Translations under genes and position numbers: made by a program
Shown here: positions 1 through 64,000 of the stretch, one piece after another
Position numbering within the stretch: the stretch's first letter is position 1
How the letters are laid out: each line of letters opens with the position of its first letter
Notes under the pieces: model-generated
Databases searched by the model: none
Told to the model about the DNA's origin: nothing
The model's input: the letters and a program-made list of their open reading frames with translations, nothing else
Virus record (IMG/VR): IMGVR_UViG_3300024308_000016
Location: 1-64,000 of that record
Strand: one strand, 5' to 3'
Length of the DNA: 64,000 nucleotides

Positions 1-210
1 TGGTCGGCGGGGGGGGGGGGGGGGGGGGGGGGGGGGTGTGCTGGCCTATCGAGAAGTTAGGTCGCTGCGCTCCGAGGGATGGAATCCATCTCTACGTTCG
101 GCCATTCCTTCACACTGACACCGCTGTACCGTCCAGCCTCACTACGAGATGGATAGACAACAATTAGATACTCCACTTTATACCCGAGAGCTCTAAAAGT
201 TTCACAGGGG

Positions 211-248
211 TTTGTAAACAGTTTCAATCACGTATACTTTACTTGAGG
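211..248 (+). promoter_or_regulatory. Phage bipartite promoter motif, copy 1 (TTTGTA-N12-CACNTANACYYTACNTGAGG)
   Basis: tttgta at 211 and cacgtatactttacttgagg at 229; same motif and 18-nt offset at nine intergenic sites upstream of plus-strand cassettes. Confidence 0.8.
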
Positions 249-293
249 AGCATCCCGCTTTCTCAAAGATTTCCACTCAACTGAAAGACTCTA

Positions 294-710
294 ATGAAGC
301 ATCTCAACGACGCCTCCCAGCATTTCATCAACCATCTGGCTCTGGCCGGCCAAGCTATCCATGGCCTGAGGAAGGCTTACGAGGACTTCATGTACCTGCA
401 GCCCAATGGCTGGGAGTTGGTGAACCAGCGCGCGGTATCGTTTACCATCGAGACCACGTACAAGCCCCTGCAGGTAATGCCGCACTTGCACCATGTGGCT
501 ACAGACAAGGACTTCATCGGCAAAGCCAAGCCGTCCCTGCTGGTCTTTCACAGCGATGGCGTGATGGCGGTGGTCATCGCTGAGCCCAAGCCCCGAGATG
601 TGGTCGAATGCATCAGTGATTGCCCGATGCTCTACACTGTCTACTGCCACGACCGTAAGGACAACTCCAGAGTGTGCAACTTCATCAAGCGCATGGCTGC
701 CAACTCCTGA
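294..710 (+). CDS. Hypothetical protein (138 aa)
   Basis: ORF directly downstream of promoter motif; GAAAG-type RBS. Confidence 0.75.
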   Translation: MKHLNDASQHFINHLALAGQAIHGLRKAYEDFMYLQPNGWELVNQRAVSFTIETTYKPLQVMPHLHHVATDKDFIGKAKPSLLVFHSDGVMAVVIAEPKPRDVVECISDCPMLYTVYCHDRKDNSRVCNFIKRMAANS

Positions 711-724
711 AAGACTCTACTCCC

Positions 725-1393
725 ATGACCAAGATCGAACACCTGCGCTCCAAGTACAGCCATTTGCTGCACACCCGCGTCAAGCGAGTGCCTGTGAAGC
801 AGTACATCATCGTCGATGAAGCCCGCAAGCTCTACCATGTGGCGTACAGCGGTTTCACAGGCCGCCTGCGCCGCTCCATGGGCACGTCTGCTCTTCCCAT
901 CTCTGTGCGCGAGTACCTCATCAGCATCCACAGCACGCCTGGAGATCGAACCATCGCTGTGCTGCTGGTCGAGCCTATCGATCAAGAGGAGATCCGCCAG
1001 ATCTTCGAGGGCTACCGCACCTTCCGAGAAGCCATCCAGCCCCTGAACACCGGCTTGCGGGAGAGAAAGAGCACCATCTCCAAAGTGTGGCTAGCCACTC
1101 ACAAGCCCACAGGTGTCAAGCTGTATGTCTCAGCTGTGGAGAACTCCCGCAACTGGATGAGTGCTGACCGTATGCTGGACGCAGCCAGGTTCACCTTGCA
1201 GCACAGAGCTGACCGCATGAGCCTGGAAGACTGCAAACGTTTCTACGCGATCTTGAAGCCCTTCAAGCGCGAAGACTGGACCATCGAGACCGATGTGACT
1301 GTTCCCTCGTATGACGCCAAGCGCTATACACAGAACTTGAACATGGACCTGATGCCCCAGAACCTGGAAACCCTCCGTACTCTGTACCCTTAA
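725..1393 (+). CDS. Hypothetical protein, possible degenerate GIY-YIG-like domains; paralog of 1413-2102
   Basis: Start MTKIEHLR after gaaag RBS; YIIVDEARKLYHVAYSG and VWLATHKPTGVKLYVS segments. Confidence 0.6.
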   Translation: MTKIEHLRSKYSHLLHTRVKRVPVKQYIIVDEARKLYHVAYSGFTGRLRRSMGTSALPISVREYLISIHSTPGDRTIAVLLVEPIDQEEIRQIFEGYRTFREAIQPLNTGLRERKSTISKVWLATHKPTGVKLYVSAVENSRNWMSADRMLDAARFTLQHRADRMSLEDCKRFYAILKPFKREDWTIETDVTVPSYDAKRYTQNLNMDLMPQNLETLRTLYP

Positions 1394-1412
1394 ATAGAAA
1401 GCTTTCCCTGAT

Positions 1413-2102
1413 ATGACGAAGATCGAAGAGCTGCGTGCTCACTTTGAAGGTAATGTGATCGAACGCGGCAATAAGCTGGTCGGTAAGTGCTGGATCCTCC
1501 TGGATGAAGAAAACCGCATGTTCTACACCGGCAAGAGCGGCTTCAACAAGCAGCGCCGTTCCCTGTCATGGAACAACCTGCCCTCGGCAGTGACGGGCTA
1601 TCTGAACCGATGCGGCAAGTCCATCGTCGACAAGTCGCACTGCTTAATCTTGTCGGTGGAGGTATCTAGTGATCAGGTCGGTTCATTGCTGCCGGAATTC
1701 CAGCCTTTCAAGGAAGCTCGTCCTGTCAGGCGCGCTGGCTTTCGGGAATCGCAGGAAATGACAAGTTTCGTGTATTCGATCACGCACCCGGAAACAGGTC
1801 TGCAGATGTTCGCGTCTTTACTGACGACTGATCAAACTACCCAGCTCTACGGAGCTTCGCGCTCTACCGTGCTGGCGATGCAAATCTTGAAGAAACGCAT
1901 CAGTCATCTGTCACCAAACGAGCAAGAACTATTCAGGGCCGTCCCACTGTCCGGATCTATCAAGATCTGGGACTCCGAAGTCATCCGAGAAGTGGACGCT
2001 ACCGATAGCCGCGCATTGATCAAGCTTCTCAATGACTCTGCCATGACCAACAACATCCGTATCCTGAGGGAGATGCAAGCTAACCAGTCCACTACCCAGT
2101 AA
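1413..2102 (+). CDS. Hypothetical protein, paralog of 725-1393
   Basis: Start MTKIEELR; WILLDEENRMFYTGKSG and VYSITHPETGLQMFAS align with the upstream gene. Confidence 0.6.
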   Translation: MTKIEELRAHFEGNVIERGNKLVGKCWILLDEENRMFYTGKSGFNKQRRSLSWNNLPSAVTGYLNRCGKSIVDKSHCLILSVEVSSDQVGSLLPEFQPFKEARPVRRAGFRESQEMTSFVYSITHPETGLQMFASLLTTDQTTQLYGASRSTVLAMQILKKRISHLSPNEQELFRAVPLSGSIKIWDSEVIREVDATDSRALIKLLNDSAMTNNIRILREMQANQSTTQ

Positions 2103-2256
2103 CCTCACAACCCCCACTCCCATCAACCGCGTAACCTATTGGAGAATTGCGCACCAAAGCCTACACTCGACACCTAGGCCCATCGATCATTTCATGCTTT
2201 CCGTAATTCCGTGCCTAGGGCCAGTCAGTGTCAGGAAACGAAGGATCCCTTCTATC

Positions 2257-2817
2257 ATGACTTCCGCAGACCCTAAAGCTACTGGTATCGCTTACACCAT
2301 CGCTGGCGTGATCTTCGCCATCACGCTATGGATGCTGACGATGCCTGTGGCTCGCGCTCAGAGCTTGCAGGACCACATCGACGCCAACTGCCGCGTCAAC
2401 TGTGTGGCTGCCGACAAACTCGTAGATGTCGCAGCTCGCGCCGCCAAGCGCTTTGGCTTCGACTACAAGGCTCTCCTTGCCATCGTCCACGTAGAGTCCA
2501 AGTACAACACCCGTGCCAAGAACGGCTCCAGTGTTGGCCTGACTCAGGCACTATTGGTCTACCATAGACCGAAGTTCCTGGGCAAAGACTACTTTGCCGT
2601 GGAAGACAACATGTTCGTAGGCGCCGAAGTATTCGGTGCATGCTTTGCAAAACACAAAGGGAATTACCCGACCTCATTTTCCTGCTACAACGGCTATGGC
2701 AAAGGAGATAGCCGTTACCGAGACAAAGTGCTCAAGGCACTACGTGAAATCAGAGGACTGAAGTTGCCCACTCCGTCCCTGGATCCGCTCGGAGACTTCA
2801 TCGCTAGAGTGATCTAG
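2257..2817 (+). CDS. Lytic transglycosylase (SLT domain) with N-terminal membrane anchor or signal
   Basis: AIVHVESKYN (catalytic ES), GLTQ, and YNG motifs; hydrophobic N-terminus. Confidence 0.85.
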   Translation: MTSADPKATGIAYTIAGVIFAITLWMLTMPVARAQSLQDHIDANCRVNCVAADKLVDVAARAAKRFGFDYKALLAIVHVESKYNTRAKNGSSVGLTQALLVYHRPKFLGKDYFAVEDNMFVGAEVFGACFAKHKGNYPTSFSCYNGYGKGDSRYRDKVLKALREIRGLKLPTPSLDPLGDFIARVI

Positions 2818-2904
2818 CCAAAAAGAAAGCGTACCTCACCCCCACTCCAGCCGCGGTGGCCGGAGTGGGGAGATATGACGCATTTAAAGAGAAAGACTTC
2901 AATC

Positions 2905-3306
2905 ATGAAACTGACAAACGAGTTCGTAATAAGCACCCAGTTCTCGATGGGTCGCCGCACGTTCGCCTCCGCTCATCCGGAGCCTACCACGGATGACCGT
3001 GCTCGGCTGCTGGGCTACAAGGACGCGGCTGACCAGGCCAAAAAGATCGAACTCCTGAGGGCGGAGATCCGTCTGGACAACTACCAGGCTATGGTGCAAA
3101 TGGAAAACCATCTGCGCATCATACGTCTGGACCGCTGGAGTGACGAGGCATACGAGCACGTCAAGCAGCTGTACGACCGCGCTACACGGGAGATGAAGGA
3201 AGAACCCCATGTCGCCTTCTGGGGTCACTACCGTACCATCCGTGCCGTCCAAAAGGCCATCAACCGCCACGATCACACCATCGCTGACTTCAACACCCTT
3301 CACTGA
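2905..3306 (+). CDS. Hypothetical protein
   Basis: ORF with gaaag RBS after a hairpin. Confidence 0.65.
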   Translation: MKLTNEFVISTQFSMGRRTFASAHPEPTTDDRARLLGYKDAADQAKKIELLRAEIRLDNYQAMVQMENHLRIIRLDRWSDEAYEHVKQLYDRATREMKEEPHVAFWGHYRTIRAVQKAINRHDHTIADFNTLH

Positions 3307-3315
3307 AAGACTGTC

Positions 3316-4161
3316 ATGAACTTCATCTCTCGCTACCTCAGCTCCCTGAACACCCTGCGCAAAGAGCGCAAAGCCGCAGCTTTCAAGGCTGCCTTGGTTG
3401 ATGAGCTCGAACAGACCATCGACTCCATCTCCCCCGCTGCCATGAACATGCTGCAGCGATCGTACTACGTGCAGTGCGTTGAGGTGATCCAGGCGCGTGA
3501 CTTGGTCTCCGAGGTCCGGCGCTTCCTGGAAGACGGCTGGCCCAACATCGACTACACGGTCAGCGAGATCATCAAGCACCGCACTGACCTGACCGATCTG
3601 ATCGAGATGGCCTTTGCCGCCGAGAACTTCGCCCTGGTCAACCATATCCCCACCTTGCGCGCTGATGTGCTGGAGATGCTCAAGTACGCCAAGGAGCACA
3701 ACCTGTTTGCGTTTCAGCATTTCCAGTTGGTGCCCGCAGACTGGACAGGACTGGAGCAAGACTTCCCGGGCTACCGCAGCATCGAAGACATACAGCAGCG
3801 CGGCGGCACAGCCTGTATGGCCGGTCTGCTGAACCTGTGGCCTGCGTTTGACCATCTACCCATGATGCGTCCAGACGTGATGCCTACGCTCATGCACGAC
3901 AGTGTGGTCTTGAACGCCCAGGCATCGGTGGCTGCGATCCTCGGTGTGCCGTACTGGTTCGCCGGCGCTCTGTCCATGAGCTTCCAGGTTCCGGGAGATC
4001 TGGAAGATCGCCACGTCCTGTACAACAAGGCGTTCGAGGACATCACCGTGGACGACGTGATCGCTGTGATCGAAAAGCTCATTGACGGCATGAGCCCCGA
4101 AGACTTGATGGTCGAAGCCATCACCACACGCTCTATGCAAGCCGGTATCCATAGCGGTTGA
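3316..4161 (+). CDS. Hypothetical protein, paralog family A
   Basis: GGTACMAGLLNLWPAF ... LYNKAFEDITVDDVIAVI shared with genes at 6585, 8306 and 44792. Confidence 0.75.
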   Translation: MNFISRYLSSLNTLRKERKAAAFKAALVDELEQTIDSISPAAMNMLQRSYYVQCVEVIQARDLVSEVRRFLEDGWPNIDYTVSEIIKHRTDLTDLIEMAFAAENFALVNHIPTLRADVLEMLKYAKEHNLFAFQHFQLVPADWTGLEQDFPGYRSIEDIQQRGGTACMAGLLNLWPAFDHLPMMRPDVMPTLMHDSVVLNAQASVAAILGVPYWFAGALSMSFQVPGDLEDRHVLYNKAFEDITVDDVIAVIEKLIDGMSPEDLMVEAITTRSMQAGIHSG

Positions 4162-4174
4162 TCAGACTGCTCCA

Positions 4175-4217
4175 AGCCCTCGGCAGCCTTCGGGCTGTCA
4201 GGGTCTTTATTTTTTGC
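4175..4217 (+). terminator. Intrinsic terminator
   Basis: ggcagcc-ttcg-ggctgtc hairpin followed by T tract. Confidence 0.75.
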
Positions 4218-4256
4218 CCCAGTATGGGGATTAACTGGCACTTATAGGAGGAACTC

Positions 4257-4769
4257 ATGGCCACTTTATCCGCTATCATCGCAATGACTCGTGACTGCAT
4301 CATCGGTGTGGAAGGCAAGCTACCCTGGCCGCATCTCAAATGCGACATGGAGCACTTCAAGAAGACCACCATGAACGGTGTGGTGATCATGGGTCGCAAG
4401 ACCTGGGAGTCGCTGCCTGAGACCAGCCGACCGCTGAAGGATCGTGTCAACATCGTCATGTCCACGGATCCGGACTACGAAGCTCCTGGCGCCATCGTGA
4501 TGGCTACTCGCACCCAGGTCATGGACTACGTCAAGCGCTCAGCCCTGAAGTGCTGGGTGATCGGGGGCTACGAGATCTACGAGCTCTTTGCCAAGGAGTA
4601 CCAAGAAGTCCACATCACCCGCGTGGGCATGGTCGCCAAGCGCGGCACCTGCGCACCGCTGGTGCTCAGGGGTGTCAACTGGGTATCCAGCTCTGCGGCC
4701 AACCAGCACTTCTACGAGCAGGGCATGAACATCATGATCCAGCAGTACGTGCGCTCAGGCCAGGAATAA
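4257..4769 (+). CDS. folA: Dihydrofolate reductase
   Basis: IIGVEGKLPW, DMEHFKKTT, VIMGRKTWESLP, RPLKDRVNIV, WVIGG, ITRV motifs. Confidence 0.97.
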   Translation: MATLSAIIAMTRDCIIGVEGKLPWPHLKCDMEHFKKTTMNGVVIMGRKTWESLPETSRPLKDRVNIVMSTDPDYEAPGAIVMATRTQVMDYVKRSALKCWVIGGYEIYELFAKEYQEVHITRVGMVAKRGTCAPLVLRGVNWVSSSAANQHFYEQGMNIMIQQYVRSGQE

Positions 4770-4778
4770 CCCGGCCCC

Positions 4779-4816
4779 TTTGTGGAAAATTTCAGTCACA
4801 TATACTCTACCTGAGG
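4779..4816 (+). promoter_or_regulatory. Phage bipartite promoter motif, copy 2
   Basis: tttgtg at 4779, cacatatactctacctgagg at 4797. Confidence 0.8.
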
Positions 4817-4825
4817 ACAACAATA

Positions 4826-5401
4826 ATGTTTTCCTTAATCTCAAAAAGAAAGGTATTGTGTATGATGAATCTGAACTCCCAAAACTTCAATTACAAAGGC
4901 GTATTGGTGGAAGTGATCCAACCGATAGCCAAGCACACCATCCCCACGGTGTACAACCTTGTTTTGCGAGGCGGCGGCGCCGTCTCTGCTAAGCTGCAGT
5001 CCGAGATCACGGGAGACCGCACTGGACTGAAGTATCTGGACATCCAGATCGCCATCCTCCAAGAGCTCGTCGACACCCTGACCCAAGATGAACTCGTCGC
5101 GATCTTGGAGCACGAGATGGCCCACATCCTCAACGGAGACTTGGACCTGTCAGTCGACCAAGGCAAGAGCAGGATGATCCACCGGCTGGGCTACGAGCTC
5201 GCTGCTGACCAAGGCGCCGTGAAAGCTGTGGGTGCAGCGATCACCCTGGCGGCCCAAAAGAAGGCTGAGCGCTTCACGATGTCCAAGCTCCTGAAGACGA
5301 ACAACGACAAGCTGCTGAACTTCTTCACCTGGGCTTTCCGTACCCGGATTGCCCGCAAGCGTTTCAAAGCACTGGCTGATCAAGCCAAAGCCGCCCAGTA
5401 A
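4826..5401 (+). CDS. Zn metallopeptidase (M48/HtpX-like); start may be 4862
   Basis: ELVAILEHEMAH (HExxH) plus downstream ELAAD motif. Confidence 0.75.
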   Translation: MFSLISKRKVLCMMNLNSQNFNYKGVLVEVIQPIAKHTIPTVYNLVLRGGGAVSAKLQSEITGDRTGLKYLDIQIAILQELVDTLTQDELVAILEHEMAHILNGDLDLSVDQGKSRMIHRLGYELAADQGAVKAVGAAITLAAQKKAERFTMSKLLKTNNDKLLNFFTWAFRTRIARKRFKALADQAKAAQ

Positions 5402-5428
5402 TCCAACCCCTCAAATAGAAAGCTCACA

Positions 5429-5779
5429 ATGAACAAGTCCACCGTCACCCTGGTCTCCGATACCGTCCTGGCTACCAAGGAAGTCTTTGACAAGCTCAAA
5501 GAGATGTTGCCCAAGGACAAGTACCCGATCAACCGCTTGGCTGAAGCCTGCCGCATCATGGAGGACTTCGAGAACAAGCTGACGCCAGAAACCCGTGAAG
5601 GCGGGGTGACGGCCAAATACCGGGTCAGTACGCTGAATCGGGAGTTTGCCCTCCTGGGCAAACTCTTCCACGTCACGTATTCCTCGATCGACGACGGACA
5701 GAAGATCCAGGCCGTCATCACAATCAACCACTCGGCCTGCGAAGAACTGGCAGCGGTCATCAACACGCTGACTTGCTAA
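5429..5779 (+). CDS. Hypothetical protein
   Basis: ORF preceded by aaatagaaag. Confidence 0.7.
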   Translation: MNKSTVTLVSDTVLATKEVFDKLKEMLPKDKYPINRLAEACRIMEDFENKLTPETREGGVTAKYRVSTLNREFALLGKLFHVTYSSIDDGQKIQAVITINHSACEELAAVINTLTC

Positions 5780-5801
5780 TACCCCAAATAGAAAGCTTAA
5801 T

Positions 5802-5933
5802 ATGAACATCATCGCCCTGCTCGCATCCACTGACGCTTCCCCCATCCAGATCGGTGGCCTGGTCTTCGCCTTCGCCGCTTGCGCAGCTACCAAGCTGTAC
5901 ATCAAGCACCTGAAGAAGAAGCTGGATGCCTGA
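5802..5933 (+). CDS. Small membrane peptide (43 aa)
   Basis: MNIIALLASTDASPIQIGGLVFAFAACAATKLYIKHLKKKLDA after aaatagaaag; not in ORF track. Confidence 0.6.
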   Translation: MNIIALLASTDASPIQIGGLVFAFAACAATKLYIKHLKKKLDA

Positions 5934-6012
5934 TCTTCCCAGTTTCCCGGTTATAATCAATCCCGAGCCTGAATGATCGGGCTCATCAACCTCTCAAATA
6001 GAAAGCACTATC

Positions 6013-6504
6013 ATGGAACTCATCATCACTTCCAAGGAATTCACCGCCTCCCTGAACATGATCGCAGCAATCGCTCGCGTCATGCCCGAGGGAGTGGACC
6101 GCCGCACGTTTCTGGACGCACATGCCAACATCGGGCAAGTGCTGCGGGAATTCAACGACATCCCCTACGAAGCGCTGATCGTTAACCAGGATCTGATCAG
6201 CAGCTACGTCAACCGTCTGAATGACTACAGCGGTGAAGGTGGCCCCGTTGTGTCGTTCCAATTCATGCCCTCGGCATGCCGCACCCAGATCGAAGGCTCC
6301 TTTGCCATCGACTCGGACGTCATGGTTGAGGTGACGGAGGCCATCACCGAAGAGATCGATGGCCTGGCGGGAGCCTGCATCGCGCTGTACGGCATGGTGC
6401 GCATGTTCACCTCCAGCTTCAAGCGCCTGGGCAAGAAGGTCGAAGCTATCGTGCAAAACCACGTCCAGCTGTCGCGTGAAAGCGACGATCAGCGTCTGAT
6501 GTAA
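6013..6504 (+). CDS. Hypothetical protein
   Basis: ORF preceded by aaatagaaag, followed by terminator. Confidence 0.7.
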   Translation: MELIITSKEFTASLNMIAAIARVMPEGVDRRTFLDAHANIGQVLREFNDIPYEALIVNQDLISSYVNRLNDYSGEGGPVVSFQFMPSACRTQIEGSFAIDSDVMVEVTEAITEEIDGLAGACIALYGMVRMFTSSFKRLGKKVEAIVQNHVQLSRESDDQRLM

Positions 6505-6520
6505 GTCAGCGTCCTACAGT

Positions 6521-6565
6521 GAGCCCGGATCTTCGGATCCTGGGCTCGTCCTTTTCTTTTTTGTC
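6521..6565 (+). terminator. Intrinsic terminator
   Basis: gagcccggatc-ttcg-gatcctgggctc hairpin plus T tract ending ttttttgtc. Confidence 0.75.
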
Positions 6566-6584
6566 CAATAGAAAGTCCCTGATC

Positions 6585-7421
6585 ATGAACATCCTGCAAC
6601 GCTTTCGCGCCAACCTGTACCGCGCAGTGAACTCCCTGCGCACCACCAGCCAAGACAGCGCCAAGATGGCCAAGGACCGGCTGCTGGATGCACGCAACCA
6701 GCCCGCTGCCCCGACGGTGATCTTCGAGGATGTCGATACCCTGACTCCGGAGATGGCGCAAAAGCTGTGTGCTACGTCCGAAGCCATGAAGGACATCCCC
6801 AATGTCGAGGCTGTGTATGCGTCCTCCCCGCCAGCTGTTACAGATGACGTCCCCTCCATTTTGGTGCGACCATCCGAGCGCCTTGATACGCTGGCTTCCT
6901 TCCTGCAAGAAAACAAGGAGGGCATCGAGCAGGTGATCGAGCTGCTGAAGCTCGCTCACGAAAACAACCTGTACCATGCGCGCTGGTATGTTTGTCATGC
7001 CGAGGATGCCAACTGGGATCTGAACATGAATGCCCGCAATCCCGGTCGTATGCCCGACACCATCGAGGAGATGATGGAACGCAAGATGTGTGGGGATCTG
7101 GGCTTTTTGATGAGCGTGTGGCCCTACTTCCGTCAGCGGGGCTTTCAGCACACCATCATCGGCATGGCTGTCTACTACGACAAAGTGGCCGATGCGCTGT
7201 ACAACACGCCAGCTACGGCCATTGCCAAGATCCTGAACCTGGATGTGAAGCTGGTAGAGTTGATCATCAACGGCTCACCAGTGCTGCACAAAACGCCGCA
7301 CCAGCTGTACCTCAAGACCTGGCGCGAGGTCACGGTTCTGGATCTGATCCAGGTCTTTGAAAACATCCTGGAGCAGGGTCAATACTCTGTTCTCATCGGC
7401 GCTCACGTCTCCTTCAAGTAA
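6585..7421 (+). CDS. Hypothetical protein, paralog family A
   Basis: CGDLGFLMSVWPYF ... LYLKTWREVTVLDLIQVF. Confidence 0.7.
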   Translation: MNILQRFRANLYRAVNSLRTTSQDSAKMAKDRLLDARNQPAAPTVIFEDVDTLTPEMAQKLCATSEAMKDIPNVEAVYASSPPAVTDDVPSILVRPSERLDTLASFLQENKEGIEQVIELLKLAHENNLYHARWYVCHAEDANWDLNMNARNPGRMPDTIEEMMERKMCGDLGFLMSVWPYFRQRGFQHTIIGMAVYYDKVADALYNTPATAIAKILNLDVKLVELIINGSPVLHKTPHQLYLKTWREVTVLDLIQVFENILEQGQYSVLIGAHVSFK

Positions 7422-7438
7422 AGAAAGGTATCTCAGTC

Positions 7439-8257
7439 ATGTCTATCCAAATCGCTCCTTCCGAATTCACTCGCGACTACCGCCAGACGCAAGAAGACAT
7501 CAAAGCCAACGGTCTGAAGGTCATGCCGCTGCGCGTGTACCTGGACCGCTACCGCAAACTGCCGGAGATGCGCAGTGACTTTCCGGAGTACTACTTCAAG
7601 TTCTTCGATATGTCGGACTACCTGCGCGAATCCACTGCCAAACACTACGGCCCGCTGCCCAAGCGCAAGATGGAGCGCCACCTGGCCTACATGCCTCAAT
7701 GGGGCAACGAGATGCACCGCATCTTGACCGAAGACATCACCCAGGTCAAGTTGCAGGTGGTGTACACAGGGCCTCTATCGGCTGAGCACCTGAAGGTGAT
7801 GCGCGAAACGTTCTTGAGCTTCATGCTCGGGGACATTGTGCTGAGTGCGGGTGAGGATACCGAGTACACGGCACACGTCACGGATATGGGTAACACGGGC
7901 GCCTTCACGGCGTTCGAGTTGCACTTCCAAACGCCCTGGAGCCAACGCAACTCCAAGCAGCGCGATGAGCTGCTGCGTCTGATCGCGGCCATCACACGTG
8001 GCTGCCGCTCATCTTCGGCTGAGTGGCTTGCCCGTATCGACGACCCGATCAACAACCGGGCGTATCCGCGTCGCCAGTTTGCCAGCTACCTGATCGTGGG
8101 GCGTGACGACTACTACACGGACGAGCCGCGCATCTTGGGCGGCTACGAGAACCTGGATGCCGCCATCGATGCATCCAAGCTGCTGGGAACGAGCCGCCGC
8201 TGGCACTCGCTGTTCCTGATCGAGACCGATCCCACTCTGGCTGTTGAAGCCTACTGA
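7439..8257 (+). CDS. Hypothetical protein
   Basis: 272-aa ORF with gaaagg RBS. Confidence 0.7.
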   Translation: MSIQIAPSEFTRDYRQTQEDIKANGLKVMPLRVYLDRYRKLPEMRSDFPEYYFKFFDMSDYLRESTAKHYGPLPKRKMERHLAYMPQWGNEMHRILTEDITQVKLQVVYTGPLSAEHLKVMRETFLSFMLGDIVLSAGEDTEYTAHVTDMGNTGAFTAFELHFQTPWSQRNSKQRDELLRLIAAITRGCRSSSAEWLARIDDPINNRAYPRRQFASYLIVGRDDYYTDEPRILGGYENLDAAIDASKLLGTSRRWHSLFLIETDPTLAVEAY

Positions 8258-8305
8258 TCCACTCCAAGGGGCCAAGTGCCCCTGCTGTTAAATAGAAAGA
8301 TCCCA

Positions 8306-8914
8306 ATGAACCTCGAACGCATCGCTATCGTGCGCCAAGCCATGGTTGAAGCTAAGGAACGCCAGACTCTGAGTATGGTGATGTTTCAGACGCATCCGCT
8401 CGACGATGACTCCCGCAGCTATCCCCTGGCGAGCACCATGGAAGACTTTCACGCCTGCGGCAACACCGCATGCTTGGCTGGTCACATTGCGCTGCTGCCG
8501 GAGTTCCTCAATGCCGAGGATCCGGAAGGCTCCTACAGGGTGAGCGCAGCCGGCTCCCCGACGTTCCACTACCACCGCGCGCGGGTCTCGACGAATCCCG
8601 GCACCGCCATCGGTCGCTGGCTCGATGTCCCCGCCCGACTCATCGATCTGCTGATTTACGATTACACGCTCGCGCCTAAGAGCATGGCAGCCAGCGGCAA
8701 GACCGTGCACGGCATCTACGGCAAGCCGTTTAGCACCGTGACGCCGGACGATGTGATCGCGGTCCTGGACGAGCTCGTGCGCACGACTGAGACCCAGTTC
8801 GTGTGCAGGCACATCGACAAGTGGCGCGCATCCGAAGGAGAAGCCTTCAAGCGCTCCATCTTCTACACGGAAGCATCTGACGCACTTGACGATCTCGAAA
8901 ACCTCTACCAGTAA
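8306..8914 (+). CDS. Hypothetical protein, paralog family A
   Basis: CGNTACLAGHIALLPEF ... IYGKPFSTVTPDDVIAVL. Confidence 0.75.
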   Translation: MNLERIAIVRQAMVEAKERQTLSMVMFQTHPLDDDSRSYPLASTMEDFHACGNTACLAGHIALLPEFLNAEDPEGSYRVSAAGSPTFHYHRARVSTNPGTAIGRWLDVPARLIDLLIYDYTLAPKSMAASGKTVHGIYGKPFSTVTPDDVIAVLDELVRTTETQFVCRHIDKWRASEGEAFKRSIFYTEASDALDDLENLYQ

Positions 8915-8945
8915 TCCCAACTATTAAATAGAAAGACCAATCATC

Positions 8946-9590
8946 ATGCCTGCAATCCAAGACTTTCAACTGAATGTTACCTGTGACTTCGGTAACAACT
9001 TCCGCCGTGTCAACAACTACCCGGTCTTTCGCCGGGGCACCGAGCTGTCGGCGGTGTGCGCGCAGCTCGCTGAACTCATCAAGGCTTCGGGACTTGGCCC
9101 TCAGGAGTTGACCTCGGTGGATATCGCCCGTACCTGGGACGCCCGGGATCGCTGCTACTCGTTTGGCATAGATATGCGCGACGATACCTCCAAGCTCGAG
9201 GCTATGGTGGCGACCAACAGCCTCTTTACCCGCTCTATGGCGGTGCTGTGCCATGACATCTTCCCCGACATCGTCAAGATCGAGGTCGACCCAGCGCTCA
9301 TAGCGGCATACCTCTCGATGTTCAAGGTGTACAAAGACGAGCAGGGCAATACCTGCGTGGTCAACGGCTTGGCGGATGTCCATCCGCGGTTGGTCAATGA
9401 ACAAGACAGCGTCACGGTCGATTCGATCATCAGCGAGTCGACTGGGCGATTTCGCCGTATGCACTCGTCGCGAGCAGTGCGCCATCTCCTGAGACTGGTG
9501 GCGACCCATCGCACCGCGGGTCTCAAGGAACTCATCGGCAGCGGCTTCACGCATAACCAACTCGTGCGTGTGGAATACATCGGCTCCTAA
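8946..9590 (+). CDS. Hypothetical protein, tandem family B
   Basis: VDPALIAAYLSMFKV ... THNQLVRV. Confidence 0.7.
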   Translation: MPAIQDFQLNVTCDFGNNFRRVNNYPVFRRGTELSAVCAQLAELIKASGLGPQELTSVDIARTWDARDRCYSFGIDMRDDTSKLEAMVATNSLFTRSMAVLCHDIFPDIVKIEVDPALIAAYLSMFKVYKDEQGNTCVVNGLADVHPRLVNEQDSVTVDSIISESTGRFRRMHSSRAVRHLLRLVATHRTAGLKELIGSGFTHNQLVRVEYIGS

Positions 9591-9609
9591 ATAGAAAGGT
9601 CAACTTCTC

Positions 9610-10242
9610 ATGACAACGCACAAAGACTTTTACGCAGTGGCGATCGCCACTCGCCGCGGCGACACTGAACAACTGCTGGATTTCTCTTTCAAGAAGGGAG
9701 AGAAGTACTCCGATATCAAGGACACCATCCTCAAGCGCATGTTCCGATGGCTCGCAGATCTGGGCCCCAAGAGCAGTGAGACCGTGGGTCTATGCCTGGA
9801 GATAGACTCTGAAGTGGCGATTCAGATCCCATACCAGCGCGCCACGGTGGTCAAACTGTTTGAGGACATGGCCAAGCCTGACTCGCTGTTTGACAACCAG
9901 CTCCGTGTAGTGTTGTCGCCCTGGGTGGACACCGGCGTGGAACTGGTCATGGATCCCGCGGTGATAGACGCGTACACCAGCGGCTTTCGCATATTGTTTC
10001 GCCCAGACGGCACCAGGGGCTACATCCAGCCCCTGCGCCGTACTCTGCCGTCATGGGAGTCTGACTCTTCGGGCCCAGTCGAGCAGATGATCCAGAACAA
10101 CATCGACGAATGGATCCATGGCCATAACTGTGCGGCCATCACGTCGCTGATCACGCTGGTCGACGCCCATCCGGGCAAGGCTCTATATGAATTCATCAAC
10201 GGCGCCACCCACAACAGCATCATCACGGTCCAACTTAAGTAA
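9610..10242 (+). CDS. Hypothetical protein, tandem family B
   Basis: MDPAVIDAYTSGFRI ... THNSIITV. Confidence 0.7.
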   Translation: MTTHKDFYAVAIATRRGDTEQLLDFSFKKGEKYSDIKDTILKRMFRWLADLGPKSSETVGLCLEIDSEVAIQIPYQRATVVKLFEDMAKPDSLFDNQLRVVLSPWVDTGVELVMDPAVIDAYTSGFRILFRPDGTRGYIQPLRRTLPSWESDSSGPVEQMIQNNIDEWIHGHNCAAITSLITLVDAHPGKALYEFINGATHNSIITVQLK

Positions 10243-10253
10243 AGGAAACTTCC

Positions 10254-10889
10254 ATGGCACCCTCGGATACCCAAGTTTACGCTCAGGTCAAGTCCAACTT
10301 CAACGACTCCATGATGCAGTACACCACGGCGGTGGTGCCCACGACGCAGGCCAAACTCGGCGTGTTTCGCGGTGCCATCGCCAAAGAAGTGGTGGCGCTG
10401 CTGGGCAAGCCCAATCGCCGCATCTATGATGCGATCACAATCGACGTGGAGGACAAGTCCACCCATCGGCAAAGCTATCTGCGGCTGAGTTTCAAGGGCG
10501 TGACAGCCGTGCAGGTCAAGGACATGGACAATGCCCGCAGTTGCCTGCAGCTGTGCCTGGCGCTGTACCTGGCCACCGACAAGACTATCAGCATAAAGCC
10601 GGTGGACTATAGCCAGTTCTCCCGTCACCGGGCTTATTCGATCGTGAAGATCACGCCCCGGCTGTTCCAAGCTGTCTCCAAGATAACGGGTCGTGCGCTG
10701 GCCGAGGGCGCACGTAGTGAGGCGGAGCGCGCCATCGCTATTGACCTGGACAACCGCAAGGCTGCCTGGAAGCTGCACACCGCAGCTCGCCTGGCCCACT
10801 TTGCCTGGGTGAACAAAATCAAGACCGTCAAGGCCCTGATCGCGGCGTACACCGCCACCAATGACGACCTGATCCTCGAACGCGTGTAA
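10254..10889 (+). CDS. Hypothetical protein, probable distant member of family B
   Basis: Similar length (211 aa) and C-terminus ALIAAYTATNDDLILERV. Confidence 0.65.
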   Translation: MAPSDTQVYAQVKSNFNDSMMQYTTAVVPTTQAKLGVFRGAIAKEVVALLGKPNRRIYDAITIDVEDKSTHRQSYLRLSFKGVTAVQVKDMDNARSCLQLCLALYLATDKTISIKPVDYSQFSRHRAYSIVKITPRLFQAVSKITGRALAEGARSEAERAIAIDLDNRKAAWKLHTAARLAHFAWVNKIKTVKALIAAYTATNDDLILERV

Positions 10890-10901
10890 TCACACTTTTC
10901 A

Positions 10902-10948
10902 TCCCAGAGCCTTCGGGCTCTGGGAGTCAGACCCTTTCTTTTTTTGTC
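10902..10948 (+). terminator. Intrinsic terminator
   Basis: tcccagagcc-ttcg-ggctctggga plus tttttttgtc. Confidence 0.8.
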
Positions 10949-11030
10949 TCAAAGTAGGAAAGCGACTGCCCCAGTCATCATCTGAGGCATACTCGCCTTT
11001 ACTTCTATTAGAGGACCTTTCGCTTTCCTT

Positions 11031-11513
11031 ATGCTGACAAATATCGACAAGTTGTACTTGAAGACGTACGACGAGCGATACGGGCATCTGCGGGGCCAAG
11101 AGTTGACCGATGCGATCGAAGAAGCCGAGAGGCAGTTCAATCAATCGTTTCCCAACTCCATGGACCAACGCAAAGCCGTATACGCTTTGACGGAGCTGAT
11201 CCAGTACCTGACGCTTCTGCACATTCAGGAGACGGGCAGCCTGAACGATGTGATCGTGATGGTCACAGGCACTATCAGTCCCGACGACGGCCTGCAAGAG
11301 CCCCTGCCTATCCGGGCGCAGGAGTACCTGATGGACGAGCCCACTCCCTACTGGTACATGGACAACAGCCGAGGCGATTGGTACATCGCCTATCTGGACG
11401 TCCCAGTATCCAGCGACCGTGGCGCCCAGCTTCGCACCATGTTCAACACCAGCAACACAGCTCCCCGCAAGGCGCTGCGTCCCTTCATCCTCGAACGCAT
11501 CTCGCAAAACTGA
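11031..11513 (+). CDS. Hypothetical protein upstream of PhuZ
   Basis: ORF with gagga RBS, stop adjacent to PhuZ start. Confidence 0.7.
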   Translation: MLTNIDKLYLKTYDERYGHLRGQELTDAIEEAERQFNQSFPNSMDQRKAVYALTELIQYLTLLHIQETGSLNDVIVMVTGTISPDDGLQEPLPIRAQEYLMDEPTPYWYMDNSRGDWYIAYLDVPVSSDRGAQLRTMFNTSNTAPRKALRPFILERISQN

Positions 11514-11515
11514 TC

Positions 11516-12511
11516 ATGAGCACTACCAAACGCACTCAACCTCAAGTGGCCATCTACGCCTGCGGCGGCACGGGCCTGAACCTGGGCGAGCAGTTCGCCT
11601 CCATCGTCTCGGAAAACCCGATCCTCAAGGACCTGGTGCGCATCTACTACGTGGATACGTCCACTGCCAACCACCGCCCTATCCATACGGCGGAGAACAC
11701 CAAGGTCATCGGCACCAAGGAAGGCTCGGGCAAGCGCCGCGACAAGAACTACGACCAGCTCAAGGAAGCGGTTCCCGACATCCTGCACTCCTTCCAGCCC
11801 GGCCGCTTCAACATCATGCTGTCTGGCCTGTCGGGTGGCTCTGGCTCCGTGATCCAGGGCGTGCTGCTCAGCGAACTGCTGGCCAAGGAAATCCCGGCCA
11901 TGAGTGTGACGGTGGGTTCTCGGGATTCCGAACGCGAAGTGCTGAACCTCAACCAGTCGTTCCTGTCTTTCGCAGCCATCTCCCGCACTCGCAGAAAGCC
12001 CGTCGTGGTCAACTACACGGAAAACGGCGTGGCCGGCACCCGTGGCGAGGTCGACCGCCGCGTGCTGGACAACCTGCGCACCCTGTGCCTGATGTTCTCG
12101 TGCGTGGTCGAGAAGATCGACGCCACCGACCTGATCCACTTCCTGGACTACACCCGCACCACCCAGTACCCCGCTGGCCTCGTGGCGCTGGAAGTGTCCA
12201 AGAAAAACGAGATCAAGCTGCGCGACGGCGAGATGCTGTTCGGCGTGACCACGCTCGCCACCCATGACACCGTCACCACGCTGGAGCCCCGTCCTCCCTA
12301 CCAGTCCACGGGCTTCATCTCCGAAGACCAAGCAGGCGCGTTCGGTGATCTGGACATCCTGCACTTCGCCATCGTCGGCGGCGCCTACGACGCGCTGATC
12401 GACAACAACAAGGCGCAAGTTGCTGAGTTCGAGGAAGCTGCCAAGGCCTATCGCCCCAAGCAGTACCTGGACGAAAGCCTGGCCGTGGAAGACGACGGCA
12501 ACATCGTCTAA
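11516..12511 (+). CDS. phuZ: Phage tubulin PhuZ (331 aa)
   Basis: YACGGTGLNLG, YVDTS, GSGKRR and tubulin signature SGGSGS; acidic C-terminal tail VEDDGNIV. Confidence 0.93.
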   Translation: MSTTKRTQPQVAIYACGGTGLNLGEQFASIVSENPILKDLVRIYYVDTSTANHRPIHTAENTKVIGTKEGSGKRRDKNYDQLKEAVPDILHSFQPGRFNIMLSGLSGGSGSVIQGVLLSELLAKEIPAMSVTVGSRDSEREVLNLNQSFLSFAAISRTRRKPVVVNYTENGVAGTRGEVDRRVLDNLRTLCLMFSCVVEKIDATDLIHFLDYTRTTQYPAGLVALEVSKKNEIKLRDGEMLFGVTTLATHDTVTTLEPRPPYQSTGFISEDQAGAFGDLDILHFAIVGGAYDALIDNNKAQVAEFEEAAKAYRPKQYLDESLAVEDDGNIV

Positions 12512-12533
12512 GAGCATAACGCTCAAACAGCAC

Positions 12534-12580
12534 TCACCAGAGCCCTTAACGGGGCTCTGGTGGGGCTTGTATGCTTTTTT
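12534..12580 (+). terminator. Terminator after phuZ
   Basis: caccagagccc ... gggctctggtg hairpin plus T tract. Confidence 0.7.
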
Positions 12581-12603
12581 GGACACTTACACCTTACTTG
12601 AGG
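12566..12603 (+). promoter_or_regulatory. Phage bipartite promoter motif, copy 3
   Basis: cttgta at 12566, cacttacaccttacttgagg at 12584. Confidence 0.75.
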
Positions 12604-12666
12604 TAAAAACCGTTTAAAAGTTAGAAAACAGCGGTATTGAATGTGAACACTTAAAGGGGATAGCGC

Positions 12667-13089
12667 ATGAACGATCAACTGCGTCGTCTACTCCAAGACG
12701 ATAGCGATGATGATGATCCCAAGCCCAGAGACCCGTACATGATGCAGATCGTGGATGTCGGATTCATCGAGCGCACACTAAGAGAAAGCTGGCATATCGC
12801 TAAAAGAGAATACAAGCTACAAAACCGCCACTTCTACCCGATCTCTGACTGGTGTGTGGCGGAGGCATTTGTCCATGCGCTGGCACCCCAGGGTATCTGC
12901 GTGACGGGACACTACTGCTACGATGAGGCTAAGACCGTCTACCGGAACTACTTGCCACGCGTGGAGCAGCGCATCATCGACCTCGTATCGCTGTCGGGCC
13001 TGCAAAACTGGCTCAACTGCGACGTCAAGATCATGGTACTGAACCGAGACGCCATCGTCGCACGGACAGTACCGGCCAAGAAGTTTTAA
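12667..13089 (+). CDS. Hypothetical protein
   Basis: ORF with aggggg-like RBS after promoter motif. Confidence 0.7.
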   Translation: MNDQLRRLLQDDSDDDDPKPRDPYMMQIVDVGFIERTLRESWHIAKREYKLQNRHFYPISDWCVAEAFVHALAPQGICVTGHYCYDEAKTVYRNYLPRVEQRIIDLVSLSGLQNWLNCDVKIMVLNRDAIVARTVPAKKF

Positions 13090-13091
13090 GA

Positions 13092-13802
13092 ATGAAGAAG
13101 ATGTACAACTCCATACCTGAGCTCTACGAATACGTGCACTCTGTGATCCCGCTGCAGCTGGAGCGCTACAGGCCCCGGCTGCTGGAGCTCGGAGACATCT
13201 ACCGGTGCGACGCGATGGCGCTGTACTGTGGACGTACTGGCAAGATGCTGGGGCGGCTCGATGGCTCCCTGTACTGCGAAGACCGTTTCGGCAACCGCCG
13301 GCGCATCATGAGCGTCCGGGACATCGAGCGAGCGTTTGGTGATATCTACACGCAGTACGGCAAAGTACTGATCCCGTTTCACCGTATCCAGGATTGGTCG
13401 TTCTCCACCACATCGACCCTGAGCCACAAAGCCCAGCAGCTGGTATGGGCATTAGCTCTGGACGGCCTGAAGAACGAGCTGGAGTACTTCACCGTCTCCA
13501 ACTCCATCAAGACCATGCACGATCTGATAGACGCTCAATACATACTGGAGCGCCCGGATATCGAGCGCACCATCCTGAGCGTGCGAAATGCCATCATCGT
13601 GGAAGTCGTCAGAAGTTTGGAGACGATCGAAGACCACGATTGGCGATCGGTCCACATGCAGATGGACCACCGCCTGCATGTTCCGGTGCTGGAAGTCGGT
13701 ATGGACATCCGGATCCGGGAGTACTACGAGCGCCGTATACGGCAAGCCGCTGAGCAAGAGTTGGAAGCTGCTGAGCATGATATCTTCTCCGCACTGCGAT
13801 GA
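13092..13802 (+). CDS. Hypothetical protein of the post-PhuZ block
   Basis: 236-aa ORF, operonic. Confidence 0.7.
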   Translation: MKKMYNSIPELYEYVHSVIPLQLERYRPRLLELGDIYRCDAMALYCGRTGKMLGRLDGSLYCEDRFGNRRRIMSVRDIERAFGDIYTQYGKVLIPFHRIQDWSFSTTSTLSHKAQQLVWALALDGLKNELEYFTVSNSIKTMHDLIDAQYILERPDIERTILSVRNAIIVEVVRSLETIEDHDWRSVHMQMDHRLHVPVLEVGMDIRIREYYERRIRQAAEQELEAAEHDIFSALR

Positions 13803-14265
13803 GCGACGATGGATCCCCGAAAGGGGGTTCATCGTCAATCTGCGCCGCACTATACAAAAAGTGGAAGAGCACCCTTACTTTGAGCCGATCGCTGAATGGA
13901 TCGAGCCCAGACAAGTGGTGGTCAATCTGTGCCAGCCTTTTGAAGAGTTCTTCATGGAGGATTTCATACACGATATTGAAGTCGATCTAGGGTTTACCCT
14001 ATTTGGACAAGATAAAGGCAAACTGGAGCGATTCTTGGGAGATATCCGAGATGAGCTCATCGAACAAATAGAAAGTATATATGGTCAATCGGATAATCTC
14101 CCCGTTTTCCAGAGATGGCTCAACCACTATGACGCTCTCTTCGTATCACGACAGGGAGTCGTCAAAACGTTCCCCAAGCCCGACTCGCGCTCCCATACCA
14201 CTGAACTCGCGCTGGGGCGCTATCGTCGACTTATCGCACTTTTTAAAAGGCCAGCGAGACGTTGA
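13777..14265 (+). CDS. Hypothetical protein, family C (start uncertain)
   Basis: RGFIVNLRR ... PVFQRWLNHYDALFV. Confidence 0.6.
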   Translation: MISSPHCDERRWIPERGFIVNLRRTIQKVEEHPYFEPIAEWIEPRQVVVNLCQPFEEFFMEDFIHDIEVDLGFTLFGQDKGKLERFLGDIRDELIEQIESIYGQSDNLPVFQRWLNHYDALFVSRQGVVKTFPKPDSRSHTTELALGRYRRLIALFKRPARR

Positions 14266-14671
14266 TTCTCAGTTCTCGGACATTACCCCGAAGTTGTACT
14301 CCACGCATGACCCCAGTTTCTTCCTGAAGGCGGCCACTCATGGAGTGGCACAAACGGATTATGAATTGTTCGACTACCTATACGACGTATTAGGCGGTGA
14401 TTTGACCGAGCAGCAATTGGCTCGTCTCGTGGAGTACCTGGATGAATATAATCGGCAAGTACATGAGTACATTGTCCCGCGTCTCGAACGCAGTAAAAGA
14501 AACGAAGACTACACGTTTCACCAATGGCTCGATGAAGATAAGGGAGTATGCATTATCAAAGCTACCCCGCGGGCACCCACAATACCGCTATTGCCCGCCC
14601 CGACGGTCGCAGGAATCACCCTACACCGAAAACCCAAGATGGCGCCAGGTAAAGTGGGGCGTCGTCGTTAG
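14081..14671 (+). CDS. Hypothetical protein, family C (start uncertain)
   Basis: WGAIVDLSH ... YTFHQWLDEDKGVCII. Confidence 0.6.
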   Translation: MVNRIISPFSRDGSTTMTLSSYHDRESSKRSPSPTRAPIPLNSRWGAIVDLSHFLKGQRDVDSQFSDITPKLYSTHDPSFFLKAATHGVAQTDYELFDYLYDVLGGDLTEQQLARLVEYLDEYNRQVHEYIVPRLERSKRNEDYTFHQWLDEDKGVCIIKATPRAPTIPLLPAPTVAGITLHRKPKMAPGKVGRRR

Positions 14672-15011
14672 TCTCAAACACAGCCTTGAGTACATCGATG
14701 AGCTGGATCTGGTCAGCCGACTGCTGCGTATCTCCACCAAGCGGGAGATACTGGAGGTGCTGCTGACCAACATACTGGGGCCTCGGGAAATCAATCCCGT
14801 ACTCACGCATCTGGAAACTGCCATGTACACCAGTGGCTTTATCCCAGATCAGGACATGTTCAATGCCCTGGATTGCCAGCTCGATGTACTGTCTATCGCA
14901 GTGGACGAAGACATCTTGCGCCAAACGGGGATCGATGCGTGCGAGGTCAGGTACGAGCTGCTGTATTGGATCAACGACAGCGACGTAATCATCGGTGAAT
15001 TTGAGATTTAG
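14442..15011 (+). CDS. Hypothetical protein, family C (start uncertain)
   Basis: WGVVVSLKH ... YELLYWINDSDVII. Confidence 0.6.
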   Translation: MNIIGKYMSTLSRVSNAVKETKTTRFTNGSMKIREYALSKLPRGHPQYRYCPPRRSQESPYTENPRWRQVKWGVVVSLKHSLEYIDELDLVSRLLRISTKREILEVLLTNILGPREINPVLTHLETAMYTSGFIPDQDMFNALDCQLDVLSIAVDEDILRQTGIDACEVRYELLYWINDSDVIIGEFEI

Positions 15012-15020
15012 GAGTATAGA

Positions 15021-15572
15021 GTGACAATTGCACACCTCAATCTTCAGGATACCGACCCTATGCAAGACCGACACACCATCTGTCGCCTGCCCCGATCTCT
15101 GGACAAGACCACTCTCAAGGAAACCTATGACATCTTCCTGTCAGATCCCGAGACGACCCTGTACCAGGATCTGGAAGACGCCATCAACTTTAGCACGCTC
15201 GAGGACTTGGACGATCTAGCCACACGGGTACAGCGCTTTCAGGTCATCGACAGCTACAAGGTTGTTGCTCCTAGCGAGTTCCAAAACCCCGTTGACCGCT
15301 TGCTCGCCGCCAGCGCCTTCGGAGACAACGAAGAATCCAGGGCCTGGGTAAGGGACTACTTCTTTCTCATGTTCAGTGAGGCCCTATCTATGGATGGCGA
15401 AGGTATCTTCTACGCCATCTATGTCCCAACTATCGGAGGTATGCTCCTTGTCCGTTCGAATTCCGTGGAGACGGCGAGTCGAGCAAGTCGTGATGGACTT
15501 GCGCGGCTGCGACGCGTCTTTTCAAAAACAATGTTCGGAAATATTCCAAATCAATCCATGGCTCGATGGTGA
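15021..15572 (+). CDS. Hypothetical protein
   Basis: GTG start with aggag RBS. Confidence 0.7.
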   Translation: MTIAHLNLQDTDPMQDRHTICRLPRSLDKTTLKETYDIFLSDPETTLYQDLEDAINFSTLEDLDDLATRVQRFQVIDSYKVVAPSEFQNPVDRLLAASAFGDNEESRAWVRDYFFLMFSEALSMDGEGIFYAIYVPTIGGMLLVRSNSVETASRASRDGLARLRRVFSKTMFGNIPNQSMARW

Positions 15573-15945
15573 TTCGGGAAAACTGCTGCGCCAGTGGGTG
15601 GTAACAGCCACTGCGGACATCGTGGGGATGTTCTCGTTTAACCCACAGATGCTGTACGGCTCAATCCAAGAAGGCCCGCACTTGCAGGCATATGAGGGCA
15701 TAGATCAGATGGAGCCCGAGCAGCTCGAACAGTTCTCATGCCTGTACAAGGCGTATGCAGCCCAGGTCTTTACCCTGATGCATGTGGCGCTGGAGGAGCA
15801 CGGAGCTCGGGCACTCGAAGAAGGCTACAGCGATGTAGCCTGCAACATCGAGTCCTATCGACTGGGGATGCTTGTCATCTCCGTCATCGCAGAAAACCCC
15901 GTAGACTCGATCTTCAAGAACATCAAGATCGGCTCTGCCCTCTGA
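15376..15945 (+). CDS. Hypothetical protein (true start probably downstream)
   Basis: Open frame filling 15572-15945. Confidence 0.55.
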   Translation: MRPYLWMAKVSSTPSMSQLSEVCSLSVRIPWRRRVEQVVMDLRGCDASFQKQCSEIFQINPWLDGDSGKLLRQWVVTATADIVGMFSFNPQMLYGSIQEGPHLQAYEGIDQMEPEQLEQFSCLYKAYAAQVFTLMHVALEEHGARALEEGYSDVACNIESYRLGMLVISVIAENPVDSIFKNIKIGSAL

Positions 15946-15955
15946 GCGCATCATC

Positions 15956-16399
15956 ATGACCAACCAAGCCCCCATCATCTCCCGAGCCGCGAGCTACTAC
16001 GACAAGTGGTTGCCGGGCGAGACGTACTCGTTCAACACCATCGTGCCGGGAATCCTCCCCATCAGCTACAATCGCGTCAAACTCGAAGGCCGCAATCGCT
16101 TCAATGTGGCGCGTCAGCTGAGCGCTCAGGACTTGATGGCGGACTGGCGCCGAATCTATCCGTCGCTGCCCTCGGGCACTCCTGACAATCCCAATGCCGT
16201 CAACTGGCTCACCTTCGTATCCATGGGGGGTGAAACCTTTACGCTGGCGGAAGAATGGCTTGACGGAAGCACCGTCGTGGTCACCAACTTCATCAGCTTC
16301 AACATCGAAGTGACGGAGAGCAGCAGCGAGCAGATGGGGCGTATTCGGGACCTCCTGAATCAAGAAGGGGCCAAATTCGCCATCACGCTCGTCAACTAG
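15956..16399 (+). CDS. Hypothetical protein
   Basis: 147-aa ORF followed by a hairpin. Confidence 0.7.
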   Translation: MTNQAPIISRAASYYDKWLPGETYSFNTIVPGILPISYNRVKLEGRNRFNVARQLSAQDLMADWRRIYPSLPSGTPDNPNAVNWLTFVSMGGETFTLAEEWLDGSTVVVTNFISFNIEVTESSSEQMGRIRDLLNQEGAKFAITLVN

Positions 16400-16474
16400 C
16401 AATACCCGACCACCAGCCGACCCGCGAGGGCCGGCTGGATGGTACCTTTTGTTCGCTCTATAGAAAGACAAAAC

Positions 16475-16933
16475 ATGAGTTTCGATATCAGCAGCTTGTT
16501 CAAAGTCTCCGAGACTGATCAAGCCACCATCGTGATGGACCGCTATGCTGAGCAGTTGCCAGGCGTCATCCACATGGGCCTGCCGTACTACGCGATCGAT
16601 CTGTCCAAGCGTGTGGGCAAATCCTATATCGAGCTAACCGAGGAGATCCGGGAGAACTTCATCATCGAAAAAGAGATGTCGACTCTGGGAGCAGGGGTGA
16701 CAGCTTTGAACCCTTCGGATCCCGGCGCTGTACATACTCACACCATCATGAGTGCCTATATTAAGGGCTTGACGCCTCCTGAAGTGGGTACCTATTGGCT
16801 GGTGGCCGCTATCTTAGGGGATCCGGGATTCGATTACCGCAAAGCCGGCAATATGCGGCCAGAGCACGAGTTCGCGGTCACCGTCGTCCATGTCCATGAA
16901 GACCAGGTGCTGGACTTCTTTGGCGTCAACTGA
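16475..16933 (+). CDS. Hypothetical protein
   Basis: ATG after atagaaag. Confidence 0.7.
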   Translation: MSFDISSLFKVSETDQATIVMDRYAEQLPGVIHMGLPYYAIDLSKRVGKSYIELTEEIRENFIIEKEMSTLGAGVTALNPSDPGAVHTHTIMSAYIKGLTPPEVGTYWLVAAILGDPGFDYRKAGNMRPEHEFAVTVVHVHEDQVLDFFGVN

Positions 16934-16944
16934 AAGCTTTCTAT

Positions 16945-18090
16945 ATGACTGATGCAACCAAATACGTGCCCGATATCTCCTCCCAGTTCGTGCAGCCTCT
17001 GCAGTGCATGGATCGCAAGGACGTCGCAGCCGCCACCCGTGCCATGGCGTTCAACACCACGGGTGAGGGAGATCCCAAGTACTACTCGGCGATGGTGATC
17101 GTCGACGACAACCTGATTGAACTCAACCAGGTGCTGGAAGACGGTGAGGTGGTCGATGGAGAGGCCCTGGCCATCTCGATCGAAGCCATCATTGCCAAGG
17201 TCCCGGAAGTGGTCCAAGCACTGGGCATCTCAGCGGCAGTGCTGGTCGATGGCGGCCTACCCGATGAGGCTGCGGTGTGGCTGCAGACCACCGCAGTGGA
17301 CTATATCCGCATGGTGCACGAAATGCGCGATGAAGAGTACCAAAACAACCTGAACCTGGGCTACTTCTACACCCGCTACATCGAAGCATCCAAGTCCTGG
17401 ATGGTGGGCGTGCGCTTTTCCACGGGCTCCACAGCTCCACTGGGTGTGCGAAAGATGTTCAAGGTCCGGGAAGTGGCAGCTCCCGCGCCATCGGGCGACA
17501 GCGCTCTGCGGGGCGCTGACTCTATCGGCCAAGTGCTGGGTTCTGTGAGGCTGCTGACTACGATCGGTAACCGCTCAGAATACGACATCGCGCTGGACTT
17601 TTGTGACCAGTGTGAGATCTCCGACAACCAAGTGGTGTGGTCTGGTTCCACAGGCGGGGGCACCCAGTTGCATAAGGACATCGACCCCAGCAACACCGAA
17701 TATCCTGGCATGCTGTGCCTGGAGTCGGAGCTGTCGGTTTTTCTGATGCACTTGGCCAGCGGCATGTCCATGCGGGTGCTGAAAGAGGCCCATGAGAGCG
17801 GGGAGATCACTTCCATTGAGAACCACTTCATCACCATCCGAACCCTGGGCGCCCCTGTGGCCAATCTGCCTGCGTCGTTCCTGCGGTCTATCTGTAAAGA
17901 GCAGGGCGTGGAGATCTCGGAGAAAGATGCCCTCTACCGACCACTGAAGATCGAAGGGATGGCCACACGTCGTGTGCAGTCGTCTCCTCACCTGGTCGAT
18001 GTGACGTTTCGCGTGACTGATCCCACAATCGGTCTGGTCGTCACCTGGAACTACCTCATCCACACCTCTTTGACCAAGGACGAGTCGTGA
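16945..18090 (+). CDS. Hypothetical protein (381 aa)
   Basis: Long ORF, gaaag RBS. Confidence 0.75.
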   Translation: MTDATKYVPDISSQFVQPLQCMDRKDVAAATRAMAFNTTGEGDPKYYSAMVIVDDNLIELNQVLEDGEVVDGEALAISIEAIIAKVPEVVQALGISAAVLVDGGLPDEAAVWLQTTAVDYIRMVHEMRDEEYQNNLNLGYFYTRYIEASKSWMVGVRFSTGSTAPLGVRKMFKVREVAAPAPSGDSALRGADSIGQVLGSVRLLTTIGNRSEYDIALDFCDQCEISDNQVVWSGSTGGGTQLHKDIDPSNTEYPGMLCLESELSVFLMHLASGMSMRVLKEAHESGEITSIENHFITIRTLGAPVANLPASFLRSICKEQGVEISEKDALYRPLKIEGMATRRVQSSPHLVDVTFRVTDPTIGLVVTWNYLIHTSLTKDES

Positions 18091-18596
18091 ATTTCGAACA
18101 ACTGACCTCCATCAACCCCCATCGCACACGCGCAGTTGTCAGTGCTCTGTGTCGTATGACAGAGTACGGCACCCATGAGGGCTTGCCGTACGTGAAGATC
18201 GACATGATCCACCTGCAGCGGGCCTGTTTGCAAGGAACAGGCGGTGAGTGGCTTGCTGAGATATTGTTCGGTATCTTGGTGGCATGCCCCGATAGCTGCC
18301 GGTTTATGGCTACGACCTCTGACCAAGCCCGGGTCTCGGCAGTGCAGTCGCGTAACTACCGCCGTATGCGCATCTCGTGCTTACTGGGCCATGCATTGGC
18401 CTCGACCCTCATGACAGATGAGGCCAAGCACCTGACAGTACGTTTTCAGCTCGCTGAAGATGACAAGGTGCTCAAGATCACGATGGTGGTGTCAGATCGC
18501 CGCAGAAACGATGGCAACCGCCTGCTATTGGGCGGCATCTACGAGGTACCCTCGTTTGACCAAGTCAAGGTGGTTGACGACAAGCCATCTCAATAA
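18087..18596 (+). CDS. Hypothetical protein
   Basis: GTGA overlap with upstream gene. Confidence 0.7.
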   Translation: MNFEQLTSINPHRTRAVVSALCRMTEYGTHEGLPYVKIDMIHLQRACLQGTGGEWLAEILFGILVACPDSCRFMATTSDQARVSAVQSRNYRRMRISCLLGHALASTLMTDEAKHLTVRFQLAEDDKVLKITMVVSDRRRNDGNRLLLGGIYEVPSFDQVKVVDDKPSQ

Positions 18597-18602
18597 GTGA
18601 GA

Positions 18603-18647
18603 CCAGGGGCCTTCGGGCCTCTGGACTCCTACCCCTTCTTTTTTGTC
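18603..18647 (+). terminator. Intrinsic terminator
   Basis: ccaggggcc-ttcg-ggcctctgg plus ttttttgtc. Confidence 0.75.
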
Positions 18648-18650
18648 ACC

Positions 18651-18688
18651 TTTGTACGGATTTTTGACCACTTATACCTTACTTGAGG
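18651..18688 (+). promoter_or_regulatory. Phage bipartite promoter motif, copy 4
   Basis: tttgta at 18651, cacttataccttacttgagg at 18669. Confidence 0.8.
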
Positions 18689-18731
18689 ATTAGCGTCCTT
18701 ATCGATCAACAAGAACTGGGAGAGAACGTTT

Positions 18732-19331
18732 ATGAGTGCGAGCAAATTGTCCATGCGGATGCTCAGGAGTGTTTTGAGCAGCTTGCTGGACTTGGTGGAA
18801 ACATCACTGGGCATTCCCAAGCAAGACCGCAAGTCCTCAATGGCTGCAGTGTACAGTATGCCTGGAGGCCGAAAGATCAAGCAGTCAGCCTACGAAGATG
18901 TCTTCCCCAACGCGGTGCCAGCCAATGACTTTTTGTATGACGCCACCAAGAATGACCCTGTGGTCACGATAGAGTTGCCCACCGAGGCCTACAGCTTGGC
19001 TTTCGCTGGTGTGGCCAAGGGCTTCATCTTTCGGGAAAAGTACAACTTGCCTGAGATGTTCAGAAAGCACACCAAGATCGACTTTGTGTTCAAGGACCGA
19101 GAAAACGAGCCTGTGAACATGAGCACGTTGTTCGTGCGGGGAGTGATGGTGGACTACCTGGACAAGTTCTATGATGTCGGTTATGGCGAACAGCCCCGCA
19201 TCACGTTCAACGGCAAGGTGCAGGCGCCCTCCCTGGTAGATCCGGATATGCGCGATATCAAGAACACCGAACACCACCACATCCTCGTCAACCTCAAACG
19301 CCGCAAGATCCGCGGCTTACCTCTGGAGTAA
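18732..19331 (+). CDS. Hypothetical protein
   Basis: First ORF after promoter copy 4. Confidence 0.65.
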   Translation: MSASKLSMRMLRSVLSSLLDLVETSLGIPKQDRKSSMAAVYSMPGGRKIKQSAYEDVFPNAVPANDFLYDATKNDPVVTIELPTEAYSLAFAGVAKGFIFREKYNLPEMFRKHTKIDFVFKDRENEPVNMSTLFVRGVMVDYLDKFYDVGYGEQPRITFNGKVQAPSLVDPDMRDIKNTEHHHILVNLKRRKIRGLPLE

Positions 19332-19333
19332 CT

Positions 19334-19822
19334 ATGGCACGCAGCTACTATCGTGAACTGGAACTGGCCTTTCGTAAGGACTTTCGCATCATCTACGGCA
19401 AAGCCGATGAAGTGGCCAAGCTGCCAGCGGCTGAGCTCGAAGACCATGCGTTGGTGATCTTCACGCCCCATATCCCGCAAAAGCTCCAGGACTTGCGCCC
19501 GGTGCACCAGTCGCTGATCAGCACGGATGTGTTGTTCAACCGCAGGCATCCCACGTGCTTCAAGGACCAAGATGCGCTGGCTGACCATATCGTCGCTGTC
19601 CTCAAGAACAGCCAAGACAAGCGAGGCATCATCTTTTGCTGCGCCCAAGGCGAGATCCGTTCAGTGGAGTGCGCCTATACGGCCAAGCAAGGGTGCGAAC
19701 AGCCCTACTTCCAGGCCGTGGGCGGCAAGCTGAAGGCTGGAGGATCGAAAACCAGCGACCTTTTGTTCCGCGTCCACGGACCCCTGTTCGCTACGATGGC
19801 TCACGCCACGTTCGACAAGTAA
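19334..19822 (+). CDS. Protein-tyrosine/dual-specificity phosphatase-like protein
   Basis: IIFCCAQGEIRS = C-x5-R-S P-loop. Confidence 0.6.
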   Translation: MARSYYRELELAFRKDFRIIYGKADEVAKLPAAELEDHALVIFTPHIPQKLQDLRPVHQSLISTDVLFNRRHPTCFKDQDALADHIVAVLKNSQDKRGIIFCCAQGEIRSVECAYTAKQGCEQPYFQAVGGKLKAGGSKTSDLLFRVHGPLFATMAHATFDK

Positions 19823-19882
19823 TCGAACTAGCCCCAGCTTCCCGCGTCCTGAAGCTGGGCGCTCTAATAGAAAGCATTGAAA

Positions 19883-20728
19883 ATGACAGACTACATAAAA
19901 CTGTACGAGGCTATGCCGTCAGTTCACAGAGGCGTCACTGAAGAAAGCCACGCCAAGCTCACTGAGCTGCTGAAGTACGAGATTTCGGATGACGACCTGA
20001 AAGTCCCGGAGTCTGTAATTGAGGTGCTGGACTACCTGTGTGAGCGCACTCACCCGGAAGTGGTCGACCGTGTCATGCAGGCGTGCAGTCGCTATGACTG
20101 GACTCCCCAGTATGCGCAGGCACAGCGCCGGCTGGGGATCACGTTTGCTCAGACCTACCCGCACTTCAAAGCTCCGGTACTCGGGCAAAAGGTACTGGGC
20201 CTGGATATCGATGGAGTGCTCAACTCCTATCGAAGTGCTGTCATCTCCAGCTGGTCAGGTGGCAAACTCTTTGAAGTTGTCAATGACATCTGGCAAGAGA
20301 GAGCCGAAGTCCAGAAGTTCGACCAAGTAGGGCTGGTGTTCCTGCAAAGGCTGTGCAAGCTCGCTGATGTGGGCGTGCTGCTGGTCACTCAACAACGCGT
20401 CGGTATCGGACCTGTTGGTATGAACATCTTGTCCGAGGAGATGGGGCTACCCATCGTCGGGATGACCCGCAGCTTCGGCGCTCGCAAGGACGAGATTATG
20501 GAGTGGCTCAATCAGCACCCGGGAGTGCAACGCTTTGCCTCAGTGGACGACGAGTACTACTACGTCGACATCCATAAAGCCTCCGCTCGTGAGCCCTCCG
20601 AGCTCACGACTGACTCCATCCATGTGCGCATCGACCAGCACAATGGAATCCTGTACCACGACATGTGCCGTCTGTCCGAGTTCTTCGGTATTGACGTGCA
20701 TGACACCTTCAAGAAAAACCCATCATGA
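19883..20728 (+). CDS. HAD-superfamily phosphatase (RNA-repair-associated type)
   Basis: VLGLDIDGVLNS, EIMEWL and FASVDD motifs. Confidence 0.75.
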   Translation: MTDYIKLYEAMPSVHRGVTEESHAKLTELLKYEISDDDLKVPESVIEVLDYLCERTHPEVVDRVMQACSRYDWTPQYAQAQRRLGITFAQTYPHFKAPVLGQKVLGLDIDGVLNSYRSAVISSWSGGKLFEVVNDIWQERAEVQKFDQVGLVFLQRLCKLADVGVLLVTQQRVGIGPVGMNILSEEMGLPIVGMTRSFGARKDEIMEWLNQHPGVQRFASVDDEYYYVDIHKASAREPSELTTDSIHVRIDQHNGILYHDMCRLSEFFGIDVHDTFKKNPS

Positions 20729-21384
20729 TCAATTTCACCTCCGAATCCGGCTACGTCACGTTCTTGTCGTTTTTCGCAATACTGTACATTCTTGTGCGGC
20801 GCTTTTACTACGACCACAAGGCCCGAACCGTGGGCTCTTCGCATCTGCTGCCAATGACGGCACTACTGGGGTTGTATGCAATCGTCTCTATAAATCCTGA
20901 CGGCCATGGCTTTCGGGATCAGGGGATGGCGGCGATGTTCGCCTTGCTGTTTGTCGAGGCAGTGCTGGGTGCCTTCACCATCGTGGAACTAAACCGGCGC
21001 GTGAAGTCTCGCGATCGCACATGCAGCGACATAATTGCTCTGAAGACTGACTTGGAGCAACGACTGGAGCTGGCCGATGACCGTCTCGGAAGGATGCGCA
21101 TTGAGCGAGACAACCTCATGGCCGCTCTCAGGCGCTACCAAGAGCCCGACCTGATACCTGATCCATTCAAGGCGGTCACTGGCATCTGCTATGACGCCAA
21201 AAGTGACGACGAGCTTACCGCTGTCATGGCAGTGGTCGAGCATGGGGATATCGTGCGGATCAACCTGTACGGCACTCCGGGGTATTTCTTTGTCAATAAG
21301 GACAAAGCGATCTCACCTATCATGGACGAGCAGTTCGAGAACCTGAGCGCTGTCGTTCCGATGACGTGGAAGGATCCATCGTGA
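20725..21384 (+). CDS. Membrane protein (about 3 TM segments plus coiled coil)
   Basis: Hydrophobic N-terminal segments; ATGA coupling. Confidence 0.7.
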   Translation: MINFTSESGYVTFLSFFAILYILVRRFYYDHKARTVGSSHLLPMTALLGLYAIVSINPDGHGFRDQGMAAMFALLFVEAVLGAFTIVELNRRVKSRDRTCSDIIALKTDLEQRLELADDRLGRMRIERDNLMAALRRYQEPDLIPDPFKAVTGICYDAKSDDELTAVMAVVEHGDIVRINLYGTPGYFFVNKDKAISPIMDEQFENLSAVVPMTWKDPS

Positions 21385-21515
21385 AGGACATCATCGAGAT
21401 CTTCTCACGTCTGCAGGTCTCGGACCTTTTGATCATCCTGGGATTGTCGGTGCTTTATGCCCTGATCCTGGGCTGGTCCATGTACAAACACAAACGCAAC
21501 AAGGAAAATCAATGA
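21381..21515 (+). CDS. Small single-pass membrane peptide (44 aa)
   Basis: MKDIIEIFSRLQVSDLLIILGLSVLYALILGWSMYKHKRNKENQ; 4-nt overlaps with both neighbours; not in ORF track. Confidence 0.7.
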   Translation: MKDIIEIFSRLQVSDLLIILGLSVLYALILGWSMYKHKRNKENQ

Positions 21516-22048
21516 CTCCAGTGTCCATGGCCACCATCGGCCTTATTGTCCTACTCGCCACCAAGTGGTATAACCGAAAAAGCCCCGTCCTCACTATCTT
21601 CCACTTCCCGTGTGGTCTGATCTCAGCGCTGGTGATGGCTCTGATCATCGTCGTCTTTCGTACGGAAGGCCTCAACCCCGTCATCCCGGCGATCATGGGT
21701 GCTTTGTTTGCAGCCATCGAACTGTTGGACGCGCAGTTGCGTATCTTCAGAGAGCAAGCCGAAACTCAGCGCTGGAAAACGCTCTATGATGAGACCGTGA
21801 CCTCCACCAATCCCATCATGGACGAGCAGCGCAGGCTGTTGACCGAGCAGATGACCCTCATGGAGGAACAATCCACTTTGATCAAAGAAGCCAACACGGC
21901 TACCCGGGAAGCTTTGACCGGCATCCAGGTGCTCAAGGCAGCTTTGAATACCGAGCTGGCGCTTCGCGGCCAGCGCATGGCCACCGTCACTGCACAGGGC
22001 ATCATCACCGAACCCATCGAGGAGGCCAAAGATGGAACTGCTCAATGA
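21512..22048 (+). CDS. Membrane protein (about 3 TM segments plus coiled coil)
   Basis: Hydrophobic N-terminal half, heptad-like C-terminal half. Confidence 0.7.
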   Translation: MTPVSMATIGLIVLLATKWYNRKSPVLTIFHFPCGLISALVMALIIVVFRTEGLNPVIPAIMGALFAAIELLDAQLRIFREQAETQRWKTLYDETVTSTNPIMDEQRRLLTEQMTLMEEQSTLIKEANTATREALTGIQVLKAALNTELALRGQRMATVTAQGIITEPIEEAKDGTAQ

Positions 22049-22538
22049 TCCTTTCTTTCGGGGCACTGTCTCAGGTGCTTTGTTCTGCATAGCGGTCATC
22101 GTTTTTGGGCACACGGTGACTCAGAGCACAAACCGTCAGCTGGTAAACTACTGGCTGGTGGTAACGATCATACTGACAGCAGCCACAAACTGCTGGGGCT
22201 ACGCATTGTCCACGGCCAGTAGCCTGTCGATGATCTATTGGCTCAATGTGCTGGCGATCGTGATGAGTGCGTACTCCATGGGTGCGCATCTGCAGATCTT
22301 GGTGGCCGAGCGCCGAAAAGCGCGTAAGCCGATGCCCCTGGGCGCGTCCTTTGAAGGTTACGGTATCACTGCGCCGAAGGTCTATCGATTCCAAAATCTG
22401 GCGCAAGCGAGCAAAGAGCTTGTGACCAAAGGCGTAGCAGGCGATGTCGTCATCTTGCCCAACTCCGAGATCTACATACTCAAGAAGGGCATGGGGATCT
22501 TCGAGTTCGAGCTCCTGGATCCGGACGGATTCAATTAA
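22032..22538 (+). CDS. Membrane protein (about 3 TM segments)
   Basis: ggagg RBS, hydrophobic segments. Confidence 0.7.
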   Translation: MELLNDPFFRGTVSGALFCIAVIVFGHTVTQSTNRQLVNYWLVVTIILTAATNCWGYALSTASSLSMIYWLNVLAIVMSAYSMGAHLQILVAERRKARKPMPLGASFEGYGITAPKVYRFQNLAQASKELVTKGVAGDVVILPNSEIYILKKGMGIFEFELLDPDGFN

Positions 22539-22686
22539 AGATCAGTTTTCTCCTATCCCTTGGAGAAACGATTCGCACTCAGCCTCGCCACCACGATTGT
22601 CGCAACCACTCAAGGCGCATTGGGTTGGATCGTTACCAAGTTCCTCAAGACTTGGTGCTATTTCCGAAAGAGAAAAGGGTAGAGAA

Positions 22687-22730
22687 CCACCGACGGCCTT
22701 CGGGCCGTCGGTGGGGATCTTTGTTTTTTG
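22687..22730 (+). terminator. Intrinsic terminator
   Basis: ccaccgacggcc-ttcg-ggccgtcggtgg plus T tract. Confidence 0.8.
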
Positions 22731-22775
22731 ACCCTCTGAGGTCATGAAGTGGTGCAACTTTACTGGTAATCTATC

Positions 22776-23282
22776 ATGACAGAAGAAAGCGAAAACCCCT
22801 GGCTCCAGGCGTCGGAGTTGGACGACGAGATGATGGGCCTGATCGCCGACATCAGTGACCGGCGTATTGCCAAGAACGACCAAACCATGCTGGATCGTCC
22901 GTCCTTCGAGGACTGGATCTGCGACAATCTGTATCCTCGGTTCAGTATCGGCTGGTCAGCGTGGAACTCCATGGGTGCCTACTCATCCAAAGAAGCCCTG
23001 CAATCGGCGAGCCTGCGCACACTGGGCTACACACTGCCGTCTACCGTGCAATGGCGTATGCCCCAAGACCTGTTGTGTTCCCTTCCTTCGGGTCTGGAGG
23101 CTGAGTACGGCACCTTCGATACGCTGTCGATGATGAAGATCGTCGGCAGCTACGGACCCAAGGTCGACTTCACGGACCACCTGAACATGACTCCTACAGA
23201 AGAACTGTTTCGGGAATGGGTCAAGTTCCAGGAAGAAGAGCAAGCTAACCTCATCAGCGCAGACCCCAATTGCGAACTCTAA
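22776..23282 (+). CDS. Hypothetical protein
   Basis: 168-aa ORF. Confidence 0.65.
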   Translation: MTEESENPWLQASELDDEMMGLIADISDRRIAKNDQTMLDRPSFEDWICDNLYPRFSIGWSAWNSMGAYSSKEALQSASLRTLGYTLPSTVQWRMPQDLLCSLPSGLEAEYGTFDTLSMMKIVGSYGPKVDFTDHLNMTPTEELFREWVKFQEEEQANLISADPNCEL

Positions 23283-23578
23283 AGCCTGGAGATGCGTGGT
23301 ACGAGGATCTGCTTGCCATCGCACTTCGAGCCGAAGACAAGTTAGGCCACATCTACGTCAAGCTGTCCTCAGGTTCTGAGGTGCGGCTTGTACGGGACAT
23401 CCAGTACTTCCAACGAAGTAGAGAGATCGTCCACATCAAGGTCGCTCCCAAAGAGCTCCAGACCTTGTTCGGAGCTGAATGCGTAGGCATCAGCTACTCC
23501 GTCGTGAACTGCGCCACCTCCCACGAAAAGCGCGTGTACACTCAACACAAACCCTGGTATAGAAAGACATCAAAATGA
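23270..23578 (+). CDS. Hypothetical protein
   Basis: Fills gap, coupled to NUDIX gene. Confidence 0.55.
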   Translation: MRTLKPGDAWYEDLLAIALRAEDKLGHIYVKLSSGSEVRLVRDIQYFQRSREIVHIKVAPKELQTLFGAECVGISYSVVNCATSHEKRVYTQHKPWYRKTSK

Positions 23579-24687
23579 GCATCACCGAAACCATCAAAGA
23601 AATAGACCACGTCCGAGAAGGCCGCAACGAGATCATCGCGGAGATCGTGCAGACTGCGGCCCTCACGACGTTCCTGGGTTACCGGGCCAACCTCGTGTAC
23701 GCGCCTGCCGCTCAAGGCGAGGTGCTCGCTCGCCTGCTGGCAACCGCCACATGCCCCACTGTCGGGCTGGTGGTCAGTCCACTGGACCTCCAGCGCTTTC
23801 GCGTGCATGCCAAGGTGGCCGAAGGCCACCCTCTGAACCTGTTCGCCGCCGTCAGGGAGTACTTCCGCGGCGCCAGCTGTGACGACCACGACACGTTCAT
23901 TGTGCGCCAAGAGCGTTTTCTGGACTTCATCAATGGCAAGATGAAGTTTGCGGCATGTGTGCAAGCCCGGCAGCTGGACTTCGGCCTGAAGGAAGGCCAC
24001 CCTGACTGGTTCCCGCGTGGATCCGGCAGGGGCCTTGCCCAGATCGACGAGCTGCTGAGCGATTCGTCCACCATCGTCTCGATGGAAGACCGCTTTTACT
24101 GCGAGGACAACCCCAACCTGCGCCAGCTGTTGCCCTACATCTCGGTCTTCGACTACGAGGGCAACATGCTGGCCTATCAGCGGCCGTACTCGGGCGACGA
24201 GGCCAAGCTGCACGCCAAGTGGTCGATCGGCTTCGGCGGTCATGTCGACACTCTGCGCAAGGCGCGTCAGTCGTGGGTGGACTACATCGTGGACAACGCG
24301 GTGCGTGAGCTCATCGAGGAGCTGCCCCTGGACAAGGCCGCCATCGCAAGGACCCTGCGCTGCTCCCAGCACGACGTGCACAAGTGTTTCGGCGAGTTCG
24401 TCGCGGCCCAGATGCGCGAGAACATCCTCATCAAGAACCGGATGACGGTGATCGCAGGCAACGAAGGCGTTGACCGGATGCATCTGGGTCTGGGCTTGGA
24501 TGTGACCATCCCTCACGAGTGGCTGGTGATTGCTGAAAACGACGAAGTCACCCAGCTCACGTGGATGCCAGCGACTGAAGCGGTCGCAGGTGCCAAACTG
24601 GCTAACCATTCCTACTCTCGCAACTGGGAGAGCTGGTCGGCCAAGCTGCTGCGCTCGGATCTGGGCGCTGACCTGATCGTCGGCTGA
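23575..24687 (+). CDS. NUDIX hydrolase with N-terminal extension
   Basis: YQR...EAKLHAKWSIGFGGHVD ... AVRELIEEL Nudix box; HLGLG motif. Confidence 0.85.
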   Translation: MSITETIKEIDHVREGRNEIIAEIVQTAALTTFLGYRANLVYAPAAQGEVLARLLATATCPTVGLVVSPLDLQRFRVHAKVAEGHPLNLFAAVREYFRGASCDDHDTFIVRQERFLDFINGKMKFAACVQARQLDFGLKEGHPDWFPRGSGRGLAQIDELLSDSSTIVSMEDRFYCEDNPNLRQLLPYISVFDYEGNMLAYQRPYSGDEAKLHAKWSIGFGGHVDTLRKARQSWVDYIVDNAVRELIEELPLDKAAIARTLRCSQHDVHKCFGEFVAAQMRENILIKNRMTVIAGNEGVDRMHLGLGLDVTIPHEWLVIAENDEVTQLTWMPATEAVAGAKLANHSYSRNWESWSAKLLRSDLGADLIVG

Positions 24688-24701
24688 TAAGCCTGACGGG
24701 C

Positions 24702-24739
24702 TTTGTAGATTATTTCGATCACATATACTCTACTTGAGG
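24702..24739 (+). promoter_or_regulatory. Phage bipartite promoter motif, copy 5
   Basis: tttgta at 24702, cacatatactctacttgagg at 24720. Confidence 0.8.
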
Positions 24740-24800
24740 ATTGGATCTATTCTTAGTCCCAAAGCTCGTCTTCTTATCTAACTCCGCTAAAGGAATTGCC

Positions 24801-24959
24801 ATGAACGCTTTCGCATTTGCCCTGGTTTTGTTTGTTGCTGCTGTCGCCATCTTGGCTTTGGCCAACCTGCCCTGGCTCGGCTGGGGCATCATGGCACTGG
24901 CTTTGATCCCGCTGGGCATGAGCCTGGCAGATCACTGCGATCCCTTGCAAGGTCTGTAA
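24801..24959 (+). CDS. Small 2-TM membrane protein
   Basis: aagga RBS; MNAFAFALVLF...; followed by a hairpin. Confidence 0.65.
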   Translation: MNAFAFALVLFVAAVAILALANLPWLGWGIMALALIPLGMSLADHCDPLQGL

Positions 24960-25031
24960 GAACTACTCCTCAGTCCGACTCTTCTCCGGAAGGGTCGGGC
25001 GTTGCGTCTCTCTTTTTTCGCGTACCCTAAA

Positions 25032-25808
25032 ATGAAAGCCTTCAAAGACCTGTCGTCCGCACCTGCGGATACCATCGATCAACTTATCGCATCCCGTGAG
25101 CTCGACCGGCACCCGGAGATGTTCAGAAAGATCATTGAAGAGCTCAAGCTCATCAAGATGCTGCGCAACGTACGCAATAGCGAACACCTGACAATGATCG
25201 ACACACTGGCTATCAACCGGGTGCTGAACTTCTTCGAAGCATCGTGCCTTGGCGGCTTCACCGTCAGTGAGCGGCGCATAGGGGTAGCTGCGGCTATCTT
25301 GACTAGCTGCGTACATGTAGGCGAAATCAAGCGCTCAGCGATCCATGCTCCCCAAAACACGGACACTCTGGTACCTGTGTATTTGAAACGCCTGCAGGAC
25401 TATTCCCAGCTGATCGACTACGGCGTGCCGGAAGCAGAAGTTCCGCAGATCGACAGGGTCACCCGTCTTTTGATGGCGAGAAACCCCAGCCGCTCGTCCA
25501 TGGGCTCCAATCGCATCGCGGTGTTCTTGGTGGACGCGTCGATGGCGTGGATCACCTCGGGCAACCAAGAGCTGATCGACTTCATGATCGGTGACAACTT
25601 CATCCGCTTCAAAGCGGCGGGCTCCCCGTCGTGCTCGACATCGGTGATCATGGCTTTGAAGGACGTGACACTGCCCGATAAGATCAACCGGGCACTGAAT
25701 ACACCCCATGCTACTGCAAGCCTGACCCAATGGGGTACGGCTCGTAGTTTCTCCCGCAATACCGCCCAAGCGGTCAAGTCGATCCGAGCAAAGATCGCAT
25801 ATCTCTAA
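25032..25808 (+). CDS. Hypothetical protein
   Basis: Long ORF. Confidence 0.65.
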   Translation: MKAFKDLSSAPADTIDQLIASRELDRHPEMFRKIIEELKLIKMLRNVRNSEHLTMIDTLAINRVLNFFEASCLGGFTVSERRIGVAAAILTSCVHVGEIKRSAIHAPQNTDTLVPVYLKRLQDYSQLIDYGVPEAEVPQIDRVTRLLMARNPSRSSMGSNRIAVFLVDASMAWITSGNQELIDFMIGDNFIRFKAAGSPSCSTSVIMALKDVTLPDKINRALNTPHATASLTQWGTARSFSRNTAQAVKSIRAKIAYL

Positions 25809-25826
25809 TAGAAAGCACCTACCTGA

Positions 25827-26495
25827 ATGTCTGATACCCCTATCGTGTTTCCATTTGGCCTCACGCTGGCCCGCGCGCACCGGACTCCCGCAGAGTTTAC
25901 CACCGCTTTGGTGGAGAACCTGGAGAAGCTGATCATGAACCCAGATCCAGAAGCCGAGCCCTTCTCGATCAAGATCCGCGCGTATATGCATAAGAACGAA
26001 GCAGGCGACCAGATCGCCCGTGCAGTGATCCAACACATCGCTGACGAAAACGATCGCCAGGAGATTGATCCGACTAGCCAGCTGTCGATCGCCGAACTGG
26101 AGGCGTCGGTCCTGTACGATTTGCACGACCACGTCACCGACATGTACGTGGGAATGGGTATTGAATTCCTGGAATCCCGGGATGTGATCGCTGCCTTGAT
26201 GGACTATGTTGATCAAGATGGCTTCAACCTGGATGAAGTCAATCAGCGCATGGCTCTGGCTCCGGGACCTACCAAGGTCTCTATGGAGCGGCTGCTGGAG
26301 ATCAACTACTTTTTCGAGCCCGGCAAGCTGACGGTCGGTATGTCCATGGGCTTCGAATACGAGATCAACGACGCCCAAAGCCGTCGTGAAGAAGCTGCGG
26401 CCCTCGGCCTGAAGGTGGAGCTCCCCGACGCTCCCCGACGCCAAGCCTTCTTCTACGACGAGCGCACGTTCGAAACCCTCCCTATCTTCAATTGA
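25827..26495 (+). CDS. Hypothetical acidic protein
   Basis: aatagaaag RBS. Confidence 0.7.
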   Translation: MSDTPIVFPFGLTLARAHRTPAEFTTALVENLEKLIMNPDPEAEPFSIKIRAYMHKNEAGDQIARAVIQHIADENDRQEIDPTSQLSIAELEASVLYDLHDHVTDMYVGMGIEFLESRDVIAALMDYVDQDGFNLDEVNQRMALAPGPTKVSMERLLEINYFFEPGKLTVGMSMGFEYEINDAQSRREEAAALGLKVELPDAPRRQAFFYDERTFETLPIFN

Positions 26496-26503
26496 AAGTT
26501 GCT

Positions 26504-27187
26504 ATGTCCACACCTATCTACTACACCCAGCTGTTTGCCCACAACACCACCCTGCGCGAGAAGGTCCTGCGCGCAGTACTGGAGGACCAATGGGAAAACG
26601 GCAATCCCCTGGTCACGTTCCCCACAGACAAAGTCATCATCACCAAGGGCGTACGGCCGGCGGCTTACCTGAAGGGCCCGATCATCTCCATCGGCCTGAG
26701 CATGCAAGAATGCCCGACTGCGGTCTTCACGCAGGACGCCGATGGCTTCGAGTGCCTGACGTTCTCGGTGCGCTTTTCCGGTCAGATCGTGGTTTCGGAG
26801 ATCCGGCTCCTCGACATCACCGAGATCCGGGACCGCACCGCCACCGATGGCACCAACGCCACAGTGTTCTACTCGATGGAGCATCGGGGTATGATCCAGG
26901 CGCTCACTCATGAGCCCCTGGCATTCGTGGAGCACGATGGCGAGGCGCTGCAGGTAAACCTCAACACCAGTGAGCGCGTTCCGATGGCCCCTGCTGGCCT
27001 CAAGGTCGTCAAAAAGACTGAACCCGCCAATCCCGACTGTCCCGTGGTGATGATCGAGGAAGTTGATAACATCACTGTCACCGCCGGAGATCCCAAGCGG
27101 GTCATCGACTATGACGCGCTCCAAGCGGGCTTGGCCTCTGGCAAGGTGGTGGACCTGAACGCCTACAAAGCCGCACGCCGCGGCTGA
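26504..27187 (+). CDS. SspB-like (ClpXP adaptor) protein
   Basis: LTFSVRFSG...IRLLDITEIRDR resembles SspB core; PAGLKVVK and C-terminal KVVDLNAYK resemble ClpX-binding tails. Confidence 0.6.
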   Translation: MSTPIYYTQLFAHNTTLREKVLRAVLEDQWENGNPLVTFPTDKVIITKGVRPAAYLKGPIISIGLSMQECPTAVFTQDADGFECLTFSVRFSGQIVVSEIRLLDITEIRDRTATDGTNATVFYSMEHRGMIQALTHEPLAFVEHDGEALQVNLNTSERVPMAPAGLKVVKKTEPANPDCPVVMIEEVDNITVTAGDPKRVIDYDALQAGLASGKVVDLNAYKAARRG

Positions 27188-27190
27188 TCG

Positions 27191-27226
27191 AAGGAGGCCC
27201 CCATCGCGGGGCCTTCTTTTTTTGTC
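27191..27226 (+). terminator. Intrinsic terminator
   Basis: aaggaggcccc ... ggggccttctt plus tttttgtc. Confidence 0.75.
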
Positions 27227-27247
27227 TCTCTATTAGAAAGGTATCGC

Positions 27248-27838
27248 ATGTTTGACATCATGGATCTGGAAGGCTACCAGATCGGCAGGGTCGAAGACAG
27301 TGAGTACGACTTTTACCGTGACTTGCTCAGCGACCTCAAGAACGTGGAGCTGCGCCTGATCTGCAACATCTCGCGCATCAAGCGCCTGCCCAGCAACGCC
27401 GACGATATCCGCGACCAGTTCGAGGAGATCGCGGAGAAGTTCAAGACGCTGCCGCCTGCGCAGGTCAACACGGTGTTGATGTTCAAGATCGACGGCATGA
27501 TCGTGCATACTGGCAACTGGGTCTTCAACCAGGGTTTGAGCGATCGACTGCAAAAACTGGTCTTCTCCATGACCAAGGCCGCTGGCAAGATCGACTACAT
27601 CGGAATTGACCCGGTGGAGATCCAAAAAGTGCAGGTGCGCTCTATCTGCATCAATCCGTTCCCGGATCTGCGGGGCAACTCCCCCACTTACGGCACCATC
27701 ATCAAAACACGTCCCCAAAAGGGGGCCAGTGTGGTACTGGGAGGCCGGGCCTGGGAAGATCGCCCTAACCTGGCGCAGTTCATCAGCGCCTATGTGGCCG
27801 ATGCCAGCAAATACGTAAAGGAAGACCCCGATGAGTAA
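27248..27838 (+). CDS. Hypothetical protein
   Basis: gaaagg RBS. Confidence 0.7.
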   Translation: MFDIMDLEGYQIGRVEDSEYDFYRDLLSDLKNVELRLICNISRIKRLPSNADDIRDQFEEIAEKFKTLPPAQVNTVLMFKIDGMIVHTGNWVFNQGLSDRLQKLVFSMTKAAGKIDYIGIDPVEIQKVQVRSICINPFPDLRGNSPTYGTIIKTRPQKGASVVLGGRAWEDRPNLAQFISAYVADASKYVKEDPDE

Positions 27839-28214
27839 GATCGACATCTCTCCGTTCATCGACTTGGATCTAACAGAAGACATGGTCAAGATCCTGCGCG
27901 CCACCGGTGATGTGACCCTGAACAACAACGGTCACAACCAGACGGTTTCCTGGATCAGCCTGCAGGGGCTGCGGTCCCTGTGCCTGGGCGTCAAGCCCAT
28001 TGGGGGTAAGGGGTTCGACCCCTACAACTTCAATGTGCGTATCTACCGGCCCGCGGACAACGGCGGCTACGCATGTCGGCTGATGTGCTACAACGCCCGC
28101 ACTCCCGTGGATCTGATACGCGGCGAACATTTCTTCAACCACGACATCGTGCTGAGGGTGGGCTGCTGCAACGTTGCAGGCCTGACGGCCTACACTTTCC
28201 CGATCAAGGAGTAA
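27831..28214 (+). CDS. Hypothetical protein
   Basis: Operonic overlap. Confidence 0.7.
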   Translation: MSKIDISPFIDLDLTEDMVKILRATGDVTLNNNGHNQTVSWISLQGLRSLCLGVKPIGGKGFDPYNFNVRIYRPADNGGYACRLMCYNARTPVDLIRGEHFFNHDIVLRVGCCNVAGLTAYTFPIKE

Positions 28215-28219
28215 GCCGG

Positions 28220-28621
28220 ATGCTCAAGTTAATTCAAGAGCGGATCAACCACAAGGCGTTCATGCAGTCCAAGCTCACCAAGCGCATGTTCCGAAAACTG
28301 CAGAACATGGGTAAGGTGGGCGTTAACGAGATGCGCGCTGTCGATATGGACAAGTATCGCTACTCCACCGTCTGGTTTTGCACTCAGGGATTGGCGTCGT
28401 TCCAAGTCTCCATCGCCGACACTATGGAGACCCAAAAGACGGTGATCTCCACCACCATCACCGTCTACTGCAAGGACCGCATCGCCCGGATGATCCACAT
28501 GGGCCGCACCTACAACGGTGACGTGATCCGGGACTTCGGCTTCATCAACGTCGTCGCAGTCCGTGTGGCAACCGTCGGTGATGTGGGCATCGCCACCAGC
28601 GCCAAGCCTGCCGCTGTATAG
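28220..28621 (+). CDS. Hypothetical protein
   Basis: aaggag RBS; terminator hairpin follows at about 28628-28681. Confidence 0.7.
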   Translation: MLKLIQERINHKAFMQSKLTKRMFRKLQNMGKVGVNEMRAVDMDKYRYSTVWFCTQGLASFQVSIADTMETQKTVISTTITVYCKDRIARMIHMGRTYNGDVIRDFGFINVVAVRVATVGDVGIATSAKPAAV

Positions 28622-28726
28622 CATACCTCCCCTCCCAGGCGCCTTGCGGCGTCTGGGGGAGGACGGTGACTTTGTTTTTTGGTCTAAGTTGTCTATCCAG
28701 TAGTTAGGAACGAAAGGATAGACTCC

Positions 28727-30856
28727 ATGAGCAGTGAGTTTCTCTGGGAGCCGGAAGAATACCAACAGCGTATCGATCCGGTCAACCAGTACATCGAGCA
28801 AACGAGCAAATTCTTGAGTGTCATGCGCGGAGGCTCACAAGAAGAGCATGTGGCCTACATCAAACAAAAGCTCCGCACTCGCCAAGCGCACTTCGTCGAT
28901 CCCGAGATGACGTACTATGAGCGCAACGATGACTTCGTCAGAGAGCTCAAGAAAGGCACACTGGGCGGATACTTGGCATCGGCCATCGCCAACAAAGAGG
29001 TGATCGTACCCACACTCACCACGTATATCTCTCCGTATATCCAGCAGTCGCTGGTCAGCGAGTTCATGCGTGAGAACGCGGCAGCTCGGGGGATATTGAA
29101 GAAAGCAGCGCAGTCGGCACAGGCGCAAGGCAAGAAGGACTTGGCATACAACCTGAACATGGACCAGGATAACGCCAAGCGTAACAACAACTCCATGAGC
29201 GGCTCCATGGCAGCCGCTGGCTCGGTGTTCGAGAACCCAACAGGGCACAACACTCTCACATCGATGACTCGATCCATGAGCTCGATCTCCAATGCTCTCA
29301 ATGAGCGCATGATCGGGGGCAACCGCCACTACCTGGACGCCGACACCGCCATCAACAACCTGACAGCGATCATCACTACGATGGATCTGGGTGCTGTTAA
29401 GAGCGCCATACATAAGTATGGCCTAGTGATCCCCACACCTGAGCAAGTGGTCGAGTGCGTCAAACGCTCCACTGACCAATACTGGCGTGACCAGCGCAAG
29501 CTCGAAGACATCCGTCAGTTTGCGGAGTTGATGAGTCCCTGGGAACGGGCGGCCGTCGTCTATACGCAAGACTTGTACCATGTACGGGAGCTCAATCCCG
29601 AGTTCATGCGCCAGTTCATCGACGACTTCTCCATCTCGGATCTGTCCAGACCTATCGACGATCCGCTGGCATATGTGCTCAACACCTCCAAGGTCGAGCC
29701 ACTGGTGTACAACTATGCCCCACAAGTCCATGCTTTGAAACTCAAAGGCTCCGATAAAGACCCCACCAAGTGGAGCCCGGAGAACATCAGCCATGTAGCG
29801 TACTCATGCAGGGCTGTGATCGAAGCTGTGCAAAAGTACAAAGAGTTCATCCGCGCATTCCTGGTGGTGCATACGCTGCCTCCGTCGACTGCGTATATCG
29901 ACTCCATGGCCCGCAAGTCTGTGGTGCTGTCAGATACTGACTCTACCATGTTCTCGGTCGACGAGTGGGTGATTTGGTACTTTGGCAAGCTCACATTCGA
30001 AGAACGCGCTTTCGGGGTCGCAGGCGCTGTGATGTTCGTGGCTACACAGCTCATCGCTCACGCCATGGCTATCCTGTCAGCCAACATGAACGTGCACCGC
30101 GACAAGCTGTTTGTGCTGTCGATGAAGCCGGAGTTCATGTTCCCAGTATTTGCCCAGACCCCGGTGGCTAAGCACTATTTCTGTTCGGTCTTCATCAAGG
30201 AAGGTCACGTCTACGGGGAAAACGAGTATGAAATCAAGGGCGTCCACTTGAAGAGTTCCGCATCTCCGGCCTCTATCGTGCTACCTGCGCAAGACAACAT
30301 GATCCGTATCTTAGATACCATTCAAGAGGGCAAGCTGATCAGTCTGTATGACCAGGTCTCGGAAGTGGCCAACTTGGAACGCAAGATTCAGCACTCGCTG
30401 ATTTCCGGAGAGCCGGAGTACTACAAGTCGTTGTTCATCAAAGCCGCCTCTTCCTATACTCAAGACGCCACCAAGAGCAATTATCGGTTCTATGACCTGT
30501 GGATGGAAGTGTTTGCACCCAGCTACCACAAAGTGGAGCCTCCTCCGTATACCGTGATCAAGATCCCTCTGACCACTCGCACCCGGGCAAAGACTGCCGC
30601 ATGGATCGCAGGTATGGAGAACCGCCAACTCGCTGACCGCCTGACTCGGTGGCTCGCGGCAGGCGGACGCGACAAGCTGCCCACGATGTACATCTCCAGT
30701 AGCTACGTGGAGAGCTACGGGATGCCCAAGGAGATCGAGCAGGTGATCGACACCCGCAAGATCATCTTGGACTTGACCGTGATCAACCGGATGACCCTGG
30801 AAACTCTGGGATATCGTCCAAAGTTGACCACTCTTATTTCTGAAATGGACTATTGA
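28727..30856 (+). CDS. Family-B DNA polymerase subunit (phiKZ gp50-like)
   Basis: QDNAKRNNNSMSG (motif B-like), VLSDTDSTMF (motif C), KHY and EIKGVHLK; synteny upstream of chimallin. Confidence 0.88.
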   Translation: MSSEFLWEPEEYQQRIDPVNQYIEQTSKFLSVMRGGSQEEHVAYIKQKLRTRQAHFVDPEMTYYERNDDFVRELKKGTLGGYLASAIANKEVIVPTLTTYISPYIQQSLVSEFMRENAAARGILKKAAQSAQAQGKKDLAYNLNMDQDNAKRNNNSMSGSMAAAGSVFENPTGHNTLTSMTRSMSSISNALNERMIGGNRHYLDADTAINNLTAIITTMDLGAVKSAIHKYGLVIPTPEQVVECVKRSTDQYWRDQRKLEDIRQFAELMSPWERAAVVYTQDLYHVRELNPEFMRQFIDDFSISDLSRPIDDPLAYVLNTSKVEPLVYNYAPQVHALKLKGSDKDPTKWSPENISHVAYSCRAVIEAVQKYKEFIRAFLVVHTLPPSTAYIDSMARKSVVLSDTDSTMFSVDEWVIWYFGKLTFEERAFGVAGAVMFVATQLIAHAMAILSANMNVHRDKLFVLSMKPEFMFPVFAQTPVAKHYFCSVFIKEGHVYGENEYEIKGVHLKSSASPASIVLPAQDNMIRILDTIQEGKLISLYDQVSEVANLERKIQHSLISGEPEYYKSLFIKAASSYTQDATKSNYRFYDLWMEVFAPSYHKVEPPPYTVIKIPLTTRTRAKTAAWIAGMENRQLADRLTRWLAAGGRDKLPTMYISSSYVESYGMPKEIEQVIDTRKIILDLTVINRMTLETLGYRPKLTTLISEMDY

Positions 30857-31260
30857 AGGAGACTTCTCATGAAAGATGTGCGCCCCATGGCCACGGACCT
30901 GAACCCCATCCGCCTGATCGGCGGCGGCTCCAGTGACATGGTGATGATGTAACTGGAGCCCTCCTGGTAGAGAAACGACAAGTTATCTCTATCAAATGCC
31001 TGGTAGCCACCAGGGAGCCGCCTCGCCTCGCCTCATACGTCCGCACGCGGGCCATGAGAGCAGCGGGCCGGTTGACGGTATGGCGGCGGCGGGTGTATCA
31101 CATCGCGCCGCCGCCAGCTGTCTTACACCCTAGACCATTCTTCGATCAACAACCTATGGAGATTCCATCATGTACGCGGGCGCCTAAGGTCTGAAGACCT
31201 AATCATAAATCTGACTGCATCCCGTTTTGACGGGACTAAACTGTTCACTGCGAACATACA

Positions 31261-31290
31261 CCCCTCCCCGGCTTAGCGCCTGGGGAGGGG
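31261..31290. terminator. Hairpin between convergent transcription units
   Basis: cccctcccc ... ggggagggg inverted repeat. Confidence 0.6.
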
Positions 31291-31315
31291 TATCTATGGT
31301 GTGGTAAGTCTGACT

Positions 31316-32131
31316 TTACAGCCCGATAGGGACCTGCATCTTCAGGAAGCGGTAATATCTACTGCGTTGGTTCATAAATGCGACCTTCGCCCATGTCTCC
31401 CGCAGGAAGGTGCGATAGTTCGTCTCCGAGTCCGCATAGCCGTCTACGATCTCCTTGAAGATGCCCAGAGCCGAGCCACCCTCGATCTCAGCGCGCCCCA
31501 TGTTGATCACCAGACGGTTGTAGATGTAGCTCTTGATGGCGTGCTCGCACAAAGTGCTGAAGTACTCGTAGCTGCGAGGATCGATGGCGTTCATGAAGTT
31601 CTCATCGGTCACGTAGCAGCTGAGCCAGTACGAGGTGTTGAACCGCTGCGCATCCTCGATCATGACTATGTTCGTGCCGATCAGTTCGACCTTCGCAGTC
31701 GCGACGTTGGGGACAGCGGAGGACGCTTCCACAGCTTGCTGAGCTGCAGTCATCGTGTCTTGGGAGAACAAAGGCCCCACACCACCGTAGGCATAGCCAA
31801 ACGAACCAATGCCGCCAGCGTAGGGAGTGTACGACACACCCAGCACTGTCAGTATGGTTTTGTTTTGCAGCAGACTCGACGGGATCTCGTAGACGCAGCG
31901 ATAGTCCTCTACGTAGATCGGAGTCAGGGTGTTCAAGCGCACTTGCATGTGTTCGCCCATGGCGATCTGAGCGTCGATCACCACGCGCTTTTTGATCACC
32001 TTCGTCAGGATCTGGTTCTCCAAGCTGTCGGCTCGTACCCGATAGCCGTTGTCCAGCATGAACGCCTTTTGCAAGACGTCGCGCGGGATAACGAACATGG
32101 CGTCCTGGATCGCCTTAACAAGAATGTTCAT
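31316..32131 (-). CDS. Conserved jumbo-phage protein (phiKZ gp52-like by synteny)
   Basis: 271-aa ORF on the minus strand between DNA polymerase and chimallin; gaaag RBS. Confidence 0.7.
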   Translation of the reverse strand: MNILVKAIQDAMFVIPRDVLQKAFMLDNGYRVRADSLENQILTKVIKKRVVIDAQIAMGEHMQVRLNTLTPIYVEDYRCVYEIPSSLLQNKTILTVLGVSYTPYAGGIGSFGYAYGGVGPLFSQDTMTAAQQAVEASSAVPNVATAKVELIGTNIVMIEDAQRFNTSYWLSCYVTDENFMNAIDPRSYEYFSTLCEHAIKSYIYNRLVINMGRAEIEGGSALGIFKEIVDGYADSETNYRTFLRETWAKVAFMNQRSRYYRFLKMQVPIGL

Positions 32132-32154
32132 AATCTTTCACTCCTTATACTAAC

Positions 32155-32709
32155 ATGAATCTCGAAAACCTCAAGAAAGCTATCCAAGCAGAATATGGTC
32201 ACCACAATTTGGTGTACAGCAAACAAGGTGTGCTCGATGTGCTTGCCAAAAAGCGGGTACTCGATGAAAAGCTCGAAGGCGGCTTTTCCAACGATTTCAT
32301 AGGATCACAGCTGGGCCGGATGATGGACATCGACGCGATGTGGAGGAAGGCCACGAGCTCTCCTATGGCGATCTCAGGCTCGTTCAGTCAGCCCAGCTCC
32401 TCCAAGCCCGTCGTCAAGTGGGGCTCGGTCACTGAAGGTCTGGGCCAAAGCCCGGCGTTGCAGTTCATCATGAGGAACGCCGCTCGACCCAAACTGCAGA
32501 TGTCGGTGCCTGTGAAGATGATGATGGCCTACTACTGCAAAGAGCTGCAGGGCTTGAACTATGGTTGCTTCACTGTGTCGGACAACCTGCACACTGCGCT
32601 TCGGGATATGAGCGAGTCGGGCCAGGAGTTCAACGATGTCCATGGCGTCAGTCCTATCACTATCTATGTTTGCGCTTGGACTGACCTGGTCCCGTCTATA
32701 GCACACTGA
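32155..32709 (+). CDS. Hypothetical protein
   Basis: 184-aa ORF converging on hairpin at 32712-32746. Confidence 0.65.
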   Translation: MNLENLKKAIQAEYGHHNLVYSKQGVLDVLAKKRVLDEKLEGGFSNDFIGSQLGRMMDIDAMWRKATSSPMAISGSFSQPSSSKPVVKWGSVTEGLGQSPALQFIMRNAARPKLQMSVPVKMMMAYYCKELQGLNYGCFTVSDNLHTALRDMSESGQEFNDVHGVSPITIYVCAWTDLVPSIAH

Positions 32710-32745
32710 TCCACCTAGGCGGCCCTTGCGGGCTGCCTAGGCGGG

Positions 32746-33828
32746 TCACAGTCGCTGTATGCGATCGATGGAGTTTTGGACGTAGGAGGCGATGTCCTCG
32801 CCCATCACGTCGTAGGGGATGCGGGAGATAGTCAGCTCCCGTGTCCGCTTCTTGATCTCGTTGATATAGCCGCGGTTGGTGTTGATCCCATTCTTGCCCC
32901 CGATGTCGATGAGGAACATGATGGTCTTCAACCTGGCTACCAACACCGCCCACTGCACCTGGGTCGTGGGGACCATGTCGGGCATCACGAGAGCGGACAA
33001 GCCACTGGCTGCAAAAAACGAGGGCAAGTGTTGCAGCATATGCGCATATTGCATCTTGGCGCCATCGATACGCTCCAGGGCGTACTTGGCCACCTTCTCG
33101 AACTCCAGCGCATAGCTGGACAGGTAGATAGACGTGGCTACCCTCTTTTTTTGTTCGAAATCACCATAGTACAGCGCCTGAGTGGCCGAGACTGCAGTGA
33201 TGTCGGCTTGGCTCTTGAGCATCGAGGGCAGCGCATACATCCCGATAAAGTTCTCCTCCCCGATCACCATGGCGTTGATGTTCTCCGCCATGACCTTTTT
33301 GCGATGCTCCAGAAATCCACGGTACATCAGCACGAGTCTGGGGATGTCAACTACCACAGATGCGAAGTCTGTGAAGTCCCCATCTTGGGAAGGCACACTC
33401 ATATCCATGTATGGCCGGTCAATCCACAAGGCCCGTACAGGTTCGAGCTGCCTCCAGTGCTCCAGTCCCCAGTACACGGAGACATACTCGGGCACTGTGA
33501 GGATCATGGACGACTGACTGTTGTAGATGCGGTGCTTTTTGAAGGTGCCTCGATTGACTTCGGAGGTAAAGCCCAGGTTACGGGAAACATAAGGAGCCCT
33601 TACCCAGGAGTTATCGTAGACATCGAAATCATCGATGCGAGCGTTGGCCCCGATGAGTTTGAGCAGCTGAGCCAGCGGATGATCGGCAAACACGGCTCGA
33701 GCAGCCGATGCATAGTACTCTTGCTGGCGGGCGATGTTCTCCTGCACTCGGGTGCGCAGCCACGGCAGCTGGGGATGTTGTGAAATTTGACCGCGGCTTT
33801 GGTATGTGTTGGAGAATAGTGCAAGCAT
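32746..33828 (-). CDS. Conserved jumbo-phage protein (phiKZ gp53-like by synteny)
   Basis: 360-aa ORF divergent from chimallin. Confidence 0.7.
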   Translation of the reverse strand: MLALFSNTYQSRGQISQHPQLPWLRTRVQENIARQQEYYASAARAVFADHPLAQLLKLIGANARIDDFDVYDNSWVRAPYVSRNLGFTSEVNRGTFKKHRIYNSQSSMILTVPEYVSVYWGLEHWRQLEPVRALWIDRPYMDMSVPSQDGDFTDFASVVVDIPRLVLMYRGFLEHRKKVMAENINAMVIGEENFIGMYALPSMLKSQADITAVSATQALYYGDFEQKKRVATSIYLSSYALEFEKVAKYALERIDGAKMQYAHMLQHLPSFFAASGLSALVMPDMVPTTQVQWAVLVARLKTIMFLIDIGGKNGINTNRGYINEIKKRTRELTISRIPYDVMGEDIASYVQNSIDRIQRL

Positions 33829-33989
33829 GTCGGTTTAAGGGGGAGATTGAGGGAAAGCCATACTATCGAAGGATGAGCCTTTCCCTCGTACAAAAGCAGT
33901 GCAGATGTTTTTGTATATAAGGTGGTGAAACACCAACGCAGCCTTCGGGCTGCATAGGGACCATGTTTCGCTAGTGCGAGAAAGCCCCC

Positions 33990-34027
33990 TTTGTAAACTA
34001 ATGTGGCCACTTAAACTCTACTTGAGG
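33990..34027 (+). promoter_or_regulatory. Phage bipartite promoter motif, copy 6 (upstream of chimallin)
   Basis: tttgta at 33990, cacttaaactctacttgagg at 34008. Confidence 0.8.
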
Positions 34028-34114
34028 ATAGAGTCACATCTTTTCTCGCTCACAACAATAGCTTAGTATTCTAGGCACAGTCAGAAACCCTCTTCTCGTA
34101 AAACGGAAACACCT

Positions 34115-36073
34115 ATGTCTGAAAAGTTCAACTTCAACGCCCGCGCTGGCCAAGCTCAAGCCGAGGAAGTGGAAGACGTGCAACCGCGTCAACCCTCCGC
34201 AGCTTCGGGTGGCCGTGCCGAAGAAGTGCGTCGCGTCTCCAGCCCCTTCAAGACCCTGGCTCAAGGCTCTCGCCTGGTGGGTCAGCGCATCGCCGAAAAC
34301 GCCGGCTCCGACAAGTTCAATGCCCTGCTCAAGAACGTGCAGGAAGTGTTCAAGGAAGCCGATGCGGCCAAGGACGAATTCGTGATCCTGCCCATGCCCA
34401 AGGAAGTGACCCGCATGCACTTCTCGGCCATCGTGCTGGCGCGTCGTCCCGAAGTGCCCGTGGTCGAAGGCTGGTCGGTCAACCACCTGGTCGTGGCCCA
34501 GGTCCTGATGGTGGAAGCCACCGGCGACAACCCGCGCCCCTACAACGACGACTCGGTGCGCAACCGCAACTTCCAGATCACGCCCACGTCCGAAGACGTG
34601 TACAACGAGATCTTCCAGAACGCCGCTCGCAAGGTTGTCACCGATGCCCTGCGCACCCAAGTGGCCGTCAACCTGATGGACTGCGTGATCGTGCGCCGCG
34701 ACTTCGATGTCACCAACATCAACGACGTGCGCCGCCTGATCTCGGCCGCCACCACCGGCATCACCACCCGCGCCATGCAGCGTCACCCGGACTTCACCGA
34801 CTGGAACCTGTCGGGCTGGACCGACGGCATCCGCGACATCCAGCTGCCCGTGAGCATCGAGTCGACCACGACCGAAGTGCAAACGACTGCCAACGGCGAT
34901 GTCGTGCATGCGGACATGGTCATCACCGTGGGCGTGGAAAGCCGTCAGCGTGATCGCACTCCGCGTTTCAACGACGACATCAGCTCCGAGCCCGTGTGCG
35001 AAACCTCGGTGAACATCGAGCTGGTTCCCGTGAACCCGGACTTCCTGGACGATGCCGACATCAACCGCGGCCGTCGCCGTCGCCGTGACCAGGACTTCGT
35101 TCCCCAAGCGGCCTGGATGCCTCGCGCCAACATCGTGAATATCGAACAAATGCAGGCCCGCACCCTGGCCGGCATCCTGTTCTCCATCGCTTCGGTGTCC
35201 GAGCTCAACCGTGACCGCCAGTGGGCGTCGCTGTTCCGTCCCCGTCGTGGTGCCGGCCGCAAGGACGTGAACTTCTACGACATCGGCGCGCTGAACATCC
35301 ACGCAAACGTGGCCGACGAAAAGGGCGACTTCGGTCAGCCCATCGACACCACGATCCCCGAGTTCGGGGACGAAGAGTTCAGCATCTTCCTGGACCGCAC
35401 GCTGACGCAGCAGATGGCCATCGGCATCGACTGCCCGGACACCGGCCTGCAGGCGTTCTACACGGCATCGTTCGCGGCCATCGCCACCGGCGACAACAAG
35501 GTGCGCCAGCGCGCGACCATGGACGTGTTCGACGCAGCCATGGATCTGACCAACGGCGCCGTCGAGATGTTCTTCGATCCCACCAAGGATCAGATCATCG
35601 AAGGCCCCGGCGAGCGCTTCCACATGGGCTACTGGACCGACGCCAACGGCCAACGCCGTGACATCCGTCAGCTGGCATCGTTCCTGCCCGTGGCCAACAT
35701 GGTCGCATCCAACGGCTCCAACATGCGTCTGCTCGACGACTGGCTGGACACCTGGTTCGGCAGCCAGGACGAGAACTACCGCCTGGCCGAGCGCCTGAAG
35801 CTGCTCAACGCCATCTGCGACGATTCGCTCGTTGTCACTGGCATGGGCATCCGTCCTACCGTGACCGGCCACTTCGCCGACGCACTGGCCAAGGGCATCC
35901 GCGAAACCAACGTGCCTCTGGTGCCTCGTAACGGCGACCACAACACGGTGCTCCAACAGCGCCGCGTGGTGGCCGGCTACGGCACAGGCGCGCTGCTGCG
36001 CACCACCGGCGTGAGCCGCTCGCTGGAGCGCCGCGGTGGTGACGGCCGTCGCTACCGCCGCAGCTACAACTGA
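34115..36073 (+). CDS. chmA: Chimallin, phage nuclear shell protein
   Basis: 652 aa; directly upstream of nvRNAP beta' and downstream of DNA polymerase and gp52/53-like genes; strongly biased codons; DIGALNI and GYWTDANGQRRDIR segments; own promoter and terminator. Confidence 0.85.
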   Translation: MSEKFNFNARAGQAQAEEVEDVQPRQPSAASGGRAEEVRRVSSPFKTLAQGSRLVGQRIAENAGSDKFNALLKNVQEVFKEADAAKDEFVILPMPKEVTRMHFSAIVLARRPEVPVVEGWSVNHLVVAQVLMVEATGDNPRPYNDDSVRNRNFQITPTSEDVYNEIFQNAARKVVTDALRTQVAVNLMDCVIVRRDFDVTNINDVRRLISAATTGITTRAMQRHPDFTDWNLSGWTDGIRDIQLPVSIESTTTEVQTTANGDVVHADMVITVGVESRQRDRTPRFNDDISSEPVCETSVNIELVPVNPDFLDDADINRGRRRRRDQDFVPQAAWMPRANIVNIEQMQARTLAGILFSIASVSELNRDRQWASLFRPRRGAGRKDVNFYDIGALNIHANVADEKGDFGQPIDTTIPEFGDEEFSIFLDRTLTQQMAIGIDCPDTGLQAFYTASFAAIATGDNKVRQRATMDVFDAAMDLTNGAVEMFFDPTKDQIIEGPGERFHMGYWTDANGQRRDIRQLASFLPVANMVASNGSNMRLLDDWLDTWFGSQDENYRLAERLKLLNAICDDSLVVTGMGIRPTVTGHFADALAKGIRETNVPLVPRNGDHNTVLQQRRVVAGYGTGALLRTTGVSRSLERRGGDGRRYRRSYN

Positions 36074-36109
36074 TCGACTAGATCGGAAGTAGTTCCATCG
36101 ACATGAACT

Positions 36110-36155
36110 TATCTACCTCCTCCCGGGAAACCGGGAGGAGGTAGGTAGGTTTTAT
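36110..36155 (+). terminator. Terminator after chimallin
   Basis: tatctacctcctccc-gggaaacc-gggaggaggtaggta inverted repeat. Confidence 0.75.
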
Positions 36156-36203
36156 GTTCGACCCCTAAAAAGTAAGATTGCCTGCATCCCTAGAGTTTCT
36201 CAT

Positions 36204-36398
36204 ATGACTATCGCACAGACTGAGTACAAAGCTGTTGTCCAATCTCCCCGAGGAGTCTTCATCTATGACTCCGAAGGCAAACCCTTCAGACAGTTCCTTG
36301 AGTTCATCAAGCAGCTGCACTTCTTCGATGTCCGCCCGATCATTCGTATCCACGGCGTGCATGCCCAAACAGCTCTGGCTGTGCCTATAGTTCTGTGA
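36204..36398 (+). CDS. Small hypothetical protein
   Basis: 64-aa ORF flanked by terminators. Confidence 0.5.
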   Translation: MTIAQTEYKAVVQSPRGVFIYDSEGKPFRQFLEFIKQLHFFDVRPIIRIHGVHAQTALAVPIVL

Positions 36399-36530
36399 CG
36401 CGGAACTTTCGGGAGTCTAGGAAAGACGCAGAGGAGCCGCTGGGCTCCTTTTCCTAGACTCTCTTTTTTTGTCTGCAATAAGATATGCAAACAAAACACA
36501 CCAGCTCTATAAACTGATCCCGCGATACCG

Positions 36531-36566
36531 TTTGTAGGTGGCATCGATCACTTACACCTTACTTGG
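36531..36566 (+). promoter_or_regulatory. Phage bipartite promoter motif, copy 7 (upstream of nvRNAP subunit)
   Basis: tttgta at 36531, cacttacaccttacttgg at 36549. Confidence 0.75.
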
Positions 36567-36616
36567 ACATGAGGAGAGATCCTCAAATATGTCCGCCATT
36601 ATTGAAAGGAGCCAAC

Positions 36617-39600
36617 TTGCCAATTGTTCTGGAAGTAGAAGACCACGATCGGATGTTTGCGCAAACTATCGAGCGCGTGGAGCCTATCTTTCTCAACGAC
36701 CTTGCCAACAGCACGGAAGAAGACAAAGAACGCATCCGCGCGCTGACGATGAACCAGCTCAATTCCGACACCATCTCGATCATTCCCAGATGCGGCTGCG
36801 GCCACACCAAAGGACGATTCGCCCTGGGCAAGCAATGCCCCGTGTGCCAAGATGTGGTCAAGAGCAACATCGACGAGTCAGTCACCAGCTTGCTGTGGTT
36901 CCGTAAACCGGAATTCGTGCACAAGCTCGTGAACCCGGCTGTGTGGTCGATGCTCAGCTCCTACTTCTCCAAAAGCAATTTCAACGCGATACAATACCTC
37001 ACCGACAACTTGTATACGGCGGGCACTCGTACACCTCCGGAGATCGAAAAGCTCTCCGAGTACGGCTTCGAGCGTGACTTGAACTTCTTCACCCGCAACT
37101 TCGACGACGTCTTAGGCGGGCTGATGAGCGCGTTCAAGCAAAAGGCCAACAAGCCTTATCGAGAGCTCATCGATTTCCTGGACGACAACAGGAGCCGTAT
37201 CTTCAGTGACCAACAACCCGTGCTCAACCGCGCGATGTTCGTTGCTGACAAGACCAACTTGGGCATCTACATGGAGAACTCCGTCAAAGATGCCCTTGAC
37301 GCGTACTACCACGTCGTCTCCATCGACAAAGACTTCCATGACAGAAGCGAGAAGGTGATCGTCAATCGCACTGCACGCATGCAGGCGCGTATGGCGGCGT
37401 TCTTCGACAGCTACACTGGCACCAACATGCAGCCCAAACCCGGGCATGCACGGCGCCACGTCTATGGATCTCGTGTCATCTTCTCTGCGCGAGGCGTGAT
37501 CAGCTCCACCACTGACCACCATCGCCATGATGAGATCGGAGTACCCTGGTGTATTGCGGTGCCGATGTTCCAGCACCACCTCGTCGGCATGCTCATGCGT
37601 CACGGCTTCACCTACAACGGTGCGCTGGGCTATGTGTATAGGCATGTGCACATCTACGATGAGCTGCTGCATCGCTTCTTGGACCAAATCTTCAGGGAGT
37701 ACCCGGGTGGCCGAGGACCATCGATGCTCCTCCATCGAAACGATTAGTAAACTATGAAATAGCATTCCTAATTAAGTGGACCAACTTAGTGAGGAAGCTA
37801 TGCCAATTCCAGCATTTACAAAAGAGTACAAACATCTCGGGAAGATTTACCGAGCTGTTCCCGGTTATCGACGACTGATAGTCTCTGAAGACGGAGAGTT
37901 TTATCGTCTTGGTGAAGACGGGAATCCTGCAAAGAGATGCCCGCAGTTCAAGATGCACAACACCCGCACTGAGCGAAGATCAGACACTACGTACTATTGG
38001 ACAGTACGAGAGATCGCGGATAATGGTGGCGTCAAAACCACCGGTGCTCACATCTTGGTGTGCAGAGCGTGGAATGGAATGCCCCCGGATGACGGGATCA
38101 AGTACGACGTTAACCACAAAAATAGCATCAAGACGGATAACAGGGCTGAAAACCTTGAATGGTCGACACGCTCGCAGAACATTGCTCACTGTTTCGATAG
38201 TGGGGAGAACTGCGCTGCCGTCCGGATCATCCAGCGAAACATAGAGACGGGGGAAGAGAAAATCTTCCGAAGTATCAAGAACTTCGCTGAGACCATGGGA
38301 CTATTTCGCGTGAATGTTCGCAGTTTCATCGCTGCGCATTCTAAGGAGCCTCATAACGGCTTCATCTACTCCATTGAGGAGCCGCGAAACTTCCGCATAA
38401 AGCCTGTACGTTATCAGACGAAAGAAGTGGCCTACTTCGATTATACGTCGCGAAAGCTCACAATCTGCTCCAGTATAGAGCATGCTAGTCTAGAGACAGG
38501 CATAAAGAGTGCGACCATCAAGCACGCGTGTAACCGCTTTGCTAACGATGGTGTCGCTGAGCCGACGCGTCAGTTCTTCTTCCAGTTTTTCAAACCTGGG
38601 ATGGAGTGGCCAGAATTCACTGCTGAGGAATTGGAGAAGTTCGAAAAGCGGTTCTTGAATTTTTCAAGAGCTGCAAGCGGACCTCGAAAACATAGTTCAG
38701 AATCATTTCCCTCTACAGAAATGTAGTTGTATCCCGGAACACCGGGAGTAAGTTCTTGAATTGCGGGAACATCTCGTAAGGTCCCCACTACCAAGCCAGT
38801 GTAGTAATGCGCTGGTGGCCTGGGTAACTACCAGGGTACGGTAACAAGGTGGGGAATAGAGACAATCCGCAGCGAAGCATCCGGAAACGGATGAACGTTC
38901 GACGGTCATCGAAAGGGGAAGGAAGTCGGGTAAGACTCCTGAGACCGAGTAGAGTAGGGCCCAAGTGGGTGCAGTAGCAAACTGCCGTAAGCCGAAGCGG
39001 GAACAGTCTGACCACTGAAAGGTGAAGACTAAGATATGACCTGTGCCACGCAGCTGAGTGATCGGCTGGTTTCCGAGAGGCGTGGAGGGTGTCGATGCAC
39101 ACCTGGACTTGCTAACGACAAGTTTGGACAAACAGCCCACTTTAATGCAGGGGTCGATGCAGCGAGTCTTCGGGAAACTGAAGACGGACCCTAGAGATAA
39201 GACTATCTCCATGTCGATCTTGATCGTCGTAGCTCCCAACGCTAAATTGGCCTATACGTCAGAAATGGCGTAGTGAATCTTACTGAATTGCTGGAACCCC
39301 CTAAGAGCCCCACTACCACTGCGAGCGGTAACGCAAAGCGACGGTTTGACAAGTGTGAGGATTGGACAACCAGCAGCGAAGCCTCCTTACGGGTGGAGGA
39401 ACGTTCAACGACTATGGCTGAGATGCCAGTACACTCAAGTGAGTGGAAGTAGTAAGCACCTTACCGGATAGAGCCGAAGGTGAAGATATAGTCTGACCTT
39501 TAGGGAAAGCCTAAAGACGCGCGTAATGGCGCTAGATAGTACTAACGACACTATCTGAACGCCCGTCGATTTCGATGGTCGATGGCCATCATTAAACTCT

Positions 39601-40076
39601 TTTAATTGTCAGGGAAACCCTTAGAGCCTCCGATTGGAAGATTGGGCAATCTGCAGCGAAGCCTCCCAATAGGGAGGAACGTTCAACGATCATCGAAAGG
39701 GTAGGGCGTACAGCCTGAGTAACCGAGTAGAGTAGAACCCGCTAGCCATTAAGGCGGGAAGAAACGGAGAGCTCCCAGAAATGGGAGAAGAAATGATCTC
39801 AGCCGGTGTGAAAGCATCGGACGCTCTGTACGGTGTACAGGGTCCCCTGGGTGGTGCCAGGGTAAAGACGCCCGAGTGCGGCGTGTACAATGCAAACTGG
39901 ACGCACTCAACTTGATGTTGGCGCCTGATGCCAAGATGGCCCGGTTCTGGGAAGTCTTTGCACCGGACTACAACATCTTCTTGATGGAAAACCCGATGGA
40001 GGCATCGGGCAACCTTGCGCTGACCAAACCCGTGGTGATGAGCGGGGGTGAATGGTTGGCTGACGAGGACGACTGA
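36617..40076 (+). CDS. Non-virion RNA polymerase beta'-like subunit (phiKZ gp55-like), spliced from four exons: 36617-37741 (or 37744), 39136-39243, 39568-39579, 39900-40076
   Basis: TTG start after gaaagga; Zn finger CGCG...CPVC; KPGHARRHVYGSR...SARGVI; joined exons read LLHRN|PTLMQGSMQ...VVAPNA|DFDG|DALN, the beta' NRxPTL and NADFDGD motifs. Confidence 0.9.
37742..39135 (+). mobile_element. Group I intron 1 carrying HNH endonuclease (5' splice site after 37741 or 37744)
   Basis: P gaattgcgggaa, Q aatccgcagc, R gttcgacggtca, S aagatatgacct (P7 pairs); terminal G at 39135. Confidence 0.9.
37800..38726 (+). CDS. Intron-encoded HNH homing endonuclease (NUMOD4/I-HmuI-like)
   Basis: AHILVCRAW...VNHKNSIKTDNRAENLEWSTRSQNIAH; C-terminal NUMOD1-like segments (IFRSIKNFA, CSSIEHASLETGI); gaggaag RBS. 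Confidence 0.92.
   Translation: MPIPAFTKEYKHLGKIYRAVPGYRRLIVSEDGEFYRLGEDGNPAKRCPQFKMHNTRTERRSDTTYYWTVREIADNGGVKTTGAHILVCRAWNGMPPDDGIKYDVNHKNSIKTDNRAENLEWSTRSQNIAHCFDSGENCAAVRIIQRNIETGEEKIFRSIKNFAETMGLFRVNVRSFIAAHSKEPHNGFIYSIEEPRNFRIKPVRYQTKEVAYFDYTSRKLTICSSIEHASLETGIKSATIKHACNRFANDGVAEPTRQFFFQFFKPGMEWPEFTAEELEKFEKRFLNFSRAASGPRKHSSESFPSTEM
39244..39567 (+). mobile_element. Group I intron 2 (no ORF; 3' end uncertain by a few nt)
   Basis: GCU|AAAUUGGC P1 with U-G pair; P gaattgctggaa, Q aaccagcagc, R gttcaacgacta, S aagatatagtct. Confidence 0.9.
39580..39899 (+). mobile_element. Group I intron 3 (no ORF)
   Basis: P1 GAUGGU|CGAUG-GCCAUC with U-G at the splice site; Q aatctgcagc, R gttcaacgatca, S aagaaatgatct; terminal G 39899 precedes GAC GCA CTC. 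Confidence 0.9.
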
Positions 40077-40086
40077 CAGTGATCTC

Positions 40087-40132
40087 TATCTCCCGGCTCC
40101 CATCTAGGGAGGCCGGGAGATAGGGTCTGTTT
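40087..40132 (+). terminator. Terminator after RNAP gene
   Basis: ctatctcccggc ... gccgggagatag inverted repeat. Confidence 0.7.
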
Positions 40133-40155
40133 CTATATGAAAGGAACTAGGAGTT

Positions 40156-40353
40156 ATGGAGATACTGCAAACTGAAGCCACTGTACACATTACGGAGCCG
40201 GCTGTGATGATGACGTCTATAGCGATCACAGATCCGCAGCTGCTCAAGGTGGTAGGCGGTCCTTATGCGAGTCCTATGGGGTTTGAGCGCTTTGAAGCTT
40301 ACCAAGAGCACATGAAGCAGCCCGCTCGCTGGTACGACCGCCACCGCCGCTAG
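40156..40353 (+). CDS. Small hypothetical protein
   Basis: aggag RBS. Confidence 0.6.
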   Translation: MEILQTEATVHITEPAVMMTSIAITDPQLLKVVGGPYASPMGFERFEAYQEHMKQPARWYDRHRR

Positions 40354-40363
40354 GAGCTCGCAG

Positions 40364-40702
40364 ATGAAACTATCGGAGCGCTTAGAGGTGCTTGATATAA
40401 ACACCAAGCTCAACCAACTGAGGATGAGTATCGCGCTGTGCTACAACCACATGTCCCGGGAACTGGGGATACTGCTGGGCGACATACCTGAGGATATCCG
40501 GAAGGTACAAAAGCAAGCGGCAGCGATGGTCGATCAGATCTTTACCTCCGAAGCACTCACCCACAACAAGGTGGTCTATCCGGATGTCGAGATCGAGGAC
40601 ATGCGGGCTACGCTGGTAGTAGCCAGGCATGCGCACGATTATGGCCAGCAGTTGTGCAAGAAGGCGGAAGCTATGGCCCGTGCACTGAGGAATGGGTCAT
40701 GA
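40364..40702 (+). CDS. Small helical protein (MKLSER start)
   Basis: Shares N-terminus with next gene. Confidence 0.7.
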   Translation: MKLSERLEVLDINTKLNQLRMSIALCYNHMSRELGILLGDIPEDIRKVQKQAAAMVDQIFTSEALTHNKVVYPDVEIEDMRATLVVARHAHDYGQQLCKKAEAMARALRNGS

Positions 40703-41043
40703 AACTATCTGAGCGGGGCCAGGTGATCGAGCTCTATCGCGAGGTGACTGACATGCAGCGCGAGCTGACGAAGGTCACGCAGCAGGTCAACATCCTGTAT
40801 GCTCGGACGGACATGGTGTATCGCACCACGGAGATGACTCAACTGTTCTCCATCGTGGACCGCGCGCTCGATACGCTGTGGACGTTTGCTGATGGCCTGT
40901 ACGTCTTTACTGTGGCGGATGTGGAGTTCTCGATGCCCGTGGTCTTTCATAGAGAGGCCCAGTCTGAGGCCATCCAGGGAACCAACGCAGCCAACACGCT
41001 GATCAACCTGCTGCGAAACTGTTTACAAAAGAGGAGCAAATGA
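40699..41043 (+). CDS. Small helical protein (MKLSER start)
   Basis: ATGA coupling; same N-terminus as previous gene. Confidence 0.7.
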   Translation: MKLSERGQVIELYREVTDMQRELTKVTQQVNILYARTDMVYRTTEMTQLFSIVDRALDTLWTFADGLYVFTVADVEFSMPVVFHREAQSEAIQGTNAANTLINLLRNCLQKRSK

Positions 41044-41324
41044 GAAGACACGACTACAAGGCGGCGCTCTATCGCCCCACCAAGATGCCCAGGGGCTGCA
41101 AGCTCGCGTTTGTGGGCTACGAGGAGGAGGGTAAGTGGAAGGCTTTGACGCTGGCCAGCGCTTTGATGAGCCAGGCTGTCGAAGAAGACGAGGCCCAGGA
41201 CTGGGAACTGCGTTTCATGAACGAAGACGACCGTGCGTTCGAGGAAGTGGTGGGCGCTGGCCTGCTGGACTGCTGGGTGATCGTGCGTACTGAACCCGAC
41301 TTGGCGCAGCTCGATTGTGGCTAG
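41040..41324 (+). CDS. Hypothetical protein
   Basis: gaggag RBS, ATGA overlap. Confidence 0.65.
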   Translation: MRRHDYKAALYRPTKMPRGCKLAFVGYEEEGKWKALTLASALMSQAVEEDEAQDWELRFMNEDDRAFEEVVGAGLLDCWVIVRTEPDLAQLDCG

Positions 41325-41706
41325 CGCATCCGACTACCCGCCATGCAGGCCAGGGCTTAAACGCTACCGCATCCGCTTTTACAGCGGCAACTACGAGGAC
41401 GAGGGTTGCTCTCGTCCCAGCTTCCCGGTATGGATCAGCTCTCAGCGAGATCGCCGTGATCCGGACCTGGAGTATGGCGTTGAGGGCTGGGATGCCGTCA
41501 GGTCCCTGCAAACCACTGACGATGAAGATCTGTGGGACTGGGTCCAAGAAGCGTATGCCCGTGACGACTGCTGCTTTGTGGGCTTCATCGACGCACACAG
41601 CTATCAGTCAGCCTTGGTTCGGATAGGCACGCACTTTCCGGACTACTACGACTTGGAGATCGAACAAGTGGCCTACGACTGGCTGCCTGGATCTCGTTTC
41701 CCTTAA
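41317..41706 (+). CDS. Hypothetical protein
   Basis: Operonic ORF. Confidence 0.6.
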   Translation: MASASDYPPCRPGLKRYRIRFYSGNYEDEGCSRPSFPVWISSQRDRRDPDLEYGVEGWDAVRSLQTTDDEDLWDWVQEAYARDDCCFVGFIDAHSYQSALVRIGTHFPDYYDLEIEQVAYDWLPGSRFP

Positions 41707-41723
41707 ATCTGAAAGCAATTATC

Positions 41724-42161
41724 ATGTCTCTGTATATCCGTGGTGTTTTGGTCGATCAACACAATGGCTTCGACGAGGTCAAACATGTGGCGGAGTTCCA
41801 CGATGGCGCGCCTGACAGCGTAGGCTTCATGTCGGTGTTGTTCGGTGCCAAAAAGCGTACAGCTCCCCCGTACCTGGCTCAGACCCCGCATACGCTGCCG
41901 ATGTCAGCCATTACTCGTTTCTATGACGGGGAGTGGAACTTCGGCTTTTGCCGCTACTCCATCACCCGCGAAGAGCTCAAGAAGCTCACGCCTGAGCTGG
42001 TGATCGAAGACCGCAGGCCACATGGCCACGGCAGCCCGCTGCCTGAGGGTGAGCCCGGTGTGATGACCACCGCTGGCGAGTACCTTCATGAGGACTCATT
42101 TGCGTTCGTCAAGCGCCTGCTCAATGAAGACGGCAATATCTTCCACTTTTTCATTGGGTAA
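41724..42161 (+). CDS. Hypothetical protein
   Basis: gaaag RBS. Confidence 0.7.
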   Translation: MSLYIRGVLVDQHNGFDEVKHVAEFHDGAPDSVGFMSVLFGAKKRTAPPYLAQTPHTLPMSAITRFYDGEWNFGFCRYSITREELKKLTPELVIEDRRPHGHGSPLPEGEPGVMTTAGEYLHEDSFAFVKRLLNEDGNIFHFFIG

Positions 42162-42164
42162 CCC

Positions 42165-42476
42165 ATGACTGACACTGAATTCACTACCATCACCGGTCTG
42201 CGCCAGACCATCGTGCGCTTGAGCCGAGAGATCGACCAGGCACTGCAGGCAGCTCCCACCACGACGGATCCAACCGTACGCCTGAACATAACCGTGATCG
42301 ACGCCATGAGAAGGTGCGGAATCGGTCTGGCTAACCTCACTGGAAAGCTCCTGAGCGACCGACTGGCGTCTCCTGATGGCAGCTACTCCTGCACCATCGA
42401 CAAACTCAAGAAAGCCATCGAAGAGATGGAATACACCAAACAAAAAGCGCTTGACCTGAAGGAATCCCCACCATGA
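42165..42476 (+). CDS. Small helical protein
   Basis: Operonic ORF. Confidence 0.65.
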   Translation: MTDTEFTTITGLRQTIVRLSREIDQALQAAPTTTDPTVRLNITVIDAMRRCGIGLANLTGKLLSDRLASPDGSYSCTIDKLKKAIEEMEYTKQKALDLKESPP

Positions 42477-42937
42477 ACTACTGCTCTGTCGTACAAGACA
42501 TCTTCTTTCCCGCCTACCTGGCTGTGGAAAAGCTCATCGACCACCGCCCCACTGTGACGATGGGCGCAGCGGTCTTGCTGCTGGCCAACCAGCGCTTTAC
42601 CGCTGATCACGATCTGGACTTGATCGTGCCAGCGAACTGTGGGCTGTTTGACGGCATCGAGCCGACAACATCGCCATGCGGCACCTACTACGGCTACAAG
42701 CGCATCATGGACATCCATGGTGTGAAGGTCGAGGTACTGGCGGACTTCTGGGTCACCACTCCCGGAAACCCACGTATCCAGCTGGTGGAAAAGCAAGCCA
42801 GCTTGCTGGTACGTGATGTGCGTGGCACCAAGTACGTGCCCATCACTTCCAGCTCCACACTGCGCGGCTTTTACCGTGCGATGAACCGGCCCAAGGACCA
42901 ACCGAAGATCCAACTCCTGGAGGAAGCTCTGTCATGA
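42473..42937 (+). CDS. Nucleotidyltransferase-fold protein
   Basis: MGAAVLLL...DHDLDLIV (G..DxD), KVEVL, C-terminal RPKD. Confidence 0.65.
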   Translation: MNYCSVVQDIFFPAYLAVEKLIDHRPTVTMGAAVLLLANQRFTADHDLDLIVPANCGLFDGIEPTTSPCGTYYGYKRIMDIHGVKVEVLADFWVTTPGNPRIQLVEKQASLLVRDVRGTKYVPITSSSTLRGFYRAMNRPKDQPKIQLLEEALS

Positions 42938-43527
42938 AGCCCACCAATCCCAAGATCGCCCAATACCTGGACCCGAAGAACACCGCCAAGATCACCGAAG
43001 ACCTTCGGGTCACTCTTGTCGACTCGGCTGTTCGGGAGGGTAAGCTGCTCGGTATCCCTGAAAAGGTGGTCACCGACCTGACTGAAGAACTAGCCATCGG
43101 AGCTATCGGCACTGCGGTGCCTGGGACCGAGAAGAAGCGTGATGTCATCATCCAGCAGATGCCGGACGGGCGTGTACGTGTGGCCGGGATGGCGGAGGAC
43201 ACCCACTCCACGCACACCAAGACCTCGTACGTGGTGCGCAAGTACTCTGCGGGTTACGCCGACAAGTCCATCACGTATGGCGACCACCGCTCCTTCGAAG
43301 AAGCATCAGCGATCGCGGCGTGCCTGTCACTGGGCCTGTACGACGATGACACTCGTCCCGAGTTCCTGGTACCTTCCCAGGTGCTCAAGGACAAGGGTGT
43401 GCGCCTGGGTCTCAAGGACGGCGACTACGTCGTCCAGGAGATCGTCTCCATCGTGCGTATCCCGCGGGTGCTCACCAACGATGTCCCAGTCCCCGGCAAT
43501 CCCAACGCCTTCATCCGCCCCTGCTAA
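42934..43527 (+). CDS. Hypothetical protein
   Basis: ATGA overlap; biased codons. Confidence 0.7.
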   Translation: MKPTNPKIAQYLDPKNTAKITEDLRVTLVDSAVREGKLLGIPEKVVTDLTEELAIGAIGTAVPGTEKKRDVIIQQMPDGRVRVAGMAEDTHSTHTKTSYVVRKYSAGYADKSITYGDHRSFEEASAIAACLSLGLYDDDTRPEFLVPSQVLKDKGVRLGLKDGDYVVQEIVSIVRIPRVLTNDVPVPGNPNAFIRPC

Positions 43528-43556
43528 AGGCACCTCTCTCTAAATAGAAAGCATCC

Positions 43557-44258
43557 ATGACGACTATTATCGTAAACGAGAACTTCCTGATCGCTGATCA
43601 CCGGGCCACCACTTTGGTCAACCGTTCAGGCGACCACCTGACACTGGACGTGTCCACAGGTGAAAAGCCCACGGAAGTCATCTCGGACACTCGGTTGAAG
43701 ATCGAGATCCCGCCAGTGGGGCGACTGCTGGGCAAGAACGGTGGCTATGTGGAGGCATACGCCTTTACAGGCTCCGCCACTGTGTCCGATACCTTCAAGT
43801 CCATCTACGAGAAAACGATGCCCGAGCCCAGGCTGCTGTATGACGTGATGATGATCTTGTCGCTGGCACAAAACTCCCGCAACTGCTGCATCGTCGCGAT
43901 GATGAGTGATGGCTCCCGGGAACGGATTGAGATCACCGCCACCAAGTACGTCAACCGCTACATCCATGAAGGACCTGGCTGGACAGCCATCGGCTCAGGC
44001 CACTTCGCTGTGGACACCGTGACCAAGAACACGGGTCAGGACTCTGGTCTGACGGGCGGTGACTTGATAGCATTCGCCGCTGCTTGCGACACCTCCACCA
44101 GCCCCTCGTACTCAGTCTACTCCCGGGAGCACAAGGTGCTGTACGCCTGTGTCAACCCCAGCTACGCTGAGCACAAGGAGTCGTATCGCCGCTGCATCCG
44201 GGCAATGTACGAGTTCGACCAGCCGCACTACATCCCGATCCGCAACTGCCTCGCTTAA
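43557..44258 (+). CDS. Ntn-hydrolase, proteasome-beta/HslV-like peptidase
   Basis: N-terminal MTTII...IADHRAT, AIGSG and CDTSTS motifs. Confidence 0.7.
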   Translation: MTTIIVNENFLIADHRATTLVNRSGDHLTLDVSTGEKPTEVISDTRLKIEIPPVGRLLGKNGGYVEAYAFTGSATVSDTFKSIYEKTMPEPRLLYDVMMILSLAQNSRNCCIVAMMSDGSRERIEITATKYVNRYIHEGPGWTAIGSGHFAVDTVTKNTGQDSGLTGGDLIAFAAACDTSTSPSYSVYSREHKVLYACVNPSYAEHKESYRRCIRAMYEFDQPHYIPIRNCLA

Positions 44259-44270
44259 AGGACCACACAC

Positions 44271-44651
44271 ATGACTACACATACTGACAGCCTGCACGAT
44301 AGCCAAGAACACCAGATCATCGTGGCGCTGCACGGCAAGCTGCGCGACTGCCGCAAGACGCTGGAGCACATCAGCGACAACATCCATGGCGTCATCGTGA
44401 TGAAACCTGGTGATAGCTCCCTGTTACTGAGCAGCTTCATCTCGCTTCGCCAGCACTGGGTAGAGATCGACGACTCGCTGCGCAGTCTGGCATTCATGCT
44501 GGGCGCACAAGCCGGTATCGCTATCGCTTCCCGGGCTTCGGGCTTCAATCCCACTACTGACGTTGGCAAGGACATGGTCAAAAGCCTGGACGCAGCGCTG
44601 GACGCCATGAGCGAAGCGCTCAAGACGCTCATCGCTAAGATCAATAGCTGA
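44271..44651 (+). CDS. Small helical protein
   Basis: aagga RBS; terminator follows. Confidence 0.65.
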   Translation: MTTHTDSLHDSQEHQIIVALHGKLRDCRKTLEHISDNIHGVIVMKPGDSSLLLSSFISLRQHWVEIDDSLRSLAFMLGAQAGIAIASRASGFNPTTDVGKDMVKSLDAALDAMSEALKTLIAKINS

Positions 44652-44745
44652 TCGAGCTGAAGACCTCGTCCGCCGCGTCATGCGGCGGATGGGGAAGTCT
44701 TCTTTTTTTGTCCCGATATCCGGAAGATCATCTGGCACAACCGTC

Positions 44746-44783
44746 TTTGTAGAATGATGCGGTCACTTACACCTTACATGAGG
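44746..44783 (+). promoter_or_regulatory. Phage bipartite promoter motif, copy 8
   Basis: tttgta at 44746, cacttacaccttacatgagg at 44764. Confidence 0.8.
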
Positions 44784-44791
44784 ACAAACAG

Positions 44792-45400
44792 ATGAATCTT
44801 CAAAACTTAAACACCCTGATCACGATCATGGAGCGCGCTCGTGGCAAAAACAGCGTCTACATGCCGCTGCACCAAGCCACCAACCACTATCGCCTGATCG
44901 TGCGAGAGGAGATCCCCAAGTCGGAGGCAGAGTTCTATGCCCGCAAGTTCAAGGCTGACTTGCTGGGACATGTGGCCTTGTCTCCAGAATGGGCAGCCGC
45001 TGGCGGTGGTATGGATCTCATGGGCATGCCCGAGATGCCTGGCACTGAAGAGGGTCGGCAAGTCGTCTACCCAGCCGTGCAGGCGATGGAGAACTGGCTC
45101 AAGCTCACCAATCCAACAGTGGCGGCTATCTTCTATGGCTTTGAGATCGACTTTGGCGACGAATGCAAGTGGATCGACAAAAAGACCTACACCTACTCCC
45201 AAAAGGAGTGGAACAAGATCACCGCTGAAGATATCCTGCGGGTCTTGTATGAGTTGAGAGACAACGGAGAGATCGCGTTCTTGGAACGTATCGCTCGGGA
45301 GCTTCCTAACTACCCGACACAACAAAAGACGCTACTCGATGTATGTGTGCGTCGGTTTGTGGCTATGGTGCATGCGCTCAAGCGAATGCCCAACGTCTAA
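44792..45400 (+). CDS. Hypothetical protein, paralog family A
   Basis: ADLLGHVALSPEW ... KEWNKITAEDILRVL; N-terminus resembles gene at 8306. Confidence 0.7.
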   Translation: MNLQNLNTLITIMERARGKNSVYMPLHQATNHYRLIVREEIPKSEAEFYARKFKADLLGHVALSPEWAAAGGGMDLMGMPEMPGTEEGRQVVYPAVQAMENWLKLTNPTVAAIFYGFEIDFGDECKWIDKKTYTYSQKEWNKITAEDILRVLYELRDNGEIAFLERIARELPNYPTQQKTLLDVCVRRFVAMVHALKRMPNV

Positions 45401-45469
45401 TACCTCCCACTCTCCCGGCCCCAGTAGGGGTCGGGAGATATGGCACTATGTTCACCTAAGGAGAAAGCA

Positions 45470-48400
45470 ATGAAACTAGCACAAATGAGTCTCGCCATGC
45501 AAATGCTATCGTCGGAGCACATAGGCTATGACACACTGCGCAACGGTGTGTTGACCCAGCAGCAAAGACAGCCGGATACCCCGGAGGGTCGCCACATACG
45601 CGCCAAAATCCAGGTAATCCTTCCGTTATTCGGGAGTTTGCAGCATGCGATCTGGGAGCTGGAGCAGATGGTCTTTACCCATAGCACTCCCTTCGAAGAG
45701 ATCGAGCGGCATTACAGAGTGATCCGGGAAATCGGCTGTTCCCTGTGGGATCAATTCAAGGCCGCCACGCGCATCGAGCCTAGAAAGCAAAAATGAAACT
45801 CAGTAACCGGATATACCTAACCACTCAAGCCGCCAGGATGGAGACAGCTCTAGAGACTCTGGCAGCTTACCGGATGCATCTATTTGCCGAGATGACCTCA
45901 AAAGGCTCAGATCCCCGAGTTGTCTCGATACTTAGCACCATCCGAAACGTCCGTAACTTCCTGACTGAGACTTGTGCATTAGCGCATATCTCCAGTGTCT
46001 CAGACCTGTACTTCTCATTTGTCTTCGAATGGATCGATGACTTTGATACAGAGCTACTGAGATTTAGGGAGTTAGAGCGTCAGTTTTGGGCCCTTATGAG
46101 AGAGCTAGACAAATGAACCTCAAAAGACACGTCGAGATCAATGGGGCCGTGGCGGCCGGCTACCAGCACGCGGCAAAGATGCACAGGGAGCTGCTGCAAT
46201 ACCGTGACAGCATCGACCTGCACTGGCCAGTGCTCAGGACAGAGCCTGAGCAAGTGCTCAAGCTCTTTCGCCGTGCCTCCGACGATGTCGCGGGAGTGGC
46301 TATAGCTGTCGACTATCTGGACACGGCTAGGATGGAACCAGGTGCGCAGCATGGCAAGATGCAGGATCTGTGGACCGGCATCACGTGCGCCGTCATGGGA
46401 GCCGCGGTCGCGTTGAACACCCTGAAGCGGGAGATTATGCGTACGGGAGGCAACCGTGAAGCTCGCTGATCTGTCGTTTGCCGTAGAGCAGTACCAGCTC
46501 CTGACGGACTCGTACTACCGGATCACCGCGATGATGAATACCCCGACAACCCAGGTGGCTTTTGTACTGACCTCCCGTGAAATAGACCAGGTCTCGGAGC
46601 TATACCACGATATCCATGGCAGAAAAGAAAAGATGTACCGGCACTTGGGGTTCTTGGAGACATCGATCTTGAGGTCCAATCAAGAGCTGGTCACTTCTAA
46701 CACTTCGGTGATCGTCGCCCTGAATGCCGTGCTATTGGCTTCGATCGATCGGCTCACAGCCAAGATCGCGCAGCTACTCCTTAATAGAAAGTCTTCCCAA
46801 TGAAATACCAACCACTGGTCCAGACCGCCGTCCCGGCCTGCGAGTACATAAAGCAAGTCGAAGTGCTGGCCCACTTCCTCGATGATGTCGGACGTCAGAT
46901 AGAAAACCAACCACTTGTCGAGGGCGCCACTATGCAGATGCACAACTCAGCAGTCGCGCATATCAATAAAGTCATGAAAGATGCCAGCGGCTTCACCCTG
47001 GGGTTGGTGATCGACATCTTCATAGGAAGCACTGGTGAAGAAGATGCCGTGCAGCATTGCAAGACAGCTCCTCTTCTTATTACAGCCTTGGAAGATGCCC
47101 TCAGAAGCTGGTTGCAACTGTACGGTGTCTCCGTTTCCTTCCACTACAAATGAAGAAGGACACACTTCTGCAGCTGATCGAAGGCATGTACCAGATTCGT
47201 CTGGAGTACGACCGCCTGATCGATCACTGGGCAGACTATCGACAGCGCCTACTCACCAAGTTCAATAACTCAGGCGGGCAGCCCGCGTCCCAAGAGCTCA
47301 GGGACATGACCGAGCGACTGTACTATGCTGATGACGATTACTGCGAAGAGGAGGAGGCTCTTCTGCTGTATATCTGGGGCTCCAAAGACGACATAGATGC
47401 ATTAGAATCAATTAAGTCTGGATTATCTGCAGCTCTTTCTAATATAGCGGATGCACTATCTGCTATTCGCGCTTATTTGAAAAGATATAATCTATGAAAC
47501 TCAACCTGATAATAAGGGCAGCTAATTGGCTGCATATAAAGAGTTACAGAGTTGAATATCTGCACTCTATTTATGTCGATATAAACGAGCGGATCAATGC
47601 GATATTCGAGGCTGCTGATTTCAATGACTTTGTCATGGATCCGATCACAATCGAGCAGCTCAAACAGCTGCATCAATCTGTGCACATGACCGCCCGCATC
47701 CAGCATGGTGTGACGGCGCATCTGATGGCGTCGGATCTGACACCGGACGCTTTCAAGCGATACAATCTGGATTTCTGGCAAGCCGACGCTGCCGCCCTCT
47801 GTGCCTTCCAGGCGTTGGAGCTACGAATCAAACAAGGAACTGTCATGAAAGGAAGAACATGATCAAGACCACCCTACCAGTTCGCATGGAGGGTTATCAC
47901 CACTACGACACGTCCATCCGGCTGTCGGCAGTCATTGACTCATTCATCGAGTCGGTGGAGTCCTTCATCAACGGCCTGCGCACACTGATGGCCGACAGCA
48001 CTGATGAAGAGCTCATCAAACACCACAACCGCCTGCAGGAGCTGCGCCTGGACGCATGTGTGGACTCCGCCGATGCGGAAGAAGGCATGAACGAAGGCGC
48101 CACCTACATGCTGGCTCTGGGACCTCACCAGCGCTACTTCGAAATATCCAAAGGAATCATCGACAAGCTGCTGACCAAGTATGGTCAGCTGACCGAGGAA
48201 GTGTACGCGATTTCCATCTTCATCAACGGGAGGTTCGATGCGCTTGACTGAATGGAAGCAAGCGGCCAGCGACTTGTCGCTGCTGGAGTCGATCGATGGC
48301 CAGATCCGCGAGTGCATGGGTAGGAACTCCGTCAAGAGTTTCTCCACCAAGATCGCTCCCGAGAAAGCCATGCAGGACATGCAGTTGTGCCTGGAGCTCT

Positions 48401-48567
48401 CGGATACGTACTTCAAGTGGCTGGCGGCTTACCAGGAACACTATGTCAACGCATTCTCCAACAGCATCAAGTTCGATGCATTGGTGGCGTTGTTCTTCGA
48501 GGCATTTAGGCTCAGTCAGACGTTCTTCAAGCTCAGCAACGCTCGTGTGGCGCTGAGGCTGGGATAA
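45470..48567 (+). other. Array of nine translationally coupled small helical CDSs (45470-45796, 45793-46116, 46113-46469, 46456-46803, 46800-47153, 47150-47497, 47494-47862, 47859-48251, 48238-48567)
   Basis: All 107-130 aa with overlapping stop/start codons; bounded by hairpins at about 45405-45440 and 48578-48628. Confidence 0.8.
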
Positions 48568-48669
48568 AGCGTCCTCTATCCACCAGCCCCCGATGGGCTG
48601 GTGGATGAGTGCTCTTTTCTTTTTTGTCTGCGATGTTCGGATCATCATCTGGTAAAACACGGAGGATCT

Positions 48670-49017
48670 ATGGACATCAACATCGTAAGTGGTCTGCTGG
48701 TGAGCCACTTCAAAGCTCTGTACGAGCAGTACCCTGGAGAGCAATTCAACTGCATCGTCACCGCCAAGCAGTCGTGCAGGAAACGCAACTACCCGTACCT
48801 TGTCACGGGCTATGCGGTATCGTCGAATGTGGCCAAGCGTATCTTGTACCTGACCAGCGAGATCAGTAAGGTGGCGCCCGGTCCTGTGGAAGCAGACACT
48901 CGCATCTACGTGAGGACATCCAAGAACGTACCGATCTCCTACTTCTGGGTGAGAGACAACAACACGCTGGAGCCTATCGAGCTGCCCCTGACTCCTGAAG
49001 ACCCAAGACCTACGTAG
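48670..49017 (+). CDS. Hypothetical protein
   Basis: ggagg RBS. Confidence 0.7.
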   Translation: MDINIVSGLLVSHFKALYEQYPGEQFNCIVTAKQSCRKRNYPYLVTGYAVSSNVAKRILYLTSEISKVAPGPVEADTRIYVRTSKNVPISYFWVRDNNTLEPIELPLTPEDPRPT

Positions 49018-49077
49018 AAAATAGCTGGCCTCTGTATACAGTGATCCGACTTGGATTGCTTATGGAGGTTTCGGGAA

Positions 49078-49350
49078 ATGGGAGATAACATCGGTAACTT
49101 GGTGCTGGGCTGGTACGGCATCGTCATGTGCGTCGTGTTGATCATGGCGTGCATCGGCTTCATCGCCTCGTTCAGCGACAACCTGGCGCTGTGGACCAGC
49201 ATCCCGCTGGGCGCGGCAGCTGGCGTGTTCGTGACATGGGCGGCGCACTGGTTCATGATGGTGGTGGTGGGATTCGTCGCCGCCATGGGGCCCAAGTTGT
49301 TCGACTTCATTCAGCGGGACTTCCAAAAGACGATCGGCTGGTTCAGCTGA
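49078..49350 (+). CDS. Small membrane protein
   Basis: ggagg RBS; hydrophobic. Confidence 0.65.
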   Translation: MGDNIGNLVLGWYGIVMCVVLIMACIGFIASFSDNLALWTSIPLGAAAGVFVTWAAHWFMMVVVGFVAAMGPKLFDFIQRDFQKTIGWFS

Positions 49351-49401
49351 CGCATTCACACCTTCGCTTTCCTTCGGGAAAGCGAAGGTGGATATATGCC
49401 G

Positions 49402-49439
49402 TGTGTAGAAAATCTGAATCACTTATACTCTACTTGAGG
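49402..49439 (+). promoter_or_regulatory. Phage bipartite promoter motif, copy 9
   Basis: tgtgta at 49402, cacttatactctacttgagg at 49420. Confidence 0.8.
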
Positions 49440-49481
49440 CAATGGCTTCAATTCTTTTATTTTAAATAGGAAAGCAGTCTA

Positions 49482-50087
49482 ATGTATCATAATCACACTC
49501 GGGTATATCGCGGACATAATCCGTTTATTCGATTAGCTCCGATTGCCAAACTCCATTTCCCTGTCGCGGTATTAAACGCGATGGATAAAGTCGTCGCCAA
49601 GAACCTTAAATACCTGGGCACACATCTGTATGCGGCAACGTTTGAGGCGCACAGCGTCAATGGCCGTGACTATGGCCATGGCATCGCCCTGTACCAAGAA
49701 GAGGGCGGCTACCTAGAGACTCGCGAAACTGGCGGTGCTCTTCGGATCTACGCATTGAACCGGACTCTGGAAGGTGTGCATCCGATCGATCGAAAGCCTG
49801 CAGATTTCCCCGAGCTGTGGGGTGATCTGAATTGCCCCAACGATCGCGACTACTTGCTGGGCTCACAGATGGTGGTCGACATCGTCGGCAGTCTCGTTCC
49901 CCATCAGCACCCGGTCTACTCGATCTCGTGCGGCGGCATCGACAGACAGCAGCCATTGGCGTTTCTGGATGTGGAGATGCGTGATGCACGCATAGGCCCC
50001 TACGCGATAGAGTGGGAGTTTGTCCGAGCAGACAAAGCCATCAACAACTCCATGAGCTGGATCCGCGGTGTTCGAGACCCCCGATAA
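49482..50087 (+). CDS. Hypothetical protein
   Basis: First ORF after promoter copy 9. Confidence 0.7.
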   Translation: MYHNHTRVYRGHNPFIRLAPIAKLHFPVAVLNAMDKVVAKNLKYLGTHLYAATFEAHSVNGRDYGHGIALYQEEGGYLETRETGGALRIYALNRTLEGVHPIDRKPADFPELWGDLNCPNDRDYLLGSQMVVDIVGSLVPHQHPVYSISCGGIDRQQPLAFLDVEMRDARIGPYAIEWEFVRADKAINNSMSWIRGVRDPR

Positions 50088-50102
50088 GAAAGGACAAGAG
50101 TT

Positions 50103-50204
50103 ATGGAAAAGATGATCGAGAAAGCCGAAGCGTGGTGTGATCGCTACGGCAAGGGTGCCGCTGTTGCAGGCGCAGTGTTGTTCTTTGTGGTGGCACACTT
50201 CTGA
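50103..50204 (+). CDS. Small membrane peptide (33 aa)
   Basis: gaaagga RBS; MEKMIEKAEAWCDRYGKGAAVAGAVLFFVVAHF; TGATG coupling to next gene. Confidence 0.55.
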   Translation: MEKMIEKAEAWCDRYGKGAAVAGAVLFFVVAHF

Positions 50205-50755
50205 TGGCATTTGAACTTGAGAAGTCCTACACAGGCACGATCACTGACCCTCAGCGAGTGTTCACTCAAGCGCTGGGTACCCATCCTGTCCCCTATGAGA
50301 CGGACGTGCTGCGTCTGCTCGATCAGTGGGGCGGCCGATACGCCGACGATCTGAAGATCATCGGAGCATTTCGCTACAACAATTTCGTCTCCTCGATGAC
50401 GTTCCTTCGCTCGTCTGAGCCGGTCAGCATGATGATCGCTCGGCGAGACTTGCATGTGACCGATCAAGGCAGACCAGTATCCACTGCTCCGGCAACTGGT
50501 CAGCATATGGCACTGAAACCAGTTGACGGCATCAGCGAGATCATGACAGGTGCTCAGCGAAAGCGCTTGGAAGTGATGTGCCGCGACCTGTTCAAGATTC
50601 TAGCCTCCAAAGGCTACAACTTGGTAGCCAGGAGTGTGGCGTATTCCCGACTGGGCGGAACTTGGGCAGAAGGTGGCTTCGACATCACCTTCCATCGCTC
50701 AGATGCCCAGTATGTCTACTGCATGAACGTGCTTCGCCAAGCGGTGAAGAAGTAA
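50204..50755 (+). CDS. Hypothetical protein
   Basis: Operonic ORF. Confidence 0.7.
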   Translation: MAFELEKSYTGTITDPQRVFTQALGTHPVPYETDVLRLLDQWGGRYADDLKIIGAFRYNNFVSSMTFLRSSEPVSMMIARRDLHVTDQGRPVSTAPATGQHMALKPVDGISEIMTGAQRKRLEVMCRDLFKILASKGYNLVARSVAYSRLGGTWAEGGFDITFHRSDAQYVYCMNVLRQAVKK

Positions 50756-50782
50756 TCCCCTCTCTTTTCTGAAAGTCTCATC

Positions 50783-51118
50783 ATGAAAAAGATCCTTCTG
50801 TCCCTGGCCCTGTCCACCGTCTGCCTGGCTGCATCCGCGCAAGCGGAATACTACTATCGTCCCACCACCAAACCTATCCAGGTGGCCAAAGACTTCGAGG
50901 AGTATCAGCATGCGTGCTTTAACTTCTCCAAGAACATGGGCATCTACATCGACCGCATCGATGGCATCGCGCTGGAAGGCCGGGAAGTGACGATGAAGTT
51001 CGACAATGACCAAGCAGCCAATCTGATCCTGCAGACCGAGCATATCGCTCGTCTGAAGTTCCAGGAGCTGAGCGCGCAGATGAAACTGTGCGCTTTGATG
51101 ACTCCGCCCAAGCGCTGA
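50783..51118 (+). CDS. Secreted or periplasmic protein
   Basis: Signal peptide MKKILLSLALSTVCLAASAQA. Confidence 0.75.
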   Translation: MKKILLSLALSTVCLAASAQAEYYYRPTTKPIQVAKDFEEYQHACFNFSKNMGIYIDRIDGIALEGREVTMKFDNDQAANLILQTEHIARLKFQELSAQMKLCALMTPPKR

Positions 51119-51154
51119 CCTTCCCAATTCTCAACCCTCAATAGAAAGCTACCT

Positions 51155-51487
51155 ATGAAGAAAGTCATTGTATCCTTGGCCCTGATGGCCGCATCCTCCG
51201 TCGGTCTGGCCAAAGGCGCCATCTATACCGACTACACGGGCTATCCGCCGCCATCTGTGAAGTCGGTCGACAGCTGCGTGCTGACCACCAGCCAGATCCT
51301 GCGTAAGTTGGGGCCTGATGAGAAGTACGATCTCACTACAGCGTCCGGCTACTTGGTCGAAAAAGACGACACCATCTTGCGTGTCACGATCAAGTTCCTC
51401 AAGGGCAAGCCGGCAGTGGTGCGTGTTCGCCTCGATGAGACCCCTGCACTCCAAGACGCTGTGCTGCGCTGCATGCTTGGCCGCTGA
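51155..51487 (+). CDS. Secreted or periplasmic protein
   Basis: Signal peptide MKKVIVSLALMAASSVGLA. Confidence 0.7.
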   Translation: MKKVIVSLALMAASSVGLAKGAIYTDYTGYPPPSVKSVDSCVLTTSQILRKLGPDEKYDLTTASGYLVEKDDTILRVTIKFLKGKPAVVRVRLDETPALQDAVLRCMLGR

Positions 51488-51563
51488 TCCACAGCACCCC
51501 ACCTCAGAGACCGCTTATGCGGTCTCTGGGTACTTTTTTTGATCGTCAATAAGAAAGTCTGTT

Positions 51564-52079
51564 ATGCATTACACACCGGAACGCTTTTACCAGCAGATCC
51601 ATTCGCGTCTGAAGGCACTGGACAAAAAGCGTGAGCAGCGCCGCTACTGTGACCCACGTATCCAGCCTCTGGTGGATGCACTGAACGCCTGTCACTCCGT
51701 CACCACCGTGTGGAGCTGCTCGGGCCATACACCAGCTGAACGGCTGGCTGCTGATAAAGAGACCGCCAAGCGCTCTCGGGGCTACCTGATCTTCTGCGTG
51801 CGAGACTCTGCGGGCGACTACGTGCTGCGCACTATCAGCCGCTGGATCTCGGACCTGTCGTTTGAGACCTACAAGTCTCATCGGTTCAACCTGAACATGA
51901 CCAAGCTGCACTTCGGGGGCTTTACTGCCCGTTGTACGGAGGGCACGCCTACTGAGGACTATCCGTGCTGGTGCCTGGAGGCGTTCACCGAGTGCTCGGA
52001 AGAAGCCGTCACCCGTCTGGGTGAGATGTTCAACAGCCTGGCCCAAGCGTTGGTCCTGGCTACTAGCCGGGAGGCCTAA
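51564..52079 (+). CDS. Tyw3-like fold protein
   Basis: DPRIQPLVDALN...TTVWSCSGH matches the Tyw3 N-terminal motif D..I..L...IN...T..SCSG. Confidence 0.6.
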   Translation: MHYTPERFYQQIHSRLKALDKKREQRRYCDPRIQPLVDALNACHSVTTVWSCSGHTPAERLAADKETAKRSRGYLIFCVRDSAGDYVLRTISRWISDLSFETYKSHRFNLNMTKLHFGGFTARCTEGTPTEDYPCWCLEAFTECSEEAVTRLGEMFNSLAQALVLATSREA

Positions 52080-52080
52080 G

Positions 52081-52620
52081 ATGGCGTCACCGGTTCCTGA
52101 GATCTACCCGGTTATAGATCGCCGAAGAGCGGTGAGCAATGCTCTTTGTAAGATGAGTCCCAGATTCCCAGAACGGCTGGTCAAGCTGCTGGATATCTGG
52201 GTCCACGATCACTGGGACCGCCACCAGCTGGAGTATACGACCCGAATTGCTTCCGGCAGCATACACGTGGCTGGACTCATCGGCCCTGGGGATATCCGTA
52301 TGTCGGTCCGCAGGCTTAACAAAGGTCGACCTTCGCCGAATGTTGACAAGCCGCGGCGCTATATCAGTGCAGATGCGTTTTTAGGAACGAGTACGACGGC
52401 TGATCAGTTCCGGGATCTGACCCAGTATGCATGTGCTTTGCATGACTTCTTAGCGGAACGAGGCTTGATGGTCCATACGTTCGATTCTCGTTCGTATAAC
52501 CCTAACGTCGGGCAAGCCAGGGTCAACATCATGCTCAGCATCAAGGGCCTTGCCACCGAAGGCACCGTACAAGTCGTCTTGCGCCGGCGTAACACCAAAG
52601 TCCAAACCTCCTACAAGTAA
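52081..52620 (+). CDS. Hypothetical protein
   Basis: ggagg RBS. Confidence 0.65.
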   Translation: MASPVPEIYPVIDRRRAVSNALCKMSPRFPERLVKLLDIWVHDHWDRHQLEYTTRIASGSIHVAGLIGPGDIRMSVRRLNKGRPSPNVDKPRRYISADAFLGTSTTADQFRDLTQYACALHDFLAERGLMVHTFDSRSYNPNVGQARVNIMLSIKGLATEGTVQVVLRRRNTKVQTSYK

Positions 52621-52652
52621 CTTTTCCCCTTCAATAGAAAGCATTATTTATC

Positions 52653-53180
52653 ATGTCCGCATTCCAGTTTCCCATTGTTCCCAAGGCCGTCTTCGAGCAG
52701 ATCGTCGCTGGCCACCAGCAGTTCTTCGGTCCGGATCAACGTGTCAACACCATCAGTAGCAAGATGCTGTTGTGCGAGACGCACTATGACTACGACGGCT
52801 CGCAGATGGCGCTGAGCCTGCGCAATAAGAAAGAATACGAGGCACGTGCATTGAGTGGAGTAGTTACTCCTATCCAGTCCCTCACGGGGCTGGATGTCCC
52901 CATCACGGACAAGCAGCACAAAACAGTACTCAAAGCGATCGAGAAAGCCACCACCGCACACCCCAATTGTGCTACTAATATCTACGCAATAGCGTCTGAT
53001 CAAGCTAAGACCATCATCAGTGCTATGGCGGCCACTGAAGTGCACATGCTGTACTGCAAGCCCTTTCACTGCACCATCATAGAGTTCGTCAACCGCCATA
53101 GCTACGACGATCTGCTGGTGTGGAGCTTTCGCACTCAGAACAACTCCTTTAACAAGATCAAGAAGGAAGACAAGAAATGA
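52653..53180 (+). CDS. Hypothetical protein
   Basis: aatagaaag RBS. Confidence 0.7.
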   Translation: MSAFQFPIVPKAVFEQIVAGHQQFFGPDQRVNTISSKMLLCETHYDYDGSQMALSLRNKKEYEARALSGVVTPIQSLTGLDVPITDKQHKTVLKAIEKATTAHPNCATNIYAIASDQAKTIISAMAATEVHMLYCKPFHCTIIEFVNRHSYDDLLVWSFRTQNNSFNKIKKEDKK

Positions 53181-53809
53181 TCTTTCACAAGGACACTACG
53201 GGAAACACATCGATGTATCCTGAAAAGGTACTCACTCGTACGGCAACATCGGACATCTTGAGCGGTAACTTGCTCATACCCAACTGCGCAAACTTGCCGG
53301 AGATGCAGGCTGTGCAAGAGTGGTTCAGGTTCGTGAACACGCGCTTTAACCAATACACCCAGCGTGTGATGCGGGTCAAGCCTGATCCAACGTACATGTC
53401 AAGCGTGGACGGTGCGTCTGTGACTGTGGCGTGTAACCGCACGTCTGATCGGCTGAGCTTTGGCATGAGCTGTGCCAAGTTCTTGGACAATGTCCATGAC
53501 AAGTACCATACGGTCGACTATGACCACGACCAGATGCTCGATGACATCGTCCATGACAAAGCACCGAGCTTGCTGGAGTCGTACAAGTGTATGAAGTCGT
53601 TTGCCCGCTTCATGCATGCTCGCACAGACGTATTCGAGTCCAGGATCGAGGTCAGTCAGCGTCACTCCTTTTCCTCAGATCACTCTGTGATGGAGCTGGA
53701 GCTACATATGTCAATCCGTACGGGCACCGGGCGCTTTATGCTCGCCGGGATCAATACGCAGTCCGACAATGCAGTCTACCCGGTCACGTACAGCAAGCGT
53801 ATATTTTAA
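53177..53809 (+). CDS. Hypothetical protein
   Basis: ATGA overlap. Confidence 0.7.
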   Translation: MIFHKDTTGNTSMYPEKVLTRTATSDILSGNLLIPNCANLPEMQAVQEWFRFVNTRFNQYTQRVMRVKPDPTYMSSVDGASVTVACNRTSDRLSFGMSCAKFLDNVHDKYHTVDYDHDQMLDDIVHDKAPSLLESYKCMKSFARFMHARTDVFESRIEVSQRHSFSSDHSVMELELHMSIRTGTGRFMLAGINTQSDNAVYPVTYSKRIF

Positions 53810-53824
53810 TAAGAAAGGATCCCT

Positions 53825-54550
53825 ATGTATCGACGCGAAGAACGCGCGTTGTCGAGGTGGTGTGATACACCGAGACGCAAGCAGGAGATAGGGCGGTTTA
53901 TCCAAGACTGTCCCCATTTCCCACCTATCGTCAAGTCGTTTCGGGAAGTGCAGCTGTTCGATGACTGGTTTGCCCAGTCAGCGAGCTTCTTCGAGTGCTT
54001 TCACCGCTCTTTCTCATCCCCCGGGAATTCTTTTGGAAACGCCAATAGGGTAAGTTCCCATCTGACGCTCTGGTGTCAGGTGCTGAGTGTGGACTTTCGT
54101 TCTAAGCTGGAGTTGACACTCTACCACACGCCACCTTCTCAGAATCTGGCGGCAATGACTGGACCTATGGCTGATCGGGCTAACCACGCCAAGGCCCGCA
54201 TGTTGAAAGACGTGATGGAGTCTCAGGTGGGGATAGACCGGCTGAACCCGCGCTGGAAGAAGTTTCACAGTGAGTTTGCCGATATCCGGGGACGTCTGCT
54301 CAAGCAAAGCCATTGTTTTCGTCACCGGGAGTCGGTATCTACTGGCTTTCCGGAGCCTGGCGATGATGCCCATGCCTGGGACTCTTCTGAGACATCCAGA
54401 CTTGAGCTGGAGTTATCGTTCACCTTGAATGAGCGGTACTATATGAACTTCAGAATGGAAAGGTATCCGTACCCCATGAGAGACAACGTCGATCACCAAC
54501 ACAGGTGCTTTGTTCAATGCACTCCGAGGCATCCATGGTCCGAACCGTAG
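53825..54550 (+). CDS. Hypothetical protein
   Basis: gaaagga RBS. Confidence 0.7.
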   Translation: MYRREERALSRWCDTPRRKQEIGRFIQDCPHFPPIVKSFREVQLFDDWFAQSASFFECFHRSFSSPGNSFGNANRVSSHLTLWCQVLSVDFRSKLELTLYHTPPSQNLAAMTGPMADRANHAKARMLKDVMESQVGIDRLNPRWKKFHSEFADIRGRLLKQSHCFRHRESVSTGFPEPGDDAHAWDSSETSRLELELSFTLNERYYMNFRMERYPYPMRDNVDHQHRCFVQCTPRHPWSEP

Positions 54551-55116
54551 AGCTTGTAAGCGTCGGCGACAAAGGCCGGCATGGCGAGCTGGTCTTTCGG
54601 AAGATGCCTTTGCAGGTCCAGGCACGTTTCAAGAGCCCTCGGCTACTGCAGGCGATCCAGTTGTGGGTGGACATGAACCCACGCCTGTATCGTACTTGGG
54701 AGATGGTCGCTGCTTGGAGCGCCACTGGAGCGATCAATGACTCCTTTGGTGAGTTGATCAACATCTCATTGTACGCCGCAGACAAGCGTACAGTCATCAC
54801 TATCACGTGCCGTAAGTTCAACAAACCGGACTATCGTCCCCGTATAGTGATCGAAACACCGGGCTATGAACCACATGACCTGAACTCTGCATATGGTCCT
54901 CAGGCTTTGAAGATCTTCGACCGGTTTAAAGACTGGTTTTTGAAGAACTGCACGGCGTTTCGTTGCACGGCATTTGCAGAAGTGGATGACGACTCCGATG
55001 ACGACGACCTCACCTACGAAACGCTATGCCTTTGCGGCACCGCTCGCCTCGACGAAGGCTTGACCGCAGGTATAGATCTCAACATCTGGTTGAAAGCAGG
55101 GGAAACTCCCCATTAA
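54535..55116 (+). CDS. Hypothetical protein
   Basis: gagg RBS before MVRTVELV. Confidence 0.65.
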   Translation: MVRTVELVSVGDKGRHGELVFRKMPLQVQARFKSPRLLQAIQLWVDMNPRLYRTWEMVAAWSATGAINDSFGELINISLYAADKRTVITITCRKFNKPDYRPRIVIETPGYEPHDLNSAYGPQALKIFDRFKDWFLKNCTAFRCTAFAEVDDDSDDDDLTYETLCLCGTARLDEGLTAGIDLNIWLKAGETPH

Positions 55117-55135
55117 TCGAAAGGAAGAAAGCGTT

Positions 55136-55567
55136 ATGAACCAAAAGCAATTGTACGAACAAGCGCATCCGATGCCTTTTGACCGTATCGTCGATGAGCT
55201 GTCGGCTGCGGCCATCGAGGCACGCGCCTACTCGGGCGAGCTCTTGCCTCCGGGCCAGTGGCTGGATAAGTACAGAGCCGGTGTGCCGCAAAGCAGCTTG
55301 CGCGACCACCTGACCATGTTCTACCAGCGTATCGATGACGATACGTACGAGCTCATGGGTACGCTGCACACCGAACATCTGAAATTGTGCATGATGTTCG
55401 AGAAGGTCGTGGCCAAGCCCGGAGAAGCGGATTCCAGCCTGCAGCTGAACATGACCGGCGACTGGGTGATGGTCACGTATCACCGCCGGGGAGCTAGTCC
55501 CGTGCAATGGGCGCGCCTGCGCCGCCCTGAAGACTACGATGAGTATACCATCGAGTCGTTCCGTTAA
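55136..55567 (+). CDS. Hypothetical protein
   Basis: gaaag RBS. Confidence 0.7.
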   Translation: MNQKQLYEQAHPMPFDRIVDELSAAAIEARAYSGELLPPGQWLDKYRAGVPQSSLRDHLTMFYQRIDDDTYELMGTLHTEHLKLCMMFEKVVAKPGEADSSLQLNMTGDWVMVTYHRRGASPVQWARLRRPEDYDEYTIESFR

Positions 55568-55592
55568 TCCATCTCTCCAAGGAGAATAAGAA

Positions 55593-55835
55593 ATGTCTGA
55601 AGTGGAGGAGCTCAAGCTCATCTTAAAGCTGATCATCGGGTCAGTAGCAATCGTCATGGCGCTGCTGGTGAGTGTGGGCCTCTCCATTTCAGCAGGCTAT
55701 GACTACAGGCGCCGGACCAAGGACTGGAATGCAGACTCGGTGAAGTTTGTGGTGGATCATCACCTGAAGTTCTACCTGAAGGTCATCTTCTTTGCGATGG
55801 TGCCGTGTCTTATATTGATAGGAGTTGTTCTGTGA
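55593..55835 (+). CDS. Small 2-TM membrane protein
   Basis: aaggag RBS; hydrophobic. Confidence 0.7.
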   Translation: MSEVEELKLILKLIIGSVAIVMALLVSVGLSISAGYDYRRRTKDWNADSVKFVVDHHLKFYLKVIFFAMVPCLILIGVVL

Positions 55836-56413
55836 GAGACTTCAACACTCACCACGTCAGGTATTGGCACGGATTGCACAGAGCGCGGGCTGCTGCTTGT
55901 CTGGATGTCAAGGACAAGGACCTGATCAAGGACTTTGTCACCCAGAACGGCTACTTACCGGATATGGAGCAGGTGGAAGCTGTGCGCCAAGCATTGGTGG
56001 GGATCATCAAAGACCCGGATACCGAGACCAACATCACGGTGGTCAAAGACGGCCTCCAAACTGGGCTGCCATTTTCCGAGATCTTGTTCAGTAACGACTA
56101 CCTGGATATCTCGATCGTGGAGATGAGCCGATACCGGGTCGCATACTGTCACCAGTTGCCGTATCTGACGAAAGTACCGTCCAAGGACTTCTTCAGAAAC
56201 GGACTGAGGACTCAGACCGCGACACCAACAGCAATGGAGTCGATTACCAGCGCCTGTATCACGATCATGAGCCATCTCAACAGCAAGTGGCTGTTCACCA
56301 CACCGGAGTTTCCCGTTGAGTACCATGGTACCCAGCGAGCAGTCATCAAAGGCGTCAACCGAGGCAACCACCGAAAGGATCTGTGCATCTTGGTGACTTG
56401 TCTTAATCTATAA
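55832..56413 (+). CDS. Hypothetical protein
   Basis: GTGA overlap, aggag RBS. Confidence 0.65.
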   Translation: MRDFNTHHVRYWHGLHRARAAACLDVKDKDLIKDFVTQNGYLPDMEQVEAVRQALVGIIKDPDTETNITVVKDGLQTGLPFSEILFSNDYLDISIVEMSRYRVAYCHQLPYLTKVPSKDFFRNGLRTQTATPTAMESITSACITIMSHLNSKWLFTTPEFPVEYHGTQRAVIKGVNRGNHRKDLCILVTCLNL

Positions 56414-56428
56414 GAAAGGTATCCAAAT

Positions 56429-56773
56429 ATGAAAGTTCTCGAAGAGCTGGCCATGCTCTACATCGTGATCGGCCATGGACTGCTGGGGTATGAGAGTCTG
56501 TCGGAGTACCGACTCTTCATCTCTATCGGGATCCCGGTATCGGCTGCGTGCTTCGGTCTGGTGGCCTTTTACTTCATGCCCGGCAAGTACGAAGCCGTCA
56601 GCATGAGCGTGAGGCTCAAGAAGATCGCCCTGAGCCTGGCGGTGGTGCTGGTGTCAGCCGTCTCAGCCCCGGTGCTGGGCGCTCTGCTGACTGCGCTGGT
56701 GTTCAAGGTCTGTGCGCTGATGTCGAGCTCTCTGGTCTTCATCTACGGCGGTATCACCCGGCTGCTGTCATGA
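56429..56773 (+). CDS. Membrane protein, similar to 58188-58508
   Basis: IPVSAACF...AVSAPVLGALLTA resembles VPIAASF...TVVSPCLGVLLTA. Confidence 0.7.
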   Translation: MKVLEELAMLYIVIGHGLLGYESLSEYRLFISIGIPVSAACFGLVAFYFMPGKYEAVSMSVRLKKIALSLAVVLVSAVSAPVLGALLTALVFKVCALMSSSLVFIYGGITRLLS

Positions 56774-57366
56774 CTGAATACCCGCCAGACTGCACGCTCA
56801 GGGTAAAGCCCCATGACTCATTTGAGTCGGTCCTGAAGTACCGGGACGGCTACCGGGTGCTACTGCCTGTCTCGTTGATCTCCCAGTTCTGGGGGATCTT
56901 GAAGAACAGGTACGGCTTCAACCACGAGAGTGCCACCATCAACTATTCATGCACGTCTAGCAACCATCCCGCTCGCCAACGGTGCTTTGAACACATCTTG
57001 TTTACAAGCCCCCACTTCTCGGCGTCGATCACTGGCAACAGCCAGATCGATCGCACAGAAATGTTCAAGGAGATGCGTTCGTACGAGCAAGCCACAGGCG
57101 TCAATTGGCAAAACCGGATAAGGGAGATGGCAGCCAGGCGACTGGAGGAACACGGCTATACCGACAGGGCTATCGGTGTACTGGAGACCATCCTCGCTCA
57201 GATGCGTATGGTCGACGCCATCGTCGCTATAGGCGCAGACGCCAACGGCTTTGGCAGATCGTACCGAAATTCCTTTGCTGTGAGGCTGATGCTCAACGAC
57301 GGCCGAAATATCGGCATAGGCGTAAACTTTTGCAGCTTCCACGGCGATTATCAAAGAAAGCACTAA
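56770..57366 (+). CDS. Hypothetical protein
   Basis: ATGA overlap (MTEYPPD...). Confidence 0.65.
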   Translation: MTEYPPDCTLRVKPHDSFESVLKYRDGYRVLLPVSLISQFWGILKNRYGFNHESATINYSCTSSNHPARQRCFEHILFTSPHFSASITGNSQIDRTEMFKEMRSYEQATGVNWQNRIREMAARRLEEHGYTDRAIGVLETILAQMRMVDAIVAIGADANGFGRSYRNSFAVRLMLNDGRNIGIGVNFCSFHGDYQRKH

Positions 57367-57368
57367 CT

Positions 57369-58166
57369 ATGAAAAAGCGTCCACTGATCTTGTTCTCTGG
57401 AGGATTGGACTCCTCGCACTTGCTGTGGAACAATCCAACAGCCGACACCTTGTCAATCGAGCTGGTCAGCAGCTACGATAAGGTCAAGTGGGAGAAAGCC
57501 GCTAGAGAGCGGGTGATCGGATACATCAAGCATGTCAACAAGGAGCGAGACCCTGACTTTTGGCCAGGCAGGAACTTCACCACTGAGTACTCTATCACAG
57601 CCAACACAAACCCCAACCATCTCAACCAGATGGCGGTGTGGTTTAACAAGATGTTCGAGTATGCGGATCCCTCCATGCATTCCAGCGTGATGATCGGCTA
57701 CACGGGCGGCGACTGCGCTATCCCCGATATGGCGTATCTGACCACTGCCTGGGACAGTCTGTGGAAGGCGTCCCGTATCCGAACTTACAAGGACATGCCG
57801 CCCTTGGAGTTTCCGCTTGCTCAGTGGAGCAAGGCTGAGCAAGTCAGGCACCTGCCCGATGAGCTCATCTCCAGAACCTGGAGCTGCGAGGCGCCGTTTA
57901 ACCAAAACGGCATCGAGTGCGGTGTGTGCTTGCCTTGCAGAACCAAGTTCGCTGCACTGCTGCTGGGCAACAAGACACATGTGGCATCGTGGCCTTTGAC
58001 GTATGCGTTCACCCGGGAGCACATCTCGCGTGATCTGCTGCGCGACATGCTCTATGCTCGCCGCACCATCGACGGCCGAGACACCATCTATGAGCACGAG
58101 ATCCCGGAGTCGGAACCCAATCCCGGAGATATTCAAGAATCCGACGGTCAACTGGAACTGTTTTAA
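57369..58166 (+). CDS. queC: QueC-like PP-loop ATPase
   Basis: LILFSGGLDSS PP-loop; PLAQWSKAE; TWSC...ECGVCLPC Zn site. Confidence 0.8.
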   Translation: MKKRPLILFSGGLDSSHLLWNNPTADTLSIELVSSYDKVKWEKAARERVIGYIKHVNKERDPDFWPGRNFTTEYSITANTNPNHLNQMAVWFNKMFEYADPSMHSSVMIGYTGGDCAIPDMAYLTTAWDSLWKASRIRTYKDMPPLEFPLAQWSKAEQVRHLPDELISRTWSCEAPFNQNGIECGVCLPCRTKFAALLLGNKTHVASWPLTYAFTREHISRDLLRDMLYARRTIDGRDTIYEHEIPESEPNPGDIQESDGQLELF

Positions 58167-58187
58167 CTCAAATAGAAAGCGCTCATC

Positions 58188-58508
58188 ATGGAAGAACTCT
58201 CCCTGTCTATTGTCATGAAGATCGCCGACATCTACGGCATCTACTTGTCCAGTCTCGCTATCAAGGCTTGGATGCCTGTGCCTATCGCCGCCAGCTTTGC
58301 TCTGTCGGCCGCGTTCTTCATAAACTCCTGGTTTATCCTGGACTACAAGACTGTCAAGGGCTTTGCCATCGGCGTCTCGTCTTCGGTGGCGTTCACTGTA
58401 GTGTCCCCGTGCCTGGGAGTGCTGCTCACGGCGATCGCTATGCCGATCATCATGCTGTTTCCGGACTTGCTGACTTGGATGTTACGGGTGATTGACGGAG
58501 TGCTGTAG
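58188..58508 (+). CDS. Membrane protein, similar to 56429-56773
   Basis: aaatagaaag RBS; hydrophobic. Confidence 0.7.
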   Translation: MEELSLSIVMKIADIYGIYLSSLAIKAWMPVPIAASFALSAAFFINSWFILDYKTVKGFAIGVSSSVAFTVVSPCLGVLLTAIAMPIIMLFPDLLTWMLRVIDGVL

Positions 58509-58626
58509 TTAAAAGCCCCGTATCCCCATATCCCGTGAGCAACCCACAACTGGAGTGACATGAAAGCTTTCTACATGAGCTGGTTCACCTGTTCCTATTT
58601 GCATAGATCAATGCAAAGGAGCAATT

Positions 58627-58977
58627 GTGAGCCGTACCGTCAAAAACAAGAACCTGCGTAGCTTTCGCAACATCTCTGAGGCCGATATCCGCTTCGATTC
58701 CTGGGACTACCAGTGGGTCGACGGCGGAGACGGCTTCCTATACCTTTGCAAGGTCCCTAAATACTCACCGGCAGAACTGTACAAAGTCCGCCGGCAATAC
58801 CAGGGGCTGCGCACATGGCACTACATCCTGAATACCGTGCCCAAGAAAGGCCGGAACATCCAGGAGCGCGAGTACAGAGCCGCTATGAAGCGAGAGATTG
58901 TAAGGTTCAAACAAGGCAAGGTAGAGGATGTGATCCCGCCTTTCCACCACAAGAACCCGCACTACTGCTGGACCTGA
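58627..58977 (+). CDS. Small basic protein
   Basis: GTG start, aaggag RBS. Confidence 0.65.
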   Translation: MSRTVKNKNLRSFRNISEADIRFDSWDYQWVDGGDGFLYLCKVPKYSPAELYKVRRQYQGLRTWHYILNTVPKKGRNIQEREYRAAMKREIVRFKQGKVEDVIPPFHHKNPHYCWT

Positions 58978-59071
58978 AAGGAGAGCATCATGCTCAAACC
59001 CAACTACGCGCTGTGGAAGCACATCCGACAGATGAGGGCCACCGGTCCGCCTGTCGGAGTGGAGAAACAGC

Positions 59072-59308
59072 ATGGAACAGTTCAATCGGGGCGCCCGTCT
59101 TCAGCGGGTCAAGGAACTCAAGAAAAACCGTAAGCATTACTGGGGCGGCTGGGCGGCAGATCCTAAACAACAGGGTCGTGTCTCTCAGTATCCCGCTATT
59201 TGCTCGTGTGCCAAGTGCTGCAATAGCGGCTCTAGGCTTAACGGTAATTCCAAGTTTGCCCATAAACCTCAGGACCGTGCGTTCTGGGAATTGAATCCCA
59301 TCGAGTGA
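59072..59308 (+). CDS. Small basic protein with CSCAKC motif
   Basis: ggag RBS; terminator follows at about 59313-59363. Confidence 0.6.
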   Translation: MEQFNRGARLQRVKELKKNRKHYWGGWAADPKQQGRVSQYPAICSCAKCCNSGSRLNGNSKFAHKPQDRAFWELNPIE

Positions 59309-59371
59309 CATACTCCCTCCACTCCCGGTCGCCCGGGAGTGGAGGGTAGTGTGCTTTATTTTTTACCCTAT

Positions 59372-60019
59372 TTAGACAGTGATGTCCAGGCTGAGCAAAT
59401 AGCCCTTCAGAGCGTACTCGAATGCAGTGTTCGTCGAGGCGCCAATACACAGCGTCGAGTCGTTTGACGAAAAACCGGGCCCCTGATATGACGAAAAGGT
59501 CACACCGTTGGCCGTCAAGTAGTATGTATCGTTCTTCTTCTCCAGTACGATTTCAATCACTGAGTTCAGTGGAGTGGTCCCGGAGCCGGAGTCCAGATTC
59601 ATTTGTCGCCCAGCACTACCAGCGGTCACCCATGCCCACTTTGGTGAAGACGTCCAGGTATATAGCTGAATGCCATATTTACCTGCAAGTTCACGACCGG
59701 TATAAAACGGAACAGATGCAGCGGTCTCTGTCACGAACCTTATCGTCAGCTTGAAGCCTGGACGAGGCAACAGATTCAGAAACCCACTAGCGTTTGTTTC
59801 CTGAAAGATGACATTACCGGTAAAACGATAGCATTTGCCGTAAGTAGGATGGTTGACAACGCCGTCAGTGTTGTCAGAGTTTCGAGTAATCCGCTGCAGC
59901 CGAGTCGGGATCTGGGACAGCAGCGGAAGCTCTTGTGAGCCAACGATAGAATCCTGGAAGTTTATGCTAAAGAACGGAGCTGGTTCTTGAGATTTCGCAG
60001 ATAGAAATAGTTCGAGCAT
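59372..60019 (-). CDS. Probable virion or tail-associated beta-sandwich protein
   Basis: Coupled to the Mtd-like gene; beta-rich LamG-like composition. Confidence 0.6.
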   Translation of the reverse strand: MLELFLSAKSQEPAPFFSINFQDSIVGSQELPLLSQIPTRLQRITRNSDNTDGVVNHPTYGKCYRFTGNVIFQETNASGFLNLLPRPGFKLTIRFVTETAASVPFYTGRELAGKYGIQLYTWTSSPKWAWVTAGSAGRQMNLDSGSGTTPLNSVIEIVLEKKNDTYYLTANGVTFSSYQGPGFSSNDSTLCIGASTNTAFEYALKGYLLSLDITV

Positions 60020-61470
60020 TATTTTCTCAGTGCAGTTGTCGTATGGTTGGCTCCAAATCGCATACTTGTCAGAGGAGCAGAATAGTTAGCAGCTGCTTGC
60101 GCGGACACGCACTGGCTTCCGGCCCGAATAACGGTATCATAAGCGCCCCCGAAGCGATATGCGCGAATGTTTCCACTAAAGTCACCCCGAAGGCCTTCGA
60201 CCCAGATCTGCGGATCAGCTGCAACATCAACGATCGGCTCACCGCCCCAGATCCAATAAGCGCCAGTCATCTGGACTCCGCCCCAGCGACTCGTGAACTT
60301 CGGTATAAAACCAGTATTGGCCCCGGCGGCGGCAGCACTTCCGCTGGCGATGTTCTCGGTAACACCAAACGCGGCTATGCAGAACTCTCGGTAAGAGAGC
60401 ATGCGCTTGCCGGCAGCTGCGCCGATTTCATTGGCCGCAAACCAGCTCAGTTCTTGGTATTGTGGGAATCCGTTGCTGAACATGGGGGACGCCGTGGGGA
60501 TGTTATCCTCGGTAGTGATTGGATCGCCAAAGCTGCTGGTGCCATTGAACTCCGGGGTCAGGTTGGTCAGGTAGAGGTCGAACCAAAACAAGCCGTCACC
60601 ATCCATGTTCTTGACGCAAGTCATGCCACGAGGAGAGCAAGTAGGCCGGTAGTTCAGGTCCCAGATACTGAATTCGTTGATGCCGATGATGCGATCCAGG
60701 TCTTCGGGTGTCCAGACCATGCCGCCATCGGATTTGGCGATGGTATTGAATTCGCCACCGGGCACATCCGTGTCGTAAGGAATGCAGCTGTAGTGGAAAC
60801 CACCGATCATGACGCGACCTTCATCGGCACCGGTGCCCTCGGCGGGCAGGCGGCCAGCCACGGCAGAGTATGCATTCATGGAAGCATCGATAAAGACCTC
60901 ATAGTCGCGGCCTTCTTCATATGCGTCCGTTTGGGTGATCTCTAGATCAGCGGCAACGGTGAACAGACCCTTGGACGTACGGATAGCAGTACCCGCCTTG
61001 ACATAAGCCACCGAAGCAAGAGTCTTCTTGATGCAGGGTCCCGACATAGTAGGCGGCTTGTACAGCTCGGTGAAGCCGGCGCCGGATTTGATGGTCGTGA
61101 CCTGGTTTTGCAGCTTCTCAATACTCAGCGCAATCGAGTCGCCGCTTTGGCAGGGTGTGCCGTTGGTCTTGTCCAGATAAGGCACCGGCACAGCCAGTAC
61201 TTCTGCATTGGTCAGCTTGGAGGCCGCGATTTGGTCACGTAACTTGAAGACCGCCATTTGCAGCAGATCGGTGGGTTCGATCGGGGTGCTTGGGATGATT
61301 TCAGGCTCAGGTCCCACATACTGAGAGATGTTCATCCGGCGAGGGGTGGCGGGGTCAGTACCCATGATCACCAGCTCGTACTCTTCCTCGCCGACACTGA
61401 TGATGTATGCCATGTTGGGAGCCAGCACAGCGGGAATTGCGGAGAGTCGAGAAAAAGACACGTTAGACAT
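60019..61470 (-). CDS. Tail receptor-binding protein, major tropism determinant (Mtd)-like C-type-lectin fold
   Basis: IGGFHY, INEFSIWDL..RP..PRGM, FWFDLYL, GKRMLSYREF..AAFG, SRWG..QMTG..WIWG and FGGAY...AGSQC motifs resemble Bordetella phage BPP-1 Mtd. Confidence 0.8.
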   Translation of the reverse strand: MSNVSFSRLSAIPAVLAPNMAYIISVGEEEYELVIMGTDPATPRRMNISQYVGPEPEIIPSTPIEPTDLLQMAVFKLRDQIAASKLTNAEVLAVPVPYLDKTNGTPCQSGDSIALSIEKLQNQVTTIKSGAGFTELYKPPTMSGPCIKKTLASVAYVKAGTAIRTSKGLFTVAADLEITQTDAYEEGRDYEVFIDASMNAYSAVAGRLPAEGTGADEGRVMIGGFHYSCIPYDTDVPGGEFNTIAKSDGGMVWTPEDLDRIIGINEFSIWDLNYRPTCSPRGMTCVKNMDGDGLFWFDLYLTNLTPEFNGTSSFGDPITTEDNIPTASPMFSNGFPQYQELSWFAANEIGAAAGKRMLSYREFCIAAFGVTENIASGSAAAAGANTGFIPKFTSRWGGVQMTGAYWIWGGEPIVDVAADPQIWVEGLRGDFSGNIRAYRFGGAYDTVIRAGSQCVSAQAAANYSAPLTSMRFGANHTTTALRK

Positions 61471-61597
61471 TTCTACTCCTTATCGAATAAGACTTTAGTA
61501 GCCTCAAACGATGTTCGTCAATACCATCTGCATTTTCCCCCGGTAGCGGGCACCTTTCGAAGATCCTTTGGTGCGACGAATTTAACTTGGAGGTGTT

Positions 61598-62307
61598 ATG
61601 ACAAGTTTGAAAGTGGCTAAGGTTTCGGCTCTCCCAGCGACACTCGAGCCAAATATGATGTATTTACGTCAGTCCCTTACGGATCAGGAGGATCTGACGA
61701 TCTACTGCACGGATCAGACCGGTACAATCCTGACCGGAATTGTTAACAAGGAAAAGATCACCGAGATGCTCAGTGTGGCGGTCATGAAGGCGGATCTGCC
61801 CGAAAAGACAGCTGCAATGGATCTCCGTGTAGGCATTGACCAAAGTGGTCGCCTGTGGGCCGAAAGTCCGCCAGTCACTAGCTGGGTCCAGACTGACTAC
61901 CTCCCGAATGTCGGAGATGTGGCCACAGTTCGGCTAGGTGAGCAGATCGTCTTGATGCTCAGAAAGACAAGCAGCTCAGGAAACGAGACCTATCGTTCCG
62001 AGATTACGGCGTTCAGTCAGGACCGGTTGATTTCATACCGTCGAGACTCTGTTTACGATAATTCCTCGACCGAAGGATCGAATGCAAACGAATTCCTTCT
62101 TCAACACGGAGTCATCACTACGTAGATGGCACCGTCTACGGAAGCATGCGGGATTTTGCTCGTGTGGTTTTCGTTGATCTGGTCACGATGGAATCCTGGA
62201 TCGTTCAAAAGTTTCACTTCGGAAAAGGGTACTTTCGTGCTGTGGTCGAACACCATCGAGATCCAAATGTTCCCAGAGATACAGTTCCAATGCCTGTTCT
62301 TGTCTGA
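61598..62307 (+). pseudogene. Virion or tail-associated gene interrupted by an apparent 1-nt frameshift near 62120
   Basis: Frame stops at 62125; the -1 frame continues YVDGTVYGSMRDFARVVFVD...PVLV to TGA at 62307; N-terminus resembles that of the Mtd-like gene. Confidence 0.5.
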
Positions 62308-62377
62308 TAAATAAAGACCTAGTCTACTGACCTTGTGGTCAGTAGACTATACCCCTTTTTTGTCTAAGGAGAACACC

Positions 62378-62899
62378 ATGAACATGGACGCTATCAAGCA
62401 ACGCATCAACGACAAGATCCTCGCCCTGATGGCGGATGTGATCACCGAAGAAGAACTCAACGCGATGGTCATCGCTGCCGTCGACAAGTTCTTCGGCCGC
62501 ACCAGTAATGGCGATGAATTTGATGTGAATATACGCGAAGACCGCATGGTACGTGGCGCCAAGGTGGCCTTCAAGGTGTCACCATTCGAGCTGATGGTCT
62601 GGGAACTTGTCCACCCCATCGCTTATGCGGCCATCAAGCAAGTCTTCGAGAACGGCAAGAACGCTCTCCAGACCCATGCCCAAGAAATCATCGACGCCAA
62701 GATCGACTCCGAGCGCCCCAAGATCCTGGCTCTGGCGACCGATCTGCAGCAGCTCCAGTGCCTGGGCGCCATCGGCAACGCTATGCAGCTCATCTCTATG
62801 CACTCGATGACTGCGGTCAATGCCATGGCCCGCGGCGACACCAGCGCGGCCATCCACAGCATGGCATCGATCTCCGCTCCCCCGAACCGTCAGTACTAA
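62378..62899 (+). CDS. Hypothetical protein
   Basis: aaggag RBS after terminator at about 62322-62363. Confidence 0.7.
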   Translation: MNMDAIKQRINDKILALMADVITEEELNAMVIAAVDKFFGRTSNGDEFDVNIREDRMVRGAKVAFKVSPFELMVWELVHPIAYAAIKQVFENGKNALQTHAQEIIDAKIDSERPKILALATDLQQLQCLGAIGNAMQLISMHSMTAVNAMARGDTSAAIHSMASISAPPNRQY

Positions 62900-62957
62900 C
62901 TCCTCCTATAGAGTGGGTATCAGGTCTAGCGTGATCTGATCCATTCTTAGGAGGATA

Positions 62958-63719
62958 GTGATGTCTTTTGATAAATACTTCAATGAAGCTGCCGTGCCGC
63001 AGGAGCTTCGAGAGCAGGCTACTGCGTCCCTGAACAAGGGCAAGGTGCAAGCTCGCAAAGCCACGCCCTATAAGGCTACGGCTTGGTTGGTGATGTTCAT
63101 CGCCCTGTTCATGTGCTGGTGGCCTCGCAAGGTCAACGGTAAGTGGCGACTGGTGCCCCTGGTTAAGTGGGAGGATGACAAACTCCCCGACTGGCTATGG
63201 AAGTGGGATAACAACATTTCCATGAACGGAGATGCGTATGGGATGATTCTAGCTGATGGAACCCACACGTACAAGTACGTCCGAGATCAGGTCGACGAGT
63301 TTGGCGGAACGCTGAAGGCAATTTCGTACACAGACCCTGCTTACAAAGGTACTGCGTACTATGCCAAGAAGTTCCATCCTCGTAGTCGGATTGCTCGGTA
63401 TGTCTGGCTGGGTTGGAGGAACAAGGCTTCTGCGTATTCAATGTACTTGGGTGAGCATATCAACCTGCACGAAGAGGTTGAAAAGTTTGGAATAACTCCG
63501 ACCAAGGGCTTTCGAACTACTCAATTCCTAAAGTCGGGAAATGTTTGGCAGATGCGCACTCAAAAACCTGTCTTTAAAGGCAAGTTTGACTTCGGCCGCA
63601 ACATCGGCTTCAAGATCAACAACGTGAGCGCCACACACCCCAAGGCGTCAGCCACCTCCGGCTATACCCTGCGCCGGATAAAAGCTGATGAAAAGGGTAA
63701 GACGGACTACGATCAATAG
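62958..63719 (+). CDS. Conserved phage protein (LPDWLWKWDN / RYVWLGWRN motifs)
   Basis: aggagg RBS; one hydrophobic segment. Confidence 0.7.
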   Translation: MMSFDKYFNEAAVPQELREQATASLNKGKVQARKATPYKATAWLVMFIALFMCWWPRKVNGKWRLVPLVKWEDDKLPDWLWKWDNNISMNGDAYGMILADGTHTYKYVRDQVDEFGGTLKAISYTDPAYKGTAYYAKKFHPRSRIARYVWLGWRNKASAYSMYLGEHINLHEEVEKFGITPTKGFRTTQFLKSGNVWQMRTQKPVFKGKFDFGRNIGFKINNVSATHPKASATSGYTLRRIKADEKGKTDYDQ

Positions 63720-63730
63720 TAATCATAGAA

Positions 63731-63766
63731 CCACTATCTTCGCCGCGTATGCGGCGGAGATAGTGG
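63731..63766. terminator. Hairpin between convergent genes
   Basis: ccactatcttcgccgc-gtat-gcggcggagatagtgg. Confidence 0.7.
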
Positions 63767-63777
63767 ACTATGTTGCG

Positions 63778-64000
63778 TTACGCTGGACCGACGTATTCAT
63801 AGTAGAGGAACATCAGATTGACGCCTCCTGAGTTTACTTGATTGGACATCGTCGACACCGCCGGAGTGATGTAGTTAACTGTCCACATACAGTTCGTATC
63901 GCCCTGTACGGTCGAACCAACCAGATATCGGCCGGCGAAGTTTGGGAATCCAAAGTTTGCCTGAACCGCTTTTGTCGAAGGGACACTATTGGCGATAGAA
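63778..64000 (-). CDS. 3' end of a gene truncated by the window edge
   Basis: Open frame ...GDTNCMWTVNYI...LYYEYVGPA then stop. Confidence 0.55.
   Translation of the reverse strand, partial: SIANSVPSTKAVQANFGFPNFAGRYLVGSTVQGDTNCMWTVNYITPAVSTMSNQVNSGGVNLMFLYYEYVGPA

What the first reader, a model, noticed from the sequence alone, without database searches (positions are those of the whole stretch)
211..49439. Nine-copy bipartite promoter with invariant spacing
Seen: TTTGTA-like boxes at 211, 4779, 12566, 18651, 24702, 33990, 36531, 44746 and 49402. Each is exactly 18 nt before CAC(T/A/G)TA(T/C/A)AC(T/C)(C/T)TAC(T/C/A)TG, followed by AGG in eight copies. All are intergenic, on the plus strand, often just after a terminator, and they include the chimallin and nvRNAP genes. 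Inference: this is the early promoter read by the virion RNAP, and its roughly 38-bp span is long for this phage group. It defines the early regulon.
Basis: partly seen in the sequence, partly recalled or inferred. Interest (0 to 1): 0.6.

Follow-up and report, generated by a model that had tools for sequence, protein, structure and literature searches.

The report
Early promoter set of a jumbo phage
The nine repeats are real. They belong to a 24-copy set of phage promoters that most likely start the first wave of transcription in a nucleus-forming jumbo phage; this kind of element is already known, but here each copy also encodes a small hairpin at the start of its RNA.

Summary
All nine copies lie at the stated coordinates on the + strand, against 0.01 expected by chance. 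The whole 272-kb phage genome holds 24 copies, none on the minus strand, and 12 positions are identical in every copy.

The genome is a divergent chimallivirus with full homologue sets of the phiKZ virion and non-virion RNA polymerases. A copy sits at most one gene upstream of chimallin and of every non-virion polymerase locus. None precedes a virion-polymerase or structural gene. phiKZ's own early promoters occupy the orthologous places.

The same motif in the same register occurs in several related metagenomic phages with GC from 41 to 58%. Sites shared with a closer relative keep both boxes while the spacer and flanks drift.

So it is most likely the early promoter read by the injected virion polymerase. 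No transcript data exist.

Its ~38-bp span is not unusual, because phiKZ and 201phi2-1 early promoters are conserved at -10, -20 and -30. The window's nine are only part of the regulon.

New here: the conserved 3' end of the motif pairs with a site-specific complement downstream. This gives a covarying stem-loop at the RNA start and places the start at the invariant G, 34 nt after the first T.

The parts
211..249 (+). Promoter copy 1. Predicted start is G at 245. First gene is 294-710, function unknown.
   Evidence: Start-site stem-loop at 243-266, -8.1 kcal/mol.
4779..4817 (+). Promoter copy 2, with upstream box TTTGTG. Predicted start is G at 4813. Its unit includes the PhuZ-like tubulin gene (tblastn match 11552-12196).
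   Evidence: Upstream hairpin at 4758-4776 and start-site stem-loop at 4812-4837.
12566..12604 (+). Promoter copy 3, with upstream box CTTGTA. Predicted start is G at 12600.
   Evidence: Strong upstream hairpin at 12533-12564 ends 1 nt before the box. This copy has no stem-loop at the start; the first hairpin begins at 12609.
18651..18689 (+). Promoter copy 4. Predicted start is G at 18685.
   Evidence: Upstream terminator-like hairpin at 18596-18630 followed by a run of T. Start-site stem-loop at 18684-18701.
24702..24740 (+). Promoter copy 5. Predicted start is G at 24736.
   Evidence: The orthologous copy in relative R3 (L043:424) keeps both boxes while four spacer positions change. Upstream hairpin at 24677-24699 and start-site stem-loop at 24736-24767.
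33990..34028 (+). Promoter copy 6, the chimallin promoter. Predicted start is G at 34024, giving a 91-nt leader.
   Evidence: The orthologous copy in R3 (L043:9874) and the whole leader are conserved. Upstream hairpin at 33957-33987 and start-site stem-loop at 34023-34048.
34115..36073 (+). Chimallin (nuclear shell protein) gene, the first gene of unit 6.
   Evidence: phrog_4795, E = 1.4e-44. Pfam PF25677 is recorded for this protein.
36531..36569 (+). Promoter copy 7, before the gp55-like non-virion RNA polymerase gene. Predicted start is G at 36565. AGG is replaced by GGAC.
   Evidence: The deviant 5' arm GGACAT is matched by ATGTCC downstream, giving a stem-loop at 36564-36595 of -14.9 kcal/mol. 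The R3 orthologue at L043:12403 has a different but equally paired start.
36589..37741 (+). First exon of the phiKZ gp55-like non-virion RNA polymerase subunit gene.
   Evidence: tblastn with phiKZ gp55, E = 3e-50. phrog_2987. The exon end is set by strain contigs and by tblastn.
44746..44784 (+). Promoter copy 8. Predicted start is G at 44780. Here GAGGA also sits at ribosome-binding distance, 7 nt before the ATG at 44792.
   Evidence: R3 has no copy at the orthologous place, which shows promoter turnover. The start-site stem-loop at 44779-44802 is weak, -3.6 kcal/mol.
49402..49440 (+). Promoter copy 9, with upstream box TGTGTA. Predicted start is G at 49436.
   Evidence: Strong upstream hairpin at 49352-49399 ends 2 nt before the box. 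Start-site stem-loop at 49434-49451. It shares its leader with six copies outside the window.

Best explanation
The motif is the early-class promoter of a divergent nucleus-forming jumbo phage (Chimalliviridae-like). It is most likely read by the multisubunit virion RNA polymerase that enters the cell with the DNA.

The genome holds 24 co-oriented copies, each at the head of a unit of non-structural genes. Most copies follow directly after the terminator hairpin of the preceding unit, so the early genome is cut into insulated terminator-promoter modules.

Taking the invariant G (position 35 counted from the first T of TTTGTA) as +1, the promoter has three parts:
- a -30 box, TTTGTA, at -34 to -29;
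- a T-rich -20 region;
- a -10 region, CAC-n-TA-n-AC at -16 to -8, followed by TAC at -5 to -3 and T at -1.

This is the same -10/-20/-30 layout reported for phiKZ and 201phi2-1 early promoters, but with a different consensus that is not AT-rich.

The first transcribed bases, G-A-G-G-A/C, pair with a complement that differs from copy to copy and lies a few bases downstream. Each early RNA would therefore begin with a short 5' stem-loop. This most likely protects it from decay that depends on a free 5' end, or masks the ribosome-binding-like GAGGA.

Shown here: the motif, its copy number, placement, conservation in relatives, and covariation of the stem-loop. Inferred: which polymerase reads it, the timing, the exact start site, and what the stem-loop does.
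For: Statistics
- Nine matches in the window against 0.01 expected.
- 24 copies in the genome, all on the + strand, at 28-41 bits against at most 12.1 in random genomes.
- 12 positions identical in all 24 copies.

Polymerases
- tblastn with phiKZ proteins finds homologues of the virion set (gp178, gp149, gp180, gp80) and of the non-virion set (gp55, gp68, gp71/73, gp74, gp123).

Placement
- Copies lie at most one gene upstream of chimallin (33990) and of every non-virion polymerase locus (36531, 118594, 124445, 190761).
- A polymerase cannot be needed to make its own first copy.
- No copy precedes a virion-polymerase, terminase, sheath or head gene.
- phiKZ's own early promoters lie before gp54, gp68, gp70.1/71 and gp121-123, which are the orthologous places.

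Conservation
- Relative G001 shares 44% median protein identity, 31% for chimallin and 54-65% for the large virion polymerase subunits compared. It has about 20 copies in the same register: matrix similarity 17.2 against a null maximum of 7.5.
- Relative R3 (chimallin 77% identical) keeps three orthologous copies. Both boxes are unchanged while the spacer and flanks change.
- Further metagenomic contigs with GC 41-58% carry the motif.

Terminator link
- In 18 of 24 copies the 60 nt upstream fold at -18 kcal/mol or better, against 22.5% of random windows (p = 7e-6).

Start-site stem-loop
- Folding from G35 gives a mean of -7.4 kcal/mol against -4.4 +/- 0.4 in shuffles.
- Each arm pairs better with its own downstream partner than with swapped partners: -5.75 against -3.72 +/- 0.36 in G000 and -5.17 against -2.52 +/- 0.37 in G001. 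No permutation out of 500 reached the native value in either genome. Deviant arms are compensated.
- The sense strand folds better than the antisense strand (p = 6e-4 and 1e-3), and about 15% of pairs are G-U.

Literature
- Each RNA-polymerase-encoding jumbo phage has a conserved motif before its early operons (PMC7598289).
- phiKZ virion polymerase starts from 28 early promoters, including those of the non-virion polymerase genes (PMC13282480).
- Conservation at -10, -20 and -30 is described in PMC11512511.
Against: There is no transcript evidence. The only RNA-labelled runs that hold this phage are kept as assembled contigs at low depth. Their contigs run across two copies, so they show neither a start nor timing.

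The phage is known only from metagenomes. Host, virion proteome and rifampicin behaviour are unknown.

Sequence similarity to the phiKZ early consensus is weak, z about 2-3, and the best alignment offset is ambiguous between +2, +4 and +6. Homology of the promoters themselves is therefore not shown.

The core is not AT-rich, unlike the published description of this class.

Under the +2 alignment the start would fall after GAGG. The stem-loop would then not be in the RNA.

Four of the 24 copies lack a stem-loop at the start.
Confidence: 0.75

Rival explanations
1. The copies are strong early promoters for the host sigma-70 RNA polymerase, as in T4. TTTGTA would act as the -35 element and TAYACY as the -10 element.
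For: With G35 as +1, the geometry resembles a bacterial promoter: a box at -34 to -29, and T at -12 with A at -11 in every copy. Eight copies read TATACT at -12 to -7.
Against: The sigma-70 scan of window 1-20000 flags none of the four copies there.

TTTGTA matches TTGACA at only 3 of 6 positions. The better TTG alignment leaves a 15-bp spacer.

The base at -7 is C in 10 of 24 copies.

The invariant CAC at -16 to -14, C at -8, TAC at -5 to -3 and TG at -1/+1 are not sigma-70 features.

The phage encodes a complete virion polymerase set. Relatives of this family transcribe without the host enzyme (PMC13282480, PMC7598289).

The motif is kept across phages with GC 41-58%, whose hosts are probably different.
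Confidence: 0.07
2. The motif is read by the non-virion RNA polymerase, as a middle-class promoter, or by both phage polymerases.
For: In 201phi2-1 some non-virion polymerase genes have middle or late promoters nearby, and self-amplification was proposed (PMC11512511). Nothing here measures timing.
Against: Every non-virion polymerase locus, including the sigma-like gp68 homologue, has a copy as its nearest promoter-like element. Another enzyme must therefore read these copies first.

Known non-virion promoters are short motifs at the start site: TATG in phiKZ and AACA-N6-TA in AR9 (PMC7598289). They are not roughly 40-nt conserved elements.

The placement matches that of phiKZ early promoters.
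Confidence: 0.1
3. The repeat is not primarily a promoter. It could be a recombination cassette like the T4 promoter-terminator motifs (PeSLs), an RNA processing site, or the binding site of a regulator.
For: The hairpin-plus-motif arrangement resembles the composite terminator/promoter motifs that mediate gene shuffling in T4-like phages (PMC4122927). One copy (44746) is absent from the closer relative R3. Seven copies share a leader in front of unrelated genes.
Against: PeSLs are themselves promoters, so this reading adds a role and does not replace the promoter one.

The motif itself has no conserved internal pairing. Only its 3' end pairs, and with downstream sequence.

Strict co-orientation with genes, a fixed place after terminators and before the first gene of a unit, and placement matching phiKZ promoters all fit a promoter best.
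Confidence: 0.05

Closest known systems
Early (virion RNA polymerase) promoters of phiKZ and 201phi2-1
   Same: - A highly conserved motif of about 40 nt that is over-represented in the genome.
- Co-oriented with units of non-structural, mostly orphan genes.
- Placed before chimallin and the non-virion polymerase genes.
- Conserved blocks near -30, -20 and -10.
- TG at the start.
- Often directly after a terminator.

Sources; PMC8244752, PMC11512511, PMC13282480.
   Different: - The consensus differs and is not AT-rich: CAC-n-TA-n-AC-nn-TAC-n-TG here against TATATTAC in phiKZ.
- Matrix similarity is only z about 2-3.
- The upstream box lies about 4 nt closer to the start.
- phiKZ early promoters show no significant start-site stem-loop.
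- Here every non-virion polymerase locus has its own copy, unlike 201phi2-1.
AR9 early promoters (AAATATATATTAT-N6-G+1)
   Same: A single conserved block with a purine start a fixed distance downstream. They are read by an injected multisubunit polymerase, and 33 of 34 bioinformatic predictions were confirmed by dRNA-seq (PMC5312081).
   Different: AR9 is not nucleus-forming, has uracil in its DNA, and has an AT-only consensus. No -30 box or start-site hairpin has been described for it.
PeSLs, the composite promoter-terminator motifs of T4-like phages
   Same: Short conserved cassettes that join a stem-loop and an early promoter. They are repeated between small orphan genes in variable regions (PMC4122927, PMC2839356).
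   Different: PeSL promoters are sigma-70 promoters for the host enzyme. Their proposed main role is recombination. Here only one gain or loss between relatives was seen.
5'-terminal stem-loops that stabilise bacterial mRNAs, such as the ompA leader (from general knowledge, not tested here)
   Same: A hairpin that starts within 0-2 nt of the RNA 5' end, as predicted for 20 of 24 copies.
   Different: Here the 5' arm is part of the conserved promoter and is the same in nearly all units. The function has not been tested.

Membership tests
phiKZ-type early promoter read by the virion RNA polymerase | The phage encodes the split beta/beta' virion polymerase (homologues of phiKZ gp178, gp149, gp180, gp80). 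| tested here: met
   tblastn finds all four, with E-values from 1e-33 to 1e-114.
phiKZ-type early promoter read by the virion RNA polymerase | An over-represented, highly conserved motif that is co-oriented with and upstream of non-structural operons. | tested here: met
   24 copies, all on the + strand and all intergenic. No structural gene lies directly behind one.
phiKZ-type early promoter read by the virion RNA polymerase | The motif precedes the non-virion polymerase genes and chimallin. | tested here: met
   Copies at 33990, 36531, 118594, 124445 and 190761. The phiKZ counterparts lie before gp54, gp68, gp71 and gp121-123.
phiKZ-type early promoter read by the virion RNA polymerase | An AT-rich core of about 10 nt centred near -10 (TATATTAC-like). 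| tested here: inconclusive
   The core keeps TA at -12/-11 but is not AT-rich. Similarity to the phiKZ matrix is z about 2-3 and the offset is ambiguous.
phiKZ-type early promoter read by the virion RNA polymerase | Conserved blocks at -10, -20 and -30 relative to the start. | tested here: met
   With G35 as +1 the blocks fall at -34 to -29, -23 to -21 and -16 to -8. This depends on the predicted start site.
phiKZ-type early promoter read by the virion RNA polymerase | Primary transcripts start there within minutes of infection, without new protein synthesis and despite rifampicin. | not testable with these tools
   Only assembled contigs of metagenomic runs are available. They show no starts.
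Sigma-70 promoter | TTGACA and TATAAT-like hexamers 16-18 bp apart, with A at position 2 and T at position 6 of the second hexamer. | tested here: not met
   None of the four copies in window 1-20000 is flagged. The base at -7 is C in 10 of 24 copies.
T7-type promoter read by a single-subunit RNA polymerase | The phage encodes a T7-like single-subunit RNA polymerase. | tested here: not met
   The genome gives no match to Pfam PF00940 or to the T7 polymerase protein at E up to 1. Both searches lacked a positive control, so this is weak negative evidence.
PeSL-type promoter-terminator cassette | A conserved stem-loop joined to an early promoter, repeated between variable orphan genes. | tested here: met
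   18 of 24 copies follow a strong hairpin. The first genes are mostly orphans. A role in recombination was not tested.

The most novel reading that the evidence does not exclude
The element is a composite cassette, promoter plus 5' stem-loop. Every early RNA made by the injected polymerase would begin with the same G-A-G-G stem. This common 5' structure would then act as a mark for early phage messages. It could shield them from host 5'-end-dependent RNases or RNA-targeting defences. It could also serve for sorting or export from the early infection vesicle, or for selective translation. The clade has kept this cassette across phages with GC from 41 to 58%.
Probability: 0.25. Interest if true: 0.65.

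Novelty: new variant of a known kind. Interest (0 to 1): 0.4.

Why it matters
It provides a clean, sharply bounded list of 24 predicted early promoters for an uncultured, deeply divergent nucleus-forming phage. That list gives a first map of the phage's early transcription units.

The same promoter is kept in relatives whose chimallin is only about 31% identical but whose large virion polymerase subunits are 54-65% identical. This clade and phiKZ therefore form a natural pair for asking which part of the virion polymerase reads which promoter block. No structure or specificity factor for that enzyme appeared in the papers searched here.

The covarying stem-loop at the RNA start was not significant in the phiKZ promoters tested here. 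It is not mentioned in the phiKZ, 201phi2-1 or AR9 transcriptome papers consulted. It can be tested directly with reporters.

Tried and rejected
- Reads: the genome comes from a subsurface metagenome. The RNA-labelled runs hold it only as short contigs at low depth, and these cross the copies at 33990 and 36531. No start, strand or timing could be read, so the result counts neither for nor against.
- IMG/VR searches: searches with the chimallin protein, a three-protein alignment and DNA patterns found only one relative, G001. Three other single hits in low-GC contigs were chance matches.
- PHROG scans: the first gene behind each copy mostly gave no family. This fits early orphan genes but assigns no function.
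- Paralogy: the first genes are not paralogous, so the shared leaders do not come from gene duplication.
- Literature: searches for core strings returned only unrelated primers. A search on phiKZ early-transcript hairpins found no description of a start-site stem-loop.
- phiKZ comparison: the matrix comparison gives weak similarity with an ambiguous offset, so I do not claim sequence homology of the promoters.
- AGG as ribosome-binding site: rejected as a general reading, because start codons mostly lie 46-91 nt downstream and have their own GAAAG or AGGA signals. It may hold at 44746 and possibly at 4779.
- DNA-level cruciform, as in the N4 promoter hairpin: unlikely, because the sense strand folds better than the antisense strand and about 15% of pairs are G-U.
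- Procedure note: ten short strings copied from the output were typed into that script.
Full report
**What is there**

The nine sites exist exactly as described. The core pattern, with up to one mismatch allowed, gives nine matches in the window, all on the + strand, against 0.01 expected from shuffles.

The window is the first 64 kb of a single-contig virus record of 272,393 bp with 56% GC. A weight matrix built from the nine sites finds 24 copies in that genome, all on the + strand. Core scores are 28-41 bits. Twenty random genomes never exceed 12.1 bits, and no intermediate hits occur.

Twelve positions are identical in all 24 copies: C19 A20 C21, T23 A24, A26 C27, T30 A31 C32 and T34 G35, counted from the first T of the upstream box. 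Each base of the TTTGTA box is kept in 19-22 of the 24 copies, and its distance to the core never varies. Seventeen of the 24 copies lie in the first 125 kb.

**What the genome is**

- The ORF at 34115-36073 is a chimallin (phrog_4795, E = 1e-44). Its best match among deposited phages is only 25% identical.
- tblastn with phiKZ proteins finds homologues of all four virion polymerase pieces (gp178, gp149, gp180, gp80). It also finds all non-virion polymerase pieces (gp55, gp68, gp71/73, gp74, gp123).
- Local gene order matches phiKZ: DNA polymerase, chimallin, gp55-like gene, HNH endonuclease.
- No T7-like polymerase was found. Both searches lacked a positive control.

**Placement**

- Every copy lies between genes and points the same way as the gene that follows.
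- A copy lies at most one gene upstream of chimallin (33990) and of each non-virion polymerase locus: 36531, 118594, 124445 and 190761.
- The virion polymerase genes and the structural genes tested have no copy directly upstream. These were homologues of terminase, sheath, gp27, gp87, gp129 and gp182. They are either on the minus strand or separated from the nearest copy by minus-strand genes.
- The first genes behind the copies are mostly small orphans.
- In 240 kb of phiKZ I recovered 16 of its early promoters. They sit before gp54, gp68, gp70.1/71 and gp121-123, which are the orthologous places.

The non-virion polymerase cannot be needed for its own first synthesis. The enzyme that reads these copies must therefore be present at the start of infection. 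The literature says that in this family this enzyme is the injected virion polymerase (PMC13282480, PMC7598289).

**Relatives**

- G001 is a 167.7-kb IMG/VR contig with 46.7% GC. Its chimallin is 31-32% identical, its median protein identity is 44%, and the large virion polymerase subunits compared are 54-65% identical. It carries about 20 copies of the same motif in the same register, all on one strand. They include copies before its chimallin, gp55-like and gp68-like genes. Matrix similarity is 17.2 against a null maximum of 7.5.
- R3 is a closer relative (chimallin 77% identical) known from metagenome contigs syntenic with window 24-46 kb. It has copies at the places orthologous to 24702, 33990 and 36531. 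In the pairwise alignments both boxes are unchanged or change only within the allowed classes, while spacer positions and flanks diverge. The copy at 44746 has no counterpart in R3.
- A metagenome scan found the motif in further contigs with GC from 41 to 58%, among them one of 242.8 kb.

**Is it unusually long?**

No. The 16 phiKZ promoters aligned here are conserved over about 41 nt. Published work describes phiKZ and 201phi2-1 early promoters as conserved at -10, -20 and -30 (PMC11512511), and as an extended -10 box plus a T-rich part upstream of -19 (PMC8244752).

**Terminator link**

In 18 of 24 copies the 60 nt upstream fold at -18 kcal/mol or better, against 22.5% of random windows (Mann-Whitney p = 7e-6). 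Many hairpins end 0-3 nt before the box. The box is also present where there is no hairpin (211, 36531, 118594), so it belongs to the promoter and not to the terminator tail.

**The AGG and the start site**

Start codons mostly lie 46-91 nt after position 35 and have their own GAAAG or AGGA signals. Positions 33-41 pair instead with a complement 3-14 nt downstream.

- Folded from G35, 20 of 24 copies form a hairpin that starts within 2 nt of that G. Mean energy is -7.4 kcal/mol against -4.4 +/- 0.4 in shuffles.
- Pairing of each arm with its own downstream part beats pairing with swapped parts. In G000 the values are -5.75 against -3.72 +/- 0.36, and in G001 -5.17 against -2.52 +/- 0.37. No permutation out of 500 reached the native value in either genome.
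- Copies with deviant arms carry matching partners: 36531, 124445 and 84980 in G000, and several in G001.
- The sense strand folds better than the antisense strand (p = 6e-4 and 1e-3), and about 15% of pairs are G-U. This points to RNA and not DNA.
- Nine of ten further copies from other lineages also have a hairpin beginning within the first 3 nt.
- phiKZ early promoters show no significant effect of this kind.

If the hairpin is in the RNA, transcription must start at or just before position 35. That fits three other observations:
- T34 G35 is invariant, and phiKZ likewise has TG at its start (PMC7598289).
- With that start the conserved blocks fall at -30, -20 and -10.
- At 44746 the motif's GAGGA is the only ribosome-binding-like sequence before the ATG.

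The alternative alignment to phiKZ (offset +2) would put the start after GAGG. I consider this less likely but cannot exclude it.

**Rivals**

- Host sigma-70 promoter: unlikely. None of the four copies in window 1-20000 passes a sigma-70 scan. The base at -7 is C in 10 of 24 copies. The invariant positions are not sigma-70 positions.
- PeSL-like recombination role (PMC4122927): may exist in addition but does not replace the promoter reading.

**What is missing**

No transcript data exist. The runs that hold this phage are kept only as contigs. The identity of the polymerase, the timing and the exact start are inferences.

**Verdict**

The main interpretation is supported by placement and comparative evidence. 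Two side claims are not supported. The element is a new variant of a known kind: the early promoter of RNA-polymerase-encoding jumbo phages, with its own consensus and a built-in start-site stem-loop.

Noticed in passing
window 37742-39820: The gp55-like non-virion polymerase gene is interrupted. The first exon ends near 37741 and the second lies near 39112-39264. Between them sits a ~1.37-kb insertion carrying an HNH endonuclease ORF (37776-38726). Contigs of two other samples and relative R3 lack the insertion. Rfam group I intron matches lie at 39211-39516 and 39547-39820, and R3 has an HNH ORF at about that place.
   Followed up: partly
whole genome, e.g. window 1394, 5415, 5998, 8292, 43544, 51141, 58172: A second conserved motif, (CTCT)AATAGAAAG, lies 13-19 nt before the start codons of about 41 genes, all on the + strand and mostly within 1-122 kb. 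It looks like an extended ribosome-binding signal but could be a second promoter class. phiKZ leaders carry a similar AAATAGG before their start codons.
   Followed up: partly
window 49436-49481; genome 69855, 84980, 96602, 112163, 266091 (and partly 211): Seven early units share a ~45-nt leader: GAGGCA, four variable bases, GCTTCA, ATATCTTT, and finally AATAGAAAG. The first genes behind them are unrelated by blastp.
   Followed up: partly
window 34024-34114: The 91-nt chimallin leader is about 94% identical between the window and relative R3, although the protein is only 77% identical and the sequence upstream of the promoter does not align. It folds into three hairpins, z = -2.1.
   Followed up: partly
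genome 180589 (L033:16589): One copy has no clear + strand gene behind it. It points at the 3' end of a convergent DnaB-like helicase gene (181320-182849, minus strand). It may drive an antisense or non-coding RNA, or the weakly coding 168-aa ORF at 180650-181156.
   Followed up: partly
window 44746 compared with L043:20930-21060: The promoter copy at 44746 is missing from the closer relative R3, although the upstream terminator is conserved. This shows gain or loss of copies between strains.
   Followed up: yes
all 24 copies: The core occurs in two linked sequence types: CAC-A-TA-T-AC-TC-TAC and CAC-T-TA-C-AC-YT-TAC. Positions 22, 25, 28 and 29 vary together. Relative G001 uses mostly the first type.
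   Followed up: no
window 22148-22221, minus strand: The genome's only predicted tRNA gene, tRNA-Thr (anticodon TGT), lies on the minus strand inside a + strand gene block.
   Followed up: no
genome 242275-242579: The gp178-like virion polymerase gene is in two pieces about 300 nt apart, whereas in G001 the pieces are almost contiguous. An intron or other insertion is possible.
   Followed up: no

What the first reader, a model, noticed from the sequence alone, without database searches (positions are those of the whole stretch)
39136..40076. RNA polymerase catalytic motif NADFDGD assembled from three exons, including a 12-nt micro-exon between back-to-back group I introns
Seen: exon 2 ends CCC AAC GCT (PNA, 39243). 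A complete group I core follows (P/Q/R/S, P7 GACUA/UAGUC). Then come 12 nt, GAT TTC GAT GGT (DFDG, 39568-39579), a second complete core (P7 GAUCA/UGAUC, P1 GAUGGU/GCCAUC with U-G at the cut, terminal G 39899), and GAC GCA CTC (DAL). Joined, these give PNA-DFDG-D, which contains the universal Mg-binding beta' motif, found nowhere contiguously in this gene. The micro-exon is almost fully used for splicing: its 5' half GAUUU can pair with the intron 2 guide AAAUU, and its 3' half GAUGGU forms intron 3 P1. With intron 1 in the RNPTL motif, three splicing events gate production of the polymerase. Known: single introns occur in phiKZ-type nvRNAP genes. Inference: a triple insertion with a catalytic micro-exon is unusual. 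It could impose ordered splicing, permit exon skipping to an in-frame inactive enzyme (PNA-DALN), act as a timer for middle/late transcription, or shield the site from rival homing endonucleases.
Basis: partly seen in the sequence, partly recalled or inferred. Interest (0 to 1): 0.93.

Follow-up and report, generated by a model that had tools for sequence, protein, structure and literature searches.

The report
Three introns split phage polymerase gene
The gene for a jumbo phage's own RNA polymerase is cut by three self-splicing introns, two of them bracketing a 12-base exon that encodes the heart of the catalytic site; this layout is real and recurs in related phages, so it looks like a pile-up of mobile introns, not a special control device.

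Summary
Confirmed. The gene at 36617-40076 (+) is the phiKZ gp55-type non-virion RNA polymerase beta'-N subunit of an uncultivated nucleus-forming jumbo phage; the chimallin gene lies just upstream.

It is cut by three group I introns: 37742-39135 (carries an HNH endonuclease ORF), 39244-39567 and 39580-39899. Joining 36617-37741, 39136-39243, the 12-nt micro-exon 39568-39579 (DFDG) and 39900-40076 gives a 473-aa protein colinear with an uninterrupted 474-aa relative, restoring RNPTL and NADFDGD.

Rfam scores introns 2 and 3 above threshold. Covariation in relatives supports the intron 1 and intron 3 families.

The layout is not unique. 26 of the 30 closest homologous ORFs stop at these sites. 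Relatives carry micro-exons of 3, 8-9, 9, 12 and 21 nt and up to four introns. phiKZ has one intron in the same motif and KTN4 has two.

- Intron 1 has C, not U, before the cut, opposite an A in the guide. Relatives have U.G there.
- Intron 2 ends in C39567, not the canonical G. This is unexplained.

I found no evidence for a timer or for ordered splicing. The best reading is a stack of homing introns at a conserved hot spot. It is a new variant of a known kind, of moderate interest.

The parts
36617..37741 (+). Exon 1 of the nvRNAP beta'-N gene. TTG start after AAAGGAG; 375 aa; ends ...LLHRN.
   Evidence: tblastn 30-34% identity to nvRNAP beta' of RP12, FLC9, Noxifer and PhiPA3 gp054. PDB 7OGP chain A (PHIKZ055/056.1), E 2.2e-49. 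PHROG 2987, E 4.7e-101. Relatives start MPI(I/V)LE at the same place.
37742..39135 (+). Intron 1: group I, 1394 nt, with the endonuclease ORF in the P1 loop. Core elements: AAUUGCGGGAA 38759-69, CAAUCCGCAGC 38863-73, GUUCGACGGUCA 38897-908, AAGAUAUGACC 39031-41 (P7 GGUCA/UGACC). The last base is G39135.
   Evidence: Rfam gives only 18.7 bits. It is 72-74% identical to the cores of L021, L019 and L010, and L010's intron passes the Rfam threshold. In alignment A4, 48 of 99 predicted pairs show compensatory changes. Coordinates.
37800..38726 (+). Intron-encoded HNH homing endonuclease ORF (308 aa). Its 3' end overlaps the internal guide and the next hairpin.
   Evidence: Pfam HNH_3, E 1.6e-10, above the cutoff; I-HmuI NUMOD-like is weak. 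PHROG 59 HNH endonuclease, E 1.3e-22. The N-terminus MP(I/V)PAFT(K/R)E is shared with the ORFs in L010 and L021.
38705..38709 (+). Internal guide of intron 1 (AUUUC). It pairs with exon GAAAC 37737-41, and A38705 lies opposite C37741 at the cut.
   Evidence: Comparison. L019 and L021: exon GAAAU / guide GUUUC. L010: exon GGAAU / guide GUUCC. Window: exon GAAAC / guide AUUUC, in the same position before a conserved GAAA/GUGA-looped hairpin.
39136..39243 (+). Exon 2 (36 aa, PTLMQGSM...IVVAPNA).
   Evidence: Translation; colinear with P0003. Exons 2-4 against L006: pN 0.049 vs pS 0.69.
39244..39567 (+). Intron 2: group I, 324 nt, no ORF. P1 GCU 39241-43 / GGC 39249-51, or alternatively ACGCU 39239-43 / GGCGU 39267-71. 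P10 AAAUU 39244-48 / GAUUU 39568-72. P2 UACGUC 39255-60 / GGCGUA 39267-72. P7 GACUA/UAGUC. The last base is C39567, which is non-canonical.
   Evidence: Rfam 65.8 bits. 90% identical to the intron at the same site in L008, with compensatory changes in P9. Coordinates. Junction table.
39568..39579 (+). Micro-exon GATTTCGATGGT (DFDG).
   Evidence: The only DFDG site in the window. The same 12-nt exon between two introns occurs in L008, L013 and L017.
39580..39899 (+). Intron 3: group I, 320 nt, no ORF. P1 GAUGGU 39574-79 / GCCAUC 39585-90 with U.G at the cut. P7 GAUCA/UGAUC. The last base is G39899.
   Evidence: Rfam 52.3 bits. Eight-member family alignment A2: 96.9% of cells paired and 26 of 46 pairs changed on both sides; the slid controls give 38-47% paired and 2-7 pairs. 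P1 covaries, GAUGGU/GCCAUC vs GACGGU/GCCGUC.
39900..40076 (+). Exon 4 (58 aa, DALNLMLAPD...LADEDD, plus the TGA stop).
   Evidence: 93% identical to the C-terminus of P0003. pN 0.058 vs pS 0.60.
34115..36073 (+). Context: the upstream chimallin (phage nuclear shell) gene, which marks the genome as a chimallivirus.
   Evidence: PHROG 4795 nuclear shell protein, E 1.4e-44. The syntenic gene in relatives carries PF25677. In phiKZ, gp54 lies next to gp55.

Best explanation
The beta'-N subunit gene of the phage's non-virion RNA polymerase (the phiKZ gp55 orthologue) carries three independent group I self-splicing introns with T4/phiKZ-like core motifs.

How the mRNA is made (inferred):
- Each intron folds into its own ribozyme and is removed by the usual two guanosine-initiated transesterifications.
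- The mRNA then joins 36617-37741, 39136-39243, 39568-79 and 39900-40076.
- It encodes a 473-aa protein with intact RNPTL and NADFDGD motifs.

Role of the micro-exon (pairings shown in sequence):
- Its 5' half (GAUUU) is the 3' exon of intron 2 and pairs with that intron's guide (P10).
- Its 3' half (GAUGGU) is the 5' exon of intron 3 and forms that intron's P1.
- The two halves do not overlap, so the two splicing events can run in either order.

Origin (inferred):
- Related mobile introns, moved by HNH and LAGLIDADG homing endonucleases, have piled up on the two most conserved stretches of the gene.
- Each insertion point also occurs on its own in related phages.
- The introns move between phages. 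Intron 2 is 90% identical between two phages whose host protein is only 71% identical.

Shown: the intron models, exon colinearity, covariation, recurrence in relatives, and purifying selection on the downstream exons.
Inferred: self-splicing itself, homing as the cause of the stacking, and the absence of any regulatory role.
For: - Rfam hits above threshold for introns 2 and 3.
- Relatives' introns also pass: 17 hits in 14 loci.
- Covariation in the intron 3 family: 96.9% paired, 26 of 46 double changes, all nine helices including P7.
- Covariation in the intron 1 family: 48 of 99 predicted pairs.
- The spliced product is colinear with the uninterrupted P0003 and with Noxifer, PhiPA3, FLC9 and RP12.
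- Exons 2-4 give dN/dS of about 0.03-0.05.
- Each site is found alone. DFDG|D alone in L007, L145 and L155. RN|PTL without an intron in the NADFDGD motif in L010. In L019 and L021 the contig ends before that motif. NA|D was never seen alone: in every locus complete enough to tell it comes with DFDG|D.
- The 12-nt micro-exon also occurs in L008, L013 and L017.
- 23 of 24 complete introns have U at -1, and 23 of 24 end in G.
- Intron 2 is 90% identical to L008's, while the host proteins are 71% identical.
- An HNH ORF lies in intron 1. HNH and LAGLIDADG ORFs lie in relatives' introns.
- phiKZ and KTN4 carry group I introns in the same gene at N|ADFDGD and RN|PTL.
Against: - The last base of intron 2 is C39567. 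All 23 other complete introns in the set end in G, and sliding the junctions does not recover a G without destroying NADFDGD. If the ribozyme used the next G (39568), the mRNA would be one base short and out of frame.
- Intron 1 has C at -1.
- No RNA data exist for this phage.
- For phiKZ, a long-read transcriptome study reported no evidence of splicing of the predicted introns (PMC10914365). Against that, the solved nvRNAP structure lists the joined PHIKZ055/PHIKZ056.1 chain.
Confidence: 0.85

Rival explanations
1. The gene copy in this assembly is broken at intron 2. With C in place of the terminal G, exon ligation fails or shifts to G39568. That would give a frameshifted, truncated beta' (...APNAISMV...). 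The contig would then represent a defective variant, or C39567 is an assembly or base-call error or a minority allele.
For: - C39567 is the only non-G terminal base among 24 complete introns.
- The homologous intron in L008 ends ...GGUAUG|.
- The 11-nt tail is rearranged relative to L008: a 2-nt insertion plus substitutions.
- The tail contains AACGCC, a copy of the intron-less exon sequence seen in L007.
- A TCGATGG tandem duplication lies just downstream.
- From established knowledge (my own recall, not checked here): the terminal G is required for the second step, and mutating it activates nearby cryptic sites.
Against: - Exon 4 downstream is 93% identical to P0003 and under strong purifying selection.
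- The P10 pairing AAAUU/GAUUU is flush with P1 and specifies exactly the 39567|39568 junction.
- An abundant 272-kb environmental contig is unlikely to be a dead phage.
- The whole tail differs from L008, not just one base, which argues against a simple base-call error.
Confidence: 0.35
2. The triple interruption is a regulatory device. Splicing of three introns, or inclusion versus skipping of the micro-exon, gates or times production of the active middle/late polymerase.
For: - Skipping the 12 nt stays in frame, by arithmetic.
- Exon skipping by tandem group I introns was reported for phage Twort orf142. That title is listed; the paper itself was not readable here.
- The gene product is needed for middle and late transcription (phiKZ literature).
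Against: - Close relatives have zero, one, two, three or four introns at varying positions in the same gene. The number and position are therefore not conserved, as a regulatory design would require.
- The two pairings on the micro-exon do not overlap.
- The guide of intron 2 (AAAUU) does not match exon 4 (GACGC).
- The intron-less allele P0003 shows that the introns are dispensable.
Confidence: 0.07
3. The region 39244-39899 is one composite intron or a twintron, and the DFDG coding is a coincidence. The real product would then be PNA-DALN.
Against: - NADFDGD is present in every full-length homologue examined.
- The micro-exon is the only DFDG site in the window.
- It keeps its reading frame and changes only at synonymous third positions in L008, L013 and L017.
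- Each flanking intron occurs as a free-standing intron elsewhere: L007 has only the downstream one.
- Each has its own full core.
Confidence: 0.02

Closest known systems
Group I introns in phiKZ gene 55 (HNH gp56, second exon gp56.1) and in its KTN4 orthologue
   Same: - Same gene (nvRNAP beta'-N) and same synteny after chimallin.
- A group I intron with an HNH ORF lies inside the NADFDGD-coding stretch: phiKZ AAT|...|GCTGATTTTGACGGC, Rfam 75.6 bits.
- KTN4 adds a second intron at HRN|PTL, the same site as window intron 1 (87.5 and 74.7 bits).
- The 3' part of the phiKZ intron resembles window intron 2: the GUAAUGG hairpin, the UAACGAC loop and the CUGAAC tail.
   Different: - phiKZ has one intron and KTN4 two. 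Neither has a micro-exon.
- The insertion point in the motif is N|A, not NA|D or DFDG|D.
- The window has a third intron and the 12-nt exon.
- GenBank annotates these as separate CDS, not as introns.
PhiPA3 gp210 intron in the virion RNAP beta subunit (Birkholz et al. 2024, PMC11620839)
   Same: A group I intron with an HNH endonuclease sits right at conserved catalytic aspartates of a chimallivirus RNA polymerase gene. The endonuclease acts against co-infecting relatives.
   Different: It is a different gene (vRNAP beta, not nvRNAP beta'). It is a single intron with no micro-exon. Its function has been tested; here nothing has.
Staphylococcus phage Twort orf142: three group I introns in one gene, with exon skipping (Landthaler and Shub 1999; cited, recalled from memory, paper not readable here)
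   Same: Several group I introns in a single phage gene. It is also a precedent for skipped products.
   Different: A different gene. I could not check the exon sizes. It is not described as splitting a catalytic motif into a 4-codon exon.
Micro-exons flanked by group I introns in mitochondrial cox1 (for example the placozoan 1-nt exon, PMC5436844)
   Same: A very short coding exon is isolated by two independent group I introns inserted next to each other, and it is needed to restore a conserved residue.
   Different: That case is an organellar genome, not a virus, and it involves group IB introns. Here the micro-exon lies in a polymerase catalytic loop, and its length varies among related phages (3 to 21 nt).
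T4 td / nrdB / nrdD introns and the SPO1 I-HmuI intron (the classic phage group I introns)
   Same: - The same core sequence motifs: AAUUGCGGG, CCGCAGC, GUUCAACGACUA, AAGAUAUAGUC.
- The endonuclease ORF lies in a peripheral loop.
- Insertion at conserved sites of essential genes.
- The ORF carries HNH_3 plus a weak I-HmuI NUMOD-like match.
   Different: Those phages carry one intron per gene. Subgroup IA2 membership was not formally tested here.

Membership tests
Group I self-splicing intron (Rfam RF00028) | Conserved catalytic core (P3-P8 with the P7 guanosine-binding helix) recognised by the covariance model | tested here: met
   Intron 2 scores 65.8 bits and intron 3 scores 52.3 bits against a gathering score of 50. 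Intron 1 scores 18.7 bits alone, but it aligns with threshold-passing relatives and shows compensatory changes, including in P7.
Group I self-splicing intron (Rfam RF00028) | Base pairs of the core maintained by compensatory change in relatives | tested here: met
   Intron 3 family: 96.9% paired and 26 of 46 pairs changed on both sides; slid controls give 38-47% paired. Intron 1 family: 48 of 99 pairs. Intron 2 has only one close relative; its P9 hairpins are compensated.
Group I self-splicing intron (Rfam RF00028) | U at the last exon position, forming a U.G wobble with the internal guide in P1 | tested here: inconclusive
   Met for intron 2 (U39243.G) and intron 3 (U39579.G39585). Not met for intron 1, where C37741 lies opposite A38705. 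Three relatives have U.G at the same position. A C.A pair could mimic the wobble; that is my recollection of Doudna et al. 1989 and was not checked here.
Group I self-splicing intron (Rfam RF00028) | Guanosine as the last intron nucleotide | tested here: inconclusive
   Met for intron 1 (G39135) and intron 3 (G39899). Not met for intron 2 (C39567). 23 of 24 complete introns in the set end in G.
Group I self-splicing intron (Rfam RF00028) | Self-splicing with guanosine in vitro or in vivo | not testable with these tools
   No RNA data are available. Indirect support: removal restores the frame, and the downstream exons are under purifying selection.
phiKZ-type nvRNAP beta'-N subunit (gp55) | Sequence homology to gp55, and synteny next to chimallin | tested here: met
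   7OGP chain A, E 2.2e-49. PHROG 2987. tblastn to 297 jumbo-phage records. Chimallin lies upstream.
phiKZ-type nvRNAP beta'-N subunit (gp55) | Double-psi beta-barrel motifs RxPxL and NADFDGD, with spacing close to that of homologues | tested here: met
   After splicing the sequence reads RNPTL, then 31 aa, then NADFDGD. Noxifer has 32 aa between the motifs. The protein is colinear with P0003.
HNH homing endonuclease (I-HmuI-like) | An HNH catalytic domain within an intron-borne ORF | tested here: met
   Pfam HNH_3, 40.9 bits against a cutoff of 24.8. The NUMOD-like match scores 17.2 bits, below its cutoff. PHROG 59. Cleavage activity and target were not tested.
Twintron (an intron nested within an intron) | One intron interrupts the other, so that the outer one cannot fold until the inner one is removed | tested here: not met
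   The two cores lie side by side and are separated by a conserved coding exon. Each has its own P1 and 3' end.

The most novel reading that the evidence does not exclude
Both near-universal boundary rules of group I introns may be broken naturally and functionally in one gene.

- Intron 1 would cut after a C that lies opposite an A. This is a U.G to C.A double change relative to three relatives.
- Intron 2 would ligate its exons with a C, not a G, as its last nucleotide. The site would then be fixed by a flush 5-bp P10 alone.

If the C is real and splicing is accurate, 3' splice-site choice in this ribozyme does not need the terminal guanosine.
Probability: 0.2. Interest if true: 0.8.

Novelty: new variant of a known kind. 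Interest (0 to 1): 0.55.

Why it matters
1. Annotation. ORF callers truncate this essential polymerase subunit in 26 of the 30 closest database entries, and they cannot see exons of 3 to 21 nt. nvRNAP beta' is therefore systematically mis-annotated in metagenomic jumbo phages, and even in GenBank isolates such as KTN4.

2. Biology of mobile introns. The RNPTL-to-NADFDGD stretch has at least nine insertion points and up to four introns per gene. That density gives a natural system for competition between homing endonucleases of the kind shown experimentally for PhiPA3 gp210.

3. RNA folding. Tandem, closely related ribozymes that share a 12-nt (or 3-nt) exon must fold without swapping domains.

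4. Gene fission. The hot spot lies just upstream of the point where jumbo-phage beta' genes are split. This bears on the published idea that the splits arose through intron mobility (PMC7598289).

5. Ribozyme rules. The two odd boundary nucleotides are cheap to test and could be informative.

Tried and rejected
- Megablast of the whole gene against 50,697 phage records gave no match. The phage has no close cultured relative.
- I slid the intron 2 junctions by +/-1 or 2 nt to recover a terminal G. The products are NVDFDGD with G at -1, NANFDGD with A at -1, or frameshifts. All were rejected (reasoned).
- I considered alternative 5' sites for intron 1: after U37744 or U37745 (pairing ACGAU/GUUGU), which would give RNDPTL, and after U37735. 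These were rejected because relatives place the guide at 38705-09 and keep RxPxL.
- An alternative parse that uses the exon-like AACGCC in the tail of intron 2 is out of frame.
- Two loose DNA-pattern scans of IMG/VR returned about 140 loci, nearly all chance matches. Only L134/L161, L145 and L155 were relevant.
- My own regex scan for further intron cores was badly designed and found nothing. It was replaced by the Rfam E-value scan, which found no other intron in the window.
- RNAalifold mispredicted P1 in alignment A2, so P1 was tabulated by hand.
- Literature searches found no paper that combines a group I intron with NADFDGD, and none on non-G terminal nucleotides.
- The Twort paper (PMC22036) is not held.
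- No independent copy of the window's sequence exists in the collections. The IMG/VR and JGI hits are the same contig, so C39567 could not be cross-checked.


Full report
**What is there.**
The window is part of a 272-kb uncultivated viral contig (IMGVR_UViG_3300024308_000016).
- The ORF that starts at TTG 36617 is the N-terminal beta' subunit of a phiKZ-type non-virion RNA polymerase.
- It has 30-34% identity to the annotated subunits of Ralstonia phage RP12, Burkholderia phage FLC9, and Pseudomonas phages Noxifer and PhiPA3.
- It matches the solved phiKZ chain 'PHIKZ055 / PHIKZ056.1' at E 2.2e-49 and PHROG 2987.
- The gene upstream (34115-36073) is chimallin, the phage nuclear-shell protein. 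The same synteny is seen in phiKZ and in all fetched relatives.
- The ORF stops at 37745-47, right after ...LLHRN-D.

**The observation.** Every coordinate in the finding is right.
- Rfam's group I model hits 39211-39516 (65.8 bits) and 39547-39820 (52.3 bits). Both are above the gathering score.
- A third, weak hit (18.7 bits) covers 38651-39053.
- Joining 36617-37741, 39136-39243, 39568-39579 and 39900-40076 gives a 473-aa protein reading ...LLHRN|PTLMQGSMQRVFGKLKTDPRDKTISMSILIVVAPNA|DFDG|DALNLMLAPD....
- An uninterrupted 474-aa relative (P0003, 78% identical) reads ...LLHRNPTLQQGSMQRVFGYLKTDTRDKTISMSILIVVAPNADFDGDALNLMLAPD.... The three joins are therefore fixed by homology to the codon.
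- GATTTCGATGGT is the only DFDG-coding site in all six frames of the window.
- Exons 2-4 differ from the intron-less L006 mostly at synonymous sites (pN 0.049, pS 0.69). This frame has therefore been translated over evolutionary time.

**The introns are ribozymes.**
- Intron 3: I aligned eight introns at the same site (window, L007, L011, L012, L016, L017, L018, L134). I scored nine helices, including the P7 pseudoknot. 96.9% of cells are paired and 26 of 46 pairs change on both sides. With the partners slid by 1-3 columns the figures fall to 38-47% paired and 2-7 pairs.
- P7 of that family runs through GAUCA/UGAUC, GGUCA/UGACC, GAUUA/UAAUC and GACUA/UAGUC.
- P1 covaries with the exon: GAUGGU/GCCAUC against GACGGU/GCCGUC or GCUGUC.
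- Intron 1: its core aligns with introns that do pass the Rfam threshold. 48 of 99 predicted pairs carry compensatory changes.
- Intron 2: it has one close relative, in L008. That copy is 90% identical and has compensated P9 hairpins.
- Intron 1 carries an HNH endonuclease ORF (37800-38726). Introns 2 and 3 have no ORF.

**Splice-site anatomy.**
- Intron 3: P1 is GAUGGU (39574-79) with GCCAUC (39585-90). There is U.G at the cut, and the last base is G39899.
- Intron 2: the exon end GCU (39241-43) pairs with GGC (39249-51). The adjacent AAAUU (39244-48) pairs with the first five micro-exon bases, GAUUU. P1 and P10 are therefore flush and specify the 39243/39568 join.
- A second, mutually exclusive possibility is ACGCU/GGCGU (39267-71) with GAAAU/AUUUC. 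However, GGCGUA also closes a P2-like hairpin with UACGUC, and this is how the Rfam model aligns it.
- The two pairings on the micro-exon use separate halves. The sequence therefore imposes no order on the two splicing events.
- Intron 1: comparison located the guide just before a conserved hairpin at the end of the endonuclease ORF. L019 and L021 have exon GAAAU with guide GUUUC. L010 has GGAAU with GUUCC. The window has GAAAC with AUUUC. The ORF therefore sits in the P1 loop.

- In intron 1 the base before the cut is C37741, opposite A38705. The three relatives have U opposite G. Both partners have changed. From memory, a C.A pair can adopt the wobble geometry and was reported to substitute for U.G in vitro; I could not check that here.
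- Intron 2 ends in C39567. Of 24 complete introns tabulated across 11 loci, 23 end in G and 23 follow a U. The window supplies both exceptions.
- Sliding the intron 2 junctions does not help. Every alternative with a terminal G destroys NADFDGD or the frame.
- The whole 11-nt tail of intron 2 differs from L008 (GAACGCCCGUC against CGAAGGUAUG). It contains AACGCC, the intron-less exon sequence of L007. Its CCGUC is complementary to GAUGG in the micro-exon.
- Just downstream, a TCGATGG tandem duplication replaces the usual P1 loop of this intron family.
- I cannot tell whether C39567 is an assembly artefact, a real and tolerated exception, or a recent defect. No independent copy of the sequence exists in the collections.

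**The layout is part of a wider pattern.**
- Of the 30 closest homologous ORFs (E <= 1e-20), three are full length and one is cut by a contig end. The other 26 stop after reading into an intron:
  - 12 at HR(N)|
  - 2 after RNPTL
  - 6 after (P)NA
  - 4 after NAD/NCD
  - 2 after DFDG
- DNA of 15 relatives shows the following:
  - the same 12-nt micro-exon in L008, L013 and L017
  - a 9-nt exon (TTYGACGGT) in L011
  - a 3-nt exon (GAT) plus a 9-nt exon, so three introns inside NADFDGD, in L016 and L018
  - a fourth intron at HR|NPTL in L018
  - an 8-9-nt PTL exon in L010
  - about 20 nt (PTLQQGS) in L021
  - a 21-nt exon (PNADFDG) in the more distant L134
- Alleles that carry an intron use codons ending in U before it (GGT, GCT, AAT). 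Intron-less alleles have GGA or GGC, GCC and AAC.
- Cultured phages show the same theme. phiKZ gene 55 carries a group I intron (75.6 bits) with the HNH gp56 at PN|ADFDGD. KTN4 has that intron plus another at HRN|PTL. GenBank lists these as separate CDS.

**How it most likely works and arose.**
- The three introns self-splice independently and the mRNA encodes a normal subunit.
- The stacking is best explained by repeated homing into the two most conserved stretches of an essential gene. This is the classic preference of such elements (reviewed in PMC12908238).
- Introns pass between diverged phages. Intron 2 is 90% identical where the host protein is 71% identical.
- ORF-less introns are probably carried along by co-conversion, or by endonucleases supplied in trans. 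This is inferred.
- A regulatory role (timer, ordered splicing, dominant-negative skipped product) has no support. The number and position of introns vary freely among close relatives, and an intron-less allele exists.

**Comparison and novelty.**
- Already known: single introns in jumbo-phage RNAP genes (phiKZ gp56, gp72 and gp179 predicted; PhiPA3 gp210 tested); several introns in one phage gene (Twort, title cited); and micro-exons between group I introns in mitochondria.
- I found no paper that describes tandem introns with a micro-exon in a phage gene or in the NADFDGD motif.
- I therefore rate this as a new variant of a known kind. It is of moderate interest in itself. It is more interesting as the tip of a widespread, unannotated hot spot, and for its two odd boundary nucleotides.

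Noticed in passing
window 37741 and 38705: The intron 1 cut site has C opposite A, where three related introns have U opposite G. Both partners changed. It may be a natural C.A substitute for the conserved wobble pair.
   Followed up: partly
window 39557-39590: The tail of intron 2 (GAACGCCCGUC) ends in C, not G. It contains AACGCC, a copy of the intron-less exon sequence. Its CCGUC is complementary to GAUGG at 39574-78 and 39581-85. A tandem TCGATGG duplication (39572-78 / 39579-85) replaces the usual P1 loop of intron 3. The region looks like a local rearrangement around the micro-exon.
   Followed up: partly
L016:4770-6100 and L018:5617-7411: Three introns lie inside the NADFDGD-coding stretch, with a 3-nt micro-exon (GAT) and a 9-nt micro-exon (TTCGACGGT). 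L018 has a fourth intron at HR|NPTL. All boundaries are canonical.
   Followed up: partly
L010:1413-3306, L021:5635-7374 and L134 (minus strand): Further micro-exons occur elsewhere. An 8-9 nt exon CCAACGCT(T) (PTL) lies between two introns in L010. About 20 nt (PTLQQGS) lies between two in L021. A 21-nt exon CCAAATGCTGATTTTGACGGT (PNADFDG) lies between a 2-kb and a 345-nt intron in a phage only 35-44% identical.
   Followed up: partly
L165 (Pseudomonas phage KTN4, KU521356, 49538-53620) and L164 (phiKZ 47923-50761): The GenBank records list the pieces of the nvRNAP beta'-N gene and the intron ORFs as separate CDS. Rfam finds group I introns of 87.5 and 74.7 bits in KTN4 and 75.6 bits in phiKZ, at HRN|PTL and PN|ADFDGD.
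   Followed up: yes
window 39244-39567 against L008:3429-3750: Intron 2 is 90% identical between two phages whose host protein is 71% identical. Its 3' third (P9 region) is much more diverged but compensated. This suggests horizontal movement and mosaic introns.
   Followed up: partly
all loci, exon codons before introns: The codon before each intron ends in T in intron-bearing alleles (GGT, GCT, AAT). Intron-less alleles use GGA/GGC, GCC and AAC. Synonymous codon choice therefore tracks intron presence.
   Followed up: partly
window 34115-36073: A chimallin (phage nucleus shell) gene lies directly upstream, so the contig is a nucleus-forming chimallivirus. GC-rich inverted repeats followed by T runs lie at about 36410-36470 and 40085-40125. 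They look like terminators flanking the polymerase gene; this comes from reading the sequence, not from a scan.
   Followed up: no
L019:6235-6978 and L017:5794-6654: Introns at the same sites in relatives carry different endonuclease types (LAGLIDADG, a faint match, in L019; HNH in L017 and L021). The hot spot is therefore targeted by more than one endonuclease family.
   Followed up: no

What the first reader, a model, noticed from the sequence alone, without database searches (positions are those of the whole stretch)
39541..39579. Intron 2 seems to lack the canonical terminal G at the junction that restores the active site
Seen: the intron end reads ...CTGAACGCCCGTC|GATTTC. Restoring NADFDGD requires a last intron base of C (39567). 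The guide AAAUUGGC aligns GCU|GAUUU exactly, which supports that junction. Using nearby Gs gives a frameshift (G39565, G39568) or an in-frame 2-residue insertion NA-PV-DFDGD (G39561). The G-binding G-C pair in P7 looks canonical. Known: group I introns almost always end in G. Inference: this is a non-canonical 3' splice site, a multi-step event, an altered active-site loop, or a sequencing error.
Basis: partly seen in the sequence, partly recalled or inferred. Interest (0 to 1): 0.7.

Follow-up and report, generated by a model that had tools for sequence, protein, structure and literature searches.

The report
Group I intron ending in C
In a jumbo phage's RNA polymerase gene, one of three self-splicing introns has to be removed right after a C, not the near-universal G, to rebuild the enzyme's active site, and this odd allele is real because the same sequence turns up in four sequencing runs from three studies.

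Summary
The window is from a chimallin-encoding jumbo phage (272 kb). Its non-virion RNA polymerase beta-prime gene is split by three group I introns.

- Exons: 36617-37741, 39136-39243, a 12-nt micro-exon 39568-39579 (DFDG), and 39900-40076.
- Productive junction: only 39243|39568 (last intron base C39567) restores NADFDGD. A one-base slide, 39242|39567, gives the same protein. An intronless homolog at 78% identity fixes the expected protein.
- Guide: AAAUUGGC (39244-51) pairs with GCU|GAUUU. An eight-intron alignment places this guide just 5' of a covarying P2.
- Every choice of a terminal G gives a frameshift or changes the motif (NDFDGD, NVDFDGD, NAPVDFDGD).
- Sequencing error is ruled out. 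A second assembly of the source run is identical. Contigs from three other runs in three studies cover 39567 with no differences, and one of those strains lacks intron 1.
- All seven related loci with a micro-exon have a G before it, including the homologous intron in L008.
- In this lineage the last bases of the intron changed and now form a 6-bp hairpin with the micro-exon.

Best reading: a natural group I intron whose productive exon ligation follows a non-G base. No RNA data exist, so the chemistry is inferred. It is a new variant of a known kind (Coxiella Cbu.L1917).

The parts
36617..37741 (+). Exon 1 of the non-virion RNA polymerase beta-prime (N-terminal) subunit gene, homologous to phiKZ gp55 and PhiPA3 gp054. 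It ends ...CAT CGA AAC (HRN).
   Evidence: tblastn against 297 jumbo-phage records. 77% identity to P0003 over residues 1-377. The junction is fixed by homologs reading HRN|PTL.
37742..39135 (+). Intron 1, a group I intron of 1394 nt. It carries an HNH homing-endonuclease ORF and ends in a canonical G39135. The 5' exon's last base is C37741, not U.
   Evidence: Weak RF00028 match at 38651-39053 (18.7 bits). The core motifs are shared with introns 2 and 3. A contig from an intron-1-less strain in run X16 joins ...CGAAAC directly to CCG ACG CTT.
37776..38726 (+). Intron-1 ORF of 316 aa: an HNH_3 endonuclease with an I-HmuI NUMOD-like region.
   Evidence: Pfam PF13392 at 1.7e-10 and PF22083 at 0.004.
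39136..39243 (+). Exon 2, 36 codons (PTLMQGSMQ...ILIVVAPNA). It ends GCU.
   Evidence: 83% identity to P0003 residues 372-412. tblastn exon mapping.
39244..39567 (+). Intron 2, a group I intron of 324 nt with no ORF. Its core is intact. The productive 3' end is C39567.
   Evidence: RF00028 at 65.8 bits against a gathering score of 50. All helices are kept in an 8-intron alignment in which 35 of 56 pairs show compensatory changes. Brute-force test of junctions.
39244..39251 (+). Internal guide AAAUUGGC. GGC (39249-51) pairs with exon GCU to form P1, with a U39243-G39249 wobble. AAAUU (39244-48) pairs with GAUUU 39568-72 to form P10.
   Evidence: Read directly from the sequence. The guide sits just 5' of P2, as in relatives L016, L018, L019, L020 and L021. 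The guide is identical in L008.
39254..39272 (+). P2 hairpin, UACGUC / GGCGUA, with loop AGAAAU.
   Evidence: It covaries with L021 (UCCAUC / GGUGGA) and other relatives. It matches the P2 loop of the Rfam consensus.
39410..39493 (+). P7 strands GACUA (39410-14) and UAGUC (39489-93), which contain the canonical G-C guanosine-binding pair. P7.1, P7.2, the 3' strand of P3, and P8 lie between them.
   Evidence: Match to the Rfam consensus. Coordinates. Helices.
39563..39578 (+). Lineage-specific hairpin. The intron tail CCGUCG pairs with the micro-exon CGAUGG: 6 bp, loop AUUU, -7.8 kcal/mol. It spans the 3' splice site and competes with P1 of intron 3.
   Evidence: Folds. Only 1-2% of shuffled or random tails fold as well. 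It is absent or much weaker in seven relatives.
39567..39567 (+). The omega position of intron 2. It is C here, where the homologous intron (L008) and the introns before the micro-exons of the other relatives have G.
39568..39579 (+). Micro-exon 3, GATTTCGATGGT (DFDG of the catalytic NADFDGD loop).
   Evidence: It is the only DFDG in the six-frame translation of the whole 272-kb genome. The same 12-nt exon lies between two introns in L008 and L010.
39580..39899 (+). Intron 3, a group I intron of 320 nt. P1 is GAUGGU (39574-79) / GCCAUC (39585-90) with a U-G wobble. It ends in a canonical G39899.
   Evidence: RF00028 at 52.3-54 bits. P1 scan. The same intron site is used in P0002/L028, L008, L009, L010, L011, L013-15 and L021.
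39900..40076 (+). Exon 4 (DALNLMLAPDAKMARFWEV...ADEDD, then stop).
   Evidence: 93% identity to P0003 residues 416-472.

Best explanation
Intron 2 (39244-39567) is an intact subgroup-IA-like group I ribozyme in an essential phage RNA polymerase gene. In this lineage it has lost the terminal guanosine (omega-G).

The first step looks canonical. The 5' splice site follows U39243, which is paired as a U-G wobble with the guide GGC (39249-51), and the P7 guanosine pocket is intact.

Productive exon ligation must join U39243 to G39568. The leaving nucleotide is therefore C39567. Equivalently, C39242 is joined to C39567 and U39566 leaves.

I infer that the register of the second step is set by P10, five pairs between AAAUU at the intron's 5' end and GAUUU at the start of the 12-nt micro-exon. 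Recognition of a terminal G does not set it. I also infer that ligation is probably less efficient than in relatives.

The loss of omega-G came with a remodelling of the last 5-7 intron bases, which now pair with the micro-exon in a 6-bp hairpin. That hairpin may keep the neighbouring G39568 out of the G pocket, may time intron 3's P1 formation, or may only be a footprint of the mutation.

Shown: the sequence, its recurrence, the junction required for function, and the ribozyme's structural integrity.

Inferred: that splicing at this junction happens, and how.
For: (1) The junction is fixed four ways: by protein homology (P0003, P0002), by the DNA of alleles without intron 2 (L028), by the contiguous P1/P10 guide, and by the homologous intron in L008, which has the same guide and the same micro-exon.

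(2) No choice of a terminal G yields NADFDGD.

(3) The allele is real and persistent. It has 0 differences in Logan's assembly of the source run and in contigs from runs X11, X16 and X21, which come from other samples and two other studies. The X16 strain differs from the window: it has no intron 1 and carries 3 synonymous changes in exon 2. The allele therefore sits in at least two genetic backgrounds.

(4) The gene is single-copy and holds the only DFDG in the genome. Its exons are intact and 77-93% identical to P0003.

(5) The ribozyme core is intact: 65.8 bits, the best of the genome's four RF00028 matches by a small margin (65.2 for the next), with all helices kept and a canonical P7.

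(6) There is a precedent. The Coxiella Cbu.L1917 intron 'lacks the canonical Omega G' beside a 34-bp exon; I have this from the title as cited.

(7) Engineered ribozymes rely on P10 and P9.0 for the second step.
Against: No RNA of this phage was available, so the ligated junction has not been seen.

By textbook knowledge (Tetrahymena G414 mutants; from memory), replacing omega-G with the canonical G pocket kept nearly abolishes exon ligation and redirects it to nearby Gs. Here G39568 lies one base away.

The J7/9 bases GA could pair with U39566-C39567 as P9.0. That would present G39568 as omega, as in L005.

P1 has only 3 base pairs.

All seven related loci keep a G before the micro-exon, so the C is a singular, possibly recent, change.

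The extra runs hold only 150-170-nt contigs at depth 2-3.
Confidence: 0.5

Rival explanations
1. The ribozyme behaves canonically and uses the nearest G, either G39568 (which P9.0 UC/GA would present) or G39565 (which sits at the family's usual distance from the GAA motif). The ligated mRNA then lacks one base or gains two, and it is frameshifted. The gene is crippled in this lineage, or only a small by-product fraction is productive.
For: The G pocket is canonical. J7/9 GA can pair with U39566-C39567, as in L005 where ...AUCG| ends the intron. Relatives place omega-G 6-7 nt after the GAA/GGA motif, and in the window G39565 sits at 6 nt. All relatives keep omega-G.
Against: The gene is single-copy and carries the only DFDG of the genome. 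By established knowledge, nucleus-forming phages depend on their own polymerases. The allele recurs unchanged in four runs from three studies and in two strain backgrounds. The phage was abundant enough to assemble at word depth about 14 in a 229-Mb run. P10 is 5 of 5 for G39568 as the first exon base, but only 3 of 5 if the exon starts at A39569 (sequence).
Confidence: 0.2
2. The active-site loop is altered. Splicing uses U39243 and the canonical G39561. The mRNA stays in frame and codes NA-PV-DFDGD, and the polymerase tolerates the two extra residues.
For: This is the only choice that is canonical at both ends, in frame, and keeps both NA and DFDGD.
Against: The intronless or intron-2-less homologs (P0003, P0002 and the jumbo-phage isolates) have N[AC]DFDGD contiguous, and the interrupted homologs keep the N[AC] that precedes the introns. 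G39561 lies only 5 nt after the last hairpin and 2 nt after the GAA motif, against 6-7 nt in relatives. The would-be 3' exon CCCGUC has no P10 pairing with the guide, and the bases AC before G39561 find no partner in J7/9 (sequence).
Confidence: 0.07
3. A multi-step or cooperative event. The tail/micro-exon hairpin (CCGUC|G...CGAUGG) acts like a P1 substrate helix with a C-G pair at the cleavage site. A guanosine attacks there, either free G or the 3'-terminal G of an already excised intron, as in trans-excision-splicing. This leaves G-p-GAUUUC..., a canonical omega-G junction, which exon 2 then attacks.
For: The hairpin is unlikely by chance (1-2%) and is specific to this allele. Intron 1 of the same gene also has C at -1 followed by GAU (AAC|GAU), and GUC|GAU recurs at 39565-70 and 39578-83. 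Ribozyme 3'-terminal guanosines do attack bound substrates in engineered systems.
Against: The proposal is wholly speculative. The 'guide' strand of this helix is exon sequence, not part of a ribozyme core. It needs three or more ordered reactions. No natural example is known to me.
Confidence: 0.05
4. Sequencing or assembly error at 39567. The true base is G, or a G is missing.
For: The junction contradicts a near-universal rule. Only contigs, not raw reads, could be inspected.
Against: The sequence is identical in the IMG assembly and in Logan's assembly of the source run. It is also identical in contigs of three other runs from other samples and studies. The sequence occurs once in the genome, so a repeat-induced misjoin is unlikely.
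Confidence: 0.02

Closest known systems
[quoted passage not shown] 2007, J Bacteriol 189:6572; title as cited in PMC3428280; the paper itself is not held)
   Same: [quoted passage not shown]
   Different: There the terminal base is A (from memory), the exon is 34 bp and the host gene is rRNA in a bacterium. Here the base is C, the exon is 12 nt and codes the catalytic DFDG of an RNA polymerase, and the host is a phage. Splicing was shown experimentally there, not here.
Staphylococcus phage Twort orf142 introns (23-nt exon between two IA2 introns; as described in PMC10136302)
   Same: A phage protein-coding gene with three group I introns and a short exon between two similar introns. There is a risk of exon skipping.
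   Different: The Twort introns end in G (from memory). The exon there is twice as long. Exon skipping here would delete the active site.
PhiPA3 intron with the endonuclease gp210 in a virion RNA polymerase subunit gene (Birkholz et al. 2024; PMC11620839 and PMC12908238)
   Same: A group I intron with a homing endonuclease that interrupts an RNA polymerase subunit gene of a nucleus-forming jumbo phage. Intron 1 of this gene carries an HNH_3 / I-HmuI-like ORF.
   Different: That is a single intron in the virion polymerase with canonical ends. Here three introns stack around the catalytic loop of the non-virion polymerase, and one has a non-G end.
Homologous intron 2 in metagenomic relative L008 (Logan SRR33299902; protein P0005, 71% identical)
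   Same: Same insertion site (GCU|GAU), identical guide AAAUUGGC, the same 12-nt micro-exon followed by the same intron 3, and a highly similar P3-P8 core.
   Different: L008 ends ...GGUAUG| with a canonical G and has no tail/micro-exon stem across the splice site. Its J8/7 deviates and it scores only 38.7 bits.
Trans-excision-splicing ribozymes (Testa laboratory; PMC2532722)
   Same: The second step depends on P10 and P9.0 alignment of the 3' exon. A terminal G of a ribozyme can be transferred onto a substrate.
   Different: These are engineered reactions acting in trans, not a natural cis-splicing intron.

Membership tests
Group I catalytic intron (Rfam RF00028) | Covariance-model score at or above the curated gathering score | tested here: met
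   Intron 2 scores 65.8 bits against 50. Intron 3 scores 52.3-54 bits. Intron 1 scores only 18.7 bits.
Group I catalytic intron (Rfam RF00028) | Conserved core helices P3-P8 supported by covariation | tested here: met
   In the 8-intron alignment A2, 35 of 56 predicted pairs have compensatory changes, and the window's intron keeps every helix. P3 CUUACU/AGUAAG against L008 CUUAUU/AAUAAG is one example.
Group I catalytic intron (Rfam RF00028) | Guanosine-binding G-C pair in P7 | tested here: met
   GACUA 39410-14 pairs with UAGUC 39489-93 and matches the family consensus.
Group I catalytic intron (Rfam RF00028) | 5' exon ends in U, paired as a U-G wobble with the internal guide (P1) | tested here: met
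   U39243 pairs with G39249 and P1 is GCU/GGC. The guide's position is confirmed by relatives. P1 is short, 3 bp.
Group I catalytic intron (Rfam RF00028) | Intron ends in G (omega-G) at the junction that gives the functional product | tested here: not met
   The last base is C39567, or U39566 in the one-base slide. No G gives NADFDGD. The sequence is confirmed in four runs.
Group I catalytic intron (Rfam RF00028) | Self-splicing with a guanosine cofactor | not testable with these tools
   No RNA data exist for this phage. All runs that hold the sequence are DNA or of unknown kind, and are kept as contigs.
[quoted passage not shown] | Two group I introns separated by an exon of a few tens of bases or less that serves both as the 3' exon of one and the 5' exon of the next | tested here: met
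   The 12-nt exon 39568-79 does both jobs. Its first 5 nt pair with the intron-2 guide (P10) and its last 6 nt form P1 of intron 3. The arrangement is conserved in L008 and L010.
Natural group I introns without omega-G (Coxiella Cbu.L1917 type) | A non-G terminal nucleotide that is fixed in natural populations | tested here: met
   The C is found unchanged in four runs from three studies and in two strain backgrounds.
Natural group I introns without omega-G (Coxiella Cbu.L1917 type) | Demonstrated correct splicing despite the non-G end | not testable with these tools
   No transcript data.
Non-virion RNA polymerase beta-prime N-terminal subunit of nucleus-forming jumbo phages (phiKZ gp55-like) | Homology to the family, and the NADFDGD catalytic loop after conceptual splicing | tested here: met
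   tblastn hits to 297 jumbo-phage records, including PhiPA3 054 and the Noxifer 'non-virion ... beta-prime'. The homolog P0003 hits Pfam Rpb1 domain 2. The gene lies directly downstream of chimallin, as it does in relatives.

The most novel reading that the evidence does not exclude
A natural, population-fixed group I intron carries out productive exon ligation with a pyrimidine (C) as the leaving terminal nucleotide. In this reading the 3' splice site is specified entirely by pairing: P10 with the intron's first five bases, possibly helped by a tail/micro-exon hairpin that masks the adjacent G. Docking of omega-G in the P7 pocket plays no part. Omega-G would then be dispensable in vivo for a canonical-core ribozyme. 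The constraint of rebuilding a 12-nt exon that codes a polymerase active site would have selected for this.
Probability: 0.45. Interest if true: 0.8.

Novelty: new variant of a known kind. Interest (0 to 1): 0.62.

Why it matters
The terminal guanosine is one of the two or three most invariant features of group I introns, and the second step of splicing is built around it in every mechanistic and structural model. To my knowledge only one natural exception has been characterised, the Coxiella intron that ends in A.

A second, independent exception that ends in a pyrimidine would be a natural test of how much of 3' splice-site choice comes from G docking and how much from P9.0/P10 pairing. This one has a canonical G pocket, sits in an essential protein-coding gene and has a G immediately next door.

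The ribozyme is small (324 nt) and could be tested directly in vitro.

The locus also shows how far homing introns can crowd a catalytic motif. In this phage group the NADFDGD codons are cut into exons of 12, 9 and apparently even 3 nt. That matters for annotating jumbo-phage polymerases, because gene callers truncate these genes.

Tried and rejected
- **My first P1 assignment was wrong.** I paired GGCGU 39267-71 with ACGCU and took GAAAU as a P10 guide pointing to G39568 as omega. The 8-intron alignment shows GGCGUA is the 3' strand of a covarying P2 and GAAAU is its conserved loop.
- **Close phage relatives.** Megablast of 36500-40100 against 50,697 phage records found nothing.
- **Exact-pattern scans of viral contigs.** Scans for the intron-2 5' region and for its last hairpin plus tail found nothing. 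A core pattern found 5 metagenome loci and 2 viral loci, none with this tail.
- **Protein search with a spurious ORF inside the intron**, meant to fish out more copies: no hit.
- **Origin of the divergent 3' domain (39494-39579).** blastn-short against all loci and the whole genome found no donor.
- **A second copy of the gene or of DFDG in the genome.** There is none.
- **Compensation of a frameshift at a neighbouring junction.** Moving intron 3's 5' site to C39580, for example, gives NAISMVD, not DFDGD. Rejected (sequence).
- **Independent translation of a C-terminal piece.** There is a stop (TGA 39556-58) three codons upstream of DFDG and no start codon. Rejected.
- **Raw reads.** Every run is held only as Logan contigs, so allele frequencies at 39567 could not be read.
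- **Papers not held.** The Coxiella papers (PMC2045182, PMC3187410) are not in the library. What I say about them beyond the cited title is from memory.
- **P9.0.** The analysis is ambiguous: GA/UC favours G39568 and AC/GU favours C39567. I did not use it to decide.
Full report
**Context**

The window is the first 64 kb of a 272,393-bp virus record. ORF 34115-36073 is a chimallin (Pfam PF25677). The gene after it is the N-terminal beta-prime-like subunit of the non-virion RNA polymerase of nucleus-forming jumbo phages. tblastn finds it in 297 phage records at 30-34% identity, including PhiPA3 gp054 and the Noxifer 'non-virion ... beta-prime'. No close relative is among the isolated phages. Metagenomic proteins reach 50-84% identity.

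**Gene structure**

Rfam finds two group I introns above the gathering score, at 39211-39516 (65.8 bits) and 39547-39820 (52.3 bits). A third, weak match lies at 38651-39053.

I set the exon boundaries with an intronless homolog (P0003, 78% identity), which reads ...LLHRNPTLQQGSMQ...ILIVVAPNADFDGDALNLMLAPD..., and with tblastn exon mapping.

| Part | Coordinates | Notes |
|---|---|---|
| Exon 1 | 36617-37741 | ends HRN |
| Intron 1 | 37742-39135 | holds an HNH_3 / I-HmuI-like ORF at 37776-38726 |
| Exon 2 | 39136-39243 | PTLMQ...APNA |
| Intron 2 | 39244-39567 | no ORF |
| Micro-exon 3 | 39568-39579 | GATTTCGATGGT, coding DFDG |
| Intron 3 | 39580-39899 | no ORF |
| Exon 4 | 39900-40076 | DALNLM... 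|

Introns 1 and 3 end in G. Intron 3 has a clean 6-bp P1 with a U-G wobble, GAUGGU/GCCAUC.

**The observation**

I tried all 5' sites from 39200 to 39261 against all 3' sites from 39520 to 39579.
- Only 39243|39568 (last intron base C39567) and its one-base slide 39242|39567 (last intron base U39566) encode APNADFDGD.
- Terminal-G choices give APNDFDGD, APNVDFDGD, APNAPVDFDGD or APNAIDFDGD, or a frameshift.

The DNA of the closest relative (L028, 84% identity) has no intron 2 and reads AAC GCC GAC TTC GAT GGT followed by intron 3.

**Is the sequence right?**

- Logan's independent assembly of the source run (X1) gives a 46.8-kb contig that matches 38900-40100 with no difference.
- A narrower search found three further runs holding the junction. 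Their contigs cover C39567 with 0 differences:
  - X11, a fermentation metagenome from another study, covers 39455-39622.
  - X16, from a third study, covers 39504-39667.
  - X21, another sample of the source study, covers 39555-39705.
- The X16 strain is not the same genome. One of its contigs joins exon 1 directly to exon 2 (...CGAAAC|CCGACGCTT...), so it has no intron 1, and it carries three synonymous differences in the first nine bases of exon 2.
- Run X17 holds an allele without intron 2.

Sequencing or assembly error is therefore excluded for practical purposes, and the allele exists in at least two backgrounds. Raw reads were not available, only contigs.

**Ribozyme anatomy**

I first took GGCGU (39267-71) as the guide. 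That was wrong.

I aligned eight related introns: the window's intron 2, the intron-2 homolog in L008, an intron in this genome's polymerase beta gene (L005), and L016 and L018-L021. In that alignment 35 of 56 predicted pairs have compensatory changes, and the architecture is common to all:
- a short guide (GGNC-like);
- then a P2 hairpin with a GNAA-like loop;
- then P3, P4-P6, P7.1/P7.2, P8 and three P9 hairpins.

In the window the elements are:

| Element | Sequence and coordinates |
|---|---|
| P2 | UACGUC (39254-59) / GGCGUA (39267-72); covaries with L021's UCCAUC / GGUGGA |
| Guide | GGC 39249-51 |
| P3 | CUUACU / AGUAAG; L008 has the compensated CUUAUU / AAUAAG |
| P7 | GACUA (39410-14) / UAGUC (39489-93), with the canonical G-C pair |

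GGC pairs with GCU as P1, with a U39243-G39249 wobble. AAAUU pairs with GAUUU 39568-72 as P10. P1 is only 3 bp. P10 is 5 of 5 for the productive register and 3 of 5 if the exon began at A39569.

**Comparison with relatives**

L008 (71% protein identity) carries the homologous intron at the same site. It has an identical guide, the same 12-nt exon and the same downstream intron, and it ends ...GGUAUG| with a canonical G.

Every other relative with a micro-exon also has a G before it:

| Locus | Junction | Micro-exon length |
|---|---|---|
| L010 | ...CACAAAG\|GACTTTGACGGT | 12 nt |
| L009 | ...ACAAACAG\|TTCGACGGT | 9 nt |
| L015 | ...AAAAGG\|TTTGATGGT | 9 nt |
| L021 | ...CACTACG\|TTCGATGGT | 9 nt |
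| L013 / L014 | ...AATAAG\| followed by a 21-nt exon | 21 nt |

The C is therefore a change specific to this lineage.

The core of the window's intron is highly similar to L008's (a run of about 50 nt is identical). From P9 onward the two keep the same three hairpins but little sequence. No donor for this 3' domain was found.

After the conserved GAA motif, relatives reach omega-G in 6-7 nt. In the window, G39565 is at 6 nt, C39567 at 8 and G39568 at 9.

**The hairpin**

The last bases of the window's intron, CCGUCG (39563-68), pair with CGAUGG (39573-78) of the micro-exon. The stem has 6 bp, a loop AUUU and an energy of -7.8 kcal/mol.

- Only 1-2% of shuffled or random tails do as well.
- Relatives give 0 to -4.9 kcal/mol and leave omega-G in a loop.
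- The left arm is the exact complement of the GAC-type micro-exon seen in L008.
- The stem spans the splice site, sequesters G39568 and competes with intron 3's P1.

Whether it is functional or a footprint of a palindrome-templated mutation cannot be told.

**Interpretation**

The gene is single-copy and holds the only DFDG in any frame of the genome. The exons are intact. The allele recurs in different samples and backgrounds. A dead gene is therefore unlikely, and the productive junction must be used to some extent.

The most economical reading is that the second step occurs with a non-G leaving nucleotide, with its register set by P10. The precedent is the Coxiella intron that 'lacks the canonical Omega G' next to a 34-bp exon (title cited; details from memory). 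Short exons between group I introns are also known in phage Twort, where the exon is 23 nt.

Against this reading:
- Omega-G mutants of model ribozymes are nearly inactive in ligation and shift to nearby Gs (from memory).
- G39568 is adjacent.
- J7/9 GA could present it through P9.0 with U39566-C39567, as in L005.

I put the non-G reading at about 0.5. Mis-splicing with a crippled or low-yield gene gets 0.2. The in-frame NAPVDFDGD variant gets 0.07. A multi-step or cooperative route gets 0.05, and error gets 0.02.

**Novelty**

The finding is a new variant of a known kind. It would be a second type of natural non-G group I intron end, with a pyrimidine. It sits in a phage protein-coding gene, next to a 12-nt exon that encodes a polymerase active site. 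What is missing is RNA evidence, and a simple in-vitro splicing assay would supply it.

Noticed in passing
window 37736-37747 and 38726-38730: Intron 1's 5' exon ends in C (CGA AAC|GAUUAG), not U. Relatives with an intron at this HRN| site have AAT| (L026, L027). The likely guide just 5' of intron 1's P2, GUUGU at 38726-30, pairs better with ACGAU, with a U-G wobble 3 nt downstream at U37744. That alternative would add an Asp (HRN-D-PTL). So intron 1 is a second junction in the same gene where the canonical rule and the protein-based junction disagree.
   Followed up: partly
window 37721-37741 joined to 39136-39190 (contig of run X16): A strain in an unrelated study lacks intron 1. It has three synonymous differences clustered in the first 9 nt of exon 2 (CCG ACG CTT against CCC ACT TTA) and is identical beyond that. 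This looks like a co-conversion tract or target-site immunity next to the HNH endonuclease's homing site.
   Followed up: partly
L009 4770-6100: A relative at 65% protein identity has three group I introns (53.9, 35.7 and 68.8 bits) packed into the NADFDGD codons. The exons between them are apparently only 3 nt (GAT, 5205-5207) and 9 nt (TTCGACGGT, 5645-5653). The 3-nt exon is inferred from the reading frame and from a GGAU/GUCC P1 like L021's. It is not shown by RNA.
   Followed up: partly
G000 about 238.3-238.8 kb (L006 1380-1900) and about 242.2-242.5 kb (L005 1511-1834): The genome has two more group I introns (58.3 and 65.2 bits). One splits a second catalytic loop...LGAD|YDGDQ..., in what looks like the virion polymerase beta-prime. 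The other splits the beta-subunit motif ...FAINDD|PKRVAF.... Both have canonical U and G ends.
   Followed up: partly
window 39558-39563 against 39238-39243: The intron tail contains AACGCC. This copies the end of exon 2 (AACGCT) and matches exactly the exon of the closest intron-2-less relative (L028: AAC GCC GAC). With the four bases CGTC removed, G39557 would be followed by a perfect NADFDG exon. This may be chance or a relic of an imprecise recombination.
   Followed up: partly
window 39570-39579 against 39689-39698: There is a 10-bp complementarity between the micro-exon (UUUCGAUGGU) and AUCAUCGAAA in the core of intron 3, next to P7 (about 2% by chance). It is not conserved in L008's intron 3. 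It could be an alternative pairing that delays splicing, or it could be coincidence.
   Followed up: no
L008 3429-3750: The homolog of intron 2 that keeps omega-G has a deviant J8/7 (GGUAAUAU instead of GAAGAUAU) and scores only 38.7 bits, below Rfam's gathering score. The window's copy scores 65.8 bits. Each copy is canonical where the other is not.
   Followed up: no
window 39565-39570, 39578-39583 and 37740-37745: The hexamer GUCGAU occurs at intron 2's 3' junction (GUC|GAU) and again 13 nt later, spanning intron 3's 5' junction. Intron 1's 5' junction reads AAC|GAU. I have no explanation for this recurring C|GAU context.
   Followed up: no
proteins P0004-P0024; loci L010, L011, L013-L015, L026, L027: In metagenomic relatives this gene is an intron hotspot. 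Introns sit after HRN, after PTL(L)Q, after PNA, after PNAD and after DFDG, in various combinations. They carry HNH_3 or LAGLIDADG ORFs. Gene callers truncate the protein at the first intron in most of these records.
   Followed up: partly
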